Below, piece after piece: positions 1 to 64,000 of a stretch of 64,000 nt of DNA. This DNA comes from Eukaryota sp. TZLM1-RC. Its lineage: Eukaryota > Protista > Metamonada: BaSk clade. The stretch lies in NCBI GenBank assembly GCA_040285825.1, contig JAUPSS010000009.1:248001-312000 (forward strand). The letters run 5' to 3'. The position numbers were made by a program, and so were the translations under genes. Each line of letters starts with the position of its first letter. Positions within the stretch are counted from its first letter, which is position 1. The notes beneath the pieces were generated by a model. The model was not told where the DNA came from and ran no database searches. It saw only the letters and a program-made list of their open reading frames with translations.

Positions 1-213
1 GTACAACCAGATGAGTTGATGTGTTCCTCCAAAAATAGCTGCCTTCATTTTAAAGGAACATACATGTGTGTTCTCCCCTAGGAGGATGCAAAAGATGTCC
101 AATAAGGAACGCAGTATAGCCAACCATGCCACAAAGAGCAAAAAAAGATGAGAAACAGCAGAGTTGTAAGTAGGAAAATGAAGTTCTGCTTTCCAATAAT
201 TTAATCGGATACC

Positions 214-2214
214 ATGTCACATTTTGTGTTAGATATTTACAGGGGTGTTCGTGAGAGAGAGTTGGTGAACCGCCATGACACCATCATATCGTTCTGCTGC
301 AACTTGTGCGCACAGCTCTCTGTACTTCCCAATTTTCGCCATTCTAAGGAAGTTCAAAAACCGGAAGTCAGTGCCATTGTTGGTACAAGAGGGTCAGGAA
401 AGACGACTTTTGGTTCTACACTGTTTCATTCGTTTACGGATGCTCTACTTCTTGAAAATATGTGTTCTTCTGCTATGTCTCTTGGTTTAGATAGCCCAAT
501 GCCCCATTTTCTGTTGTATCTCTTCTTCTCTGGACGCTTTGCCGCTTTGGAATTGACTACTGCTCCATATGATCTTGATCAATATGCAACCTGGCTTTTG
601 AAGTATCTTGCAGTCTATTTTGATGTCAAAGATTCATCATTAGCTTTCTCTGACGAATCTGTCAGTGAACAATTTGTTGACCATCTGAGGTCTCTCCTTG
701 CAAAGGTTGATTTTTCGTTCACTTGTGATGACGCAGAACTGTCCATTTCTCTTCAACAACACTTTTCATCTGATGCAGAAGCACTTGATTTCTATAGAAA
801 AGTCACTAATTGTCCAGATGCTGAACTTCCCTTAATAGTTTTTATGGACGAAATGTCTGGTGCTAGTTCTTCTGGATCTTCTTCTATGCAGAACATTTAT
901 CCTCTTATTGATTACATTGTCCGTTCTGGTACTGGCTTGGTCTATGTTGCAGGTCTTCACAAGGAATACATTTGTGATTCTCTTTCAAATTCACAGTTTG
1001 TAGCTGTTCCCTACCGTCTACCAGTTATTGCTAGCTTGGACCACCTACAGCAGTTTTTGAATACTGCTCCTGAATTAAGAAATGTTCAATACGATAAGGC
1101 CGAAGCTCTGAAGACTTTAATTAAGTGTTGTGGCAATCCTAGGACCATTGTTTCTGCCATTAAGTCTTTTGCTAAACATAAATTGTGGAAGGTTCCATCT
1201 TCCTCGGCTACTTCTGGCTCTTCGTCTTTTCAGTTGGCAGCATTGGTAGCCTTGCCCCTCCAGATAAATGTTGATTCTTTTTTAGGTCAGTCCATGAAGC
1301 AACTTGAACTCGAAGCGAATCTAATGTTGGCACCAATGGTGTTACCTCCAAGGCACTATCTCCGGCACTCTGACAAGGAGAAGTACAGTCTGACATCCTT
1401 TCATTGTTTTTTGGACGCTATCAACTTTGAACCTATTGGACCATATTCAATAGAGACTGTGTTTGAAGAGGTTTTCAATGAGGCTGTCCGTCGCTTTTGT
1501 TTACCTGGGAACTCTAAATCATTCCATAAAGTGGGCATACATCTCGAAAAGGTTGTTTATTTCATTTTGATGTATCGGAATTGGCTGTTTCGAAAGGCCA
1601 TCCGACCAGGTGCTTTGTCTACCCCACTGTTCTACCTCTTTGGCCCCAGTCATACTTCTCCTTCCCCAGATTCGGTACTGTGGGGGTTGGAGCTTGTTAA
1701 GTTGTCATTGCCTGTTGCTGTTCCTGAGGAACTTCCTTTTAAAATCGAAATTTCCAATACTGAAAACCTCACAGGCAGACTTGAACACTACATTGGCTCT
1801 GTTGTTCTCAATGGTGATTGTGCTCAAGGACCAGATCTCATTATTTTATCCAAGGATGGTACAAGAATTGGTATTGATGTTAAGAGCAAGTCATGTAACC
1901 ACCCGATCAAGCAGTTTGCTCAACAATTCATATATTGTCTAGCTGCTAATCCCCCCATTCCCGTTCTTTTTTCAATTAGATGTGTGGAGACTGTTGCTGA
2001 CATTACGAGATATCGACGCAAGCTTACACCGCAAGTTTATTCAGATGTATTTGATGATCTCAAGGGTACTTTTTCACATCTCCCTGCAACATATGATGAT
2101 CTCATTCGGCATGTTCAGCGAGATGCTGATGAATCACCCCACCATGAATTAATGGGCAATGAGTTTTTTGGTCCAACAGTGGGATCACTGTTGAGGGTTC
2201 TGTATGAGCAGTAG
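214..2214 (+). CDS. P-loop NTPase with C-terminal PD-(D/E)xK nuclease fold (Crinkler/RHS-like effector architecture)
   Basis: 666-aa intronless ORF; Walker A GTRGSGKTT, Walker B LIVFMDE, GxP-type motif CCGNPRTI, C-terminal GPDLIILSKDGTRIGIDVKSK resembling PD..(D/E)xK. Confidence 0.65.
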   Translation: MSHFVLDIYRGVRERELVNRHDTIISFCCNLCAQLSVLPNFRHSKEVQKPEVSAIVGTRGSGKTTFGSTLFHSFTDALLLENMCSSAMSLGLDSPMPHFLLYLFFSGRFAALELTTAPYDLDQYATWLLKYLAVYFDVKDSSLAFSDESVSEQFVDHLRSLLAKVDFSFTCDDAELSISLQQHFSSDAEALDFYRKVTNCPDAELPLIVFMDEMSGASSSGSSSMQNIYPLIDYIVRSGTGLVYVAGLHKEYICDSLSNSQFVAVPYRLPVIASLDHLQQFLNTAPELRNVQYDKAEALKTLIKCCGNPRTIVSAIKSFAKHKLWKVPSSSATSGSSSFQLAALVALPLQINVDSFLGQSMKQLELEANLMLAPMVLPPRHYLRHSDKEKYSLTSFHCFLDAINFEPIGPYSIETVFEEVFNEAVRRFCLPGNSKSFHKVGIHLEKVVYFILMYRNWLFRKAIRPGALSTPLFYLFGPSHTSPSPDSVLWGLELVKLSLPVAVPEELPFKIEISNTENLTGRLEHYIGSVVLNGDCAQGPDLIILSKDGTRIGIDVKSKSCNHPIKQFAQQFIYCLAANPPIPVLFSIRCVETVADITRYRRKLTPQVYSDVFDDLKGTFSHLPATYDDLIRHVQRDADESPHHELMGNEFFGPTVGSLLRVLYEQ

Positions 2215-2599
2215 GTTTGATGAATTGAATTTCTTTGTTTCATTGATATAGTGCTCTTTAAATCTATTACAACTGTACTTTGACCTCAGGTGTCCGAACC
2301 AGTGTCAGTCTAGGAGCACCAATTAATCCAACACCTTTTCCACAGTCAAAACTTCCTGTTACTGATTCACCTTACTTATTAATGTTATGTTTGATGTCTT
2401 GCCAATGTAGTATCCGATTCAGAGAATGTGTTTTAGATGATGTTTTTCTGGAGGAACAACTGCACAGCGGAGGATGTGAAGAGAAAGCAGAAAACCGCAC
2501 ATTGTATCAAGTTGACAACGGTGCTCTATCCATCTTTTCAAGACGCAAACAGATGTTAGACCAGAACAAGCAGGGAGAAGGACAGTTATGGAATGGAGT

Positions 2600-2870
2600 T
2601 CATACCTGATATCACATAACCAGGGTGAGAAGAGAACACACCATTATCTATAGCTGAAGATGCCAAGAACCAAAAGTATTGGGAAAAATTAAAATGTTTA
2701 AAATTCAATTCTCATACCCATTATCTTATTTTTCTCTACTAACTGTCCATTTGTGTTCTCACCGAATGGATCTTCTGCAACGTTGCATTATCTTTGTTTT
2801 ATATGTTTTCAAAAATTGTTAAACGTAGAACAGGAAGACATTTTTTTTCGCAGAATTTTTTAACTTTTTT
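2600..2870 (+). mobile_element. Degraded 3' fragment of RLE non-LTR retrotransposon
   Basis: Frameshifted remnants (AEDAKNQKY; KIVKRRTGRHFF) resembling the C-terminus of the other RLE copies in the window. Confidence 0.45.
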
Positions 2871-2899
2871 CAACATTTTCAGTTTATCCAATAGGGAAT

Positions 2900-3912
2900 A
2901 TGAAATCATGAAATACTCAACTATAGCTCCACATCCTCAAAACCTGCCTCACCTACATCAAAACAATTAATTACTAAAGATTCAGAAAATTTCCCAAATT
3001 AAGAGAGTGAATCAGAAATTAATTTCACCATTCCCTTAAAAATAGAAAATACAATCCTGTTTTGCCAGTAAACACGATTGAAATTTCTTCCAGTTCTTTC
3101 CTTTGCAACTACAACAAAATCGTCAAGGAAAGCCATAGCAGCCTTACCCAAAGATCCAAGCAAAGAAAGAACAAAGGGGCATAAATTATTTTGAGCATGA
3201 GAATTTTCATTAACCGAGGAAATGAATTTCGCAAATTTAGCAATTTTATATTTTTGGCCTACAAAAAGAGGATTATTTACATCCGAGTTAATGAGATGTT
3301 CGTTAGAGGAATTACAAGGGTTAATAGACATGGTGTCTAAAAAAGTAAAACAACCATTTAAACCGGGAACAACTAGATCACCCATAGAAGCGCTGTTGTA
3401 ACGCGTTCTATCAATATTGGGGTCATCAAGAATTAATTTTGATAACTACGGCTCTAAAAAGGAATCTACTCGATATGATTTGCACATTACATGAATTTGG
3501 TCCCTGACGTTATTATGCACTTTGCTTCTAAATGTAATGAAATGTTTACAGTTCAAAAGATGAGTAAACACAAGAGGTTTACCACATTTACAAGTTAAAT
3601 GATTGGGCAAATTGTTTGGCCACAGAAAACAATGAAAACGCATGTTTAAAAACCATTCATTGTTTTTCAACAAAAGTCCATAAACAGAGGGAATTTGAGT
3701 TACTAAAGCAGCAGCAGAACTATCACGAATATCCTTTAAAAAATTACCAAAAACAGGATTTTTAGTTTTGGCCACGCCAAGTCTTTCTTCATAATCCAAG
3801 CCTTCATATAATTTAACCAGATGGCTGAAGCTTTTTCAAGCAAAAACGTAAATTTGGAAGTGATTGGGTGGGAATTTCTTGAACATTTTGAGGAAAACAC
3901 TTAATCCAAATA
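2900..3912 (-). mobile_element. RLE (CRE-like) non-LTR retrotransposon 3' part, disrupted, interrupted by the MULE
   Basis: ORFs 3446..3799 (CKCG..HLLNC..RSKVHN zinc knuckle) and 2999..3385 (GDLVVP..FLDTM..KIAKF, PFVLSLLGSLG). The reading frame continues beyond the MULE at 5937-6010 (..ELDNLPKDIWIKCFPQNVQE..). Confidence 0.85.
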
Positions 3913-5936
3913 GGGACAAGTTCACTTATACCCATTTTGTCAAATTTTGTCCCACTTGTACCCAATTTCTCCATACCCATCAATTTTGGTTTCACCTGTA
4001 CCCAAATTGCAACAATTAAACATTTCTTTATAAAGCAATCTACGTCTACATCAATTCAGTGGTCAATTCATTCCACTGATCGTCTGAGTCCTCTTCCAGC
4101 TCAGTTTCACTTTCATAATCTTCTCCAGAACTTGAGGACTCGTCAAAAACATCATGAATTGTACTAATGTTAATGATAGACTCATATAACATTTCTTCGT
4201 CCACCTCACTTACATCACCATCATTTGCTACCTTTACCTTCTTCTTCTTTCTTCCCTCACCAGGCCGTAATCTTTTTGTTGGTGGTCTTCCACGAGCCTT
4301 TTTGTAAGTTGGAGGCAGCATATCGACTTCATCTAAGTCTTGAATCTCTACAGCACCAATAAAGTTCTCACAAGTTCTTAGGTAATTTTCGGTAAGGTAG
4401 TGAGAATCAACCCCATTTAAGACCGGATGTTTCAGTTTTTCCAAAGCTGCGACAGCATATCTACATGGGATGCCCAAACGTTGCCATTTTTCACAGGTAC
4501 ATAAACGCTCCTTAATATTCACTGTGTACTTTTTCTGAGCTTCTTCTACTTGGACGAAGATGTTGTCATCTCTTCTTATCGTTCTCGTCTTCAACTTTCT
4601 CCCTTCTACAACTTCATCCTTCAATTTATGCCAAACACTTTCTACAATAGCTTTCTGCATTTCTGATCCACGATGATATCGATCTTCAAACCATCGATTG
4701 AGATTATCCATGATAGTTTGGATCATTGCTATTACAGGCAATCCTCTGGCAACAAGAAGCCAAGCATTGAGAGATTCGATTAAATTGGACGTGAAGTGCC
4801 CATAACGAAGACCTTCAAACCCAACAGTAGCCCAATTGCTGATCCCAGCTTTTGTTACCTTTTCGTAGGCCTTGATGGATTGTTCTCTCAATATCTCGAG
4901 ATACTGTTTTAATTCAATCTCTGTTTCTGCCCTTGCTGCTTGCCATAAAACACTTGTATACTTAACGCCTATATTTTTGGCCAAATGGCGAACACAGTAG
5001 CTGTGAAACGCATCAGGAAAAATAGATCTTACAGATTCAACAAGTCCTTTCTCTCTGTCAGATATAATGGTTGTTACTTCTGTTTTGAGACAATTTTTTA
5101 GCTCACAAAGAAACCATCTCCAGTTGTCATAATTTTCTCCAGAAACTATAGATATCGCAATTGGAAACAGCTGACCCTGAGCGTCGATCATTGTTGCACA
5201 TAACATCACATTTTTATGCTTTGTTTTCAAATGGGTTCCATCAATTTGAATGAGTGGACGACAGAACTGACTCCCATGTAAAGATCCACCAAAAGCAATA
5301 AACAAACGTTTGAAAGTATTGTCTGCTTCTTTCTCCAACACACAATGAGAACCAGGGTTACACTGTTGGATACGGAGTATAAGAGAATAAAGCCGTGCGT
5401 AGTTTGTTTTATGAGTACCAAAGACAATCTCTCGAGCTTTTGCTCGAACTTTAGCTGCAACTCTTTCAGCAAGCTTCATATCAGCTATCTCATCCAGTAA
5501 TGGCTTGAGTTCGGAAGCTGTTAGAAATGGTTTGGCCTTTATTCTATCTTTCACTCGAGGATGGCTTGCAAGAAAGGAAGTAGTAGGTCTTGGAGCTTTC
5601 GTTCCAAGAGCAAGTGGATCACAAGTATGTTGAATCAGGATTTTGACGACATAAGGTGTCTCATCTGGACAGTCTTTCTTTCTAGTTGCGTAGCAGCGGA
5701 ACGTGCAATCTTTGCTTCTACAGACAGCATTGATGCGAGTTACCTCGGATTTTGTATATCTGATGCTCGCTTTTCTATCGGAACCTTCTTTTCTAATAAG
5801 CTCTTGCAGGATGTCTTTGCTGAACCTATTGCCCACTGAAAGTTTGAATCTGGGGTTTTCAGAGATATTGGAGATGGTTAGATCTGGGTACATGTGGACT
5901 TAAATTTGACAAAATGGGTATAGCTGTGATTTCCCC
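3913..5936 (-). mobile_element. Complete Mutator-like (MULE) DNA transposon, 2,024 bp
   Basis: Imperfect ~35-bp TIRs sharing the core TATACCCATTTTGTCAAATTT; perfect 9-bp TSD ATCCAAATA at 3904-3912 and 5937-5945. Confidence 0.95.
4046..5893 (-). CDS. MULE/MuDR DDE transposase with SWIM-type zinc finger
   Basis: 615 aa; QIDGTHL, IISDREKGL, CVRHL, TSNLIESLNA motifs; CTC..GIPCRY SWIM finger (His replaced by Tyr); RGRP and basic NLS; acidic tail. Confidence 0.95.
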   Translation of the reverse strand: MYPDLTISNISENPRFKLSVGNRFSKDILQELIRKEGSDRKASIRYTKSEVTRINAVCRSKDCTFRCYATRKKDCPDETPYVVKILIQHTCDPLALGTKAPRPTTSFLASHPRVKDRIKAKPFLTASELKPLLDEIADMKLAERVAAKVRAKAREIVFGTHKTNYARLYSLILRIQQCNPGSHCVLEKEADNTFKRLFIAFGGSLHGSQFCRPLIQIDGTHLKTKHKNVMLCATMIDAQGQLFPIAISIVSGENYDNWRWFLCELKNCLKTEVTTIISDREKGLVESVRSIFPDAFHSYCVRHLAKNIGVKYTSVLWQAARAETEIELKQYLEILREQSIKAYEKVTKAGISNWATVGFEGLRYGHFTSNLIESLNAWLLVARGLPVIAMIQTIMDNLNRWFEDRYHRGSEMQKAIVESVWHKLKDEVVEGRKLKTRTIRRDDNIFVQVEEAQKKYTVNIKERLCTCEKWQRLGIPCRYAVAALEKLKHPVLNGVDSHYLTENYLRTCENFIGAVEIQDLDEVDMLPPTYKKARGRPPTKRLRPGEGRKKKKVKVANDGDVSEVDEEMLYESIINISTIHDVFDESSSSGEDYESETELEEDSDDQWNELTTELM

Positions 5937-6029
5937 ATCCAAATATCCTTGGGCAAATTATCTAATTCAATATCTCTGAAATGTTGCTTGAAAGAAATAT
6001 AACGTCATATTTTAAACAAAATTCGAAAG

Positions 6030-6270
6030 TTTGGATTTTAGTGTCCGTCTTAGCTCGGCTAATAGCTGATTTGAAACACTGAAAACATGTGAGTTATCGA
6101 ATTTGACCTTTTGCAGTGTCAATTTAGAAAAGACTTGGTACGATGGCACTTACTTTCCTCGAAGAATTTAGGAAATTGGTGGAAAAAGGACGAATAAGCA
6201 ATGTCTATTTCATTATGGTTAAATCGAATTGTTTTCACCATTTTTGAAACTTTTGTTTCTAAAATAACTT
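6030..6270 (+). mobile_element. RLE retrotransposon 3' fragment
   Basis: PFAVSI..GRLGTMALTFLEEF..LWLNRIVFTIF matches the C-terminus of the other copies. Confidence 0.6.
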
Positions 6271-7199
6271 CATTACGATCGTATACATCACTAAAAAATG
6301 ATCTTTTTAAACAAAATAGAATGATTAAATTAAATCCTTTTCCAATTGGCAGAAAAATATTATTTTATCAAACAAAAATTAACATAAACTCGTAAGTAAA
6401 ATCAACATTTTCACCCAGAGTAAATTGTATTATAATGGATGTTTTAAAAGAAAAATTTAAAGCAGAATTAACACTTTGTAATCATTCACCATCTTACATT
6501 GTACACACTTGCCAAGCTCGTATCATCTGTAATAATATTGTATCACAAGACTATAAAAATATAATAGAAATTAAAAATGATGTTTACGATATAACCTCAA
6601 CAGAAGTAACAAACTCCAATGTTAAAAATTTTAACAACTATTAGCTTGTTGAAAACTAATGAACAAAACTTAATCATACCCACTGTCAAATATTAAAAGG
6701 TTTTTTATTTTACTGAAATGGCTTCAGTTTTTTTCCCTTCTTCTTCTATTCTCCTCTTTGGGCTTCGAATGATTGTCCACGCAGGAAACGGAGTTTATGG
6801 AAATGCTACAATATGATTCTCCATTCATCTCTTGTCGTTTGTTACCCCACCAATCATTTTCTTCCAACGTTCCAACAATTAAAAAAAATTCTACGTTTGT
6901 AACAATTCTGATTCAGTAGGTGTAGATCCCCAAGATCAGGGGGAAGAAGGAATAATTTCCTTTTTTGATGCCCTAGACTCGATATCTGCTGAAAAACTCC
7001 AAAACATGATTGAACTTTGTTTCATAAAGCCACTATTGCTGTTATGAAATCAATTGTCCGATTTCTGAATTGTAAACTCATAAGTAAACTTCTGATTTAA
7101 GAAAATGCAGCCACTATTCGAACGCGACACCAGTAATTTTTGTTGGATGAAGATCGCTTTCCCTTGTCTAACAGATCTTTGGATTTGTTGATTAATACC

Positions 7200-7435
7200 T
7201 TTTCAAAATGAATCGGTTTGTCGAATTTCTAAATAATTTTAAGATCCTCTGAGATCTCCCATTAGAGTGAAACTCATCCCTAAACCTCGAGACGGCTCAA
7301 ATTTGGGCTGTGTCATTCAATCCTTCATTTTGTAGATTTTGTAGAGGAAGATTCTGTAGAGGAAATCTTGGTTCAATGATAGTCGTCCCATTAGTTATGA
7401 GTTAATTTAATTAAGTGTGCAAATTCAATAAATAT
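7200..7435 (+). mobile_element. RLE retrotransposon 3' end (same family as 44057-44543)
   Basis: GTAGAGGAAATCTTGGTTCAATGATAGTCGTCCCATTAGTTATG..GTGCAAATTCAATAAATA is the reverse complement of ~44063-44142. Confidence 0.75.
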
Positions 7436-7499
7436 TGATCTTTCATTGATGGCTTGTTAATTAAGAAATATGATATTTATTCCATTGGGATTTATTTCA

Positions 7500-8970
7500 A
7501 AATTTTACAAAGGTATCCCAGCAGATCAACAACAATAGAAAAAACGAAGCACCATCTATTTGCCAGAAATTTGATAAATTATTTCTTGATGGTAAAATGA
7601 ATGGTGCAGTGGCCTCATTGAATAACCAAAAACTAGTTCCTGAAAACTCCGATACTGTTTCCTAGTTAAATAATGTTCATTCTTACGAAGATGCGCTCAA
7701 CAATTCTATTTCTTCTTCTGAATCCACCAGCTATTGGAGATCCAACCTATTGTCTGAAGTAGAACTATCTAATGCAATCTGTTTTCGACTGTATGGCAAA
7801 GCTGTAAGACCCTCAATGATCACTTTTGATCACGTAAAATGTGCTGTCAAATATCTGAATACCACACTGTCTTCATTGACCCGTTTAGTTGCAATAAAAT
7901 TTTTTTACATACAAACCTAGAAAATTGTTCGAACGATTTCTGGAAATCATTTTTTCTGTAAAAGTTGACTTTATCTCGATTGAAACAAAAAATTCACCAA
8001 ACTTTTTAAGAACAGTTCCTAAACTAGAGAAGAAGATTATTAATTATTTTGAAGCAGAATCACTGAACAACCAAATTAGCAAGGCTAACAACTCTGGTGA
8101 TTTTTCTTTGAAATTATTTTTGTCTTACTTGTGCGGTGTGAATTCTTTTCAAAATAGTTCGTATTGTTTGATAACTCAAGTTCCTTGCCTCTTTGGACTA
8201 ATACTCTCAGATATTCAATTTTTCACAATCATGCGAATCAGACTTAATCTACCTCCTCCTCAATGCTCATCAAATATGAAATGTAAATGTGGTACTTATA
8301 GTTCTTCTAATCACCTTATTTCCTGCTGTAAATTCACTCAGAAAAGATCAATTATCCACTATGCTGTTCCTGATTGTATTAATGACCTGTTAAAATGTGA
8401 TCATCATCCAGTTCGTTCAGAACCTCTGTTTGATGAATTCTATTTCAGTTTGAGCCAAGAAGGAAGTGATATACAGTGTGCTTGGTATGATGGAACTGAA
8501 CTAATTATCAATTGCATCACCGTATCTGCCTCAAATAGAAGTTCCAATTCTGACGTTCAACATTTACTCAAAGTTGCAGAACTTTTCAAGAAATCAAAAT
8601 ACGAAGCACTTCTACAACGTCCAAATGGAGCAAGAGGCATCAAATTTGTCCCAATCGCTATATCAATTTTTGGTACCATTGGAAGTGAAGGTCTTCATTT
8701 TTTAGATGATTTAGAAAAACTTCTCAAAGAAACTGGTCATACATTTGATTCTTTTCATTTGGAAGAACAGAATCGTATTTCGTTATTTAAAGCCCTTCCT
8801 GGTTATATTAACTCCATTTTGAATAACATTACGGAGTTTTATAACAAGCTAGTTGCTATTCAAGTGAATAGCGAAAATCTTCAGTAATTTAGTTGATGGG
8901 GTTTGAATAGAAAAAGTATTAGTTAAGGTTTGTTGTTGAGTGTTAAAATGTGAATGTTCCAGTAATAAAT
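7500..8970 (+). mobile_element. Internally deleted RLE (CRE-like) non-LTR retrotransposon
   Basis: ORF 7925..8887 with CKCG..HLISC..RSIIH knuckle and RLE motifs (GSDI..KKSKY..VPIAISIFGTIG); upstream pre-RT remnants (GKAVRPSMITFDHVKCA); AATAAA near 8963. Confidence 0.8.
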
Positions 8971-9192
8971 TTTATTTCGTTTTTAAATAAAATTGAAATT
9001 GTTATTGAAAGATTTGACAACCGTCTTTCTGAAGTAAAATCAGGACAATTGAGTGGTTCAACCAAACACCAAATTAAACAACTTTCATACAGAAAAACCT
9101 GAGTAAAAATGGCTCTATGGCATTATGAAACATGAAAAACATCCTTTTCATCGAAAGAATATATAAATAAAGCAAATTCAAACTGAAAAAAA

Positions 9193-10818
9193 TCAACTAT
9201 TTTTTTTAAACCGTCCAATTGCTTCTTCAATATTAATATCAGCCAAATCAAAATAACTTTCACCATTATAAGTAACAACATCTCCAAATTCAAGAAAAAT
9301 TCGAACTAAAATACTCTCTACTTGCTGAGTACTGTGATTCAACCTTTCTTCAATCATATTTAATTGATGTTGAGAATCATGTTTTAAAGAACTCACAGTA
9401 GCCTGCTTCTCCGATAACAGACGTTCTCTTTGCGCAATAGCAACCGAAGCCATTTCCCAAGCAGTTATCGCTGATTTGAACAACTCAACAAACTCCATAG
9501 AAGTATACTTGATAAGCAGATCGATTTTCTGAAGTAAGGGCATTTGTAAAACTTGCATAACATCCTGGAACCTCTGAGATAACTCATCCAACTCTTTTGA
9601 CAATTCAACCGACTGTTGATCAAATGAGAGCATTGACAGATTGACCGGAGTCGTGGGGGTTCCAGAAAATATCTTGGATGTGTTATTTAGGGGACTTTTA
9701 GACCTTGTGCTTCTCTCTTCTCCATCGCGAGAACAACCATAAACATCGTCGATAAGCATGTCGTCTTTCTCTACGTGACTCTCCAAGTAACCAAGAAGTT
9801 CATCATTGATTGAACCACCATCTCTGGTGGAGGGAAGAATGTTGTGAGCTATTCTCTTAACAGAATTGGGATGTGGGAGGGCAAAGGATTGTTGGGCAGC
9901 CTGGTTGAGAATTGACTTTGAGTCTAGTTGGGTGACTGTGGTTAATTCTGTCTCGTCTCCTTCATCTCTGGGATCAACTGCCTGAACGTCTTCAGGATTA
10001 CGACTGTCATCTCTGTTGGAATGACTGTACAAAGCAAAGTCAGCCGGCAGTTTAGTGGGAAGAAGTGATCGATCGGTATTGTTCATGGTGGGAAGTGGAG
10101 GCATTTGGCAAGACGGAAGAGGTAGCGTGATGGGAACCTTGTCATTAGGGTAAATGGTGAAAGCAGGTTTAAATTCATTTGGGGAATCACTGATAACAGC
10201 TAATGACTTACCAAGGTCAACTGATCTGGATAGTGATGCAGGAGTCGAGAGAAGAGGAGGAGAAGGCGTTTGATCAGTTGTGGTCAGTGCCGACTGTGAT
10301 TGCTGATTTGATGGGCGATTTGATTGTCTTGGTCTTGCGCTTCCTTTCTGTGTTGGTCTTGTAGTGTTTGGCTTTGAAACTAGTAGTTTCAAATCGTTTC
10401 TCGCGGCCGCCCTCAGATGATGGTCTTGGATATTAAAACTTCCAGAATGAGAAACACCTGCTTCTTCCCCACTGTGAATTTGCTCTTGGTTTATTGCTTT
10501 GGTGTGCTTAGCTACAAGCTTTTTTAAATCGATTTTTTTGGATAATTCTACAGATATCCCAGCAGATGCTCTTAGAGAATTATCATCACTGGTGAATAGT
10601 CTATTATTTGAAAAGTGCTTTTGTTTTGACTTCCATTTTTCAGTTATTTTAGACTTTGTAGACTCAATGTCAGAAGATACACGACGCAACAGCTCACAGT
10701 ATTGGGTTTTAGTAAAATGTGGGGGTGTAGAAATGAGGCGGGTAAGATGTTCATATTGCTCAAGGTTATCGTCAGTGTTGTGATCTTCCGTGTTGGAGGA
10801 TGGGAAGACATCCGACAT
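9193..10818 (-). CDS. Coiled-coil protein with CCDC87-like C-terminal region
   Basis: 541 aa; C-terminal LQMPLLQKIDLLIKYTS..WE..EFGDVVTYNGESY recalls the CCDC87 family C-terminus (from memory). Confidence 0.5.
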   Translation of the reverse strand: MSDVFPSSNTEDHNTDDNLEQYEHLTRLISTPPHFTKTQYCELLRRVSSDIESTKSKITEKWKSKQKHFSNNRLFTSDDNSLRASAGISVELSKKIDLKKLVAKHTKAINQEQIHSGEEAGVSHSGSFNIQDHHLRAAARNDLKLLVSKPNTTRPTQKGSARPRQSNRPSNQQSQSALTTTDQTPSPPLLSTPASLSRSVDLGKSLAVISDSPNEFKPAFTIYPNDKVPITLPLPSCQMPPLPTMNNTDRSLLPTKLPADFALYSHSNRDDSRNPEDVQAVDPRDEGDETELTTVTQLDSKSILNQAAQQSFALPHPNSVKRIAHNILPSTRDGGSINDELLGYLESHVEKDDMLIDDVYGCSRDGEERSTRSKSPLNNTSKIFSGTPTTPVNLSMLSFDQQSVELSKELDELSQRFQDVMQVLQMPLLQKIDLLIKYTSMEFVELFKSAITAWEMASVAIAQRERLLSEKQATVSSLKHDSQHQLNMIEERLNHSTQQVESILVRIFLEFGDVVTYNGESYFDLADINIEEAIGRFKKNS

Positions 10819-10952
10819 CAGATACTTGTAATTTGTAAGGATAATTGAGAATGTGGTAAGCTTAAGGGCCTTTCAAAGTATAAAGCCGTAAAAACTGTTC
10901 TTAAACCGAAAAAGTGTCATGTCATTTTGTTAATCCTCAAGTCTCATCATCC

Positions 10953-11687
10953 ATGTCAACACTAGATGCTTTTATTACATTGAACACTTACATTATTTCA
11001 GATACTCATTTGGATGATAAAAAGGTTGGTGAATTCTCTCCTAATAGATTACCATCAACTGTCAGCTTCGACCCGGAGAACCCTACACCCTGGCTGACAC
11101 AACACAACAATGATATCATTGAAGCGTGGAATTCTGCCATATCTGCAACGGATCGTGTTTTTTGTTTAGGTGATTTTGCTTGGCGCAAAGTGGACCAATT
11201 CTCTTCAAAACTTAGTGGAAAGAAGGCGATACTGTTAGGAAATCATGACAAGGGTAGACAAGCTTACAAATTATGGGACTATGTCATTGATAAGCCCACT
11301 ATCAGTCTTTCAGGAATTCTGATGGAAATGGCCCAAGTCTCTGTGTTCAACAAGGTTAACTCATCCTGTTTTGTTAAAGATTTTGACTTTAAAGGTAAGA
11401 ATGTTCGAATTATGTTTTCACATTTGCCAGTTTTTGATTACAGCAATCAATTTGATCCTCTGCAGTTTGTCAGACAACGTGAAATTTTGGAAACTTTATT
11501 TACTGAACTACGGTGTGATCTCAATGTACATGGTCACATTCATGATCTCTCAGCCACTGATAATCGTTGTATCAACGTTTGTGTAGAGAGAATAGGTCTG
11601 GGTCCTGTTACTTTGAGAAGTGTGCTGGAGCGTTATTTCCGCAATAATAATGAAAATGATTGTGATGTAGATAGGTCGAATGTTTAA
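10953..11687 (+). CDS. Calcineurin-like metallophosphoesterase, prokaryote/phage type (AQ1575-like)
   Basis: ISDTH, WNSAIS.TDRVFCLGDF, LLGNHD, SHLP, NVHGHIH, CINVCVE motifs; first in-frame ATG at 10953. Confidence 0.85.
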   Translation: MSTLDAFITLNTYIISDTHLDDKKVGEFSPNRLPSTVSFDPENPTPWLTQHNNDIIEAWNSAISATDRVFCLGDFAWRKVDQFSSKLSGKKAILLGNHDKGRQAYKLWDYVIDKPTISLSGILMEMAQVSVFNKVNSSCFVKDFDFKGKNVRIMFSHLPVFDYSNQFDPLQFVRQREILETLFTELRCDLNVHGHIHDLSATDNRCINVCVERIGLGPVTLRSVLERYFRNNNENDCDVDRSNV

Positions 11688-12381
11688 AGTTTTTTCCCTT
11701 GTTGATTAATTTGAAAGTTTTTTTGTTAGTTTTGATTCGTTTTTCTTGGTGTATTTAACTATTCAATTCAGCACTTTTTTTTAATTTCTCGTGATAAATA
11801 AACATGTAGTTTTCTGATTGATTGTTTATCATTTTTACAATATTCATTGTGATTTAATCAAAGCACAATTTTGTTGATTGATTTTTAATGCTATAAAGAT
11901 GGTTTAATGTTTTGTGAATTGGAGATTACGGACTCAAAATTACCAATCAGCTATGGAAAACTGGGTAACTCAAAAAATGCTTGTTTCTATCCACACAAAT
12001 TACCAGAGAAACAACATAAAAGGGAGATTGAAAAAGAGGTGAAAACTCAGCTGACTGATGTTGATCAAGTCTAAGTGATCACGTGATCATTATCACGTGA
12101 CAACGTTCAATGATCATTAGTTGTTTGTCATATTATTTTATTTATTCAAATGGTAGAAAAGTTGAAAAAGCTTCTTCTGATCTCACACAAATTCAAAGTT
12201 TACCTTTGAAGAAACTTATCACATTTCATGTTGACAGGTTACGATTTAGTTCAAACATTAACCATCTAATTCATTCAATTCCTCTAGCTTTGGCTTCTCG
12301 CTTTGTTAAACAGTATTTGAATAAAAGAACTCAATTTTTTTTAAAAAAAAACTTATTTTCTTCAACAGAAGTTGTTAAAAA

Positions 12382-12810
12382 TTAAAAATCAATTTCCTCA
12401 AACTCCACATCTACCATTGAAAATTTACCTTCAATTTTTTCTTCATAATATCTTCCTAGTGATAACAACGAGCTAGAAACAAGGCTATGCATTCCTTTAA
12501 AAATAGAAAATACAATTCTATTTTGCCAAAAGGTTCGACAAAGTATTCTTCCAGTTCTGTTTTTGACAATAGATAAAAAATCGTCTAAAAAAAATAACGC
12601 AGTTTTACCCAAGATTCCAATGAAAGAAAAAGCAACAGGACAAGAAGGTATTGAGTGTGTGAGTTGGAATTCAGATCATTGATTTTTTCAGTATACTTGA
12701 TAATTTTCGCTTCTTCAGCTCTACGTAGAGGTAAATTAAAAGAAGGTGCCAATTTTTCATTTGAGCTGTTTAATACATCAGTAGATCTGAATATAATGTG
12801 GAAGAAAATT
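12382..12810 (-). mobile_element. RLE retrotransposon 3' fragment
   Basis: PLRRAEEAKIIKY..PVAFSFIGILGKTALFFLDDF..FWQNRIVFSIFK. Confidence 0.75.
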
Positions 12811-12877
12811 GTCGAACAGAAATTTACACCTCAAATACCAACACAACTTAAGATCCTTTCTTCAAGAAGGATTAACG

Positions 12878-14497
12878 ATGAAACATTCATCTTCATCAGC
12901 TTCTTATCCTGATTTATATGAAGAATACCACTCTCTTCGCAATTCTTTAGACACACTTAAGGAAGACTTTGATACTGGTGTCAATCAAATCATAAAAGAC
13001 TTTGAGGTCAAAGATGCAGAACTAATACAATCGTATCAGGACAGACTCCAGCACCAATCATCATTAATCTCCAAAGTTCTTCACAACGACCCTATCCGAT
13101 TGAAAGAGTCTACTGCTGCTCTCAAGCAAACACTTGAGCAAAAACTTGAAACAGTACGTCAGTCAAATGCGGAGAAGCAAGCCCAAGTTCTTCGTGAACT
13201 TGAACTACTTTTCAACAATGAAAAAGATAGTCTAGTTAGCCGGATGGAGATGTTGGAAGGCACTCTACCTGATCTCAAAGCTTCCTCGCCCCCTCCATCT
13301 CTCTCTATTAATTTCCCTTCTTCCCCCGCTCACTCTAGCCCTACTCCCACTTCTTCTACCCAATCCACTGAACCAACTAAACCAATGATTGAAGAAGATC
13401 CACCACAAAAGATTGTGCCTGCTAAACCCCCTCCTGTCTTTAAAACCAGCTTCAAGAAAGAAGTCAAGGGAAGTCAACACGATGACGTGACCTTGGCATC
13501 AGTCCCTACTGAGAACCCAGTACCACTAACTCCCCCGAGGATACAAAGGAAACCCAATCAAAAGAGAAAACTCGAGTTGAGAAATTCTATATTAAAAGAA
13601 AAGAGGGAAAGTACGGCTACCAAATCAAAGCAAGAGGAAGATATACCAAATACAGTAGAGAATGAGGAGATTGATGTTGAAAAAGATGATTGTGGCCAAG
13701 AGTCTATTGATGTGATGAAGTCTTTATATGATGTGGAACAAGAATTGGTGACTGGTATCAACTCAATCAATCAGTCAATCAATCAAATAGCTCATAATGC
13801 TGACCTTCCTTTAAGTCCTAAAGTAGAAAAGCAACGGTTATTAACTGGGCTCAATTTCGCAAGACTCCCGTTGACCTCTGTTATAGAAACTGCTCTCAAA
13901 GTGGCGACAAATGTTTGTTTTTTTGATTTTGAATTTGAACATGATGAATCTGGTTTTGGTGAACTTTTGCGAGTTTTGGGTTGGTTCCGTGATTATTGCA
14001 GACCTAGTCTTCTCCGTCAGAAAGGTCTAGACCAATCAAAATTGATTGCTGCCAGAAGGGCTACTTATGCTGAACGATATAACCTAGAGGTTTCTCCTAC
14101 TTCAGGTATCAGTATCTCTATTCAAGATTTGGTAGACAAACCTTATCAAAAATGCCAGGTAGAAGAGCAAAAAGAGGCATTTGAACGCATGGCTGATGAT
14201 GTTCTTTTTGGACTTCCAAAGACTAGTCTTTGTCATTCAAGGGAATTTTTGAACTTTGTATATAAAAATGAGATTCAAGAAGCTCAACGAACTGTTATTA
14301 CTAAATCAAAGTTAATTGAAGAACATTTGAATATTTGTAGAGGATTAGAAACGGAATTTATGACTGTCAACGATGAATATTCACAATTATTAAATAGAAA
14401 ATTAGAACAAAAAGAGGCTGAAGAAGAGATTTCTTTGGATGAGGTCAAGAAATTACTGATTAGTAATCGGAGGAAGAAAAAGCAAAAGAAAAAGTAA
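12878..14497 (+). CDS. Hypothetical coiled-coil protein
   Basis: Long ORF with ATG at 12878; N- and C-terminal coiled coils, Pro/Ser-rich middle, basic tail. Confidence 0.7.
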   Translation: MKHSSSSASYPDLYEEYHSLRNSLDTLKEDFDTGVNQIIKDFEVKDAELIQSYQDRLQHQSSLISKVLHNDPIRLKESTAALKQTLEQKLETVRQSNAEKQAQVLRELELLFNNEKDSLVSRMEMLEGTLPDLKASSPPPSLSINFPSSPAHSSPTPTSSTQSTEPTKPMIEEDPPQKIVPAKPPPVFKTSFKKEVKGSQHDDVTLASVPTENPVPLTPPRIQRKPNQKRKLELRNSILKEKRESTATKSKQEEDIPNTVENEEIDVEKDDCGQESIDVMKSLYDVEQELVTGINSINQSINQIAHNADLPLSPKVEKQRLLTGLNFARLPLTSVIETALKVATNVCFFDFEFEHDESGFGELLRVLGWFRDYCRPSLLRQKGLDQSKLIAARRATYAERYNLEVSPTSGISISIQDLVDKPYQKCQVEEQKEAFERMADDVLFGLPKTSLCHSREFLNFVYKNEIQEAQRTVITKSKLIEEHLNICRGLETEFMTVNDEYSQLLNRKLEQKEAEEEISLDEVKKLLISNRRKKKQKKK

Positions 14498-14685
14498 TCG
14501 ATTTTTATTTACACTTTTATGATTTTAATTAGCTTTTTTTGTGTATTTTTGTAAAAATGTAATCAAATTTTTGTATTAATAAATTTATCTACAAGTATTT
14601 TATGAATAGAAATAATTCGCACAGTACTGAGAATATTAGCGACTGGAAGTTTCAAAACATGTATAAAAAACAATAAAAAGAATAT

Positions 14686-15626
14686 TTATAAGAGATACTC
14701 TGGTGTACGAAGAGAAACATGGGGTTCACCTCTCCTGGGTGCAGGGTCGTATTGAATAAACTTGTAATCACCATTATCATCAAGTTCCATAATCGCTGCT
14801 TGATTACCACAGCGGTAACAGTCTAAAGTTAGAAATATCCAAATGGCGACATACAGTTTGGGGCAGAAAACACAGTAACAACCTTATTGTCATGGCTCCA
14901 ATTGTAACCAGCCATTACAAGCTGATGAGCTCTCACAAGAAGCTTTAGACTATTGTTATGGCAAAATGTTTCAGAGATATCATGTCCAAAGGTATACCCT
15001 GCACCACGAGGAGAAACTCCCCAGCCAAGGCGATCATCGGGATCTGACCAAAGGATGTCACACATTGCACCCTCATGTGGTGGATCGACTGTTCTTTCCA
15101 GAGAGCGTATTTGTTCGATAGTTTCCAGAGAAGGACTGAGACCTCCATGAAGACAAAAGATACTATTATTGATAAGTGCAGCTAGAGGTAAATGGTCAAA
15201 GAGATCAGTAAACTGCTTCCACATGTTCGGAGAACCATATTTGCGACAGCACTCGTCGTAAAAACCATAGACCTGTGTGATTTGACGTGACTCGTGATTA
15301 CCCCTCAACAAAAATACACGTTGTGGATATCGAACTTTCAGTGCAATGAGGAGAGCAGCCACTTCAATAGAGTAATAGCCTCTATCAACATAGTCGCCTA
15401 AGAAAAGGAAGTTCGTGTCAGGGCAATCTCCAGTGATCTTGAACATTTCTATCAGGTCCCAATACTGACCATGAATATCGCCAACAACAGTGATGGGAGT
15501 AGATATACAAATTACGTTGGGTTGATGTGCCAACATCTCGGTGGCCTTTTTACATAGAAGCTCCATTTGAGATTCAGGGGGAAGCTCGCATTTACGCAAT
15601 TGCTCTATTATGAGGTCAATATCCAT
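14686..15626 (-). CDS. PPP2C: Serine/threonine protein phosphatase 2A catalytic subunit (2 exons)
   Basis: GDIHGQ, GDYVDRG, RGNHES, RAHQL. The 32-nt intron 14823-14854 (GTATGT..CTAACTTTAG) restores [31 protein letters not shown]. Confidence 0.93.
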
Positions 15627-17190
15627 TAGTTACAGATGATGTCTATAACAATGAAATCAGTGTCCTGTTTACACCAATACAGAGGACTGAGTTTTTGAGA
15701 AGCGGAAGATTTTCCCATTGATGCCTTTTTCTTTGAACCTATGTCAACCTTGACTCTCTGCAGGTATTCCGGTCTATCTCCACCTTTTACATGTGCTTCC
15801 ATCACTGCCAACATATTCAGCGAAGCGTTTCGATCTCTATTCCACAAACTTTCGCATGATTTACACATGGTAAGTCCGTGACGAATAGACATCTCATGCC
15901 TCTTCCATGGCCTAGGATTTCTGCACCATTGGAATGTTTCAACTGTTTTCTCCGTCTTCTAACAGTTGAAACAACAGCAACTGGTTCAAAACTCATCAAT
16001 CAAAAATACCTTATAACCAGCCTTTTTAAATAGAATTCTCAAACCTTTTACTTTGGTAGGTTCTTTGAATTTCATGTGTTTTCGTTGTTCCCAGTCTCCG
16101 ATTCCGATAACTACTTGACATGGATCACCAATTACTGATTTGAATCTCTGTATCATTTTCACCTCGGACCTTGTGCGATTGATCTCAGCCCACCGTCTTA
16201 GTTTCCTAAATATTTTTTGATGATAGACTTCACCAACAATACTATTCACAAAATTCTTTTGTTTAATATACTCCATAAATGTATCAAACCTGCAGCTTTT
16301 GGAATTGAATTGGGATAAAGTTGCTTCCCATTCTGCTACAGATTTAGTCGTGTGATCATTGTTTCTCAAATTTAATGAGTAATCAATTTCGTGGGGAATA
16401 TTGATTTCTTGAGGTACTTCACCTCTTAATAAACTAGTTGTTCTTTCAGTCATTTGATTAATTATACTGCTGCTTAAAGCCATCCTTTGTTGTTGCTCTT
16501 CAGATGGTTCATAATTGGATAGATCAATCACTCTACCAGTAGAGTTACTTATTGTGATAAGAGTGTCATTACGTATGCTGTCTCTTATTCTTTTGAATTT
16601 GAAACTTTTCGACTCAAATCTTCGTTGATTTTGAGTGTACCTGAAATGAACATATTTATCTCTCTCAAGTTTCTTTGAATGAGTCATTCCAGTAGCTAAA
16701 TTTGCAGAAAAATAGAGTAGATCAGATTTCTTTGGATCAGAAGCAGCAAGGGTCATTTCTTGGAATTCAGAAGGATTGATGCTGGGCTTATCAATATATT
16801 TTCTTTATCTTTCAATTCTTTTGCAGTTACGTTGAGTTTTTTCAAGTCCATTCTAGATTGAATGAATGATACCGCTATTCCATCAGTCTCGATACTAGAC
16901 ATGACGTACTTGGAATTTTCTGAATAAAGTTTAGTGTTTTTAATCTTATCCATTTTCAAAAAGGTATTCCATAAAACCAAATCAGCAGCTTGATTATTTC
17001 GTTGGTAGGACGACCTTTGACCAAGAATGTTCTTGAATTCGACAAAGAACAGGTCCAATAAACTTTTCTTGTCAATTCTGATATACAAGGGAATACAAGA
17101 ATTCTTCAAAGGGAGAGCATGAAAGAATTTACATTCCTCATTTTCTAAATGATTATTAATATAAAACATTGCTCTGAGGATCAAGGTCAA
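15627..17190 (-). pseudogene. Fanzor1-type RNA-guided nuclease, family A; 5'-truncated and frameshifted
   Basis: Split over ORFs 16753..17190, 15986..16756 and 15626..15892: IETDG, SDPKKSDLLY (RuvC-I), IGDW..KEPTK..FLIDEF (RuvC-II), CKSC, WNRDRNASLN (RuvC-III), RPEYLQR. Confidence 0.9.
15630..15720 (-). ncRNA. Putative family-A Fanzor omegaRNA scaffold / element right end
   Basis: ~85-nt terminal segment conserved in 4 copies; GTCCT..AGGAC stem and terminal hairpin GTTATAGA-catca-TCTGTAAC; homology ends just after ATCTG(T). The 5' boundary is a guess. Confidence 0.6.
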
Positions 17191-17325
17191 TTTTACTTTC
17201 CCCTGATATAATTTCAGAAATTGTTTTTAGTTTGCGTGGTTGATACTAATTTGTGTAAATACTACAAGTATAAACAACAAATCGACCAGAAATTGAGGGG
17301 TTCAAGTGTTTGTGATTCAATTCTA

Positions 17326-17994
17326 TTAAATTTGAATTATAGTATTGAACCCATTCACTAGCATCGATTTCACCCTTAAAAAGTCCTCATTTTCAGAACG
17401 TTTCATAATATTTGGGATGTAAAATTTGAGAATATGGAAACCACATTTTATATGAGGATTATAAGTTTCTAATAATTTTTTAAATGAATTTAGCAATTCT
17501 TTTTCAGAGGAATGATGATTTAAAGTGATATTTTGATCATCAACTTTGCAACAATGTTCATTTCTGATTGTTGACTTCTCTACAAGATCACAAAAACAAA
17601 GATTTAATTCAATCTGTTCTCGAGTGAAAATATGAGAAACAGAATTTGGAACAAACTTTGTTGTAGATTGACAGTACAAGATGGAATGTTCTCTTGCATA
17701 AATGACAATTATTTCATCCTCATCACTGAGCTTTTTACTCAACACCAAACTTTCAATATCAAAATGTAAAATTCTGAGAGTAAGTTGCGTTTTGACATTT
17801 GATGGTGTCACTAAAGGGTACTTATATCGAGTCAACGGATTCTCATTGAAAAGTGTTTTTTTACACGTTTCTAAGGAGTGCATCAGCTCGTTTTTTTCTG
17901 ATGGTTTTATATAAAGAGGAACATTTTTTTGTCTCAAAAAATTGTCGTTCATTGTCAACACAGCTATAAAAACATCTTTTGTTTTGATTGACAA
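17326..17994 (-). pseudogene. Family-B DNA polymerase 3'-5' exonuclease domain relic
   Basis: LRILHFDIE (ExoI), SSEKELL..F..YNPHIKCGFHILKFYIPNI (degenerate ExoII); no polymerase domain follows. Confidence 0.65.
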
Positions 17995-17999
17995 AAGGT

Positions 18000-18341
18000 T
18001 TAATTTGAGCTAAATCAATTGAATTGAACTTATTTGACAAATATTTATTGATCATTTTTTTGCACACAATATGGTGACTTTTCCACAATCATACATATTA
18101 GATTGAAACTATTCAGATAAATTCTGACTAATATTGATTCCAAGTTCTCCAAATTGATTGAATTACTTTTTTGCTGTTGTTCTTGATTATGACAAAGACT
18201 ATCAAAAAGAAAAGCTTTTACTGTTCTGGATTTGATCCAGAATGCAACAAGTACCCAATGTTGACCAATGGTAAATTGTTCCTCAACAGACACAATCAAA
18301 TATGATTGATGAAATGCATCATTATAGGGTAGAAGAATCAT
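18000..18341 (-). pseudogene. CE-clan (Ulp1/adenain-like) cysteine protease relic
   Basis: GQHWVLVAFW..AFLFDSL motif; frameshifted downstream. Confidence 0.5.
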
Positions 18342-18469
18342 TTGTATACTGATGTAAAAGTGGCAAGAAATATTTCATTTGTGTAATTTTTGGAAAATCA
18401 ACATTATTTTTACTCTACATTTTTATTGAACTAAAATTCTGTCTAATATTCATTATCTTCAAACAAGCA

Positions 18470-19560
18470 TCACCATTACAAAACCTATTCAGAGCATTTC
18501 GTTCATATTCTACACCAATACCTAAAAGAGTTTTAGAAATCATTGTTGGAATTTACTTGAAAATGCAAAAAACAATTCTATTTAACCATAAAGTGGAATT
18601 CATCTGTTTACGAGATCTATTTTGTAAAGTTGTCTTTAAATTTTCAAAAAAGTGAAATCATGAAGGTCCAATTTTGCTCAAAAGAGAAATTGCAAACGGC
18701 ACAAACTGGTATTTCGCATGTTCGACTCTACCAAATTGTGCCAATGGTTTTTCATCTTTTTATATTTTCATTTTTTTCGGGGTTAGATAGTGGCGAATCA
18801 GCAGAATACACCAAACGAGCAGCAGAATTTTGCACACTTCTACTGAGACAACATCCACAACGTTGAGAACACCATCGATTCCTGGAGCTACTAAATCTGC
18901 CCTTCTTTTACCAAAGGACTTCTCAGTTTGATCTGGAGATTGCTTACGTCCTAAAGGTTCAAAAAAAGCCTCTATATTGAAACGTTTACACATGGCATAT
19001 AATTGATCACCAACTGAATCATGAACAATTGAGTGATAAGTTATAAAATATTTGCAGTTTAAAATAAGGGAAAGTGTAACCACATTCTCACAGCGACAAA
19101 TTAAATCATTTGGTAACGAACAAGGCCATAAGAAGCATCTCATTCTCATAGCAGTGGTCCATTAATGATCATTGAGTAGAAAGTCATAAATGTTTGGAAC
19201 TTGAAAAGATTATGCAAAAACGGGTTGTTTTTTTTGGTCAAGCTAAGACGTACAACATAATCCAAGTTTTCTAAAAATTTTAAAATTTTTACCTGCAATT
19301 TTGCAAAAGTCAGTGGTAAGCTTCTTGAAGGAAGTTCCACAGTATCAGAGGGAAAAAATTTAGACCAAATATTCTGTGAATGAGAATCAATTTCATGTTG
19401 CAAAAAAAAGATAAGAGCTGCCACAGTTTTGAATGAGAAAAATTTTTTCTGCAAAGCGATTCGCAAATTCAAAGATAAAATTTTTACCACCTCCAATAAA
19501 TGCAGCTTTACAGAGGTAAACCTGAAATTGAATGTCTTTCCTTTATTTCTATTTCAATTT
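18470..19560 (-). mobile_element. RLE non-LTR retrotransposon, degraded copy of the 41765-43245 family
   Basis: MRMRCFLWPCSLPNDLICRC..KRRADLVAPGIDGVLNVVDVVSV is nearly identical to ORFs 41989..42870 and 59673..60278. Confidence 0.9.
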
Positions 19561-20049
19561 TTGACATGTGTCTCCCATGAAATTAGATCCCTCAATTCTA
19601 TCTATCTAATTATAGGAGCAACATTGTTTCGAGTTCAATTGTTGATTTGTATAGAATATCGTGTGAGAAATAATTCTATGGGAAGCAATTGTGGGTGTAA
19701 GAAAATATTGTAAGACCCAAAAATTCTGAAAATAAGTTATTGGTGGAGGAAGAAAACAATAACGGCCATTCCTCAAAGTGGTTTCAATTTGGTGGACAAA
19801 AGTGTGAAAGAAGAGATTTGCATAAAATATTTTATCAGATAGCTCATCAATCTTTCCAAAATAAACACAAAAACAATTGCTCCGTTCTATAAAGAGGCTG
19901 TGGGTGGAAACACTGATGTGTGAAACACATAAAGCTTCCATGTTCTTGCCCCAGACAGAACCAGCAAATTCATAGATAATGTGTTTTCTTGAATGATTGT
20001 AAAATGTTTATTAATCAATAATGTTGAACAATAAATCAAAGAACAATTT

Positions 20050-20343
20050 TTAAACTTCATGATGGACTACTTGGACACATTGACCCTTCTCAACTAAAAA
20101 AGAGGAAGAGTCAACCTGACCAAGTAGTCTATTTTCAACCAAATGGTAAGGAGAGTCTTCATGAGAAAAAGTTCCCTTTTTACCTTTGGTTGAACAAAAT
20201 TTCTCCTGTGAAGGTGGAATTTCAGGAGGACTGGAAATGAGCTCCCAGTAGGGCTCAGTGCAAGCTTCCTCCTGGAAGGTTTCACTCAGCAACAAATCCA
20301 CATAAATCTGAATCATCTTTGGACCAGGGAGTGCGTCTGACAT
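20050..20343 (-). CDS. Small hypothetical protein
   Basis: 97-aa ATG-initiated ORF, more GC-rich than its flanks; no motif recognised. Confidence 0.45.
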   Translation of the reverse strand: MSDALPGPKMIQIYVDLLLSETFQEEACTEPYWELISSPPEIPPSQEKFCSTKGKKGTFSHEDSPYHLVENRLLGQVDSSSFLVEKGQCVQVVHHEV

Positions 20344-21554
20344 ATTGTGAAAATAATGAGCTCATTTATCAAATTTTACACTCGTCACCCCATTCTCGAC
20401 TTCTGGTTGGTTCTGGTTTTTCATTCATTTCACCAGCAATTCCAATGACTATCTGACATTTATGTGCTATTAGACGATGTCTTCAACCACTAATAGAAAC
20501 CACATTACTTAAGACTGGAAAATTAATTAATTTCTTAAATGAATAGTCTCATTTCATTGAATCTAGAATGGCAATTCTTGTCAATCAGATTCAATTGAGT
20601 CCAATTCAATAAAATTTACAATTAATGCGATTTAGTGGTAGGGCTGTGGTTTGGTAAGGCTGCATTGTAGATGTTTTTAATGTAAAACTCTGATTGGTAT
20701 GGTTCTCAACTAGAGCTTGTCCCAAAAATAGAAAACGTTTTAATTTTATTTATAAAATAAAAATAGAGAAGTAGTACTAAGACAAGAAGTTTCATGGAGA
20801 GAGGAAAAACAGCAATGATGAGTTTGAGTTCAATGTTGAGTTTTTGAGTTTAGGATTTTAGGAGTCAGAGAGCTTGTAGAGATTTTATCCACTTTTTCCT
20901 CTGGTAACGTCCGTGCAACACTACTTTTTCCAAATGCCAACAATGAGACAGGTGTTCCGATACGGTTCCATACTCACATTTGTATACTTTTCTGTTGCTG
21001 ATGACATGCCAGATCTAAGCCGGTCGTTTCTGTCACAACTTACTTGGTTGCTTATGCATAACCACACATTACATTCTCTGAAATTGACCATAGATGGTCA
21101 ACAGCTATTTGTCCATACGTTGTTTGACCGTATTTCTTCAAAAATGCTTGCACACTTAAATGATAAATCAGTATTCTCAGCAAGGGGCAACAAAGTATAT
21201 GAATATAAGTTGAAAATCTCCATTTCTTTGGTTTAATTTTGATTTATCAGTGTATATCAGTTTTTGTTTCTTCCTCATTAATTGGAAGTTTTGGTTATTG
21301 TTTATGTTTCTAAACATTACAAATATTGAATTTCTTGGAACTTTTGTTTTGCTGAAAATTTTCCATTTTCAAGTGTGTGGATGTAAAAACCATTTTTTTA
21401 AACATTTGTACTTATTGAAATAACTATCTGATTGACTTTATTACTATTATGACGGTCAAAATACAATTTTTCTTATTCGGCCAACAATTTATTTTTAAAT
21501 GAAATTGAAAATAACAAAAACTGAAATTAAAAATAACAAATAATGAAATAAATA

Positions 21555-24500
21555 ATGGTTCAATCCAACTACATATGTATGCATTGTTACCTATTCACTA
21601 CACTTCTCCTCGCCCTATACATTTCTCTTGGTTTTTGTGAGATAAAATACTGGACATGTACGTCTGGTCATATAGATACTTCTTCTTGCTGGGTTCTAGC
21701 TGATTCATCACCAACTGAGGCTCCTACTGCAGAAGACTCTCTCATCTTTCCAAATCGTGTTTTATCTTCTGCTTCAATATCGGTACATTCATCACATGGT
21801 TTTTCAGTTCTCTGGCTTGGATCAGGTAACACTCTTCAACTCTTATCTTCTACTATCACAACTGATCGATTTATTTTTGCAGGTGGTGATGTCTTTGGGT
21901 CACCTGATTCAGAAGACCAGATTGTATCAATTCTTGAAGAAGGAATCGTCTCTCAACCAACGACCTTAAGCAGATCTACATTGAACGTTAGAGGCACCCT
22001 TACTATTGCTGCATGTTCATTAACACTTTCAAATGCTCATATAGTAGTACAAGATGGTGGTCAGCTCAAAATGATCTCCACGCAGTTATCGGGATGGGGG
22101 AGGAATGACCAAAGTCAATTATTACCCTTTAACGTGTTCAATCCTTCTGAATCTCAGCTAGAAGAACACCAACTTACCCGAATTCCGCTTCTTTTTGGTG
22201 ATAATATTGTGGACATTGGAGTTTCTGGTATGGGAAGTTTCTTTCTTTCTTGTTTAGGTTTCTTGTATGAGGCTTCTGGATCAACTCTTCTTCCCCAATT
22301 GATTCTTAAAGATATAAACCAAATAATTGTAAATGATCATATTCTTGCTAGGGTAGCAGACAGTAATACAATTTGGTCAAGGGGTAGGAATGATTACAAT
22401 CAAATCATTGATGACCCTTCCGATTTCATTGATTGGGTGCTCATTACAATACCAGAAGTAGAAGAGATAGTAGACATTGCTGTAGGTAAAGATTGTTCCT
22501 TAATACTGGGAAATAATGGTTTGTAACCCTAACCCTAACCCTAGGTTTGGTTTATTCTTGGGGTAGACGTAGAGATGATCAGGGCTTTGTCACTGCCACG
22601 TGCCAGCCGTTTGATTCTCCTATACTTGGAACTCCTACCTTGATTGAGCTACCTTTTGCTGTAAGTTCTATTTCAGCTGGTTATCATTTCTCTTTATTTA
22701 TCTCAACCAATGACGAGCTATATGGCTGTGGTAATAATGAGCAAAGCCAAATATCCCCACTTTCTGCAAAGTTTTTTGAAGTGCCCGAAATTATTTCTCA
22801 TCCAAATGATATTATTATTCAAGCCAGTGCCACGTCCAACATGGCGTTCTTTCTTAATGATCACGGGTATCTATCTCGCACAGGTAGGCCTCCTGATGTT
22901 TATTTTATGGAAAGAGTTTCTTCCTTCAGCACAGGAGTGGATCATGTTTTGCTTAACCATGATGGCGATGTTGTTTCTGGTATGTGGAATAATGATTTTA
23001 AACAAATTGATCCCTCCAGCAGTTCAGATCTTATCACAAACCCAATCGTTATTGGTGATGGGGTTATTGGTATAGCAAGTGGAGACAATAGCTTTTTTTT
23101 AAAAAAACAATCGCCCAAGCTTTTAATAGAATCTAATTCAGAAGGAACCTTGGTAGTTGAACATGAAGGAAGTTTTACTATTGATTCTGAATTTGAAGTT
23201 ATTCTCGACCTTCCTGTCACTATTCACGGAGAGTTTGTAGTTAATAAGGGGGAAACGTGGATGTTAAATTTGTTTATAGCAAGTGGACTAATTAAGGCTA
23301 CGGATAGATTAATAGTTACTTTACCCAGTGTTTTTTATCCATCAACAGAAATTAAATCTACCAACGTATTAGAATTTACCTTTGAAACTGAATTCTGTCA
23401 CCATTTAGAAGGTAGTATTTCTTTATCTGGAGATACAGCGGAATTAGTGTTGAGTAGAGGTTGCTTCAATTTTGAAACCTTGTATTTGCTCACTACTCCC
23501 TTGATTAAAGCTCAGTTTGGCAGTCAAATTGATTTCAGAGGTTTTAATGGTGTTAACAGTTTACTTTACCATTTAGTTATTGATGAACAATCTTTTGTTA
23601 TACTTGACGGTTTTAACTATATTGAAAATCTAACCCTAATTGATGGGTCACTTGAACTATATAGGGAATTAACTATCGGTGAATTAGATTTCTTTTCAGG
23701 AACAATTAAAGCCGCTAAACTGGTTGACCTAACTGTAACCCTTGTTCAATTTTTTCAAGGGGACTCTCATATTGAAAATTTAGATCTTTATGCTGAAAAT
23801 TTGAATATTTTAAATGGAGATGTTTGGCTTTCTGGTCAATTTTCACTTGTTGTTAACACTCTTAGTATCACTTGTGGTGAAACTTGCCAAATTTTTGCGG
23901 ATGACGTCACCGACCAAGAGCAGCTCACTATTAATGACAAGTTAAACATTTCGATGAGCAATTCACTTGCTATTGCTTCTTTTAATATCCATGTAACCTT
24001 TAATTCAAGTTATTTTTTAGTTTCTGAAGTTTCTAATGTTGTTTTTACTGATGAATCCTATTTAGTTTACACTTCATCTGAACTCTTGTCTGAAACTTTT
24101 TTAATATTTGGACGCCTTTCCTTTAGTGGAACCTTGATTTCTACTCTTTCTTCATTGGCAATTCAAGGTCAACAAACTGGTAGAGTTCACCTTTCTAATT
24201 CTGCCCAAATTTACATACTCTTATTTAGACTATCGCAAGTTGCTAGCATTATTTGCGAAGGTTGTCATTTTCAACATTCTTCCATTGGATTTATTCTCAA
24301 TGGACGTTCTTGCCTTGAGATAACACAATTTAATGGTGGGGTCATTGAATCCATTTCTGCAATATTGGGTTCAAGAGTTTATCTACCATCTGTATCAGTA
24401 GGTAGATTGAGTCTATCGAATTCCGAGTTGAAATTAACTGGTGATGTGATGATTAGCCAAACTGCTGGTTTTTCGGGTGTATTGATTGAAGGAGGGAATC

Positions 24501-27500
24501 TTACTTTGAATGGAGATGTTTCTGTCACAGGCAATGTTGACATGAGGAATATTAGGGTAGAGCTCAATAAAAAGACTATGTGGAGTTGGGGATCAATTAG
24601 ATTGGATCAGAATTCCAAAGTGTTCGTTAATTCTCCTTTGTTTTTCAGTAGTATTCAAGGGTCGAAACTTTCCTCTGAAGTTGTTTCTCCAAACCAAGTT
24701 GAAATTAATAATTTATTTCAAATCAAGAACAACCGTTTTAATGCTTTTGTTTTCAATGTTGGAGTTTATTTTGGGGCTTCGTGCTTAATAGAAGCAATAG
24801 ATGAATCCAGAGTGATGTTCAGTGAAAATTCCATAATAAATGCAGATGATCACTTTTCAGTTGATCAGAATTTCATCATTTCTATTCATTCTGTTCTTAA
24901 TTTCAATTGTTTCTGGTATTTAGGTTCGTATTTGAATTGGTCAAGTGGAGTTTTAATATTTGGGCCTAATTCAGTCCTAAATATAGAAATTGTAAATTTA
25001 ACAAACTCTGAAATCGTTTGTGATCAATGCATGTTCAATTACCAAATCTTAAATGATAGTTTTTATTTGAAAGAAGTTCATTTGAAGGATTCGTCTCTAA
25101 AACTGTCGAATGTTTCCTATAATCTTTCTTTAACGGAATTTCGCTCAGCTAGTTCGATCATTTTGATTGATGATTCTTACCCAGTTTTTTTGAATTTACT
25201 GGCTTTTGATACAAATTTCACTTTATCAAACCTAGAACTTCCTTTATTTATTGGTGATTTGGTTTGTTTTGAGTGTTTTACGTTTGGATCATCTTACTTC
25301 ACCTTAATTATTGGTAATTCAAGTAATTCTAGTTTATATTCTGAAACTGGTGTTATTAAACTTGATCTCTTTGCTGATCTTGCCAAGATTTATGTACTAA
25401 ATGAACCCAGTTTCTGTTTAAACACATTTGAATCATCAGTCATGTTTCCTATTGACAATGCTCTAGATCTTGCACCTTTTATTGAATTTTCTGCCCTATA
25501 TGCTGAAATGACAACTTATTATTATTCTGATTATGCAGAAATTTTGTTTTACGGATCTCAAGCTTCAAATACTGCAACGAAATCGTTGGAATTTTCCTTG
25601 TCTGTACCAGTGATCCAATACCAAAATACCATTTCTTTTGATATTTGCCCAATAATTGTTGAACATTTCGCACCAGCCACAAATGGCCTAAATTCCCTAA
25701 TCACTGGGCGAAATTTTGGTAGTGGTACAGTCAAAATTTCGTATTATTCCCATGAATTCCTGGTTACATCACTCAACCATAATCATTTATCTTTTGACTT
25801 TGTTTCTGGATCTGGTTGTCATTACATTTACTTGACCAGACTCTCTGATAATGTTAATTCTGTTGAATACTACTTTTGTTATCAGAAACCCAAAATTTTA
25901 GAAATTGTACCATCTGTGTTACCAATGGTTGGAGAGGTTTCTGTCATTGGTTCAAATTTTGATCCGTTGTCTACAGTGATCTCTTTTGAGAATGCCAAAG
26001 TAGTTGCCAATATCACCAAAATTTCGTTTACTTCCCTCCAAATTTTTGTTCTATCTGTGTGTGATGTGGTTTATTCTGAAATTGAACTAATTATTCACGT
26101 GTTTCCGTTTGAGGCTTGTACCAAGTTTTCGATCACTTTTCCAAAATTTGAAGTGATTCCTTCTGTTTTCTCATCAGAACCATCTTTTGTTGTGCTGAAA
26201 TCCAAAAATTTGGCAACTCTTTTCCAGTGCAATTCGGGTTTTTCGGTCTTTTCTCCCAATATTGGTGAAATTCCTGCTTATTACAGCCATGAAATGATTC
26301 CTGACGATAACTCCCACGTTGCATTGAACCTTCCTTTGCTAGGTCTTGTCAATGTTATTAGACTTTTTTTTAAGTTGGAACCAAATTTAGGGTTGGATGT
26401 AGAATTCCCAGTAACTTCATTGTATCCATTACCCTTGAAATATGCCTGTTTTGTGGATCAGCCGTGTGCTATTACTGTTGTCAGTACTAACAATATTTTA
26501 AAATTAGATCAACTTGAGCTCTTTTATGGTGAAAATTTAATGGTCACTTACCATTCAAAAAATTCATCTTTATTTGAAATTATTTTCGTTACTAGTGAAA
26601 CAGGAGTTCCGAACATCCAGCTCTGCAGCACTGCTTTTTGTTATAAAATCCACTCTTTACCTTTTGTAATCAGGTTTGATTCTATCAATCCACATTATGT
26701 CAATTTTATGAATATTTCGATGAAGTTACCTGTGGATCTCTTCTCTTCTGGTCTTGATTTCTACAGCCTCGAACAGGTTAAAAATTCATTAGTTGTCAAT
26801 ATTTCGGACTATGAAATTATAGAAGTTTCTTCATCTCTGTTAACGATTATAATCATCATAAAAAAGCCTTGTACTGCAACATTCTATTTTAGACTGTTTA
26901 ATGAATCAATTACTCCAAGTAAATTCTCTGTTATTATTGATTATTTTGTTGAGATACCTCCTTTTATTCCAATTAATTCTGAGGTTTATCTTTATCTTTC
27001 TGTACCACTTGAAAATTTGTTTCTAATATTGGATGGAATTCATCAGTTGCGTTTTGGATTTAATGTTTTCAACGTGTCCTTACCTGTTGACCACGAGGTT
27101 TTCCTATTTCATTATTCATTCACCTTGCCAGTTTCAAAGACACTTGATAAGCCAGTTTTACCTCAATTATTACAATCATTTTCTTTCTACACTTTAATAA
27201 ATAAATGGTCGTTTGAATTCACTAGCTTTGAAGTCGTTAATATTGATGGAATTCACATTTCTTATTCTGAAGATACTTCTTTGATAGAGTTGAATGCTAC
27301 AACTGCTGAACCAGGTACTTTTCATTTAACAGTAATTAACAATTTTTTCAATTCTTTTTTTAAAATTGAATTTTTTGGTGACGTGGCATATCCTCCATTT
27401 AGCAATACAGTATCATCTGTTTTCAACTACAATTTAACTATCAATTCTTATTTTATGTTCAATTTTTCTCATTGTACTATTGCTTTTGAAATATTTGCAG

Positions 27501-30370
27501 ATAATACTGAGCATTTTACTCAGTTAATTTCTTCAAAGCAAAGAGTAGATTCTTGTGAATATTTTATCCTTGTTGATCTTACTATTCCATTGTTTTATGG
27601 TACAAGTTCTAATAATGTTTATTTATTAATCCCTGATTTTGATTGCATTCATTTGGGCAACATCACAATTTTCAATTTCGAATTTTATTCAGATAATTAT
27701 TTGTCTATTCATGAACTTAGAACTATTACTATCTACAGTACATCGACTGTAGACCTTTTACATGGGGGTCTACAGTGGAATTGTTATCTACAAGAGCAAC
27801 GACTGGCAATTGAAGTGGATGTTGATTCTATTCAAATTTTCAATGTTGCAGCACCATCATTACAACATTATTACCAAATTTCTGTTAGAATTGGAAATTT
27901 TGAGGTGAGCTCTGTCAATTTACCTGTTGAGCCCTTTTTTGAGGAACAATGCTATGTTTCTGTTCATAAATATCCAAGAATTCTGAATTTTTCCTTAATT
28001 GACACTGAAAGTTTTGACCAAATATTCGATCCTGTCGTGATTAATAATCTCAGGTGTTGTCAATATGATCTTGACTTGTGCTCAATCAACATCCGAAACA
28101 GCACTGAAATTTTGGTTGAATTTATGACTACTTTCGATGTTTATTATGTTGTTATAACCACCAATTCTACCTGTTCTGACTCAAATAGAATTTCTCCATT
28201 TGTAATCAAACCAAGAACAAATACTGTAGAGAATGATTGGCATTGTTACTCTATCCCAAACGGCTTCACATTTGCTTTGACCTGTTCCTTGAACTTTGAA
28301 TTGAAAGAAATCTCTGAATTTTATCTTTACACCTTGGAAAATGTTTCTATATTGGAGTTTGAAATTTACGGTCATGACACCTCTAAGTGTCTTTCTCCTA
28401 TTGATTTTTCTGTTGGTATTACCTCAAATGGTACTATTTTAGGTGTCAGTAATGTGTCAGCACAATATTTTGACAGTTTTCATTCAAATTTTGACAGTTT
28501 GCTCTTATTTTATTCGGCTTTATTTTCTAATAATTCAAATTTTCTCCCTATTATAATCATTCATGTTGAATTAACCTCTCCTTTTTGTTATTCATCTCAT
28601 ATTGCTTCATTTCAACACAAGGTAGATGAGCTCAATGACATTGTTCTTGTCAGGTCCAAAATTTGGGTTAATCCAGGTCAAGATCATTTTCAACTAAACC
28701 TTTTTTGTTTTGATTCATTTAAGCTGAAGTTAAACTGTTCTATTTTGGATTTAATTGTTACAAATTCGTCACTTTTTATTTACAATTATCATTTTAGTGA
28801 AGATTCTTTGCTTGTCTATCCCAATAGTTTCCCTCTAAATCATCATTTTATTGATGTTTCACTGAATTCGCATCGATTCATTTTAAATTTCACTCTTTTG
28901 GTTACTTTTGACTCTTATTTGTCAAGTAAATTGATTTCGAAATTTATTTGTCCCATAGCCAACCATGGATTCTTATCATGTACGGTAATCGAATTAAAGC
29001 TATTTTATAACGAAATTCAAAATTTAGAAACGATCACTCAATCTCTTTCTCTTGAGGATGTGGAATTTTCCACTTCTTCTTTTGTCAATATCATTGTTAG
29101 TGCCAATGAAATTCAATTGATTGGTCCTCCTGAAGCATATGTTACCCTATCATTTGCTTATAATAATCTAGCTTCATCATTTTCAACTACTTTGGAACCT
29201 TGCCCTTCTTCCACGATTATGGTTGATGGCCAATGCTCATGTCCTCCCGGAGAAGAAATAAGTCAATTTGGTCACTGTACAAAATGTGTGATTGATACCT
29301 TTAATGAATTTCCTCTTGGTATATGCATCTCATGCCCCTCTCCCAGAGTTACCCTTCACTCTGGCTCTTACCATGCTGATCAATGTGTTTGTCCCTCGCA
29401 AATGTTGGACATTCAAGGGGATTGTGTTTCTTGTCCTCGCTTTGCGCAGTGCCACCATGGAGATCTTTCTTTTGTTGCAAGAGGGTTCATTTTCGATGGT
29501 TATGCATTGGGAAGGTCTCCATTTAAGATGCTTGTCAGGAATTCTTCCTGTATAGAAGGACATCTGGGCCATCATTGCATGGAATGTGAAGAAGGTTATC
29601 GAACATCCCTTTTATTTTGTTTAAAAACAAATTCATTTATCAATACTTTTTATTCTTTATTTTGTATTTTGCTTTTATTTGTACTTGTTTTTGTTTTTGA
29701 CGTTTATGTGTTTCCTTTGTGCTTTAAAGATTACAAATTGCTGCCCATCCACCACACATCACTTTTAAGGGAATGTTTATATAAAATATCCCATCACTAC
29801 TCCCAATGGAGGTGGTGTCCTTTTGCATTCATTGTTGGTCTTTTTTCTATCATTTTTTACACTTTTGGAACTCCATTTCTATGGTTTTTCTCAGTTGTTT
29901 GTTATTCAATGGGATCTTTTCTTTTTTACCCTTTTGTTTTTGTCTGTGTCCGGTATTTTTTAAAGCTCCGTAAACGCTTTGATTGTGCTCTTCCACTCAA
30001 AAATAGTTCACTTTTTTCTGTTTTGGCTATTCTTGTTTCATGTTGGCTAGTCATTTATCAATATAGAGTGGCAATTGATGGTGATTTTTCCGTCTCTATT
30101 TATATGGTTATTTTTTGTTATATAACACTCATTACCATTTGTATCGTCCAGATAACGGCTCATCAATTACCAAGCTTGGTGGGCATCTTGGTTCTTATCT
30201 TGGTTGAAGTCATCCGTCCCTTCTTTTATTTTAGCTTTCATGCTGTGGTTTTTATTGTTTTACTACCGTTAAATTTTAATTTCAATAGAACGTTTATTGG
30301 GGCAGCAGCTTGTGTTTGTGTATTCAGGGTGTTCTTATACACTTATTATTCCATAATTTTTGGAATTTAG
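21555..30370 (+). CDS. Giant surface/membrane protein (~2,929 aa, 2 exons): signal peptide, RCC1-like repeats, beta-rich region, IPT/TIG-like domains, Cys-rich repeats, multi-pass C-terminus
   Basis: ORFs 21555..22526 and 22547..30370 join in frame via the 26-nt intron 22519-22544, restoring the RCC1 repeat IAVGKDCSLILGNNGLVYSWGR; ITGRNFG and VIGSNF TIG-like motifs; CxC..C repeats; hydrophobic C-terminus. Confidence 0.85.
22524..22543 (+). repeat. Interstitial telomeric repeat (TAACCC)3TA forming the body of a 26-nt intron
   Basis: GGTTTG-TAACCCTAACCCTAACCCTA-GGTTTG. Confidence 0.85.
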
Positions 30371-31331
30371 TCTACTTTATTTTTGCTTGTAAATATTCGT
30401 TTTTCATTCTCAGTACTTATTACACACTCGGAATCAAGAATTAAGACTCTTTGCCTACATTGAGTACACCGTAGTTGGCTAAGCAAAATCTAAACACAGT
30501 TACCGTTTAAACAATTGTTTAATTCAGTTACGTTCTGATTGTTTAGCAGCATTTCTGTCAAAAAAACATTTGTGTCATCAGCGTATTTTCATTAATCAAG
30601 TTGGACAGTACTTCATTGAAAATACACTTTAAATCCAAGCTAATGAATTTGAATTTATACTGATTGCAAGATAACATCTTGCTCTGAACCTCCAGCGTTT
30701 AGCTGATGTTTTTGCAGGAATGTTCTTTGAGTGGATTGTCATTCATTCTGTGCTTGGAGTGCAACCAGACTTTGGGTTTTTCTTTGTTTTATTAAATCAA
30801 TTTAAAACTGTTTTCCAGAATTTTATATTGTTTCTTAATTCAAAGCTTGTATTGGTTCTATCAAGTTACTATAGTACAAGTCATGGTAAAGTGCCCAAAG
30901 CCATCACAAACATCAAAACTACATCAATTAATTGAAAATATTCCAACCACTGCATTTAACTACTCATGACGTAGCACTGACGAGGCAATACAAAGGTATT
31001 TATTAGTGTTTGGTAGCTTATGAGCAATTTGGTAAATTGATTGTTACTGAAAGTGCCCTTAGGAAACACTGAAGCTACGATTTTGACTAAAACCACTTTG
31101 GTAAGTGCAAATGTAGGAACAGAAGAACATTTTCAACTTTAGAAGAAAGAGATGGGAGGTTGACAGAGGGAACAGTCATCTGAAATGAGAAGGGTCAATA
31201 ATTTATGAATCAGCTTTATTAATAAACTTGGATTTCTTTCTCTCCTTCGTGTGTTCATCTGCCTAACGGCATCAAAAATGGTCAATTTGTTTTGAAAAAG
31301 TCCCAGATCATAAACTTAATTGTAAACCAGA

Positions 31332-31970
31332 TCATATGAATGCAGTAGAAGACTCAGAATCCCTGGCAAAGGTTCGAAATAAATCCAGTATTCGATCACC
31401 ATTCAGCAATAGATTTTGAGACAGTAGGGGAGGGGGGTCAGAAAAAGGACGGAAGCAAGTGACGAGGGTAGAGAGACGTTGATAAAGAGAAAGAAGGAAA
31501 GGGTGGGGCAGGGTTGAGGTTGTTAGTTTGTACAAAAGGGAGACAATTAGTTGCCGATCATGATTCCATGATGGGGTGATGAATGATGGTTTAATTGAGC
31601 AAAGGAGGATTACTATTGCCGAAGCATGGGATAAGTCACAATCAGTGTTGAGTAGTGAAAACCAGTGTTTGGAAAAGTTTTGGAACTGAGGATGAAAACA
31701 TGCAGGAAGTAGACTCTTCTGTAGCTTTAATACAAGGTGTGGAACATCAGGAATAGAAGAGAGGGAAGACAGCCAGACTGATTCATATGAAGTCCAGGCA
31801 GTCACAAAAGAACTTGAGGGAAGGGACCTATGACAATGTAGTAACAGCTCTGTGTTGATCATTCTACGAAATAAGTGCCCCTGCATAGTAGAGACTTTTA
31901 TATTTGATTTGATTCCAGAATCAATTGTATTCATGGTTATATTCCATAGAGGAAGGAAGAAAAAAAACAT
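31332..31970 (-). CDS. Hypothetical protein (start and exon structure uncertain)
   Basis: 212-aa ORF with host-like composition; may have an upstream exon near 32005. Confidence 0.45.
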   Translation of the reverse strand: MFFFFLPLWNITMNTIDSGIKSNIKVSTMQGHLFRRMINTELLLHCHRSLPSSSFVTAWTSYESVWLSSLSSIPDVPHLVLKLQKSLLPACFHPQFQNFSKHWFSLLNTDCDLSHASAIVILLCSIKPSFITPSWNHDRQLIVSLLYKLTTSTLPHPFLLSLYQRLSTLVTCFRPFSDPPPLLSQNLLLNGDRILDLFRTFARDSESSTAFI

Positions 31971-32346
31971 TACTTAAAATAAAAGTGATTCTCAATTTCC
32001 GACATAAAGAGTGGTAGTAGCTGCAAGCAAGGATTCGTAGGAGAAGGTTCGTAGTAGAGTAAGTGATGAAATGTTGTAAGTGATGAAATGAAATTCAATT
32101 ACGAATCTGGGCAATGATGACAACCCAACCAAACTCCACTCACCAACTTTTGTAACATGTAGTTCTTGTCTGAAGAAAGGAAAATATTCAGAAAGTAATC
32201 TTGAACGATATGTCTCATTAATAAACACTTGTAACTAACTTTACTTTGAATTGACAACTATAAGATTGATTGACTTCAACAAATTTTCAATTTTAGGAAA
32301 CAAATTTTCAATCATTTCTGACTGTTTCCGTTCTGTGTTGACTGCC

Positions 32347-34212
32347 ATGGATAACGTTCTACAAACTACAACTGTGGGAGCGTCTGTCAACCAGTTCTTC
32401 GACTCAGAGGCACAAGAAGCAATGGAACGCCAGTTCCAAGTTCTTGCTAGTATTGGAGCTCATGCTACTCACCTAGCACGACTCTTTGTGCTCCAATACC
32501 CAGAACTTTCTATGTGGCTTACTCAAAGCCAGTTCTGGAGCCTCTGTTTCGACTTTGTTTGCCAAAGTGAGCCTAAACAAAGGAGGCCATTTGAAAACCA
32601 TCCTTTGGTTTACAAAGCGCTGCAACACCTTGTTCAGCACTGTTGGCCCTGGCGACCGCTGAATGAAACCACCTCAGCCGACGGTGGTAGATTTTGGTGT
32701 CTTTCCACTCTTCTTGGCAGTCGAGCCATCCAACTGCGAGAAGCCTTTTGTCAGTTGCTTGCTGACGGCCCTGTCGTCTGGAAACGCAATTTTTTCAAAA
32801 GCTGTGCTCAGTTTCTAAATTGCCCCTGGCCCAAGAAATACGCCGACTGTGTACTTCAAGGGATTCAGCCAGATGAGTCAATTTTACAATGGTATCAAGA
32901 AATACACCAGCATATCTTGGTCCATTGGCTCAATATGACAGCCAACGCCTATATTGGTGGCGGTGAAAATTTGTTCGAAAATTCAATAAGAAACGAACGG
33001 TTTCCCATCAATATGGAGTCTGCTGCAACAATCGTTCAATCTGGCTTGAACATTTTATCTTTTTTAGAAGATAACTGCCCTGATGTGATGAAAAGGCACT
33101 CTCTCTCTCCACTGTCCAGTTGGTCTCCATGCTTCTGCAGCTTGACTAAAGAAGCAGAAGCTTATTTCACAAAACTAAATGCAAACAAAGAGCTTCTGAA
33201 CAACCCTTATCGGTTTTTTAATAAATCGAAATTTATTAACTATACCATTTTTTCGAATGGTGATTCCATGCGGTTTACGTTTACCCAGAAGGAAAGAAAA
33301 ACTTATAATAGGCCAAATAAAGCGGAATTTGAGCCCAGGCGAGCCTCTGGAAATTATGATTTTCATAACTCTGAAAGGAAACGAAAATCCAATGTCCATA
33401 GAACAGCAAATCCACAGAGAAGACCGCGGTTACCAGTGGAACAACAGCCCAATTACAGAGATCCTGATGAAAATTTGTTTTTTGTAGCCATTGATCCCAA
33501 CCACAGCAATCTTTGTGGTTGGACTGCTGGTTCTTTCCGAAATTCTGCTACTGTTTTTGAACGTTCTGGACTGCTACTGAATCCAAAAGAACGAAGACTA
33601 AATCACCCCCCTCCTCTCACTCAAGCAACTCCTAACACTTATTCCGCTCAGAGCTTCCAAGAGTATCTGATTGAAATAAGTTTACCTTATGTTCCTGAAT
33701 CTGAGGAAGAGCCTGAATATGCTTCAATTATGTCTGGAAATTTGCAGCGTGGTGCAAGAAAAAAGCTGAGAAGAAATAAGTTTGATTTCTTCATACGAAG
33801 ACAAAAGAGACTAACTAGTTTTATTAACAAAATTAAACGCTTGTCTGAAGGAAGAAACACTATAGTTTGGTTCGGCAATGGCGGTGGTGGTCCTCGTCAA
33901 TCTGTGAAATCCCCCCGAAAGAGATTTCTCAAACAAATCAAAAAACACTTTGAAAGCGTCAAAGTCGGGGACGAGTTTATGACCTCAGCAAAAGTGAATT
34001 GCTGTAAGGTCTTTCATAGAAAGATCTATCATGATGACGGAAGGGTAAATAACGCTAAGTTCGATTGCCCTCGATGTCAGACCAACTGGTCTAGAGACAT
34101 CTCAGCCTCCAGAAACCAGCTGGAGATTGCAATTAGTGAGTATTTCACTGGTACTAGGCCAGAACCATTCAGAAGGCCAAGGCGTGTGAGACGTCTAAGA
34201 AGACAGCAGTAG
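32347..34212 (+). CDS. Intact Fanzor RNA-guided endonuclease, family B (621 aa from ATG 32347)
   Basis: Uninterrupted ORF; FSNGDS (TDG-equivalent), FVAIDPN (RuvC-I), VWFGNG, VGDEFMTS (RuvC-II), CC..CPRC zinc finger, WSRDISASRN (RuvC-III), RPEPFRR tail. Confidence 0.9.
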   Translation: MDNVLQTTTVGASVNQFFDSEAQEAMERQFQVLASIGAHATHLARLFVLQYPELSMWLTQSQFWSLCFDFVCQSEPKQRRPFENHPLVYKALQHLVQHCWPWRPLNETTSADGGRFWCLSTLLGSRAIQLREAFCQLLADGPVVWKRNFFKSCAQFLNCPWPKKYADCVLQGIQPDESILQWYQEIHQHILVHWLNMTANAYIGGGENLFENSIRNERFPINMESAATIVQSGLNILSFLEDNCPDVMKRHSLSPLSSWSPCFCSLTKEAEAYFTKLNANKELLNNPYRFFNKSKFINYTIFSNGDSMRFTFTQKERKTYNRPNKAEFEPRRASGNYDFHNSERKRKSNVHRTANPQRRPRLPVEQQPNYRDPDENLFFVAIDPNHSNLCGWTAGSFRNSATVFERSGLLLNPKERRLNHPPPLTQATPNTYSAQSFQEYLIEISLPYVPESEEEPEYASIMSGNLQRGARKKLRRNKFDFFIRRQKRLTSFINKIKRLSEGRNTIVWFGNGGGGPRQSVKSPRKRFLKQIKKHFESVKVGDEFMTSAKVNCCKVFHRKIYHDDGRVNNAKFDCPRCQTNWSRDISASRNQLEIAISEYFTGTRPEPFRRPRRVRRLRRQQ

Positions 34213-34324
34213 CTGTTTTAATCAACGTATTTCCAAGGTGTTTAGTGTATACTAACCCTTGGTGCTGAGAAGTTTACACAATTATTAGGGATATTTATTC
34301 AATATTCACTTTGTGTGAAATTCT
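34200..34324 (+). ncRNA. Putative family-B Fanzor omegaRNA scaffold
   Basis: Three hairpins (AGACAGC/GCTGTTT; CCAAGG..TTAGT/ACTAA..CCTTGG; AGAAGTTTACACA..GATATT/AATATT..TGTGTGAAATTCT) conserved with 45590-45710; homology ends at GTGAAATTCT. Confidence 0.75.
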
Positions 34325-34327
34325 CAG

Positions 34328-35428
34328 ATGTTGACTTCTCATATTCACTTGGAATGTCAGCTAATGTCGCATTACGATGTCGACTGCACTTATCATCCTT
34401 CTTCGCTTATCTCTTACTACTATACGCAAACAATAAAGCTTAAATCAATGCTCAAGTCATCGTTATATTTCTGCAGACAATTGCTTCAGTCAAACAACAT
34501 TCATCTTCCCAATGTCCCTTCTTTTAACCCAGATGAACACTGGGGTGATCTTGAAACTGACTGTGTTGAAGTTTTGCATCATCGTTTGGCCAATGCCGAA
34601 AGAAGTAAATCTAACCTGACAAAGCAGCTTAATCAGCTATCAATTGAGAAGGAACGATTTTCTTCAGAAATTGATGTACTAAGAAAGTCATTCTCGGAGC
34701 TCAATAGTCATTTGAATTCACAAAACAAATTGATGAAACAACAGAAAGAAGCATCAATACTTTTGGAAACCAAAAACTCAGATTTGGTGGTTGCCAAGAA
34801 AAACTTGATTCAAAGCAACATTAAACTCAAATCTGAAGTTAAAACATTAAATGACCTAAATTCCACAACAAATAACTTTTTGAATTCTTTAAAATTAAAG
34901 AATAATAAACTTATTAAAGAAACAAGTTATCTTCGTGCCCAACTTAACAGAATGGCTAGCTCTAACAGAAGACCAAGACCATGCATTCATTATGACACCT
35001 ATGTTCAAACAAATGGATCTTTTAGCAGTACTTTGGAAGTTAAGCTTTTGGCACTTCAGGAAACTATATCAAGAAAGGAAACTGTAATCAATCATTTAAA
35101 CAATCAGTTGAAGTCGATAAAAGAAAATACTAAATTGAAACCACCAAACATAGTCCAAAGAACCATAGCCTCGCAAACAGATCCATTCAACAATCCTAGA
35201 TTGGAAGAGGAACTGAGAAGGCAGCTTGTCAAAGTAAACTCATTATCAGAAACCCTCAAAGAAATACTTTCAAAAAGTAATAAATCATCACCTTCTAATC
35301 TCTATTTGGAAAGAACCCTTTCTAATGCAATGCATCTTACAATGGAAGGTAAAGCTGCAGGTGCTGCCAATGGAATGATCAAAATTTTGGAAGGAATGCG
35401 GGAGATGGTTTACCGTGATGCAAGCTGA
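34328..35428 (+). CDS. Hypothetical coiled-coil protein
   Basis: 366-aa ATG-initiated ORF, heptad-rich; AATAAA downstream near 35514. Confidence 0.7.
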   Translation: MLTSHIHLECQLMSHYDVDCTYHPSSLISYYYTQTIKLKSMLKSSLYFCRQLLQSNNIHLPNVPSFNPDEHWGDLETDCVEVLHHRLANAERSKSNLTKQLNQLSIEKERFSSEIDVLRKSFSELNSHLNSQNKLMKQQKEASILLETKNSDLVVAKKNLIQSNIKLKSEVKTLNDLNSTTNNFLNSLKLKNNKLIKETSYLRAQLNRMASSNRRPRPCIHYDTYVQTNGSFSSTLEVKLLALQETISRKETVINHLNNQLKSIKENTKLKPPNIVQRTIASQTDPFNNPRLEEELRRQLVKVNSLSETLKEILSKSNKSSPSNLYLERTLSNAMHLTMEGKAAGAANGMIKILEGMREMVYRDAS

Positions 35429-35659
35429 ATTTAATTAATTTAGTTTAAATTATTGTTTTTTACATGTAAATGTGAGCTCCTTGTTTATTTTGACAACTTA
35501 AACATTGAAATTTAATAAAATTAAAAGATAAAATAAAAATTTCCCAAGTTATAACTGTAATTGATTTAAAGAATTATAGATCATAAAAAATGATTTTTTC
35601 GCGTAAAGTATTTTTGAAAAATGGTAAAGCACACTCTTCACAAACAAACCGTATGCGCA

Positions 35660-36001
35660 CTAGAGCTTGATCTTGAGCTTTCTACGTCTTGGCCTTCCTT
35701 CACTCGACTCCTGTTGAATTGCTGGTTGGGATGTCTCAATAGTTGGAGATTTAGAGTCAGTTGGTGAAGGAGTAGGCTGTTGGGAAACAGTGGTTGATTC
35801 TGATGGTGTGGAAAAAACTGATGGTTGATCATGAACAACAACGTCTGTGCTGGGGATTTGTGAAAAGGAGGATGTTTGAGGAGATTCAGGCTTTTGTGGT
35901 GATGGGGGTCTGGTTGTAGGACTCCATAGAGGCAGTTGTAGGTGGAGATACCAACATTGTCGTTTCTCCCATCGGCGTTTTCTATTAGATTCTTCCATCA
36001 T
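35660..36001 (-). CDS. Small Ser/Pro-rich hypothetical protein with basic tail
   Basis: 113-aa ORF with tandem ATGATG start and C-terminal RPRRRKLKIKL. Confidence 0.5.
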   Translation of the reverse strand: MMEESNRKRRWEKRQCWYLHLQLPLWSPTTRPPSPQKPESPQTSSFSQIPSTDVVVHDQPSVFSTPSESTTVSQQPTPSPTDSKSPTIETSQPAIQQESSEGRPRRRKLKIKL

Positions 36002-36312
36002 TACAGATATTGTCTATAACAATGAAATAAGTGTCCTTTTTACACCGATGTAGAGGGTCTAAGTTTTTGAGAAGTGGAAGATTTTCTTCTTGATACCTTT
36101 TTCTTTGAACTTTCATCAACCTTGGCTCTTTGCAGGTTTACCGGTCAATCTCCGCCTTTTACATGTGCTTCCATCACTGCCAACATATCCAGCGAAGCTT
36201 TTTGATCTCTATTCCACAAACTTTCACTTGATTTACACATGGTAAGCACGTGACGAATAGACATCTCATGCCTCTTCCATGGCCTTGGAGTTCTACATCA
36301 TCGGAATGTTTC
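36002..36312 (-). mobile_element. Family-A Fanzor 3'-end-only fragment (RuvC-III remnant plus right end)
   Basis: Colinear, highly similar to 15630-15940. Confidence 0.9.
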
Positions 36313-36545
36313 GAATATATAAGTTATGGTTTGCACTCTCTTTTTAAAAGTTTTTTCTGAAAATAAATTCAACAATTCTTTTGTAATAAGAGTCATATTA
36401 TAAGATTATAACTTCACTATAAAGAAAAAGTTGCGAATGGTTGAACATTTTTTTGAATTACATCAACTAAAGTCAAAACGCTTCTCTATAAAATACCTTC
36501 AAGATGAAAAAAAAACAAAAATTCATTTACAAAACAAACAACACA

Positions 36546-37268
36546 CTAAACCTTGCTGGATTCAACAGTAACTAGCTTCTGGGTTTCCACATCTACTTGC
36601 TTGTCAGGAGAGCAACATTCACAACAATGTCGTAGAATAACAATAATAAAGACAATTGACTCAACAAACAAATAGATACCAGCAGAAACAGGGTCATTGT
36701 ACTTTAACCAAGAAGTGTAAAGGTGGTCCATATTCAAAACAAGAATGAGTAAAGGAACCAAAACATAAAACGTCTGTCTAGTGAATCCTCCAAGAGAAAG
36801 TGATTTCGCTACACTATTGATAATGATAGAAGTAACCACGGAAGAAACTACGATCAGGACAAAGTATGAATGTTGCTTGAGAGGTTTCTTCTGGTAGAAC
36901 AACAATGATCCAATGATGAGACAAGAGATTGGGAAAGCGATGAGAGCATAGTGAAGGTCGTTATCATCAGGTGCCGCAACAACAGCAACAATAAACCAAA
37001 GAGCAAACACCAGTACTCTCGTTTGGGTGGTTAGGCGGCAGAAATATAACACAATGAGTAGAACCAAAGACAATATGCTGGAGACATATATATAGTCGCT
37101 GACGTCAAAATTGAACAGTAAAGATAACAGAGAGAGTAGTCCAGCAAGAACCGTTGGTACGAGGAAGGTCATGTACATTTTTTCAAGGAAGTTGTACTGA
37201 AGATCCTCATACATTGATGATGTAGGTTCCGGTGCAGTGGCGACATAGGTGGTAGTGGGAGTGTCCAT
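36546..37268 (-). CDS. Multi-pass membrane protein, possibly Bax inhibitor-1/TMBIM-like
   Basis: ATG at 37268 (MDTPTT); ~7 hydrophobic segments; FLEKMY and NDPVSAGIYLFVE resemble TMBIM motifs. Confidence 0.5.
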   Translation of the reverse strand: MDTPTTTYVATAPEPTSSMYEDLQYNFLEKMYMTFLVPTVLAGLLSLLSLLFNFDVSDYIYVSSILSLVLLIVLYFCRLTTQTRVLVFALWFIVAVVAAPDDNDLHYALIAFPISCLIIGSLLFYQKKPLKQHSYFVLIVVSSVVTSIIINSVAKSLSLGGFTRQTFYVLVPLLILVLNMDHLYTSWLKYNDPVSAGIYLFVESIVFIIVILRHCCECCSPDKQVDVETQKLVTVESSKV

Positions 37269-37429
37269 TCCTTTAAATAGTGGTCTTTCAGGGTGAAGAA
37301 AAATCCCCCTCACCAGCCACCCTGACACTAATCCCCCTCATAATCCCCCTGCCTTAGTTTTTGCTTTCTACTAGTCTAATCACCACTCTTTCTTATCTTA
37401 TGCCACTGTCCTTCCAGCTATTGTCCAAA

Positions 37430-37562
37430 AAAACTGTTTTCTTTGAACCTTCATCAACCTTGACTCTTTGAAGGTATTCCGGTTTATCGAAACTGCTACT
37501 CAATCAGTCTTGATGCTAGTCATGATGTACTTGGTATCTACTGAATAAAGTTTGGTGTTCTT
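37430..37562 (-). mobile_element. Internally deleted family-A Fanzor relic
   Basis: 37440-37488 matches ~15731-15778 (KPEYLQRVKVDEGSKK); 37492-37560 matches ~16870-16940. Confidence 0.7.
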
Positions 37563-38259
37563 GCTGTACAATACATTGTTTTATTCCATTATTATCATGT
37601 TGCAGTTGAATTGTTATCTGTTATTCTTTTAGAAATTGTTCAATAAAATTGTTCAATAAAATTTACTGTGGTTTTCACTTTGGTTGCATTTTGGTGTATT
37701 TTTTTCACCAACCAGAGCTTGCACCAACGTCTGGTTTCTCTCTACGACATCTATGGGCCTTAGTTTTCAACTTTTACTTAATGGTGTAGACATAAAACAC
37801 AGAAAACCTAGAACACACAGTTCCGGAGCTTCTTAGCATAATAACGTGCCAATAATGTTCAAATAAACAACAAAGAACATCAACTATTTATTTACAAAAT
37901 AACTTACTTTATTACAGATTGTCTAAATGAACAGAGATATCTTCAACAGTATTGAAAAGGGCTTCCAGCTCTCGTTCGTTCAGCTCAATGTTAACATTTT
38001 CCTTCGAGATGCCATTAGAAAGCTTCAAACCAAGTAAAACGCTAGGGACAGAAGTGGTTTTGTTTGATGAATGACTAACAGTTTTGTTTAACGTCCAATC
38101 AGAGCTTTCAAGGAAAGTTTTCCTGGTATTATTACCGGATTTTAGTTGTGGATTTTAGTTCTGCTGAAAGAACACATTTTATTCGATGTGTACGTGTTCA
38201 TCTACGTGTTCATCTACTAAAAATACTTTTAAAATATAGTTCAAAAAAATATACTAAAA

Positions 38260-38760
38260 ACACGTGCTTTGTACACGTGTTCGAACACCGCACACTTAAT
38301 CACAGTTCTTTTACTTTACACAATTCCAATGAACTATTTTAAGGAAAGAGACAAATAATAAACTACCCTGATTTGAGGTTTTTACATAAACAACAATAAC
38401 TGAAATGTGCAGAACACCGCATAAGTGTTGAACTGTTATAACTTATAAACATGTTGCACTTTTTGAAAATTTCAAAAAAGTGTCACTGAATAGGTCTGGT
38501 AAAACAATGAACTCCACTTTTTGGTTAAATAGAATTGTTTTTTGCATTTTCAAGTCTATTCCAACAATGATTTCAAAGGCACTTTTAGCTATTGGTGTAG
38601 AATATGAACGTAATGCTGTGAGTAGGTTTAGCAATAGTGACGCTTGTTTGGAGGATATTGAATTCTAGATGGGTTTTTTATCTCAATAAATATTCCAGTT
38701 AAAAACAATCAACACGTGTTCTGCACACGTGTTCGAACACCGGTGTTCCAGCACGTGCCG
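38260..38760. repeat. Direct repeats with CACGTG / GTGTTCGAACAC palindromes flanking a retro fragment
   Basis: CACGTGCTTTGTACACGTGTTCGAACACCG (38261-38290) and CACGTGTTCTGCACACGTGTTCGAACACCG (38713-38742). Confidence 0.7.
38460..38700 (+). mobile_element. 5'-truncated RLE retrotransposon 3' end
   Basis: NRSGKTMNSTFWLNRIVF..CLEDIEF* followed by TCTCAATAAATATTCCAG; near-identical to the reverse complement of 41765-42010. Confidence 0.9.
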
Positions 38761-39695
38761 TGTTTTTTCCACTATTGTTTTATTTAAACATTATACTAGC
38801 TGTACATTTGTAAGTAAAGACAATTTCGCTGCAAGAATATAAAACAAGGACAAACTAAAGCAGTAGGCGGGTAAAAAGGTTGTTAGTTTGACAGTAACAA
38901 GAAATTGCACTCAACCTATAGTTCACCAAATACACGAAACCCATTTTGGATTTTCAGCTATTCTCGGAAAATTTAAACTCGTGCATTTTCCAGCTTTGTA
39001 TTGAAATGGTTGTTCGCTGCAATCACAAAATCCGCTAATTATTGAAATTATAAATAGAAAAATCAAAAAATCTAAGAACTATTGATGGCAATTATTGATA
39101 TGGTACTAAAATCAAATGTTATAAACCGAATAGTCATAACGTAAAGTAGTTACAACAGGTATCCCCGATTGGTGTAAACAATCACTTTCCTAGTAATTTT
39201 GTCCCAAACACTAACGAAAAACATTTAAATGTTTTCATTCAAAAACAATTATTCAAAAAATCTATTCCAGAGCACATAGTTACTTCACACTCTCATCATT
39301 ATAAAATTTATTTAATTTATTTATTTAAAAAGAATTTATTTTGCACCTAATCACAGTGACCACCAAGTCCTCAACACTGCTATGGAAATGTTGATATCAT
39401 ATTGGTTCAGTGTGAGTCAAATTATTGGCAGTGTAGTGATGGCCAGATTTCTGCAAGATAGTTAATCTCTTTCAAGAATGAATTCATAGAACAATAATTT
39501 TATAAATTATAACTGTAAATCAGATAATATTTCTTAATGACATTAATCGTTACAACTTAGTTGAATCATTGTTTATACTATTAATAATAATTTCTTTCTT
39601 CAACGTGTTTTTTCATAAAAACGGGGTTAATCATATTACCCTTGTCCGAAAAATAATAACAAGTTAGAATGGATGGTGAAAAATAAATTTAGTAT

Positions 39696-41612
39696 TTACA
39701 AGCATTTTTTCCTATAGATAACGATCCATTTGCACAACAGAAAAACAAAATAAAGTGTGCAGTAACCAAACCAACCAAAAAACAAAGCAAAATTGTTCAA
39801 TGATTTGAAGTAATAATACCACTGAATAGAAAGTCCTAAGACACAAAGAAAAACTAATAAAACATTGGAAAAAACACCCAAATCTTTTCTTAAATAAAAG
39901 AACTCTTTGGAAGCATCCAACCTGGCTACAACTCCTTCAATATTAAATAAACTTGCAAAACTTAGTACACACGCTCCAGAAAAAATGATTCCAGTAAATT
40001 CAAAGAGGAACCGTCCATTTGAATAGGTACCAAAAGCAAAAAGGGGGGCGTATTGATCACCAAAAGTATTGTAAAAGAAAATAGAAATTCCACAAACAAA
40101 TGAAACAATAAAAATGACAGAGTAAACAACTAATTTGGGTAACTTAAATGAAAATTTCTTACTTGAAAATGGTATTGTTGCCCCTGAATGAAATATCGGT
40201 TCAGTAATCAGTCTTTGCAGGTCTTGATTGTCGGTCATAAATCGTTTTCGTCCAGGCAAAAACAGTTTCCATTCCCCTATTAAAAGCATCAAAAACCATA
40301 TTCCAATGGCTAAATACCCTGTCAGAAAGATTAATTCTAATGGTAAAATTAAAGTATTTTCAAAAAAAGACAGAGATTTTGTAGAGGTTTCCGCAAAGCT
40401 AAATTTCTGATTTACTACTCGCTGACGGTCTTTGACAGTCACTCGAATTTTGATCGTGTGAGTATCTTCCGTGAGTTGTCGAACATCAAATGGAAATGTA
40501 AAAAGATTAGGGTTATGGCTGGATTGAACGAAATCATGGAGCATAAAGGTGTCATCAATTAGCCCTTCAATAGTCACGTCATCGGGGTCGAAAGATGGGT
40601 CAAAAATTAGAATTCTGACCTCTTGAAGTTGTTGGAATTCTAGTTTCTTGATCTTTCCAACGAAAAGAGGATCAGGAAGGTTCAAAACTTGTACTACTGG
40701 GAAGATTTCTTCAGAATTCTTCAATACCTTTTGATTAATGACCATCCCATCAATCGTAATCAATCTAAACTGATTACTTTCCTTCAGATCAGGACAAGAC
40801 ATTTCCAGCATATAGTCATTGAATACTTGACCATCTGAATGTCCCAAATTATGATATGCTATCAAATCTTGGTGAAAATGTCCAGACAAGTAAACATCTA
40901 CGAGTGAAAATACTGACTTCAGATCAGTGAAAGAAAAAACAAAGGAAGCAGGCCAATGTTGAACAAGTATGACGTTATCAATCAAATCAATCTCATTCTG
41001 ATTGGACTTCTTCGTGATAGTTTCCTTTATCTTTGAGGCAACTTGTTTACTTATAAAAGTAAAGAAATTGACCCCACGTGACCATCCAAATTCGGAAGGT
41101 GAACTAACTACTATTCTAGAAGTGTAAGCACCCTTAATAACATCTTTGGAAAAGACAAGAGGGTCATCAGGACGAAGGGAAGCAGCAACAGAGTGATTGT
41201 GCCATGGTGAGGAGGAGAAGGAAGTGCCCCAAAGGTCATGGTTGCCTAGAGATTCCATGAAGGAAGTGGTAAAAAGGTCATGATCAAGGAGAGTGGAGCT
41301 GTATGAAGACCACTCTGTAGTGGATTGAGAACCAGAGTCAGCATCCACGATATCTCCCGAATGTATGACAGCATCAGGGTTGAAATGAGGAACCATTGAG
41401 AGAAATGAAGAGAAATTAATGGCATTAATAGGATCATTCTCTGAAATGTGAGTATCAGTAACCTGGAGGAGGACTAAAGGATCGAGAAGAGAGTTTGTTG
41501 GGGTGACAATATAATTAGGAGACGGTGTGGAGTATGACATTATAGGCATGACTACGCCAACAAAGACGATTATACATGATATGAACAGAAAGCAGTACAG
41601 AGATGCATACAT
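39696..41612 (-). CDS. TMEM62-like membrane metallophosphoesterase
   Basis: N-terminal TM segment; VTDTHIS, HSGDIVD, LGNHDLW, QHWP, YLSGHFH; Ig-like region; C-terminal TM helices. Confidence 0.8.
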   Translation of the reverse strand: MYASLYCFLFISCIIVFVGVVMPIMSYSTPSPNYIVTPTNSLLDPLVLLQVTDTHISENDPINAINFSSFLSMVPHFNPDAVIHSGDIVDADSGSQSTTEWSSYSSTLLDHDLFTTSFMESLGNHDLWGTSFSSSPWHNHSVAASLRPDDPLVFSKDVIKGAYTSRIVVSSPSEFGWSRGVNFFTFISKQVASKIKETITKKSNQNEIDLIDNVILVQHWPASFVFSFTDLKSVFSLVDVYLSGHFHQDLIAYHNLGHSDGQVFNDYMLEMSCPDLKESNQFRLITIDGMVINQKVLKNSEEIFPVVQVLNLPDPLFVGKIKKLEFQQLQEVRILIFDPSFDPDDVTIEGLIDDTFMLHDFVQSSHNPNLFTFPFDVRQLTEDTHTIKIRVTVKDRQRVVNQKFSFAETSTKSLSFFENTLILPLELIFLTGYLAIGIWFLMLLIGEWKLFLPGRKRFMTDNQDLQRLITEPIFHSGATIPFSSKKFSFKLPKLVVYSVIFIVSFVCGISIFFYNTFGDQYAPLFAFGTYSNGRFLFEFTGIIFSGACVLSFASLFNIEGVVARLDASKEFFYLRKDLGVFSNVLLVFLCVLGLSIQWYYYFKSLNNFALFFGWFGYCTLYFVFLLCKWIVIYRKKCL

Positions 41613-41764
41613 ATTAAAGAAGGGGAATTGGTCAATTTCAAATTTCTATTGAAACAAAATTGGAACGCTAAAAAAATAACACGCATCTCTTAGGTATTGT
41701 TTGCCTAAAGCCCAGAAACGAATTTTTTTGATCTTTTCTTTTATCTTTTGATTTTTTTTAAAAA

Positions 41765-43245
41765 CTGGAATATTTATTGAGATAAAAATAACCATCTAGA
41801 ATTCAATATCCTCCAAACAAGCGTCACTATTACTGAACCTACTCACAGCATTACGTTCATATTCTACACCGATAGCTAAAAGTGCCTTTGAAATCATTGT
41901 ATGAATAGACTTGAAAATGCAAAAAACAATTCTATTTAACCAGAAAGTGGAGTTCATTGTTTTACCAGACCTATTCAGTAACACTTTTTTAAAAATTTTC
42001 CAAAAAGTGCAACCCTGAAGGTCCAATATTGCCAAAAAGAGAAATTGCAAACGGCACAAACTGATATTTCACATGTTCCACTCTACCTAACTGTGCCAAA
42101 GGTTCTTCATATTTTTTTATCTTCTTTTTTTCGGCGTTAGATAACAGCGAATCAGCGGAATACACTAAACGAGCAGCAGAATTTTTGCAAACATCAACTG
42201 AGACAACATCTACAACATTGAGAACACCATCGATCCCCGGAGCTACTAAATCTGCCCTTCTTTTACCAAAGGAATCATCAGTTTGATCTGAAGACAGCTT
42301 ACGTACTAGTGGCTCAAAAAATGCCTCTATATTGAAACTTTTGTACATGGCATATAATTGATCACGAACTGAGTCATGAACAATTGAGCGATAAGTTATA
42401 AAATACTTACAGTTTAAAATATGGGAAAGCGTAACAACACTCTTGCAGCGACAAATTAAATCATTTGGTAATGAACAAGGCCATAGAAAACATCTCATTC
42501 TCATTGCAGTGGTCCATTGGTGATCATTAAGTAGAAGGCCATAAATGTGGGGAATTTGGGAGATTAGGCAACTTGAACAACTGTCTTCAAGATCAATCAA
42601 AAAGTTTGCAAAAATGGGATTTTTTTCCTTAGCCAAGCTAAGACGTACAATATAATCCAAGTTTTCTAAAACTTTCAAGATTTTTTTCTGCAATTTTGCA
42701 AAAGTCAGTGGTAATGAGAGCAAGCTTCTTGAAGGAAGTTCCACAATATCAGAGGGGAAACATTTAGCCCAAATATTGGGTGAAAGAGTTTCAATTTCCT
42801 GTTGCAAAGAAATAAGATAAGAGCTGCCACAATTTTCAATGAGATGAATTTTTTCAGGAAAACGATTCACAAATTCATAAATAAAATTCTTTCCACCTAT
42901 CTTTTGATTTTGGAAATGAATTTTTGGTTCAATGTGTGCTCAATTATTGAACAGCAAAGAGCACCATCTACAACTAAACAATTGGTGCATCGAAAACCAA
43001 AAAAATAATAGTTGGGAGATCCAGAGAACAGAAGATTCTGATCTACCGAGTAAATCAATGTCATGTGCAAAAGCAATTTTTGTTTTACGAAGAGCAGATG
43101 CAAGTGTTATTCCGTGTGTGGTAATAACTTTCACCTCAGTGAAAGGAGTCAGGGGTATATTGACAACAACAAGAAATATATTGTTGAATTTGCGTCCACC
43201 AACCTAAACTTGTTCAGAGAAACTTTCAAACTTATGATCTCCTGA
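41765..43245 (-). mobile_element. 5'-truncated RLE (CRE-like) non-LTR retrotransposon
   Basis: ORF 41989..42870 with CRC..HILNC..RSIVHD knuckle and RRADL..VDVV..KKKIKKY RLE; 3' AATAAA. Confidence 0.9.
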
Positions 43246-43251
43246 GAAAAA

Positions 43252-44771
43252 CCTGAGAGAGATAAATATGTTCATTTTAGGTACACTCAAAATCAACGAA
43301 GATTTGAGTCGAAAAGTTTCAAATTCAAAAGAATAAGAGACAGCATACGTGATGACACTCTTATCACAATAAGTAAGTCTACTGGTAGAGTGATTGATCT
43401 ATCCAATTATGAACCATCTGAAGAGCAACAACAAAGGATGGCTTTAAGCAGCAGTATAATTAATCAAATGACTGAAAGAACAATTAGTTTATTAAGAGGT
43501 GAAGTACCTCAAGAAATCAATATTCCCCACGAAATTGACTACTCATTAAATTTGAGAAATAATGAACAAAAAACTAAATCTGTAGCAGAATGGGAAGCGA
43601 CTTTATCCCAATTCAATTCCAAAAGCTGCAGGTTTGATAGATTTATGGAGTATATTAAACAAAAGAATTTTGTGAATAGTATTGTTCGTCAAGTCTATCA
43701 TCAAAACAAATTTAGGAAATTAAGACGGTGGGCTGAGATCAATCGCACAAGGTCTGAGGCAAAGATGATTCAGAGATTCAAATCAGTAATTGGTGATCCA
43801 TGTCAAGTAGTTATCGGAATCGGAGACTGGGAACAACCAAAACAAATGAAATTCAAAGAACCTACCAAAGAAAAAAGTTTGAGAATTCTATTGAAAAAGG
43901 CTGGCTATAAGGTCTTTTTAATTGATGAGTTTCGAACCAGTTGGTGTTGTTTCAACTGCAAGAAAGCGGAGAAAACAGTTGAAACATTCCGATGGTGCAG
44001 AAATCTTAGGCCAAGGAAGAGGCATGAGATGTCTATTCGTCACGGGCTTACCATGTAAAAAGTATTTATTGAATTTGCACACTTAATTAAATTAGATCAT
44101 AACTAATGGGACGACTATCATTGAACCAAGATTTCCTCTACAAAATCTTGATTTGCTTGCTGTCTAACTAAAGCTTCTCTAATTCGATTGAAAAACCGCG
44201 GTAATCTATTAATAATGGCAAATTGAATCCGTGAACGCCGTAAAAAATTTCAAATCTTTTCATTGTTTTTTCTTGCACCATTTTTTGGAAGTCATCCAAA
44301 AAAGTTTCTGCTTCGACTGATAATCTACCATTTATCGAAAATGGGAAAGCAATAAAAGCCAGCTGTGTATTTCTATCGACATTTGCTTCTTCAATATCTT
44401 TATCATATTTTCTATGTTTCTCTTTTGCTTTAAAATCCAGAGCAGCCACCGGATTAAGTTTTCTTCTGTGAACCAAAGTATCATTTGCAACATTACATGA
44501 GACAAAGTCAACAATAGCTTCAGAATTATCAATCCAACCATGTGCTTACCATGTGTAAATCATGTGAAAGTTTGTGGAATAGAGATCGAAATGCTTCGCT
44601 GGATATGTTGGCAGTGATAGAAGCACATGTAAAAGGCGGAGATTGACCAGTAAGGTTGATGAAATTTCAAAGAAAAAGGCATCAAGGACAAAATCTTCCA
44701 CTTCTCAAAAACTGAGTCCTCTACATCGGTGTAAAAAGGACACTTATTTCATTGTTATAGACATCATCTGT
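43252..44771 (+). pseudogene. Family-A Fanzor, 5'-truncated, interrupted by a retrotransposon
   Basis: ORF 43390..44058 near-identical to 15986..16756 (IGDW, IDEFRTS, CFNC); resumes at 44544 with CKSC..WNRDRNAS and the right end. Confidence 0.92.
44057..44543 (-). mobile_element. 5'-truncated RLE retrotransposon inserted in Fanzor with 11-bp TSD
   Basis: TSD GCTTACCATGT at 44046-44056 and 44544-44554; RLE C-terminus (KAKEKHRKY..FPFSINGRLS). Confidence 0.9.
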
Positions 44772-44775
44772 TTCA

Positions 44776-45192
44776 ATGATCTCCGCACAAGAACTTCTTT
44801 CATGGATTCTGTCTCTTGACAGAGTTACTACTTCTACTTTCCTTTTTTCTATGGGTGCAATTTTTCTATTGCTGTTTTTGTTCTATGTCACTGCACTTTG
44901 CTTGAAGGACTACTACGAAGAAACAAGACTTCCTGATGTTACCCAAAAAGCTCCTATAAGAAGGGACTCTGTTCTAGTGATGGATAGCCCTGAAATTGCC
45001 TCATCACCCAGCATATCACCTGTAAACAAACCGCTTCGCACCCAATCTTCTGGAAATCTTCATCGTTCGAAATCTCCTCCACCATTGTCACCCAGGAATG
45101 TGGTTACCAGGACACGAGCCTATAGCTCTCCATCACCTAGACCATCCAGTCCATTTTACAAACATTCAAGGTTGGTGAATAACGCTTTGTAG
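44776..45192 (+). CDS. Small single-pass membrane protein with Ser/Pro-rich tail
   Basis: 138 aa, one TM segment; AATAAA near 45231. Confidence 0.65.
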   Translation: MISAQELLSWILSLDRVTTSTFLFSMGAIFLLLFLFYVTALCLKDYYEETRLPDVTQKAPIRRDSVLVMDSPEIASSPSISPVNKPLRTQSSGNLHRSKSPPPLSPRNVVTRTRAYSSPSPRPSSPFYKHSRLVNNAL

Positions 45193-45250
45193 CTTCAATT
45201 TTGGGTTTCTTGTATAGAATGTAAATTATTAATAAATGTTTATTGTTTTA

Positions 45251-45502
45251 TTAACTAAAACCTTCTTTATTGAAATCATATGTTTGGTCAGAGGGCTGAG
45301 GAACAATTTGAACATGGCCTTGTAATCCCAAACCAGTTATCAACTGGTCTAACAGCTGCTCAGCTCCCATAAGAGGAGCAGCAGAAGACTGTGGTGTAGG
45401 GAGGACAGACGGTATTCTACGTGCACTGGTATTGGTGTCTGATGAAGAACAATAAGAAGGTGATGCTACTTCTTTTGCATTAAACTCAAGTGCTGGATCC
45501 AT
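45251..45502 (-). CDS. Small hypothetical protein (83 aa from ATG 45502)
   Basis: MDPALEF..; AATAAA right after the stop; convergent with the 44776 gene. Confidence 0.5.
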   Translation of the reverse strand: MDPALEFNAKEVASPSYCSSSDTNTSARRIPSVLPTPQSSAAPLMGAEQLLDQLITGLGLQGHVQIVPQPSDQTYDFNKEGFS

Positions 45503-45505
45503 ACT

Positions 45506-45589
45506 TACAGATATTGTCTTTAGCAACGAAAAAGTGTCTTTTTTAAACCAATGTACAGAGACTGAGTGTTTTCAAAGATTTTCTTCTTA
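45506..45589 (-). mobile_element. Diverged family-A Fanzor right end (omegaRNA-only remnant)
   Basis: AAGAAGAAAATCTT..CTCAGTCTCTGTACATTGGTTTAAAAAGACACTTTTTCGTTGCTAAAGACAATATCTGTAA aligns with 36001-36091. Confidence 0.75.
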
Positions 45590-46205
45590 AGAATTTCACA
45601 TCAAGCGGATATTGAATAAATATCGCCACTGATGTAAACTTCTCAACACCAAGGGTTAGTATACACTAAATACCTTGGAAATACGTTGATGAAAACAGCT
45701 ACTGCTGTCTCCTCAGACATCTTACATGCCTTGGTCTTCGGAATGGTTCTGTCCTAGTACCAGTGAAATACTCACTGATTACAGTCTCCAGCTGATTTCT
45801 GGAGGCTGAGATGTCCCTAGACCAGTTAGTCTGACATCGAGGGCAATCCAACTTAGCGTTATTTACCCTTCCGTCATCATGATATATCTTTCTATGGAAG
45901 ACCTTACAACAATTCACTTTTGCTGAGGTCGTAAACTCGTCCCCCACTTTAACGTTTTCAAAGTGTTTTTGGATTTGTTTGAGAAATCTCTTTCTGGGGG
46001 ATTTCACAGCTTGACGAGATGGACCGCTGTCGCCATTGCCGAACCAAACTATAGTGTTTCTTCCTTTTGACAAGCGTTTAATTTTGTTAATAAAACGAGT
46101 TAGTCTCTTTTGTCTTCGTATGAAAAAATCAAACTTATTTCTTCTAAGTTTTTTTCTTGCATCACGCTGCAGGTTTCCACACGTAATTGAAGAATATTCA
46201 AGGCA
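45590..46205 (-). pseudogene. Family-B Fanzor 3' fragment with omegaRNA region
   Basis: ORF 45699..46217 is highly similar to the C-terminal ~165 aa of 32347..34212; the noncoding tail is conserved to GTGAAATTCT. Confidence 0.93.
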
Positions 46206-47143
46206 TTGTTCAATCAATCGATGACGTCATTGTCTACGTTACCAACAACAAAGGGGACGGAATTGCTGAACTATGGGAGTCAATTGTAGAGACACTTAAA
46301 AATAGAGTCACCTGTTTATTTTGTAATTTTAAACTTAATTTCTCAAATCTGTACATTTGTTTTCATCAAATCTCCAATCCATTAACTTTAATGTTTCTAC
46401 TGCATATTTGTGACTCCAACCTCACCAGTCTTCATCAGCAACTGAACGTAGCCCTGCAGAAAGTACAGATGTGTAAAGTCGGCATGTAGTTTGAATGTCA
46501 AAGCTATTCCACAGTAAGTAGCCCACATTCTAATCATTTTATCACTATCTGTGAGTAATTCTGAAAGTATTAATAATAAACCGTTTTCATTCACTCTACT
46601 TTGGTTGTAGTTAAGATATCTTAATGCAATAGTCAGTAACGGTAACTACAGTATCGACTGGTTGTTTTCAAAGAAAAAAGCTTCTATATTATTTGATAAA
46701 ATTTCCACACAAAGCTCCAGGAACACCAAGTGAACCTACATAAACTTTACAGTTTTGTTGCTTCATGTGCTATAAAACTTGGAAGTCCCTGATTACTGTA
46801 AAATTTTAAGTTTTTCAATGAGAAAGAGTTATTATTATTTGTTCAATTTTTAATTGATCAGACGTTTTGACAAGTTCTAATACTAAAGGATTTGATATTC
46901 CAATATTATGCTACAGGTTGGCCCTTCGTGGCAATTCTTTTCCAGAAATAGTGGAATCAGACAATATCCAACCATTTTTATCTATTTTTTGGCAAGTGGT
47001 TTGCTCAGGTTTTAATGGTTTAATCATTTGTGATTAAACTGTATATGGATAAATATTTATTGCGTCAAAATCTGGCAAGTCCTTGAGACTCTGAGTTGTT
47101 TTCTGTTGAATGAATCTAAAGGGTGTCTTTATGATACAATTAA

Positions 47144-47239
47144 TGATGCCGTAGGTTGGAAAAGTGGGTTAAGATGAAGATAATGAGGAAAAGTTGATCT
47201 ATTTTCTAATCATAACATATAAGCCTTAGGGCGCCAACA
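47144..47239. mobile_element. Diverged copy of the ~110-bp mini-element
   Basis: TGATGCCGTAGGTTGGAAAAGTGG..TAAGCCTTAGGGCGCCAACA aligns with 59449-59558. Confidence 0.7.
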
Positions 47240-48299
47240 CTGCTCCTTCCCTTTTTCAAAATAAATCAGCTTATATGAATATGAAACAAAACTATAGCAA
47301 ATAACTAAATAACTATAAATAGTAAGAACTAAATACTGAATTCTACTGTTTTTTATTGTCTACAATTAACTTTGTAGTGATTGGGATTCACACAAACACT
47401 GGTTTTACATTTTTAAGATCGACAATGGATGTACTATGACTTTCCTACAATAATGTTAGTATAAGGTAGTAAGCAATAACTGAAACGGGCCTCGTTCCAA
47501 AATCTGTGTGCTTGAATACTTTGTTGTGTATGTTTTAATCGCTACATAAAGGCGCTCTGCTTCTTCCCTTTTTCGTAAACGAGAAACGTGGTAGTGTCGT
47601 TTAGAAAAGGTATCATGGAATCGAAGAATGGATTCGTTAATGATCATGCAGGGTCTATGTGGGATCAAAAACAACAGTAAGCAAAGAAACAAACCTCAGA
47701 AACCCGAAGCCGACGTCTTTTGTTGTTAAAGTACTGGCTTTACGACTAAAAATATCAGAGGAGCAAGGACCGTATCTTTGCATTGTAGTACAATAACAGT
47801 GGAGGTGGAGTTTCTACTAGTAACCTCGTATTTGGTCGACTTTTCTCGTGTTTGGCTCCATAAGGAAGGAAGCTGCTCGAATGGATAAAAGTCAATTGAT
47901 TCGAGGTAAGGCTCGGTGTCCTTGTTAGGAGTTTGTAGAATCCATCACTGGAGTCATCTTCCTGTCTTTGGATTTTGCTTCCATTAAGGAGGGAGCTGCT
48001 CAAACAAACAGTAATCTGTAGGTTCGAAATAGTGAATGAAGAAAATGAAAAAAAAAAGGTTTGAATCTGTCAGTAAAATTATTAATTTTGAATAATACTC
48101 ATTGCAAAACTTATGCCTTATTACAATGCGAAAACTGGATGAACTCGATTTGTCCTAAATCTATTTTGGTTACAAGTTCAAAAGATGAGGAAATAACCGT
48201 TGAAGTTAAATAGTTGATTTCCACTGTACAAATACATCCTCAATCAATTATCAAAGCAGCAATCAAAATTATTAATTTTATACAATCAAGCTGATAGAA

Positions 48300-48925
48300 A
48301 AACGTTTAATGTCATCCTAATTGTCCAACATGAGACACCTGAATTTTGCGAAGATGATAGCCAAGGACTATGGTGTTTTTTACGTTCTTTTTTACCGATG
48401 ATAAAATTACTGATAAAAATAATTCGGGGTGGAATTCAATGACTGACATTCAACGTATGAGTCCAAAAGAACATAACGTATTTTGGTCATATTTTATTGA
48501 GTTCAATAGACCATTAACTAAAAAGGCTACAAATTTAACAACACCATTGAAACTGATGGTTTTGCAGCCTGTATTGAGCTTCCAAGAGAGACTGCTATTG
48601 GCACGTCCATAAAGCCTGATAGTGCAAAGTTTGCAACCACTGAGAACTATTTGGATGATTTGGACGTTGAATTTCTATCATCAAAACACAAGGTACATAT
48701 AGACCATGGTAAAAGTGATTTACTTTATTTCTGTAGTCAAAACAGATTCAAACTTAATGTAAAAAACCAATTAAAAAGAGATAAACAATATGAGTGTATG
48801 AGATTAACAGAATTGGAGTGGTCAAGGGTGTTGAGAGTTCACCAAAAATTTAGAAAAATCAAAAAGAAAGAGTATATTTTACAGAATGGAATCACAGTGG
48901 AACAAAAGCTACAGAAAAATCAGCA
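48300..48925 (+). pseudogene. Third, divergent Fanzor relic (family C)
   Basis: FNVILIVQHE, FWSYF..YKFNNTIETDGFAACI, KVHIDHGKSDLLYF (RuvC-I); frameshifted and cut by a retro fragment. Confidence 0.75.
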
Positions 48926-48926
48926 G

Positions 48927-49280
48927 CTACATTATCAAAAGAGTAATCAAAATCTTCCATTTATGACAGCTAGATGCAACTTTCTCATAGTGAAATCCAA
49001 GAGAAAGCAGAGCATCAGAAAGCATGTTCAACATCCCCTTAAAATTAGAACACACAATTCTATTTTGCCAAAACAATTTGAGATAATTTCTATTATTTTT
49101 TTGCTTTACAATCATTGCAAAATCTGCCAGAAAACATAAAGCAATGGGAGCAAGTGAACCAAATAGAGCAAATACAAATGGATACAAATGTTTATTATAT
49201 TTTGCATGCTGGTGGGTAGACAATTTGGACAAGGGTTCACTACATTTTTTGATTTTGAAATTTTCAACATTTTTTAACAA
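48927..49280 (-). mobile_element. RLE retrotransposon 3' fragment
   Basis: YPFVFALFGSLAP..FWQNRIVCSNFKG. Confidence 0.75.
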
Positions 49281-49439
49281 TAGAATTCACAAATGTTTCA
49301 TATTATATCAATTCATCTAATAAAAATAGCAAGTTTTCAAAATGACACAAAATGAAATGATCCATGAACCACTGAACAAACAACTGGGCAGTTGAAAGTT
49401 GAGAAACAATCTGTGTATAGTTTTGAAGAAATCAAAATG

Positions 49440-50060
49440 ATATCAAGATGATTGCTGTAAGTACCTAATAAATCTGAGATTGCTTCAAGGAGAACAATTT
49501 GTGATATGTCCTTTGTGTGGTTATGGAGACCTAGGCTTAGATCACTCGTTTCAATGTAGAACAGTCTCAAGAATGGTTACACAAAGACATGACGAAGTAA
49601 ATATTTTTATTAACGAATTAAATAATTTTGTATCTGAAAAGGAATTTAAATTTGGTTTAAATAAGCAGTTACGTGTTGATGGCTTTCAAAAGTCAACCAA
49701 AATTGCTTATGATGTTACCATAGTTGGAGGTTATGGTAATAATTGGAGTGATGCTTTTTCGAAAGCTTATTCTGATAAAATTGCAAAGTATTCAATTTTA
49801 AAAGAATTAAATTTAATTAACCAAATTGTTCCTCTCGTTTTTAGTGTTCATGGGGGTTTTTACACTAAAACAAAAGTACTAATTGACCAATTTGGATGGA
49901 ATGAGGTAGCAGATGAAATAAGTTGTATCATTTTGAAGAATAGCTTTAAATGCCACAGTGCTTTTAATTATATACTTCAAAAGAAAAGAGAAGATCGTCA
50001 ATGTTGGTAGGTAGTTGTTTTTTTAGTATTCAAGTAGTTTCTTCTTAATTTTCAATAAAA
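49440..50060 (+). mobile_element. RLE retrotransposon 3' part, distinct family
   Basis: CPLC..HSFQC..TQRHD knuckle; LRVDG..AYDVTIV..KIAKY..VPLVFSVHGG; AATAAA near 50054. Confidence 0.8.
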
Positions 50061-50071
50061 GTAAATCATAT

Positions 50072-51151
50072 ATGTACCCAGTTTTCCTCATTGGTTTCAA
50101 TACTACTGACCCTACCGTACCAGCAGTTCTGTCTCTCACTGATGACACTATTGTTTTTTATAAATGTCCCGTAGTTGAAGCTTATGATACAACGCAACTC
50201 ACAATTTTCGCTGATGTAGCCACCAGTCTCCTTAAACAGAAACCACTGTCAAAGCTGTTATCTATCAATGTCCATAATGAACTTCACTCTCTTTCTTTTG
50301 CTTCCGACAATCAGTCAATCTTTAGGCTAACCCTTTCTCAATCAAACCATCTTGTAATATACTCCAAGTTTCGTTCACACATTCTTCTTCAACTTTCTTC
50401 TCTTGTTCCCGCTTCTTTTCTCTCTCAGTTAAGACCAATTGTTGCAGGCACTCATCTATCAGCTGATTTGTACTTTGATGTAGTTTATAATGGTCATGAT
50501 TCTCAACTTTTTATTAACAAGGAAGGTGTGATAATACCTAAATTATTAAGTTTAAAATTGAATGAAATCAATCGTGTCAAGATTGAAGAAAAGAGTAATC
50601 AGTCTCATTATGATCTACTGATATCGTCATCAGGTCAAAATGACACGTTTCAACACGTGATTTCTGTAACTTTTGATCCATATTATGAACTACTGATATC
50701 GATTTCGTTTAATCTTACGCAGTTAGAAACCTTCAAAAACGGCAACCAACCAAACAATCACATCACTCAACCCAATCAGGAAGATTTTTCTTCTCTTTTA
50801 CTATTTCTTTCTCAAGGAACCAAACTCACCAAACATTATCAAAAAAGAACCTTTGGAATTAAGTCAAAATCATCCTCCAAATTTCACTGGAAAACCAATG
50901 TTCGCCATTTCTCTGTTGATTGTTCTCAGTCACTTTTACTTTGGGGAAAGACCAAGAATAGCCAAAAGAAGCACGCCGTCATTACTGGCGTAGATCTTTG
51001 TTTGCCTTCGTCTTTAACGTTGTCTTCCTCTTTAAGAAACACTTTTAGAATTACTTTTCTAGATAGGCCTTCGTTGTATTTGACTGCAAGAAGCAAGGGC
51101 ACTTTTGAGTCATGGTATCAAGGTTTGTCGTTCTTAAGCAGGAATAAGTAG
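50072..51151 (+). CDS. Hypothetical protein with C-terminal PH-like domain
   Basis: 359 aa; LSQGTKLTKH..RHF..LLWGK..FRITFLDRPSLYLTA..WYQGLSFL. Confidence 0.65.
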   Translation: MYPVFLIGFNTTDPTVPAVLSLTDDTIVFYKCPVVEAYDTTQLTIFADVATSLLKQKPLSKLLSINVHNELHSLSFASDNQSIFRLTLSQSNHLVIYSKFRSHILLQLSSLVPASFLSQLRPIVAGTHLSADLYFDVVYNGHDSQLFINKEGVIIPKLLSLKLNEINRVKIEEKSNQSHYDLLISSSGQNDTFQHVISVTFDPYYELLISISFNLTQLETFKNGNQPNNHITQPNQEDFSSLLLFLSQGTKLTKHYQKRTFGIKSKSSSKFHWKTNVRHFSVDCSQSLLLWGKTKNSQKKHAVITGVDLCLPSSLTLSSSLRNTFRITFLDRPSLYLTARSKGTFESWYQGLSFLSRNK

Positions 51152-51494
51152 GTGGTTTGTACCTTTTTTTTGTTTTAGAAATCCAGAATTTCTCATTCTT
51201 TTTTTGATGAATATTGAGTTTTTGTTGTTGTCATTCACTCTTCAAGTGCACTGTTTTCAATTTTTTTATTTTTATTTATCTTTTTTAGCAGTACTATGAG
51301 GAAGTTTTCCTAGTTTCTAATCTGCAGTCCTTCTCCTTTTACAACTTACATTGTAAATAAGGTTTAGTGAAATTAATATAGCTGCAATTGCTGTACATTT
51401 GTTCAGTTAGTAAACAAAATTGACCATTTTTGATCATTTTTTAATAGAACATTTACCTGAAATCCCACTCAAATCCACTCTTCCTCTTCTTTCA

Positions 51495-53300
51495 ATGACT
51501 ACTTTCAAAAAGGACGACTTTACACAGTTCCTCAACAACTCAGTGCTCACGCTCAACAATGTAAATACTCGCATATCTTCTCTTTCTCCAACACTAAGCG
51601 CTGTAAGTGAACACCTTTTCAATACTAAACAAACAATTGCCAAGGCGACAGAGTTAACCAATTCCATTACATCTGAAGTTACTCAACTTTCTTCCTTGGA
51701 ATCCGATGTCCAAGCTACGTTGGATGCTCTTGACACCCGTATGGACACTGCCACTGCTTCTAAGGTATCTGAATACGCATCCACCTTGATTACTGAATTA
51801 GAAGCAAGATTTGATAGTCGTCTTTGGTGGAGGCAAAATTTTTCCACCCCTGAAGGAGCATCCTACACCTCCATTACTATATCCATCCTTGATCACACTG
51901 CTCGTCTTGCTCGCTCTTTCCTCCCCTCCTCTCAACTCCCCTCTAATGCACCAGACTCACCCATGACGAGGCCGAGAGTGGTCATTGCTTTGAGCGAGAG
52001 GACATTGGAATACTGTCAAGAAGTTATTGCTGCTCTGATTAAGGAATTTGGTTTGTATAACATTACTGAATTCTGCCAAAAAAACTCCCAACCAGGAGAC
52101 TTGTCTTTTGTCCTGGATTTGATCGTCTCTTTATCTAATTCTATTATCAAGTTTAAACTATTCACTTCTTCAATTCTCTCCAAATTACCATTTATATCCT
52201 TTAATTTTACGAATCCTGAACATGAATTATTTCCTATTTATTTAGAATTAGAATCTAAATATCTGTATTCATCACTTAAATTAGCTTTTGAATATGATCA
52301 GGAACTGGAAGCTCAAATACTTTCTAATTTCCACCAGAATCTTAAAGACCAAAAACCTGAGCCTTTGCTTTCTGGCAATGTGGCGGATTCTTTATTTGTT
52401 TTGGAATGTAGTATAGAAAGATCTTTTGGCTTTCTCTCTAATTCAATTTTAAATTCTATTATTCATGAAATTTCTTCTCAATTACCATCAATTTTTAAAA
52501 CCCTTAGCTCAAAAATCGGCGTTATTTTTGACCTGATTGATGATGACAGAATCACGTTTTCTGATGGATTAGTTTTGATTACTTGCCTTGTTAATGATGC
52601 CGGTGTCATTCCATCAATTCCTGGAAGGTTGGTTAAGAGAATTAAGGGGATTTATGGCAATTTGACTGCTAATCAATCACAATTGATTAAAATTGATGAC
52701 GTTATATCACACGTCAACTCTATTTTAGTTGAAAAACTCTATAAAAACTTTGCTAATAATGTTTCTAAGCATATTCTCTCTCTGTTTCGACCTTCTCTTC
52801 TTTCCCTTCTTCCAAGATCCCTCCCTTCTGTACTTTCTTCCCAGGAATTAACCGAAGATCCTTCCAATTGGGTAACATCATTGTGTCAGTTTCTAGAAGG
52901 GAAGGTATTTGGGTCTTTAATTGCTGTTGGGTGTGATTCTTGGCTATATTTTCTAGGTTTTACTTTGTTAAACTTTATTTTATCAAGAATTGAATTTGTG
53001 GTGTTCAAGTCTGATTTTAATGTTTTTGGTGGTTTATGCTTGGAAAAAGATGTAAACTTTGTTTTTTCCTTTGCTAGCAATTTGTTTAATCAATCTTTTT
53101 CTTCATTATTCTCACGATTTCAACAAGTTTCTTTGATTTTGACCTTGACCTCTCTAGAAGATTTGACTTCCTTCTTGGAAACTGATTTTGAATGGGTACT
53201 TTCTAATGAAGAAATAGGTAAGATTTTGTTACTGAGAAAAGACTTTGGTGTGGATCAGGTGCGCCAGTTTGGGTTGAAACATTTAAACTTATCAATGTAA
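51495..53300 (+). CDS. COG4: Conserved oligomeric Golgi complex subunit 4
   Basis: N-terminal coiled coil; C-terminal FNVFGGLCLEKDV..FSRFQQVSLIL..WVLSNEEIGKILLLRKDF signature. Confidence 0.75.
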   Translation: MTTFKKDDFTQFLNNSVLTLNNVNTRISSLSPTLSAVSEHLFNTKQTIAKATELTNSITSEVTQLSSLESDVQATLDALDTRMDTATASKVSEYASTLITELEARFDSRLWWRQNFSTPEGASYTSITISILDHTARLARSFLPSSQLPSNAPDSPMTRPRVVIALSERTLEYCQEVIAALIKEFGLYNITEFCQKNSQPGDLSFVLDLIVSLSNSIIKFKLFTSSILSKLPFISFNFTNPEHELFPIYLELESKYLYSSLKLAFEYDQELEAQILSNFHQNLKDQKPEPLLSGNVADSLFVLECSIERSFGFLSNSILNSIIHEISSQLPSIFKTLSSKIGVIFDLIDDDRITFSDGLVLITCLVNDAGVIPSIPGRLVKRIKGIYGNLTANQSQLIKIDDVISHVNSILVEKLYKNFANNVSKHILSLFRPSLLSLLPRSLPSVLSSQELTEDPSNWVTSLCQFLEGKVFGSLIAVGCDSWLYFLGFTLLNFILSRIEFVVFKSDFNVFGGLCLEKDVNFVFSFASNLFNQSFSSLFSRFQQVSLILTLTSLEDLTSFLETDFEWVLSNEEIGKILLLRKDFGVDQVRQFGLKHLNLSM

Positions 53301-53360
53301 GGACTTTGTTACGTTCTTTTGTGTTTATTTTTGTCCAAAACTTTGATTTTTTTAGACCTG

Positions 53361-53377
53361 GGGTAGGGTTAGGGTTG
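53361..53377 (+). repeat. Short interstitial TTAGGG-like tract
   Basis: GGGTAGGGTTAGGGTTG in AT-rich DNA downstream of COG4. Confidence 0.45.
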
Positions 53378-53626
53378 GATTTTTGTAAATGTCTTTCGTA
53401 GTGATTATTATTATTATTATTATTTTCGCTCTCAGTTTTTTTCTCTTATGTGAATATACATTTTCAACCTTTTATCATTATTGAGTGGAATTGATTTAAA
53501 TTTTTTACACTTACAATAAATTTTGTGCTTCAATTATGTGTTTTAGTAAAGAATATAAAGAATCTAGGTGGCAAAATTGCAAGCTCAACAACCTACCACT
53601 TGTACAACCCACGACGTTGTTGCTCC

Positions 53627-55012
53627 ATGTCAACTGCCGAACGTACACTTGTTTTAAAGAACCTTCCTCAAGATGTTACTGAACAATCCGTACCGTACCT
53701 CCCAAGTCGTTAAACATAGATTTCCCAGATGCTTTCCCCTTTTGGTTCTATTTTGTCAATTAAACTACCTAGAGGTCCAAATGGCTCAAAGGGTTATGCT
53801 TTTGTTGAATTTAGCTCCAAGTCCACTGTCTCTAATGTACTAGCTGTTCCCCTTTACCTTCACAACCAACCAATCATTGTAGAACCCCATGATCCAGATG
53901 TCATCCCTCCCCATCTCAAGTTTAAACGTAACATTGATTGGCAATGTAGTACATGTAAGAACTACAACTTTGGATCTCGAAATTGTTGTGTTTTTTGTGG
54001 ATCAGCAGCTGATCCTTCAACAACTGCTTCCCGTCAATGTCAATACTATACAGATACCCTTATTATCCGACACATTCCTCCTACCACGTCACATGCCGAT
54101 GTCCACGCTTTTATTAAATCTAACTGCAAGAAGCTACCACGGTCAGCTGTATTCAGTAGGAAAAAAAGTGACGTGTTTGTGGCATTTGACAGTCCCAATG
54201 AAGCACTTTCTTGTCTTCGATGTCTTCAGCGACGAAGCCCTTGTTCAGTCTCGGAAGGTGTTGTCTGCCCCGATCCGTTAACGGGGAATTTAACCCTTTG
54301 TGGAGAACTTGTTTCCGTTTGTTTTGCAAGGTCTCCAACAGCTGGGGATGGTAAGAGGCGTTGGGAGGAAGCGCCAGAAGAGTTGAAACAGAGGGACGGT
54401 ACTGTTGTGGAGAAACAAGAGGAATTGAAGGATGATTCTTCAGTTGATTGGATAATGGCCACTTTTAGAGAAATTGCCAGTGAGCGAAAGGACTCAAACA
54501 AGACTACCGAGCCTGAAATTCCAAAGGCATTTGTTTTTGACCAAGTTTCTGGACTTTATTATTTACCTGGAACTTTTAAATTATTTGATCATTTTAATAA
54601 TTCGTTTTATGAATTCAATCCTGACAATTTGGAATTTACTCCTATAGAACCCTTGTCTGATCAACAAATAGATTCTATTTTGGACACAGTAGTAGACGAA
54701 ACACAGACTCGCGAGGAGATTGTCATACCTTCTTCTACTTCTTCACTTAGTTTTTCTACTCCTTCTAGATGGAAAGGCTTCCCTGTCTTGAAGGTTGATT
54801 CTGTTTCCCGCAGTGATAGAGCCGAAGAGAGAAGGAAAAAAGAAGGAATTGTTTCCAGTAGACAACGAATTCAAACTTCTTCTTCCAGTAAACCTTTAAG
54901 TATCAAGAATAAGGGTAGATTGCTCTTGGAGCACTTGGGATTCGTTCAAGATGGTAAAGACTTAGCTGCATTTGTTCCACCAATGAAGAAGGGCAGAAGA
55001 GGTATTGATTGA
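53627..55012 (+). CDS. RBM5/RBM10-like RNA-binding protein (RRM, RanBP2 ZnF, RRM, OCRE, G-patch), 2 exons
   Basis: The 30-nt intron 53690-53719 joins LKNLPQDVTEQS to ISQML; KGYAFVEF; WQCSTC..NF..R..C..C; FDQVSGLYY; NKGRLLLEHLGF..G. Confidence 0.85.
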
Positions 55013-55679
55013 GTTTTAAGGTAAACTCTGTTTGTTTAGGCTGCCCGTAGAAAATAATTCAAATTGTTTTTTCCAGGGTTGTGTTTGAATATAAACAATT
55101 TTTTTATATGGCCATGTATCTAAATCACCTAATAATGGAGAACAACTTATAAATCAACATCTCATTAATCCATATCTTTCAAAAAACACAACTAGAAGCA
55201 AATCTCAAAACTCAAGTGCTGTAATAAGTCATGGGAACAAAGAACGACATAGTAAATTGCGTCAATTTAAAGAATACATTAAAAGAATAATTTCATTAAG
55301 GTTTGAATTACATTAACAAAATTGAATTTGATCCCGTTAGTTGTGTTGTAGTTCAATATTAAACAGATCTAACAAAACAATAAAGTAGATGTAGTTTTTG
55401 TGGTTAATTACAGTTCTGGCTATGTAGTAAATTGTCAATAGCAGCTGCAGACCATAAGTGAGAAACATTTCAAATAAGTTGGGGACAAGCAACATGACAG
55501 GAGGGAGTAATGTTCAGTAAGTGTGTATTTCTTTTTTCAGCTCAAAATTAACAGAGGAGATTTTGATCTAAAAAGGCTGTCAATAATATATCAATAATAT
55601 ATAATACGTTTTATTGTTTAACAACTTTTTTAAGGTAAGTAATTTAGGTCAAAGTTAGGGGTAAATACTTCAAATCACT

Positions 55680-56050
55680 TCAGCACTGCTCTTGATACCA
55701 TTGAAATCCAGTGTAAATAAAAGATGGAGATCACTCCTCCAATTGCAATAAAACGAATACCACCGTTTAACTTCTCTACACGAATCAATTTTGGATAACT
55801 TAGATGTGTAGGAAAGCTTTGTAGGTAGGAAAGCTTTGAAGATTTTAGATAAATTAGTTATATAAACGTGTCACTGAAGGAATTATTGTAAAGAAATTTG
55901 GCAGCACATTTCAGATGATCAAAGGTGATCATTTAAGGTTCAGCAGCTTTACCATATGGTCAAGAAAATATAGCAAGCGATACTTGAACTTCAGAAAAGG
56001 GCAGAGATCTCCAATAGCTTACAGATTCGGAAGATGTCATCAGACTATTA
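55680..56050 (-). mobile_element. Degraded RT-proximal fragment of a CRE-like retrotransposon
   Basis: PYGKAAEP..ITFDHLKCA..NGGIRFIAIGG, a variant of the GIRPIAIG RT motif. Confidence 0.6.
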
Positions 56051-57063
56051 CGTGTGACAATTAATACAACAAAAGATGGTCAGTGTTCATATTTTCCGAG
56101 TGTGATATGACATTATTCAGTGGTGTCTATACTTTTGACTAATCAATTTATCAATTCCCTTTTTGAAATGCACTTTTTCTGAAATTTGGAAATATTGTTT
56201 ACGATTTTGATAATGTTTCAGTCCATTTCTTTCTTCAACTGATAAACAACATTTTTCTAATTTAATTCAATAATTAAATTAAATTTCTGTTTCCAAATAG
56301 CTTCTTCTTTGTTTTTTTATTTCAGATTAACTTTTCAAGTCAGGATCAAATAAATTTGGCAAAATATGGTTTTTCTGAATTGAATATTCCTTATACAATA
56401 AGGTATACTCAGGACAACCAAGATTACCTTTACATGGTGGCAATTACCAATAATCCACATTGACAGTTCCAGTGACACCTAGTCAATACTTCAACGTTCT
56501 ACTCAATAGAGATTCAATAGTGGTTTCAGCGATTTGTAATTCATTGACTTGTAAATACTATGGAAACAATTTTGAAAATTATAAGTCATTGTTTTGGCCT
56601 TCATTTTGTCTGATAGATCTTGGTTTTCGAAATATTTAATCATTTTTTAAATCTTGGACAAAACAAAATTGGAAAACTGAGGGTATTACAAGTGACTGTT
56701 CAGTCATGTTTGCCTAAAGCCATAAAACGATATTCCTTGTGTATAAATGTGCTTCAAAATGATTAATTTTTAAGTATAGGTAAGTTATTGTAAATAAAAC
56801 TAATGGAAACACTAGTAGCTTATATTTGTTTAGTTAATGATTAATATTAAATTTAAATTATAAATTATTTCTTGTTTGATTCAATGCTGAAATGATTTTT
56901 GACTAAACAGTTTCAGAGTCGCCTAAATTATACTTACTATACAATTATTTTGTACATACAGTATACTTGAGAACAGTACAAAGAAACATACAAAACATAC
57001 ACTATTAATCAATTACAAAATAGATTTACACAAACGTTGTTCATATCAAATTCAATAGAAAAT

Positions 57064-57829
57064 CTAATAACGGGGTTGTTGCCATTGTTGTTGTTGACCA
57101 GGGAAACCACCAGGCTGCATTCCAGGTTGTTGACCAGGGAATCCACCTTGTTGAGGTTGTTGCCATTGTTGTTGTTGACCAGGGAAACCACCAGGCTGCA
57201 TTCCAGGTTGTTGACCAGGGAATCCACCAGGCTGTTGTCCAGGGAAACCACCGTGTTGAGGTTGTTGACCAGGGAATCCACCAGGCTGTTGTCCAGGGAA
57301 ACCACCGTGTTGAGGTTGCTGACCAGGGAATCCACCAGGCTGTTGTCCAGGGAAACCACCAGGTTGCATACCAGCAGGTTGGATGTTCCAGGTTTGATTA
57401 GGAGAAGGAGGATTTTTGCAGTTCCAGAGATTGACGGGTTGGTTTTCTTGGGCTTGGTTGCGAGGTACATCTAAACACATTCTCTGGTTTGCTCTAACGC
57501 AGATCTGGCCATTGTGATTAACAAAGAAGATTTGGTTTTGCTTATTGTTACCACGATCCCATAGAACAAGTCCAGCACCAGCACGATGAATTTCGTTTCT
57601 CTCAACGTCCATGACAAGGCCAGAAGCTTGGTGGCGGATGGTACCATCACGATCGATGTTCCATTGTTGACTACAATAAGTATGGAATAAAAACAAACGC
57701 GGGATCGTTGGGACGAAGTTGTTGAGTGACAACACGGGCACCCTTTGGGTTGCGGCCGAATTCGATGCCCAACACCCAGTTGTTACCTAAACGGGTGAAG
57801 ATATTTACGGGTCCTTGATTGGGATGCAT
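57064..57829 (-). CDS. Ricin-B (beta-trefoil) lectin with Gln/Pro/Gly-rich tail, 2 exons
   Basis: ATG 57829; 28-nt intron 57671-57698 (GTTTGT..TGTAG); QQW, NQIF and NQTW motifs; CLDV. Confidence 0.88.
57070..57380 (-). repeat. Coding tandem repeat QQPGGFPG
   Basis: Repeated 24-nt-based units, some near-identical at DNA level. Confidence 0.9.
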
Positions 57830-58489
57830 AACTGAAATGTGAAAAATGGTACTTTTGATTGATTCTTTCAATCACGATTTCGATTACTTAATCAATCATA
57901 TATCTCCAACAACTGGTACCCCTGTGTAAAGTGTCAGGATACTGAATGTATTGCACCTAATTGCACTTATTGTCACAAGGTTTGTCATGACCATTGAACT
58001 CACATTACAGGAATCAGTGTTCTCAAAACTTGTCTCGTTATGTAGAGCGCAGAAAATGTTACAGGGGGTGACCTTGATCATGTGTTTTCAATTTATGATT
58101 TGTCAGGAGTTCATGAGTTTGTTGGATTTTCTACTACTTTTCAAACAAAGCAGTTCCACCTGTATCTACAAACCGAAAGTGGTCAATCTTTTTTTGATTG
58201 TATTAGTAAGAATAATTGTAACCAACATTGGTTGATTTCAAGGTCTACTTTTGATCAATTCAGTGATTTAGGACCCTTAAATGCAATACAACAATTACCT
58301 TTGAATTCGATTAATTAAAAACAACTGAACAATCGTGACGACTATGCAGAATTCAAAGCAATTATTTTGTTGGTGTATAACAATAATTTTTTTTATTTTT
58401 ACCATTGTCATTGTGTTATTATTGATTTTTTCTTAATTATTGTCCTTTTAGTACAGCTTTGGTTGTTGTTTGTTGGTTGCATATCGGTT

Positions 58490-58790
58490 TTCAATATCTG
58501 AAATCTTTCAGGAGACGTTCAGCCACATAAAATAGCGATCTGTTTAGTGACTTCAGAACAATAGCTGGTTTATGGAAATCAGAAAAGATGTTGTCCAGAT
58601 TTGATATTTTTCTTTGGCGCTCACGAATTGAATTTGCGATAATTGATAGATTACCTCGGTTCCTCTATCGAATAAGAGAACCAATAGCGAGAAAACAAGC
58701 AGATCAGTATTTTGTAGAGGAAATCTTGGTTCAATGAATTTGGTTTCATTAGTTCTAATCTTGTTTTGTTAAGTGTTGAAGTCCGATAAA
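58490..58790 (+). mobile_element. RLE retrotransposon 3' fragment
   Basis: RFDIFLWRSRIEFAIIDRLPRFL..YFVEEILVQ*, related to 44057-44543. Confidence 0.7.
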
Positions 58791-59209
58791 GTAGAAATTA
58801 GGGTAAAGCACTAACATAGTGTGTGCAATTTTTCTTCCATTGTGGCACTACCCACCACGTGAACCGCGTGCTCTACAAGATGGTAAATATGAACATTATG
58901 GAGGTGTGGTTTTCAGCCTATGAAATGCTATTACTTTCTGATATGACTGACTGATTACTCATTATGAATAAAACATGTCCATTTCCAAAAATGATGATCT
59001 GTCAGGGTTAGGATAAGACATTGTATCTTAAAATACATTAAGATTTATTACAAATAGAATTCCTTTGGCTTAAGCACAAGGACACAATTACATAATAAAT
59101 CATAATATAATACTAACAGCTATAACATGTATAAACTAAATATAAACCTATCCAAGCCTAACATTAACACAATAAATATTAAACCCATCACTAAACTGTT
59201 TTTCCAGAA

Positions 59210-60296
59210 CTAATATTTATTGAGATAAAAATAACCATCTAGAATTCAATATCCTCCAAACAAGCGTCACTATTACTGAACCTACTCACAGCACTACGTT
59301 CATATTCTACACCAATAGCTAAAAGTGCCTTTGAAATCATTGTTGGAATAGACTTGAAAATGCAAAAAACAATTCTATTTAACCAGAAAGTGGAGTTCAT
59401 TGTTTTACCAGACCTATTCAGTAACACTTTTTTAAAATTTTCCAAAAATGTTGCCTTAGGTTGCAAAAGTGGTTGAGATAAAGATGATTGACATAAAGTG
59501 CATGACATAAAGTTGATTTATTTTGCCCTTATTCTATTTAAGCCTAAAGGCGCCAACAAAAAGTGCAACCCTGAAGGTCCAATATTGCCAAAAAGAGAAA
59601 TTGCAAACGGCACAAACTGATATTTCACATGTTCCACTCTACCTAACTGTGCCAAAGGTTCTTCATATTTTTTTATCCTTTTTTTTCGGCGTTAGATAAC
59701 GGCGAATCAGCGGAATACACTAAACGAGCAGCAGAATTTTTGCAAACATCAACTGAGACAACATCTACAACATTGAGAACACCATCGATCCCTGGAGCTA
59801 CTAAATCTGCCCTTCTTTTACCAAAGGAATCATCAGTTTGATCTGAAGACAGCTTACGTACTAGTGGCTCAATAAATGCCTCTATATTGAAACTTTTGCA
59901 CATGGCATATAATTGATCACGAACTGAGTCATGAACAATTGAGCGATAAGTTATAAAATACTTACAGTTTAAAATATGGGAAAGCGTAACAACACTCTTG
60001 CAGCGACAAATTAAATCATTTGGTAATGAACAAGGCCATAGAAAACATCTCATTCTCATTGCAGTGGTCCATTGGTGATCATTAAGTAGAAGGCCATAAA
60101 TGTTGGGAATTTGGGAGATTAGGCAACTTGAACAACTGTCTTCAAGATCAATCAAAAAGTTTGCAAAAACGGGATTTATTTCCTTAGCCAAGCTAAGACG
60201 TACAATATAATCCAAGTTTTCTAAAACTTTCAAGATTTTTTTCCGCAATTTTGCAAAAGTCAGTGGTAAGGAGAGCAAGCTTCTTGAAGGAAGTTC
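59210..60296 (-). mobile_element. 5'-truncated RLE retrotransposon, near-identical to 41770-42740
   Basis: ORFs 59673..60278 and 59239..59508; interrupted by a 110-bp insertion. Confidence 0.92.
59449..59558. mobile_element. 110-bp mini-element with TGTTG..CAACA termini and 4-bp TSD
   Basis: Absent from the sister copy at ~42001 (CAAAAAGTGC); the insertion adds AAAA. Confidence 0.85.
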
Positions 60297-60918
60297 ACTA
60301 AACTATTGAAACAAGAACAATTACATTTGAGTTCATATCATTCCTCCTCAAAATCCTCCAAAACGTAAAAATAACTTCATCAGAAGTTCTATTAGGGGAT
60401 ATGAATTCAATTACAGGGTGTTTTCCACCAGACCATGGCTTTTAGAAAAAAGAATTGAGAAGAGAATAAAGTAATGAATTCAACGACCAAGAAAACCACC
60501 ATCGCGCACCAACCACCACTTACCACGTTGTCCACCGTGTGGAAAAATTGAACCACATAGGGGTGTCCGATCACTGCACTCACAATTTTAAAATTATAAG
60601 CACTTTCTCTACCTTAGGCTTTACTTCAATACTGTACGTTTTAAAAGATACAGTTTCGGAAAGCGAGTGAAAGGAGGATAAGCTCCTTTCGTTCTGCTTC
60701 ATCAACTTCTCTATAGAATTTTGAGTCCTTGTCTCCAGATTTGATGACCTCACTACCTAATGAGGCAATCCATTGTCCTAAACAGTGATTGTATTTCACA
60801 AAAACATTTGACAAGTATCTTTCAATCCGAAATGGCGACAAAATTTGTGCAAAAGTTAAAATATCAACAATCAAACCAGTCTGTAATCTGAAAATTTATA
60901 TCCCTGCTTAATCTATCA

Positions 60919-61761
60919 ATGGACATAACTTCTGGTCTCGATGAACCATCGCCAATACTTGCTATCGTTATAGACACTTCCTTGGCTTCGTGGGCCACCA
61001 TACCCCATTCTATTTCCTTTTTATTTGATGTTGTTGCTGCTTTTTCATCTGGTTTTCTTTCTTTAAATAGCCAATGTAAACTTGCGATCATAGCTGCCAC
61101 ATCCACATCCTCTCAATATCTGGCAAAATCTGAATCATATTCTGACTTAGCTGTATTTTCTACTAAATTAATGCAGTCTTTCCATGTTTTAGCTTCTCAA
61201 CCCCACAAAAACCCTGTGAATCCTTACAAAGCTCTTTCAAGTGCGCTCTCCAAAGCTCTTTGTTTCATTAACTCTCACCATTCACTCCAATCAGGTCGAT
61301 CGCAAACGTTTGGTCACGTTATTGTCATTTCTGCAGCTTCTACCCAATTTAGTTTATCCACTTCACTTCAAATTTCACTGTTAAACAGTGCTTTTTCTGC
61401 TAAACGTGATCAGATTCCTATTGACATATTTGCTCTGGGAGATGAACTTTCTCCACTATTGGAACAGGTTTGTGATGTAGCTTGCGGTTCATGTCATTCT
61501 GTAAGTACTAATTCCAAGACCAATACACAGATAGCCTCTGAATTACTTCAATTGCTATGTTTTAATTCTTTTGTTTCTCTTGAGAATAGAGAAAATCTTA
61601 TTGTTAGTTCAAAACCTGAAGCTGATCTCCGTGCCTTTTGTTATTGTCATTCTAAAATAGTAGATATAGGATATGTTTGCTCCGCTTGCTTAGCTGTGTC
61701 GTGTCAACGCAAACCCAGGTGCCCTTGTTGTAAACAAAGAATCTCTATTGCCAAAAGGTAA
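60919..61761 (+). CDS. TFB4: TFIIH subunit p34/Tfb4
   Basis: LAIVIDT..W, LSSALSKALCFIN, LNSAFSA..IPID, LEQVCD, DLRAFCYCH.KIVDIGYVCSACL..C..CPCC. Confidence 0.92.
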   Translation: MDITSGLDEPSPILAIVIDTSLASWATIPHSISFLFDVVAAFSSGFLSLNSQCKLAIIAATSTSSQYLAKSESYSDLAVFSTKLMQSFHVLASQPHKNPVNPYKALSSALSKALCFINSHHSLQSGRSQTFGHVIVISAASTQFSLSTSLQISLLNSAFSAKRDQIPIDIFALGDELSPLLEQVCDVACGSCHSVSTNSKTNTQIASELLQLLCFNSFVSLENRENLIVSSKPEADLRAFCYCHSKIVDIGYVCSACLAVSCQRKPRCPCCKQRISIAKR

Positions 61762-62049
61762 GATTAGTTGACATTTTACCATTAGAAAGTTATTGTATTG
61801 AATCGAGTTTTGGTTTAATTTTGGTAGCTTAGGAATCCTAAGTTGGGATGTTTTATTTAATTTCGAAGTTATTGACCCTTTTTATTTTTTGATAGTTCTT
61901 TATAAACCTAATAAGTTTATTTAATTTATATTTATTATAGATTGATGAATCTGGTTTAATAATGTTTTTTTCAGAACTTAATTGTTGATAATGATTGCAT
62001 TGGTATTTTTTGATTAGAACACAAAAACCGATAACAAAAAAAAATAAAA

Positions 62050-62093
62050 GCATAAAAAGATAAAAAAAAGATAAAAAGATAAAAGATAAAAAG
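62050..62093 (+). repeat. (AAAAGAT)n-like simple repeat
   Basis: AAAAAGATAAAAAAAAGATAAAAAGATAAAAGATAAAAAGC. Confidence 0.6.
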
Positions 62094-62266
62094 CATGAAA
62101 CCTATACTGTGTTATATGTATAGAATCTATAATAAACACATCTCCATTCTCAACGCTCTGCTGCCTATCATAGTGGCTTTACCTTTCTGTCCCAGAAGAG
62201 GAAAAAATAAGGTTGATGTACTGCAAGTAGACCCTCAAAACTCGTTTGCCTCAAAGCAAATCTTCT

Positions 62267-63280
62267 ATGACCCTTAGATCTATACAAGACCTTTTACTCT
62301 TTTGCTCTGACTTATCGTGTTCCAACTTTCTCCATTTCCTCAAATCAACACCATTCACTTATCAGTCCGATACATGCTTATCGAATCTTTTACTATGGGG
62401 GCCTCAATTCAAAATACGTACCCTCATCCATGACGATCACATGTTTTTGGTCTCCAATTCTTCCAGTCCTTTCATTCTTGGTGCTCCCCTCGGCCCAGAA
62501 CCTTGGAAGGCGTCTCTCTCCTTATTGTCACATACTTCCTTCTTTAATCCCCCACTCGTTTTTGAACGGTTTCCTGTTTCCATTATACCTCCTTTTTCTA
62601 CGTTCTCTTTACCTGTTGAGGTCAGTTTGCAGCGAGAACACTTTGATTATGTCTATGAACTACAGAAACTTTCTCAGATATCTCTATGGAAAAGAAAAAA
62701 ACGTCAACGGCTCAACAAGGTTCTTACCAAGTACATTGTCTATGTTCAATACTTTACTGACTTAAATTCCATTTTTCATCAAGGAGCAAAAGACTTTCAG
62801 AAACAATGGATTCATGGTAAACCAAATTCGACCGGGCTTCATTCAGAATCTAGCAATCTAGATCTTTTATTTTCTGGACAAATAAACTTAGTAAATACTA
62901 TAGGAGTTTTAATGTTCCTTCACGAACCTAATAATGGCCATCAGTCTCCAACTCTCACTGTTTCTGACGATCCTCCTCCTCCTGGGTTTAATTTAAATGG
63001 TTTTGCTTTATTTGAAAGGTTACCCCGTCCTTTTAGGGATTCATTTATGGCAGTAGTCCATGTAGAAAAGGCCAATTCTCTGGTTCAAGGTTGTTATCAA
63101 GCGCTTTGTTATGCAGAGGCTTTGGTCATGAAAAAGCTGTTTAAGGATGTAGGTTATGTCAATCGGGAACAGGATTTGGGGTTAGAGTCTTTGAGAGTCT
63201 CCAAGACTGAACTAGGACCATCATTTATGATTGAAAAAGGTAGGTTAAAGGCAAGTAATAAAACAGCTTTAAATTGTTGA
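62267..63280 (+). CDS. DUF2156 / aminoacyl-phosphatidylglycerol synthase C-terminal-like GNAT protein, bacterial type
   Basis: REHFDYVY..L..KKRQRLNK, VHVEKA..GCYQAL, YVNREQDLGLESLRVSK..P. Confidence 0.8.
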   Translation: MTLRSIQDLLLFCSDLSCSNFLHFLKSTPFTYQSDTCLSNLLLWGPQFKIRTLIHDDHMFLVSNSSSPFILGAPLGPEPWKASLSLLSHTSFFNPPLVFERFPVSIIPPFSTFSLPVEVSLQREHFDYVYELQKLSQISLWKRKKRQRLNKVLTKYIVYVQYFTDLNSIFHQGAKDFQKQWIHGKPNSTGLHSESSNLDLLFSGQINLVNTIGVLMFLHEPNNGHQSPTLTVSDDPPPPGFNLNGFALFERLPRPFRDSFMAVVHVEKANSLVQGCYQALCYAEALVMKKLFKDVGYVNREQDLGLESLRVSKTELGPSFMIEKGRLKASNKTALNC

Positions 63281-63719
63281 TCTTTTAATTTCATATTGTT
63301 TTCCTTCTTTAATCAAAATTGATAGTAAACACCAACACACTGACTCCAAAGTAGAGCAAACATAATCTTAACAGAAGAGTTTTCTGCTTCGTTCTTACCT
63401 AAATGCCACAGTGGAGAAGAAGAGCTAAGAATGACACGTCACGCCAGCCATGAATAGGTTTTGGACAAAAATTAGTTAAAAATTGATTAACTAAATACGT
63501 GCATTAGTTGTGGATAATGGTTTGGAATGTTTGTGTTTCAACTAGAAGCACTATTTTTGTACATTAATTTACAAATACTCATAGTTTAGGTTCAGGTCAA
63601 CTAAAGCTTTTGCAGCTCAAATGTTATTGTAGTTTGATTTCAATCTATCTTGGTTTTTGTTAATGTGTCAGCCAAATATAATATTATTAAATAATATATT
63701 CACTCAACCACAGAGGATC

Positions 63720-64000
63720 TATGCAAGACAAATGCTTTAAAAAATGCACAATCCGAAGTATCCTGCCTTGATGATTCAGAAATATACAAACAGAAGTTAT
63801 ATGGAAATCCTTTGAAAGAATTGAAACATGTTCTTCATTTTGACTACCAATTTTCCGCATTTGCTATATCTTTGTATGGTCGTCTGGGCAAGGTTGTCAT
63901 AAATTTTATTGATAATTTTGAAAATCTTGTAAAAAGAAAAATGAATAAGCGTTTTGATCGTCGTTTATGGTTAAATCGTATTGTTTTTACTATTTTCAAT
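63720..64000 (+). mobile_element. RLE retrotransposon 3' fragment, running off the window
   Basis: FAISLYGRLGKVVINFIDNF..RLWLNRIVFTIF. Confidence 0.75.

Follow-up and report, generated by a model that had tools for sequence, protein, structure and literature searches.

A 64,000-nt stretch of the genome of Skoliomonas litria TZLM1-RC (Metamonada; assembly GCA_040285825.1), hereafter the window, carries elements of two Fanzor-type families, A and B, several of whose right ends lie within a few nucleotides of the ATG of a co-oriented ORF. The question raised by this locus is whether such a placement reflects chance, the fate of the copies after their insertion, or the choice of the insertion site itself. 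The elements and the adjacent ORFs are located in the window as follows:

14829..15632, minus strand: PP2A-like phosphatase host ORF (14829-15626, ATG at 15626), preceded by the 6-nt spacer TAACTA (15632-15627)
15633..18341, minus strand: A1, near full-length pseudogene of family A (Fanzor1), right end ...ATCTG at 15633
32347..34327, plus strand: B1, family-B Fanzor/TnpB-like element whose 621-aa ORF (32347-34212) is intact and whose 3′ flank is strongly structured
34328..35428, plus strand: 366-aa orphan ORF beginning directly after the B1 end
35660..36003, minus strand: co-oriented 112/113-aa ORF downstream of A2, junction TAATG-ATG
36004..36312, minus strand: A2, family-A remnant consisting of only the last ~309 nt, right end at 36004
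37437..37562, minus strand: two short internal family-A fragments without a right end
43249..44770, plus strand: A3, 5′-truncated family-A copy split by a nested insert, right end at 44770
44771..45192, plus strand: spacer TTTCA followed by a 138-aa ORF (ATG at 44776), downstream of A3
45251..45507, minus strand: spacer TAAGT followed by an 83-aa ORF (ATG at 45502), downstream of A4
45508..45589, minus strand: A4, family-A remnant of ~80 nt, right end at 45508, left edge touching the right end of B2
45587..46217, minus strand: B2, family-B remnant containing the C-terminal ~170 codons and the 3′ flank, right end abutting A4

The four family-A ends of the window terminate with ...ATCTG on the element strand (positions 15633(-), 36004(-), 44770(+) and 45508(-)), and sequence inspection confirmed the junctions TAACTA-ATG, TAATG-ATG, TTTCA-ATG and TAAGT-ATG given in the original prediction. 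At A2, the ATG at 35998 (5-nt spacing) is the start in the public gene call, with an alternative ATG at 36001.

The census was extended to 211 kb on 7 contigs, comprising the window and seven more loci (L002, L003 and L006-L010) of the same genome, situated on contigs other than that of the window. The additional loci were picked for carrying family A, and are unbiased for position relative to genes and biased for element density. This sample contains 15 family-A right ends (...ATAGACAWYATCTG), 4 in the window and 11 in the other loci, each with an intact last base. A co-oriented ATG follows all 15 of them, at +5 (11 ends), +6 (3) or +7 (1), so that the near-fixed spacing first noticed in the window holds beyond it. 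In the seven non-window loci, the ATG lies at +5 to +7 in 11/11 cases and opens an ORF of 199-643 aa in 10 of these; the remaining one, the sole exception among the 15 ends, opens merely a 16-aa ORF. Altogether, ORFs of at least 83 aa (range 83-643 aa) are opened at 14/15 ends. The background chance per site of a nearby co-oriented ATG-ORF, calculated on raw ORFs and independent of annotation, is 0.004, which gives P ~4e-33 for the 211 kb; the association is much stronger than could be seen at the outset. For the control repeat families C and D of the same loci, an ATG-ORF was found beside 0/21 ends. The four A-flanked ORFs of the window compare with about 36 ORFs of at least 120 aa within it.

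It could be argued that the pattern is due to chance, or is an artefact of spurious short ORFs and gene calling. Three of the four window ORFs located after A ends are short (83-138 aa) and lack a Pfam match, and the ORF following B1 is an orphan. However, the probability given above was obtained from raw ORFs without annotation, and ten downstream ORFs are 199-643 aa long, seven of them having recognised domains and native N-termini. With 14/15 ends at ORF starts, this reading was rejected, and we give it next to no credence.

The ATGs beyond the family-A ends are native host starts. The flanked genes encode an XPG-type nuclease, NPL4, UCH, SGF29, a SPRY protein, the PP2A-like phosphatase and an acyltransferase. 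The XPG-family protein has the N-terminus MGVRGL, the UN domain of NPL4 begins at residue 1 from the A-flanked ATG, and the Metallophos domain of the PP2A-like ORF is at its usual place. The acyltransferase orthologue of the sister strain GEM-RC1 is element-free and has ctttttcaATGAAT and the same N-terminus; TTTCA-ATG-AA is common to this orthologue and the A-flanked gene. Upstream of the TZLM3-RCL orthologue there is no A end, and its synteny with a downstream RNase_T gene is preserved. No empty/filled allele pair was found at nucleotide resolution, protein identity to the sister strains being only ~50%.

A profile of family A and its relatives matched SpuFz1 (8GKH; E 2.4e-45), PpFz1 (2.7e-42) and GtFz1 (1.2e-16). 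The RuvC-II Glu, the zinc finger and RuvC-III (...VFLIDEF(R)TSCCCFNC...CKSCESLWNRDRNASLNM) are present in A1, A3 and the aligned proteins. At the position of the RuvC-I Asp, the relatives have IDPG and the family-A copies AADSG or ASDPK; an Asp is nearby, and the alignment is not decisive at this point. Judged by these profile and motif matches, family A is a Fanzor1 family; together with the Cas12f/TnpB TNB domain of family B, this bears out the initial assignment of the elements to Fanzors.

The family-A element is ~3.6 kb long, with no significant terminal inverted repeats detected between its left and right ends. In full-length copies, the left end lies 0-6 nt upstream of the element's own ATG, and the stop codon 36 nt before the right end. 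A1 comprises a Ulp1-like N-terminus, a PolB-type exonuclease and the Fanzor RuvC/Zn-finger part, and is damaged by an internal ~865-nt deletion and stop codons, while A3 is interrupted by a nested insert of ~490 nt (44057-44544), which is mostly a D-family repeat. None of the copies examined contains an intact family-A ORF (stop codons, deletions or nested insertions occur throughout), and neither an intact family-A gene nor a transposase was found in the 211 kb. Most copies were described originally as having lost their 5′ part and kept the right end, and the copy boundaries confirmed this: left boundaries are scattered along the whole element and the right ends are all intact. Right-end-anchored remnants of ~25 to 430 nt are represented by A2, A4, L002 5751, L002 17582, L003 9696 and L008 14720. 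The old copies L002 17582 and L008 14720 are best preserved in their last 25-30 nt (85-90%, compared to 69-76% elsewhere). The density of singletons is lowered in the last 60 nt of family A, and likewise in the coding RuvC-III part; since the coding part behaves in the same way, the last 60 nt may owe their conservation to constraint while the lineage was active and not to selection for a promoter. In two cases (window 45587-45590 and L003 at about 9658), the left boundary of a short A remnant coincides exactly with a B-type right end; entry of a later, truncated A copy at the same -5 site would be expected to produce this arrangement.

Comparison of the junctions revealed a weak flank motif, TWWSA-ATG-RAY. 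At a 10-bit threshold, its non-coding matches comprise 66 unoccupied sites and 1 occupied site, and 6/12 matching ORF starts are occupied (one at a second in-frame ATG counted). The placement cannot be put down to this motif, since non-coding matches are more than 10 times commoner and nearly all of them are empty. The first flank base is T in 14/15 copies, which fits a T target and is not diagnostic. Of 105 pairs of flanks from different copies, 14 agree in at least 9 of 11 positions, versus 9/741 pairs of background gene starts; two unrelated genes share TTTCAATGAAC, a third site has TTACAATGAAC, and TAACTAATGG is found at two.

Since chance, a simple motif and the behaviour of other repeats all fail to explain the placement, insertion at very short 5′ leaders, one of the possibilities raised in the original prediction, is its best reading. 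We consider it fairly probable that the elements undergo oriented, site-specific insertion at the gene-start boundary and that their AT-rich right end now acts as a proximal promoter or leader; the targeting, we infer, takes place at insertion. According to this model, family A would integrate at the 5′ edge of host protein-coding genes, on the strand of the gene and with 5-7 nt left between the element and the native ATG, slotting a whole gene unit between the host promoter and the host ATG. The insertion would remove host DNA upstream of -5, and most copies would be 5′-truncated “ghost” right ends, probably truncated at insertion. With the host DNA beyond -5 lost, the last 25-60 nt of the element (...TTTCATTGTTATAGACAWYATCTG) would serve as a promoter or leader, or permit read-through. 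In the related Giardia, the core promoters close to the ATG are short, degenerate and AT-rich, and the length of 5′ UTRs ranges from a few nt to ~25 nt (PMC1885649), so that an AT-rich element end could serve as a promoter; by this analogy, the right end probably supplies part of the host promoters. If an omegaRNA is made as in other Fanzors, its guide would open with the host 5-nt leader and the start codon, which makes the right end a candidate source of an omegaRNA whose guide would cross the start codon. RNA-guided targeting of family A may likewise be proposed by analogy with TnpB and other Fanzors. A broader version of this model is possible, although we hold it only tentatively: a Fanzor1 family would home to the boundary at which transcription and translation of Pol II genes begin, stopping 5 nt short of the ATG and always in the orientation of the gene, and would recognise the start site itself, possibly via the seed of a guide RNA derived from its flank. 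Such an element would be a promoter trap, in which the host promoter drives the Fanzor and the element end drives the host gene, and a sizeable share of this protist's genes would have had their proximal promoters rewired.

The candidate 3′-end RNA gave no match in Rfam. The right end of family A showed no covariation (0 compensatory pairs, consensus energy -9 kcal/mol), nothing unusual in single-sequence folding (z-score +0.84) and no strong subterminal hairpin.

The distribution of family A could also have arisen by near-random insertion into a compact, deletion-prone genome that keeps only those ends that are indispensable as promoters by an ATG. The decayed copies, whose last 25-30 nt are kept best, would agree with such a history, and where promoters are short and AT-rich as in Giardia (PMC1885649), a new AT-rich end could turn essential. 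Random insertion followed by selection predicts a spread of positions, however, whereas all 15 ends are intact and lie at +5 to +7. Moreover, neutral DNA is plentiful in these loci, where reverse-transcriptase elements and families C and D have survived, yet A right ends are absent from it but for the case of the 16-aa ORF. The copies are also fairly young (85-95% identity), and on balance we regard this explanation as rather unlikely. The similarity of the flanks suggests another possibility, in which the flank of a donor copy guides the Fanzor RNP to gene starts whose first 10-13 nt, comprising the leader, the ATG and the codon after it, match, and repair by way of short homology copies the element from the donor, yielding 5′-truncated copies with a precise right junction. 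The flanks of the copies are indeed far more alike than random gene starts, with TTTCAATGAAC and TAACTAATGG each recurring at two sites and TTACAATGAAC at one more, and the similarity spans the would-be TAM-proximal seed. AAG microhomology is present at the left junction of A4, and homing by TnpB is established for IS200/605 and proposed for Fanzor (PMC10432273). Nevertheless, flank similarity is not significantly linked to the A-end subfamily (p = 0.12), 9-11 nt fall short of the match required by known Fanzor or TnpB guides, no intact family-A nuclease gene turned up in the 211 kb, and a target preference of a protein could equally give similar flanks; this mechanism is, in our view, unlikely.

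Still less probable is an RNA-mediated origin, in which an mRNA-shaped unit was reverse-transcribed and joined to a host mRNA at its 5′ end, or primed at a host TSS. Both element boundaries are plausible transcript ends (a short leader and ~36 nt past the stop), truncation affects the 5′ side while the 3′ end is fixed, and RT genes are abundant in the loci. On the other hand, a poly(A) or A-rich tract is absent from every right junction, the host genes remain syntenic, left junctions occur at B ends without loss of upstream DNA, and there is no sign of intron loss, the 865-nt difference between copies lacking GT..AG ends. Oriented insertion at the gene-start boundary is the reading retained below.

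Among described systems, SpuFz1 of Spizellomyces punctatus, a Fanzor1 (Saito et al. 2023, PMC10432273), shares the IDEF / CxxC / WNRDxN core with family A and has “ghost” omegaRNA loci, in which the 3′ end occurs without the protein gene, as in many family-A remnants (the omegaRNA itself being putative here). Family A differs from the SpuFz1 elements (PMC10432273) in lacking inverted repeats and in carrying two additional parts, one Ulp1-like and one a PolB-type exonuclease. No placement of Fanzor ends at host start codons was found in the text of PMC10432273 or in papers retrieved by full-text literature searches. The Fanzor carried by non-autonomous Helitron2 elements of Chlamydomonas (10.1101/2023.06.13.544871) has, like family A, conserved 3′ ends and variable or truncated 5′ parts; a start-codon association was not reported for these elements (10.1101/2023.06.13.544871). 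Helitron/Helitron2 membership was rejected for family A, which, unlike the Helitron2-borne Fanzor, ends with ...ATCTG: no CTRR 3′ terminus, strong subterminal hairpin, asymmetric terminal repeats or RepHel gene was seen.

Transcription starts of Pol III are the targets of Ty3, and Tf1 inserts at promoters of Pol II; both are LTR retrotransposons whose integrase is tethered to host factors. As in these cases, family-A insertion would be tied to where transcription begins and not to a long motif, but family A is a DNA-level Fanzor element, at a distance from a Pol II ATG that is fixed to the base pair, and always co-oriented. Fixed position and orientation across unrelated genes, the mark of a start-site element, were found at 15/15 family-A ends. 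The bacterial insertion sequences ISAba1 and IS10 drive adjacent genes from outward-facing promoters, and the family-A end, lying just upstream of a gene, may by analogy be a candidate promoter source; those cases are selected single-gene events with variable spacing, whereas family A follows a family-wide 5-7 nt rule. TnpB and TldR take their guide from the DNA flanking the right end, and the TldR guide addresses a promoter region. TnpB homing, however, puts the element back into its own vacated site instead of selecting new ones, and TldR is an intact protein acting in trans on a distant promoter, whereas family A consists of pseudogene copies physically located at the gene start.

To our knowledge, the biological role of Fanzors in eukaryotes is open, published work dealing with RNA-guided cleavage and not with a host role or site choice. 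A base-pair-precise, oriented link of a Fanzor1 to the start codons of many unrelated housekeeping genes provides a testable tie to host expression. If insertion is targeted, a eukaryotic DNA element would here select its target sites in a way that is new and, if a flank-guide seed takes part, this would be the first natural instance in which a system of the TnpB family picks new insertion sites. Should the right ends be promoters, many essential genes of a free-living metamonad would have had their core promoter exchanged for that of a mobile element, which would also inform the workings of minimal metamonad promoters.

Family B was originally described as following the same rule, with CAG as the spacer. 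The B1 end (34327) does adjoin the ATG at 34328, although this is the one direct junction, and CAG proved to lie inside the terminal hairpin of B1, which ends at 34327, so that the ATG follows with a spacing of 0. The second copy (end at about 45587-45590, minus strand) adjoins the A4 remnant without an ATG. Unlike that of family A, the 3′ flank of family B folds into a strong structure (z = -5.35), and comparison of B1 with B2 revealed one compensatory change in it.

Seven further loci of TZLM1-RC were fetched via annotated fragments of family A (the Fanzor1 mobile element) and, together with the window, 211 kb of DNA was searched with the right end of this element, i.e. its ...ATCTG terminus. 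This analysis revealed 15 right ends (nhmmer E < 0.01), each followed by a co-oriented ATG at an offset of +5 (n = 11), +6 (n = 3) or +7 (n = 1), and ORFs of 83–643 aa are opened by 14 of these ATGs. Sequence is shared between the copies as far as ...ATAGACA(TC/AT)ATCTG and diverges beyond it. Given a per-position probability of 0.004 in the same DNA, 14 of 15 would be reached by chance with P of about 4e-33, and none of 21 ends of two control repeat families (C and D) in the same loci adjoins an ORF starting with ATG. A sixteenth, decayed right end (locus L003, position 15479; E 0.12) lies upstream of a ubiquitin-conjugating enzyme gene.

The genes downstream of the right ends include those encoding a PP2A-like phosphatase, an acyltransferase, a UCH protein with zf-UBP, NPL4, SGF29-Tudor, a SPRY protein and an XPG-family nuclease. 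The UN domain of NPL4 extends from residue 1, and the XPG-family nuclease starts with MGVRGL, which is canonical for the family. Chance and spurious ORFs are ruled out by the P value, the recognised domains and the native N-termini. The elements are placed at native gene starts, in one orientation and with base-pair precision. The four junctions noticed in the window match the sequence exactly as the original prediction described them, and the observation holds across the 211 kb. Its interpretation is partly supported: insertion at start sites is borne out, and promoter function and RNA guidance are candidate roles.

The control families are themselves repeated units of the same DNA. Family C (~1.1–1.4 kb) contains an ORF of 235–293 aa with no Pfam match; in several loci a copy of it, in one orientation or the other, is found a short way upstream of family A, and one family-A copy is interrupted by it at a point 95 nt from the right end. 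Family D (~390 nt) occurs 10 times or more in the DNA covered, in many loci, and one copy lies inside A3, a window copy of family A.

Copies of repeat families C and D
Window 18402–19518, family C
Window 38453–38709, family C
Window 41770–42898, family C
Window 59213–60296, family C
L003 11409–12799, family C
L006 16114–17527, family C
Window 7348–7439, family D
Window 44064–44448, family D
Window 58597–58790, family D

Orthologues of the acyltransferase gene were obtained from two sister strains, TZLM3-RCL and GEM-RC1, for comparison. A family-A end upstream of this gene is absent in both, and in TZLM3-RCL synteny with the downstream RNase_T gene is kept. The GEM-RC1 protein has a conserved N-terminus (MNSSKKPSPKRWYFIDW versus MNNIDTSQRWYFLDW) and its ATG lies in the context ctttttcaATGAAT, in which TTTCA-ATG-AA has the same letters as those found after the element in TZLM1-RC. 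Since the element-free context is the same and the N-termini are native, both the ATG and the 5-nt spacer before it belong to the host. Judging from this comparison, the family-A element sits between the host spacer with its ATG and the former upstream DNA. An alternative, in which the element brings its own pentamer and ATG (a portable promoter-plus-ATG cassette), was rejected for the testable cases: besides the N-termini and the GEM-RC1 orthologue, it is contradicted by pentamers that differ within one subfamily and by a spacing that is not fixed but ranges over 5–7 nt. The public call for the GEM-RC1 acyltransferase (locus L005, 7969–8049) begins at an internal out-of-frame ATG (8001), and it is translation from the ATG at 7969 that gives the conserved N-terminus; this mismatch suggests a frameshift error in the GEM-RC1 assembly or gene model.

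The flanks of family A are more alike than ordinary gene starts (mean identity test, p = 0.001), with at least 9 of 11 positions matching in 14 of 105 family-A pairs, compared to 9 of 741 background pairs. Their consensus is roughly T-W-W-S-A-ATG-R-A-Y; TTTCAATGA is present in four flanks (five if TTACAATGA is included) and TAACTAATGG in two, and the motif is weak once the ATG is set aside. At a 10-bit threshold, 67 non-coding matches to the motif were found, one with a family-A end, and 12 matches at ORF starts, six with such an end (one of these at the second in-frame ATG). Since the non-coding matches are nearly all empty and half of those at ORF starts are occupied, the elements are located at functional gene starts beyond what the mere motif explains. 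The motif combined with purifying selection against coding insertions is thus insufficient, given the unoccupied non-coding matches. The target could also comprise sequence upstream of the insertion point. Because random insertion followed by selection predicts a spread of distances, some damaged ends and copies in abundant neutral DNA, we infer that the placement was made at insertion, by targeting.

A Pfam search with the 256-aa ORF of family A gave no match. Read through its breaks, the element encodes ...VFLIDEF(R)TSCCCFNC...CKSCESLWNRDRNASLNM..., i.e. RuvC-II, zinc-finger and RuvC-III motifs, and a profile built from family A and its metagenomic relatives matches the solved Fanzor1 of Spizellomyces punctatus (E 2.4e-45). 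The full-length element (~3.6 kb) appears to form a single reading frame, in which an Ulp1-like protease region and a family-B DNA-polymerase exonuclease domain accompany the Fanzor part. In the window (15633–18341, minus strand) and in locus L006 (7676–13750), the Ulp1/C48-like region gave weak Pfam matches (E ~3e-4) and the 3′-5′ exonuclease domain a match with E 3e-7. The apparent joining of Ulp1/C48-like, PolB exonuclease and Fanzor1 parts in one frame is an unusual fusion for a Fanzor.

All readable copies of family A are pseudogenes. The least damaged C-terminal piece has a Lys/Arg-rich tail, followed by a stop codon 36 nt before the right end, and in two full-length copies with readable left ends homology begins 0–6 nt upstream of the element's own first ATG. 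Terminal inverted repeats were looked for in family A and are absent. As far as can be read from its sequence, family A is a bare gene unit, extending from 0–6 nt before its own ATG to 36 nt past its stop codon. A1, another window copy, is missing an 865-nt segment. Had this been an intron, its loss would point to copying through RNA; the segment is not bounded by GT..AG and is therefore treated as a deletion.

The left boundaries of family-A copies are spread along the entire element: three copies are nearly complete and the others begin at many points, down to remnants of ~25–80 nt. The right ends are intact in all copies, in agreement with the earlier observation that most copies had lost the 5′ part and kept this end. 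Where a fragment lacks the right end, it was split off by a nested insertion of another repeat. Remnant A4 of the window (~80 nt) starts exactly at the end of the terminal hairpin of B2, a remnant of the second, Fanzor/TnpB-like family (B), and a 38-nt family-A remnant (L003, 9696) is preceded by GTGAAATTCC, which is B-end-like. In the simplest reading, B was at the gene start first, and truncated A was later inserted into the slot between the B end and the host 5-nt leader. Such stacking, in two cases of which one is weak, is only suggestive; it favours truncation at insertion and a target that is recognised on its gene side.

The right end of family A showed no covariation and no unusual folding, and an Rfam search with it gave no match; a family-A omegaRNA is thus unsupported. 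When singleton density was used to look for post-insertion constraint, the last 60 nt of family A and the coding RuvC-III part proved equally poor in singletons. SpuFz1 has its omegaRNA at the 3′ end, and the omegaRNA is retained without the protein in "ghost" loci; the biological role of Fanzors is stated to be unknown (Saito et al., PMC10432273). Truncated Fanzor copies anchored at the 3′ end have been described in Helitron2 elements of Chlamydomonas (preprint 10.1101/2023.06.13.544871).

Family B has one intact copy (B1) in the window, with the following coding region:
Window 32347–34212, plus strand: intact family-B protein of 621 aa, with a Cas12f/TnpB TNB domain (domain match)

The 3′ flank of family B (window 34213–34327, plus strand; 45587–45698, minus strand) is predicted to form three hairpins (z = -5.35), and in the last hairpin the outermost pair is C-G in B1 and U-A in B2, which constitutes one compensatory change. 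This flank makes a good candidate for an omegaRNA, with a last base that touches the next ATG. The pattern originally proposed for family B holds for the end of B1, which directly abuts an ATG; this is the only direct junction of family B, and homologues of the orphan ORF behind it were sought and none found.

In the proposed working, family A would insert at -5, so that its own ATG replaces the host ATG behind the host promoter and the host gene is left with element DNA alone upstream. The genes flanked in this way have housekeeping roles and intact ORFs, so the last tens of nucleotides of family A may serve as their proximal promoter or leader. Core promoters of Giardia, a relative, are short, degenerate and AT-rich; an Inr-like patch occupies the start site beside the ATG, a TATA-like patch lies ~30 bp upstream, and the 5′ UTRs range from a few to ~25 nt (PMC1885649). 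The family-A end has 27% G+C in its last 30 nt and would place TTATTTCATTGTTATAG about 20–35 nt before the ATG, with the AT-rich host leader retained. The start boundary could be recognised by tethering to the initiation machinery, by use of the single-stranded DNA that an open promoter complex exposes, by the seed of a guide RNA taken from the flank, or by way of an RNA intermediate.

Relatives of family A with 40–56% identity are encoded in at least 473 stretches from JGI and other metagenomes, most of them on freshwater or marine contigs of low GC content (20–35%) and giant-virus- or protist-like in look. In a crude test of 80 metagenome loci (mostly low-GC and probably giant-virus-like), orientation and distance to the next gene were not uniform; in a subset of the relatives the next co-oriented ORF lies 72–103 nt past the stop codon. 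As far as this test goes, the start-codon rule is not general across the clade of these relatives. Full-text literature searches found neither a description of Fanzor ends positioned at start codons nor one of Fanzors in metamonads. What is new here is the oriented, start-codon-anchored placement, undescribed for Fanzor1 elements or ghost right ends; the elements themselves are of a known kind.

Conserved start contexts were also observed in other genes. Members of a small repeated gene family (L006 19864, L007 20166, L008 20992 and L009 2924) share the context ...aaatttatgtaATGTG(C/T)AAA, and the pair L002 14929 and L003 8722 shares ...ttattggatgtaATGTCTGTTGAT; both groups are additional gene units, either mobile or multi-copy.

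The host, Skoliomonas litria (strain TZLM1-RC), is an anaerobic free-living metamonad, a barthelonid relative and sister to Fornicata (PMC11603281); the name attached to homologues is "Eukaryota sp. TZLM1-RC". By exact protein matching, the window lies on contig JAUPSS010000009.1 of assembly GCA_040285825.1. The window DNA (32–41% G+C) is gene-dense and nearly devoid of introns, and contains many repeats interspersed with ordinary eukaryotic genes (COG4, RCC1-like, RRM, MULE transposase), among them:
Window 4046–5893, minus strand: MULE/Mutator transposase with SWIM zinc finger, 615 aa, intact-looking (ORF/domain)
Window 22547–30370, plus strand: very long ORF with an RCC1-like N-terminus, 2607 aa from TTG or 2509 aa from the first ATG

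A 323-aa RCC1-like ORF directly precedes the latter, and the two may be one gene, split by an intron or frameshift. Tandem repeats of 54 nt and 81 nt (window 57009–57741) form a block that is open on both strands, with low-complexity coding of the Pro/Gly/Gln type.

Follow-up and report, generated by a model that had tools for sequence, protein, structure and literature searches.

A mini-intron of probable telomeric origin in an RCC1-bearing gene of the metamonad Skoliomonas litria

Can a short run of telomeric repeats lodged inside a protein-coding gene serve as a spliceosomal intron, and how might it have come to lie there? The origin of spliceosomal introns has long been open, and there are few cases in which the source sequence can still be identified. 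The question is raised by a gene of Eukaryota sp. TZLM1-RC, the type strain of the anaerobic metamonad Skoliomonas litria from a soda lake, Lake Manyara; Skoliomonas is the sister group of Fornicata. The window, i.e. the whole 64,000-nt stretch of DNA analysed here, begins at an offset of 248,000 in contig JAUPSS010000009.1 of assembly GCA_040285825.1, which places the putative intron at approximately 270,519–270,544 of the contig. The original prediction, made from the letters of the window, was a gain of an intron from telomeric sequence. It is supported by an intron in the GenBank model, a splice module of the local type, a restored RCC1 blade and a 6-bp duplication. The 26 nt in question are probably a young U2-type intron that arose when a staggered double-strand break was repaired with telomeric filler. 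The analysis establishes the anatomy of the site, its agreement with the introns nearby, the restoration of the domain and the GenBank model; from these we infer excision in vivo, an origin in break repair and a recent date.

Anatomy of the telomeric insert

The insert occupies positions 22518–22549 of the forward strand and consists of GGTTTG, 20 nt of perfect telomere-type repeat and a second GGTTTG (Table 1), letter for letter as first described. Read on the forward strand, the repeat is TAACCC TAACCC TAACCC TA, and all 20 bases match the telomere unit. By chance, the window should contain 0.07 matches to the 12-mer CCCTAACCCTAA when one mismatch is allowed, and a perfect 20-mer is far rarer. 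For an exact 6-bp duplication to fall right at the two ends, the chance is ~1/4096 by our own arithmetic. On the G strand, the two junctions read ..CAAACC/TAGGG and GGTTA/CAAACC.., with 0 nt in register with the repeat.

Three public runs of apparent DNA type yielded one contig across the site. It is 358 nt long, corresponds to 22219–22576 with 0 differences and is unspliced; the library type of its run is a guess. Since the contig spans the site without a difference, the insertion is backed by reads and is no assembly slip, although the run is possibly the assembly's own sample and does not count as independent support.

A pattern scan of metagenomes for either the filled or the empty site gave no match. 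The 26-mer formed by the repeat and one copy of the duplication also matches two unrelated metagenome contigs, one of non-coding AT-rich and the other of GC-rich DNA, both of which are uninformative. In the AT-rich contig, Ga0209364_1135840 (L009 818–843, +), the 26-mer has TAGTTT on both sides and may represent a further case of telomeric insertion accompanied by a duplication. Within the window, a degenerate short telomere-like tract, AACCCTAACCCTACCCC (53357–53374, −), lies in the spacer between a COG4-like and an RRM gene, with no flanking duplication visible. Upstream of the RCC1-bearing gene, at 20052–20197 and 20621–20749, contigs of the run that are ~92% identical to the window occur beside exact ones, which suggests diverged copies of a repeat element. 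Fanzor and MULE proteins were each found on one contig only.

Table 1. Positions of the insert, its host gene and the comparison introns in the window
Feature	Position	Strand	Remarks
Exon 1 of P9112_012551	21555..22518	+	321 codons and the first base of codon 322
Putative intron, 26 nt	22519..22544	+	Phase 1; donor GTTTGT, acceptor TAG; from gene range versus product length
Exon 2 of P9112_012551	22545..30370	+	2607 codons and stop
Left GGTTTG duplication copy	22518..22523	+	Bases 2–6 form the start of the donor
Telomeric repeat TAACCCTAACCCTAACCCTA	22524..22543	+	3.3 CCCTAA units, C strand in sense orientation
Right GGTTTG duplication copy	22544..22549	+	First G closes the putative intron; remainder starts exon 2
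Predicted fused branch-site/acceptor module CTAAC-CCT-AG	22535..22544	+	T at −9, A at −7; last G from the duplicated target
PP2A intron, 32 nt	14823..14854	−	Comparison; donor GTATGT, end CTAAC-TTT-AG; position kept in three Skoliomonas species
RRM-protein intron, 30 nt	53690..53719	+	Comparison; end TTAAA-CAT-AG
Ricin-type lectin intron, 28 nt	57671..57698	−	Comparison; donor GTTTGT, end CTTAT-TGT-AG

The host gene and its interrupted RCC1 blade

The host gene, P9112_012551, spans 21555–30370 of the window (+). Its range of 8816 nt exceeds what its 2929-aa product calls for by exactly 26 nt. The tract separates two open reading frames (21555–22526, 323 aa; 22547–30370, 2607 aa), which agree in size with those initially reported, as does the prompt stop: the unspliced frame runs ..LGNNGL and then meets TAA at once. 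Among single GT..AG excisions, that of 22519–22544 alone gives the annotated length of 2929 aa with an open frame. It takes out the filler and one copy of the duplication, and thus returns the uninterrupted sequence ..AATAATGGTTTGGTTTAT...

The GenBank protein reads ..CSLILGNNGLVYSWGRR.. across the joint. In an exhaustive protein search, RCC1 homologues align with it without a gap at this point, where IAVGKDCSLILGNNG followed across the joint by LVYSWGRR corresponds to the canonical blade IASGEDHSLALRSDGTVWSWGRN. The Pfam RCC1-like domain extends over the joint in one stretch with 79.5 bits when the spliced form (i.e. the GenBank protein) is searched, and drops to 26.4 and 32.7 bits when the two exons are searched separately. 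The claim that removal of these 26 nt restores an RCC1 blade is thus borne out by the annotated protein, by the homologues and by the domain score.

Outside its RCC1 blades (residues ~250–440), the protein has no match in 1.8 billion representative proteins or in a set of 5.8 billion clusters. No orthologue or paralogue of the gene was found by word-indexed and exhaustive profile-free searches, which returned RCC1-repeat matches only. The proteomes of sister Skoliomonas were present in the searched database, but they are distant (PP2A is only 76% identical). On these searches, the host gene is an apparent orphan outside its RCC1 part. A conventional, intron-less gene for a 297-aa RCC1 protein lies near retroelement genes ~10 kb past the window start (L006 11770–12663, +); it is no close paralogue of the giant RCC1-bearing gene.

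Genes in this genome were modelled by an RNA-seq-guided pipeline (HISAT2, GeneMark-ET, AUGUSTUS, PASA), and the models were manually curated for S. litria. A gene predictor trained on introns of this kind could call a 26-nt intron without RNA support.

Local intron pattern and the source of the splice signals

Annotated introns were recovered as gene range minus product length over ~105 kb of S. litria DNA, namely the window together with its flanks. Calling introns by the fusion of open reading frames was dropped as too noisy. About one gene in five in these ~105 kb has an intron. The seven introns of S. litria, the telomeric one included, measure 26 (the telomeric one), 28, 28, 29, 30, 32 and 37 nt, in line with the earlier estimate of ~30 nt. 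Their donors are GTTTGT (two), GTATGT (three), GTTTGG and GTACCG, and all except one of the seven fit GTWTGK. In each of the seven, a small sample in which one member was chosen by motif among three possible solutions, T stands at −9 and A at −7, giving YTNAY at −10..−6, then 3 nt and AG. The probability that the six introns other than the telomeric one share this T/A pair by chance is ~1e-6 (own arithmetic, at the genome composition of 35% GC). By its sequence, the −10..−6 module is predicted to be a branch site of the kind that Giardia has fused to its acceptor.

The composite motif has six matches in the window against 2.8 expected, and half of the six are annotated introns. The motif is thus not rare by itself and supports an intron only together with exact restoration of the frame. 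Three other annotated features do not carry the fused module: a 62-nt "intron" in an NFYB-like gene (L003 17237–17646, −), and "introns" of 334 and 105 nt in retroelement RT/integrase genes (L004 15767–17006 and 17188–18855, +). All three look like artefacts of the gene models.

The telomeric sequence conforms to the local pattern in every part, in that its 26 nt fall within the 26–37-nt range, its donor is GTTTGT and it ends in CTAAC-CCT-AG. This supports reading it as a putative U2-type spliceosomal intron of the Skoliomonas pattern that would be excised in vivo. The donor is shared with the lectin intron and CTAAC with the PP2A intron (Table 1), both as originally noted. The donor combines GTTTG of the duplicated target, which follows a first G, with the first T of the filler. 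The filler also carries the branch-type CTAAC and the TA of the acceptor, whose final G is the first base of the right GGTTTG, and the CTAG acceptor is thus assembled as had been proposed. Owing to the 6-nt repeat unit, CTAAC lies exactly one period ahead of the CTA that makes the acceptor with the next G. With fewer than three telomeric units, the intron would be under the shortest length seen. The exon flanks of the six other introns share no consensus resembling GGTTTG, which argues that the duplication is a footprint of repair and not a splicing signal.

The strongest alternative is that a recent telomeric insertion broke the gene, leaving a young pseudogene, and that the annotated intron is an artefact of a predictor trained on introns of 26–37 nt. 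In its favour, the one contig over the site, from a run whose library type is a guess, is unspliced, and a gene that is an orphan outside its RCC1 part may be dispensable. However, the 2607-codon downstream frame is fully open at 35% GC, and the annotation pipeline used RNA-seq intron hints and PASA. Furthermore, a random insertion with a 6-bp duplication is expected to provide an in-register GT..AG together with the extended GTWTG donor in only ~1/2000 cases (own arithmetic). We consider a broken gene unlikely. The same odds point to a rare spliceable event that survived among many insertions.

Origin and age of the insert

A sister strain, Skoliomonas sp. GEMRC, has TTAGGG telomeres. The assembly of S. 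litria is without terminal arrays, so its own telomere repeat is read from the sister strain. The expectation of TTAGGG at chromosome ends holds for GEMRC, whereas the genome authors saw no telomeres at the contig ends of S. litria itself.

Insertions of telomeric DNA at breaks are known from mammals, where target duplications accompany 5–16% of the loci and ~75% show microhomology (PMC2246262, PMC7215372). In Daphnia, repair of staggered breaks has left newly gained introns with flanking direct repeats, 4–12 bp long, of the exon end beside them (PMC4202315), and the GGTTTG direct repeat on either side of the S. litria filler is a repeat of this kind. The sequence of events that best fits the site would start with a staggered double-strand break inside the RCC1 repeat. 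Some 3.3 telomeric repeats would have been used as filler in its repair, and filling in of the stagger would have left GGTTTG in two copies. The left one would then combine with the first T of the filler into the donor GTTTGT, CTAAC of the telomeric C strand would fall on the branch position of this lineage (A at −7), and the acceptor would result from the terminal TA of the filler and the G of the right copy. With the filler and one copy of the duplication spliced out, the mRNA would be identical to that of an uninterrupted gene.

How the filler was acquired is less clear-cut than the original prediction implied. With its G strand antisense, the repeat has an orientation that fits a right-hand end extended at its 3' overhang ..CAAACC and then sealed by end joining. 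The telomerase signature, bases in register at the break, is absent, which puts the site in a class that is a minority in mammals. Capture of a loose telomeric fragment is as likely as direct action of telomerase because no junction base is in register, and the lack of microhomology at either junction weakens the case for a direct role of telomerase. Template-switch and fold-back models, which draw on the likeness of GGTTTG to GGTTAG at five of six positions, were rejected since they predict the opposite orientation of the repeat.

Apart from repair, the 26 nt might be a copy of an existing telomere-like mini-intron, moved here by reverse splicing or by introner-like transposition. Supposing that the first five bases of the 26-mer agree with the beginning of exon 2 by coincidence, the mobile unit could be the entire 26-mer, but a coincidence over 5–6 nt has a chance of ~1e-3. 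Moreover, no second copy of the 26-mer was found in ~150 kb (the window and eight fetched loci), neither terminal inverted repeats nor transposon features occur in the 26-nt unit, and a transposon would need more than 20 nt. Introns of telomeric origin would in any event look alike, since their filler never differs in sequence. A relocated copy is quite improbable.

The PP2A intron provides a measure of what an old intron looks like in this genus. It interrupts the same codon (..FSAPN/YCYRCGNQ..) in S. litria, GEM-RC1 and TZLM3-RCL, where it is 32, 29 and 32 nt long, respectively (the last two at L007 ~10779–10807 and L008 ~10782–10813). The three introns have unrelated interiors and share no more than GTWTGT and YTNAY-N3-AG. 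With an interior that has diverged and is non-repetitive in all three species, this intron indicates that old Skoliomonas introns are not repetitive. The RCC1 intron has a perfect repeat over 20 of 20 bases with both copies of the duplication intact, so the event looks recent and the putative intron young.

The same comparison bears on a scenario in which an old intron became telomere-like through slippage of a hexamer that holds the CTAAC branch site. CTAAC does belong to the normal branch module, and hexamer slippage could in principle extend it. However, slippage leaves the exact 6-bp duplication at both ends unexplained, the conserved PP2A intron has acquired no such repeat in three species, and the telomere unit continues without a single deviation over 20 nt, all of which makes this scenario very improbable.

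Finally, long-read assemblies can be misjoined at telomeric repeats, but telomeric reads wrongly placed inside the gene by assembly or polishing are a barely credible source of an insert that sits 270 kb inside a 949-kb contig, has the same gene continuing in frame on both flanks, carries a duplication and is spanned by the 358-nt short-read contig with 0 differences.

Relation to known systems and meaning for Skoliomonas

An origin of the RCC1 intron in staggered-break repair would place it next to the newly gained introns of Daphnia pulex (PMC4202315; end-joining model, PMC3020277). In both, an exonic insert lies between short direct repeats (4–12 bp in Daphnia, 6 bp here), and splicing takes, or in S. 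litria would take, one copy of the repeat along with the insert. Unlike the filler in Daphnia, which is unknown or mixed and belongs to longer introns, that of S. litria is pure telomeric repeat and contributes both the branch site and the greater part of the acceptor. A further difference is presence/absence polymorphism, which is a feature of the Daphnia introns.

The insert itself resembles the interstitial telomeric sequences of primates and rodents, which likewise consist of a few perfect hexamers at an internal site, sometimes with a target-site duplication, and have been ascribed to telomerase or to capture of telomeric DNA in end joining (PMC2246262, PMC7215372). The mammalian inserts, however, lie in non-coding DNA or in existing introns, and creation of an intron has not been reported for them. 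Most of them (~75%) have microhomology, of which the S. litria junctions show none.

In its splicing signals, Skoliomonas is similar to Giardia, Spironucleus and Trichomonas (PMC6679479), i.e. intron-poor genomes whose short introns have extended donors and, a fixed short way before AG, a CTAAC-type branch site. The Skoliomonas module, as derived from only seven plus two introns, is one or two bases shorter and looser. As with introners (PMC9860276), one splice site would stem from the target-site duplication, which allows exact excision. Unlike introners, the S. litria intron has no transposon body, inverted repeats or family of copies in the ~150 kb searched.

A full-text search of the literature found no description of introns made from telomeric repeats. 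Break repair is itself a known route to new introns, and what appears to be new is a gain of this type with a filler that is identified and pre-adapted. At this one site of S. litria, the filler, the footprint of its repair and the reason why it could be spliced are all readable. The site links two processes that have been described separately, the insertion of telomeric DNA at breaks and the gain of introns by break repair.

Beyond this locus, we tentatively suggest that telomeric repeats may be inserted recurrently in genes of S. litria with the C strand in sense, and that at least three units placed after a GT-containing target could make a working intron, a reading that is possible but more doubtful than the origin proposed for the RCC1 intron. 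It builds on the telomeric C strand, which spells the fused branch/acceptor module with a period of 6 nt, so that any tract of at least three units that follows a GT target could be spliced. It predicts strand bias, intron lengths stepping by 6 nt, a minimum of three units and duplications of variable length. If it is true, telomere-type break repair would be a standing generator of introns in this organism and, where the insert stays in frame, of Asn-Pro insertions.
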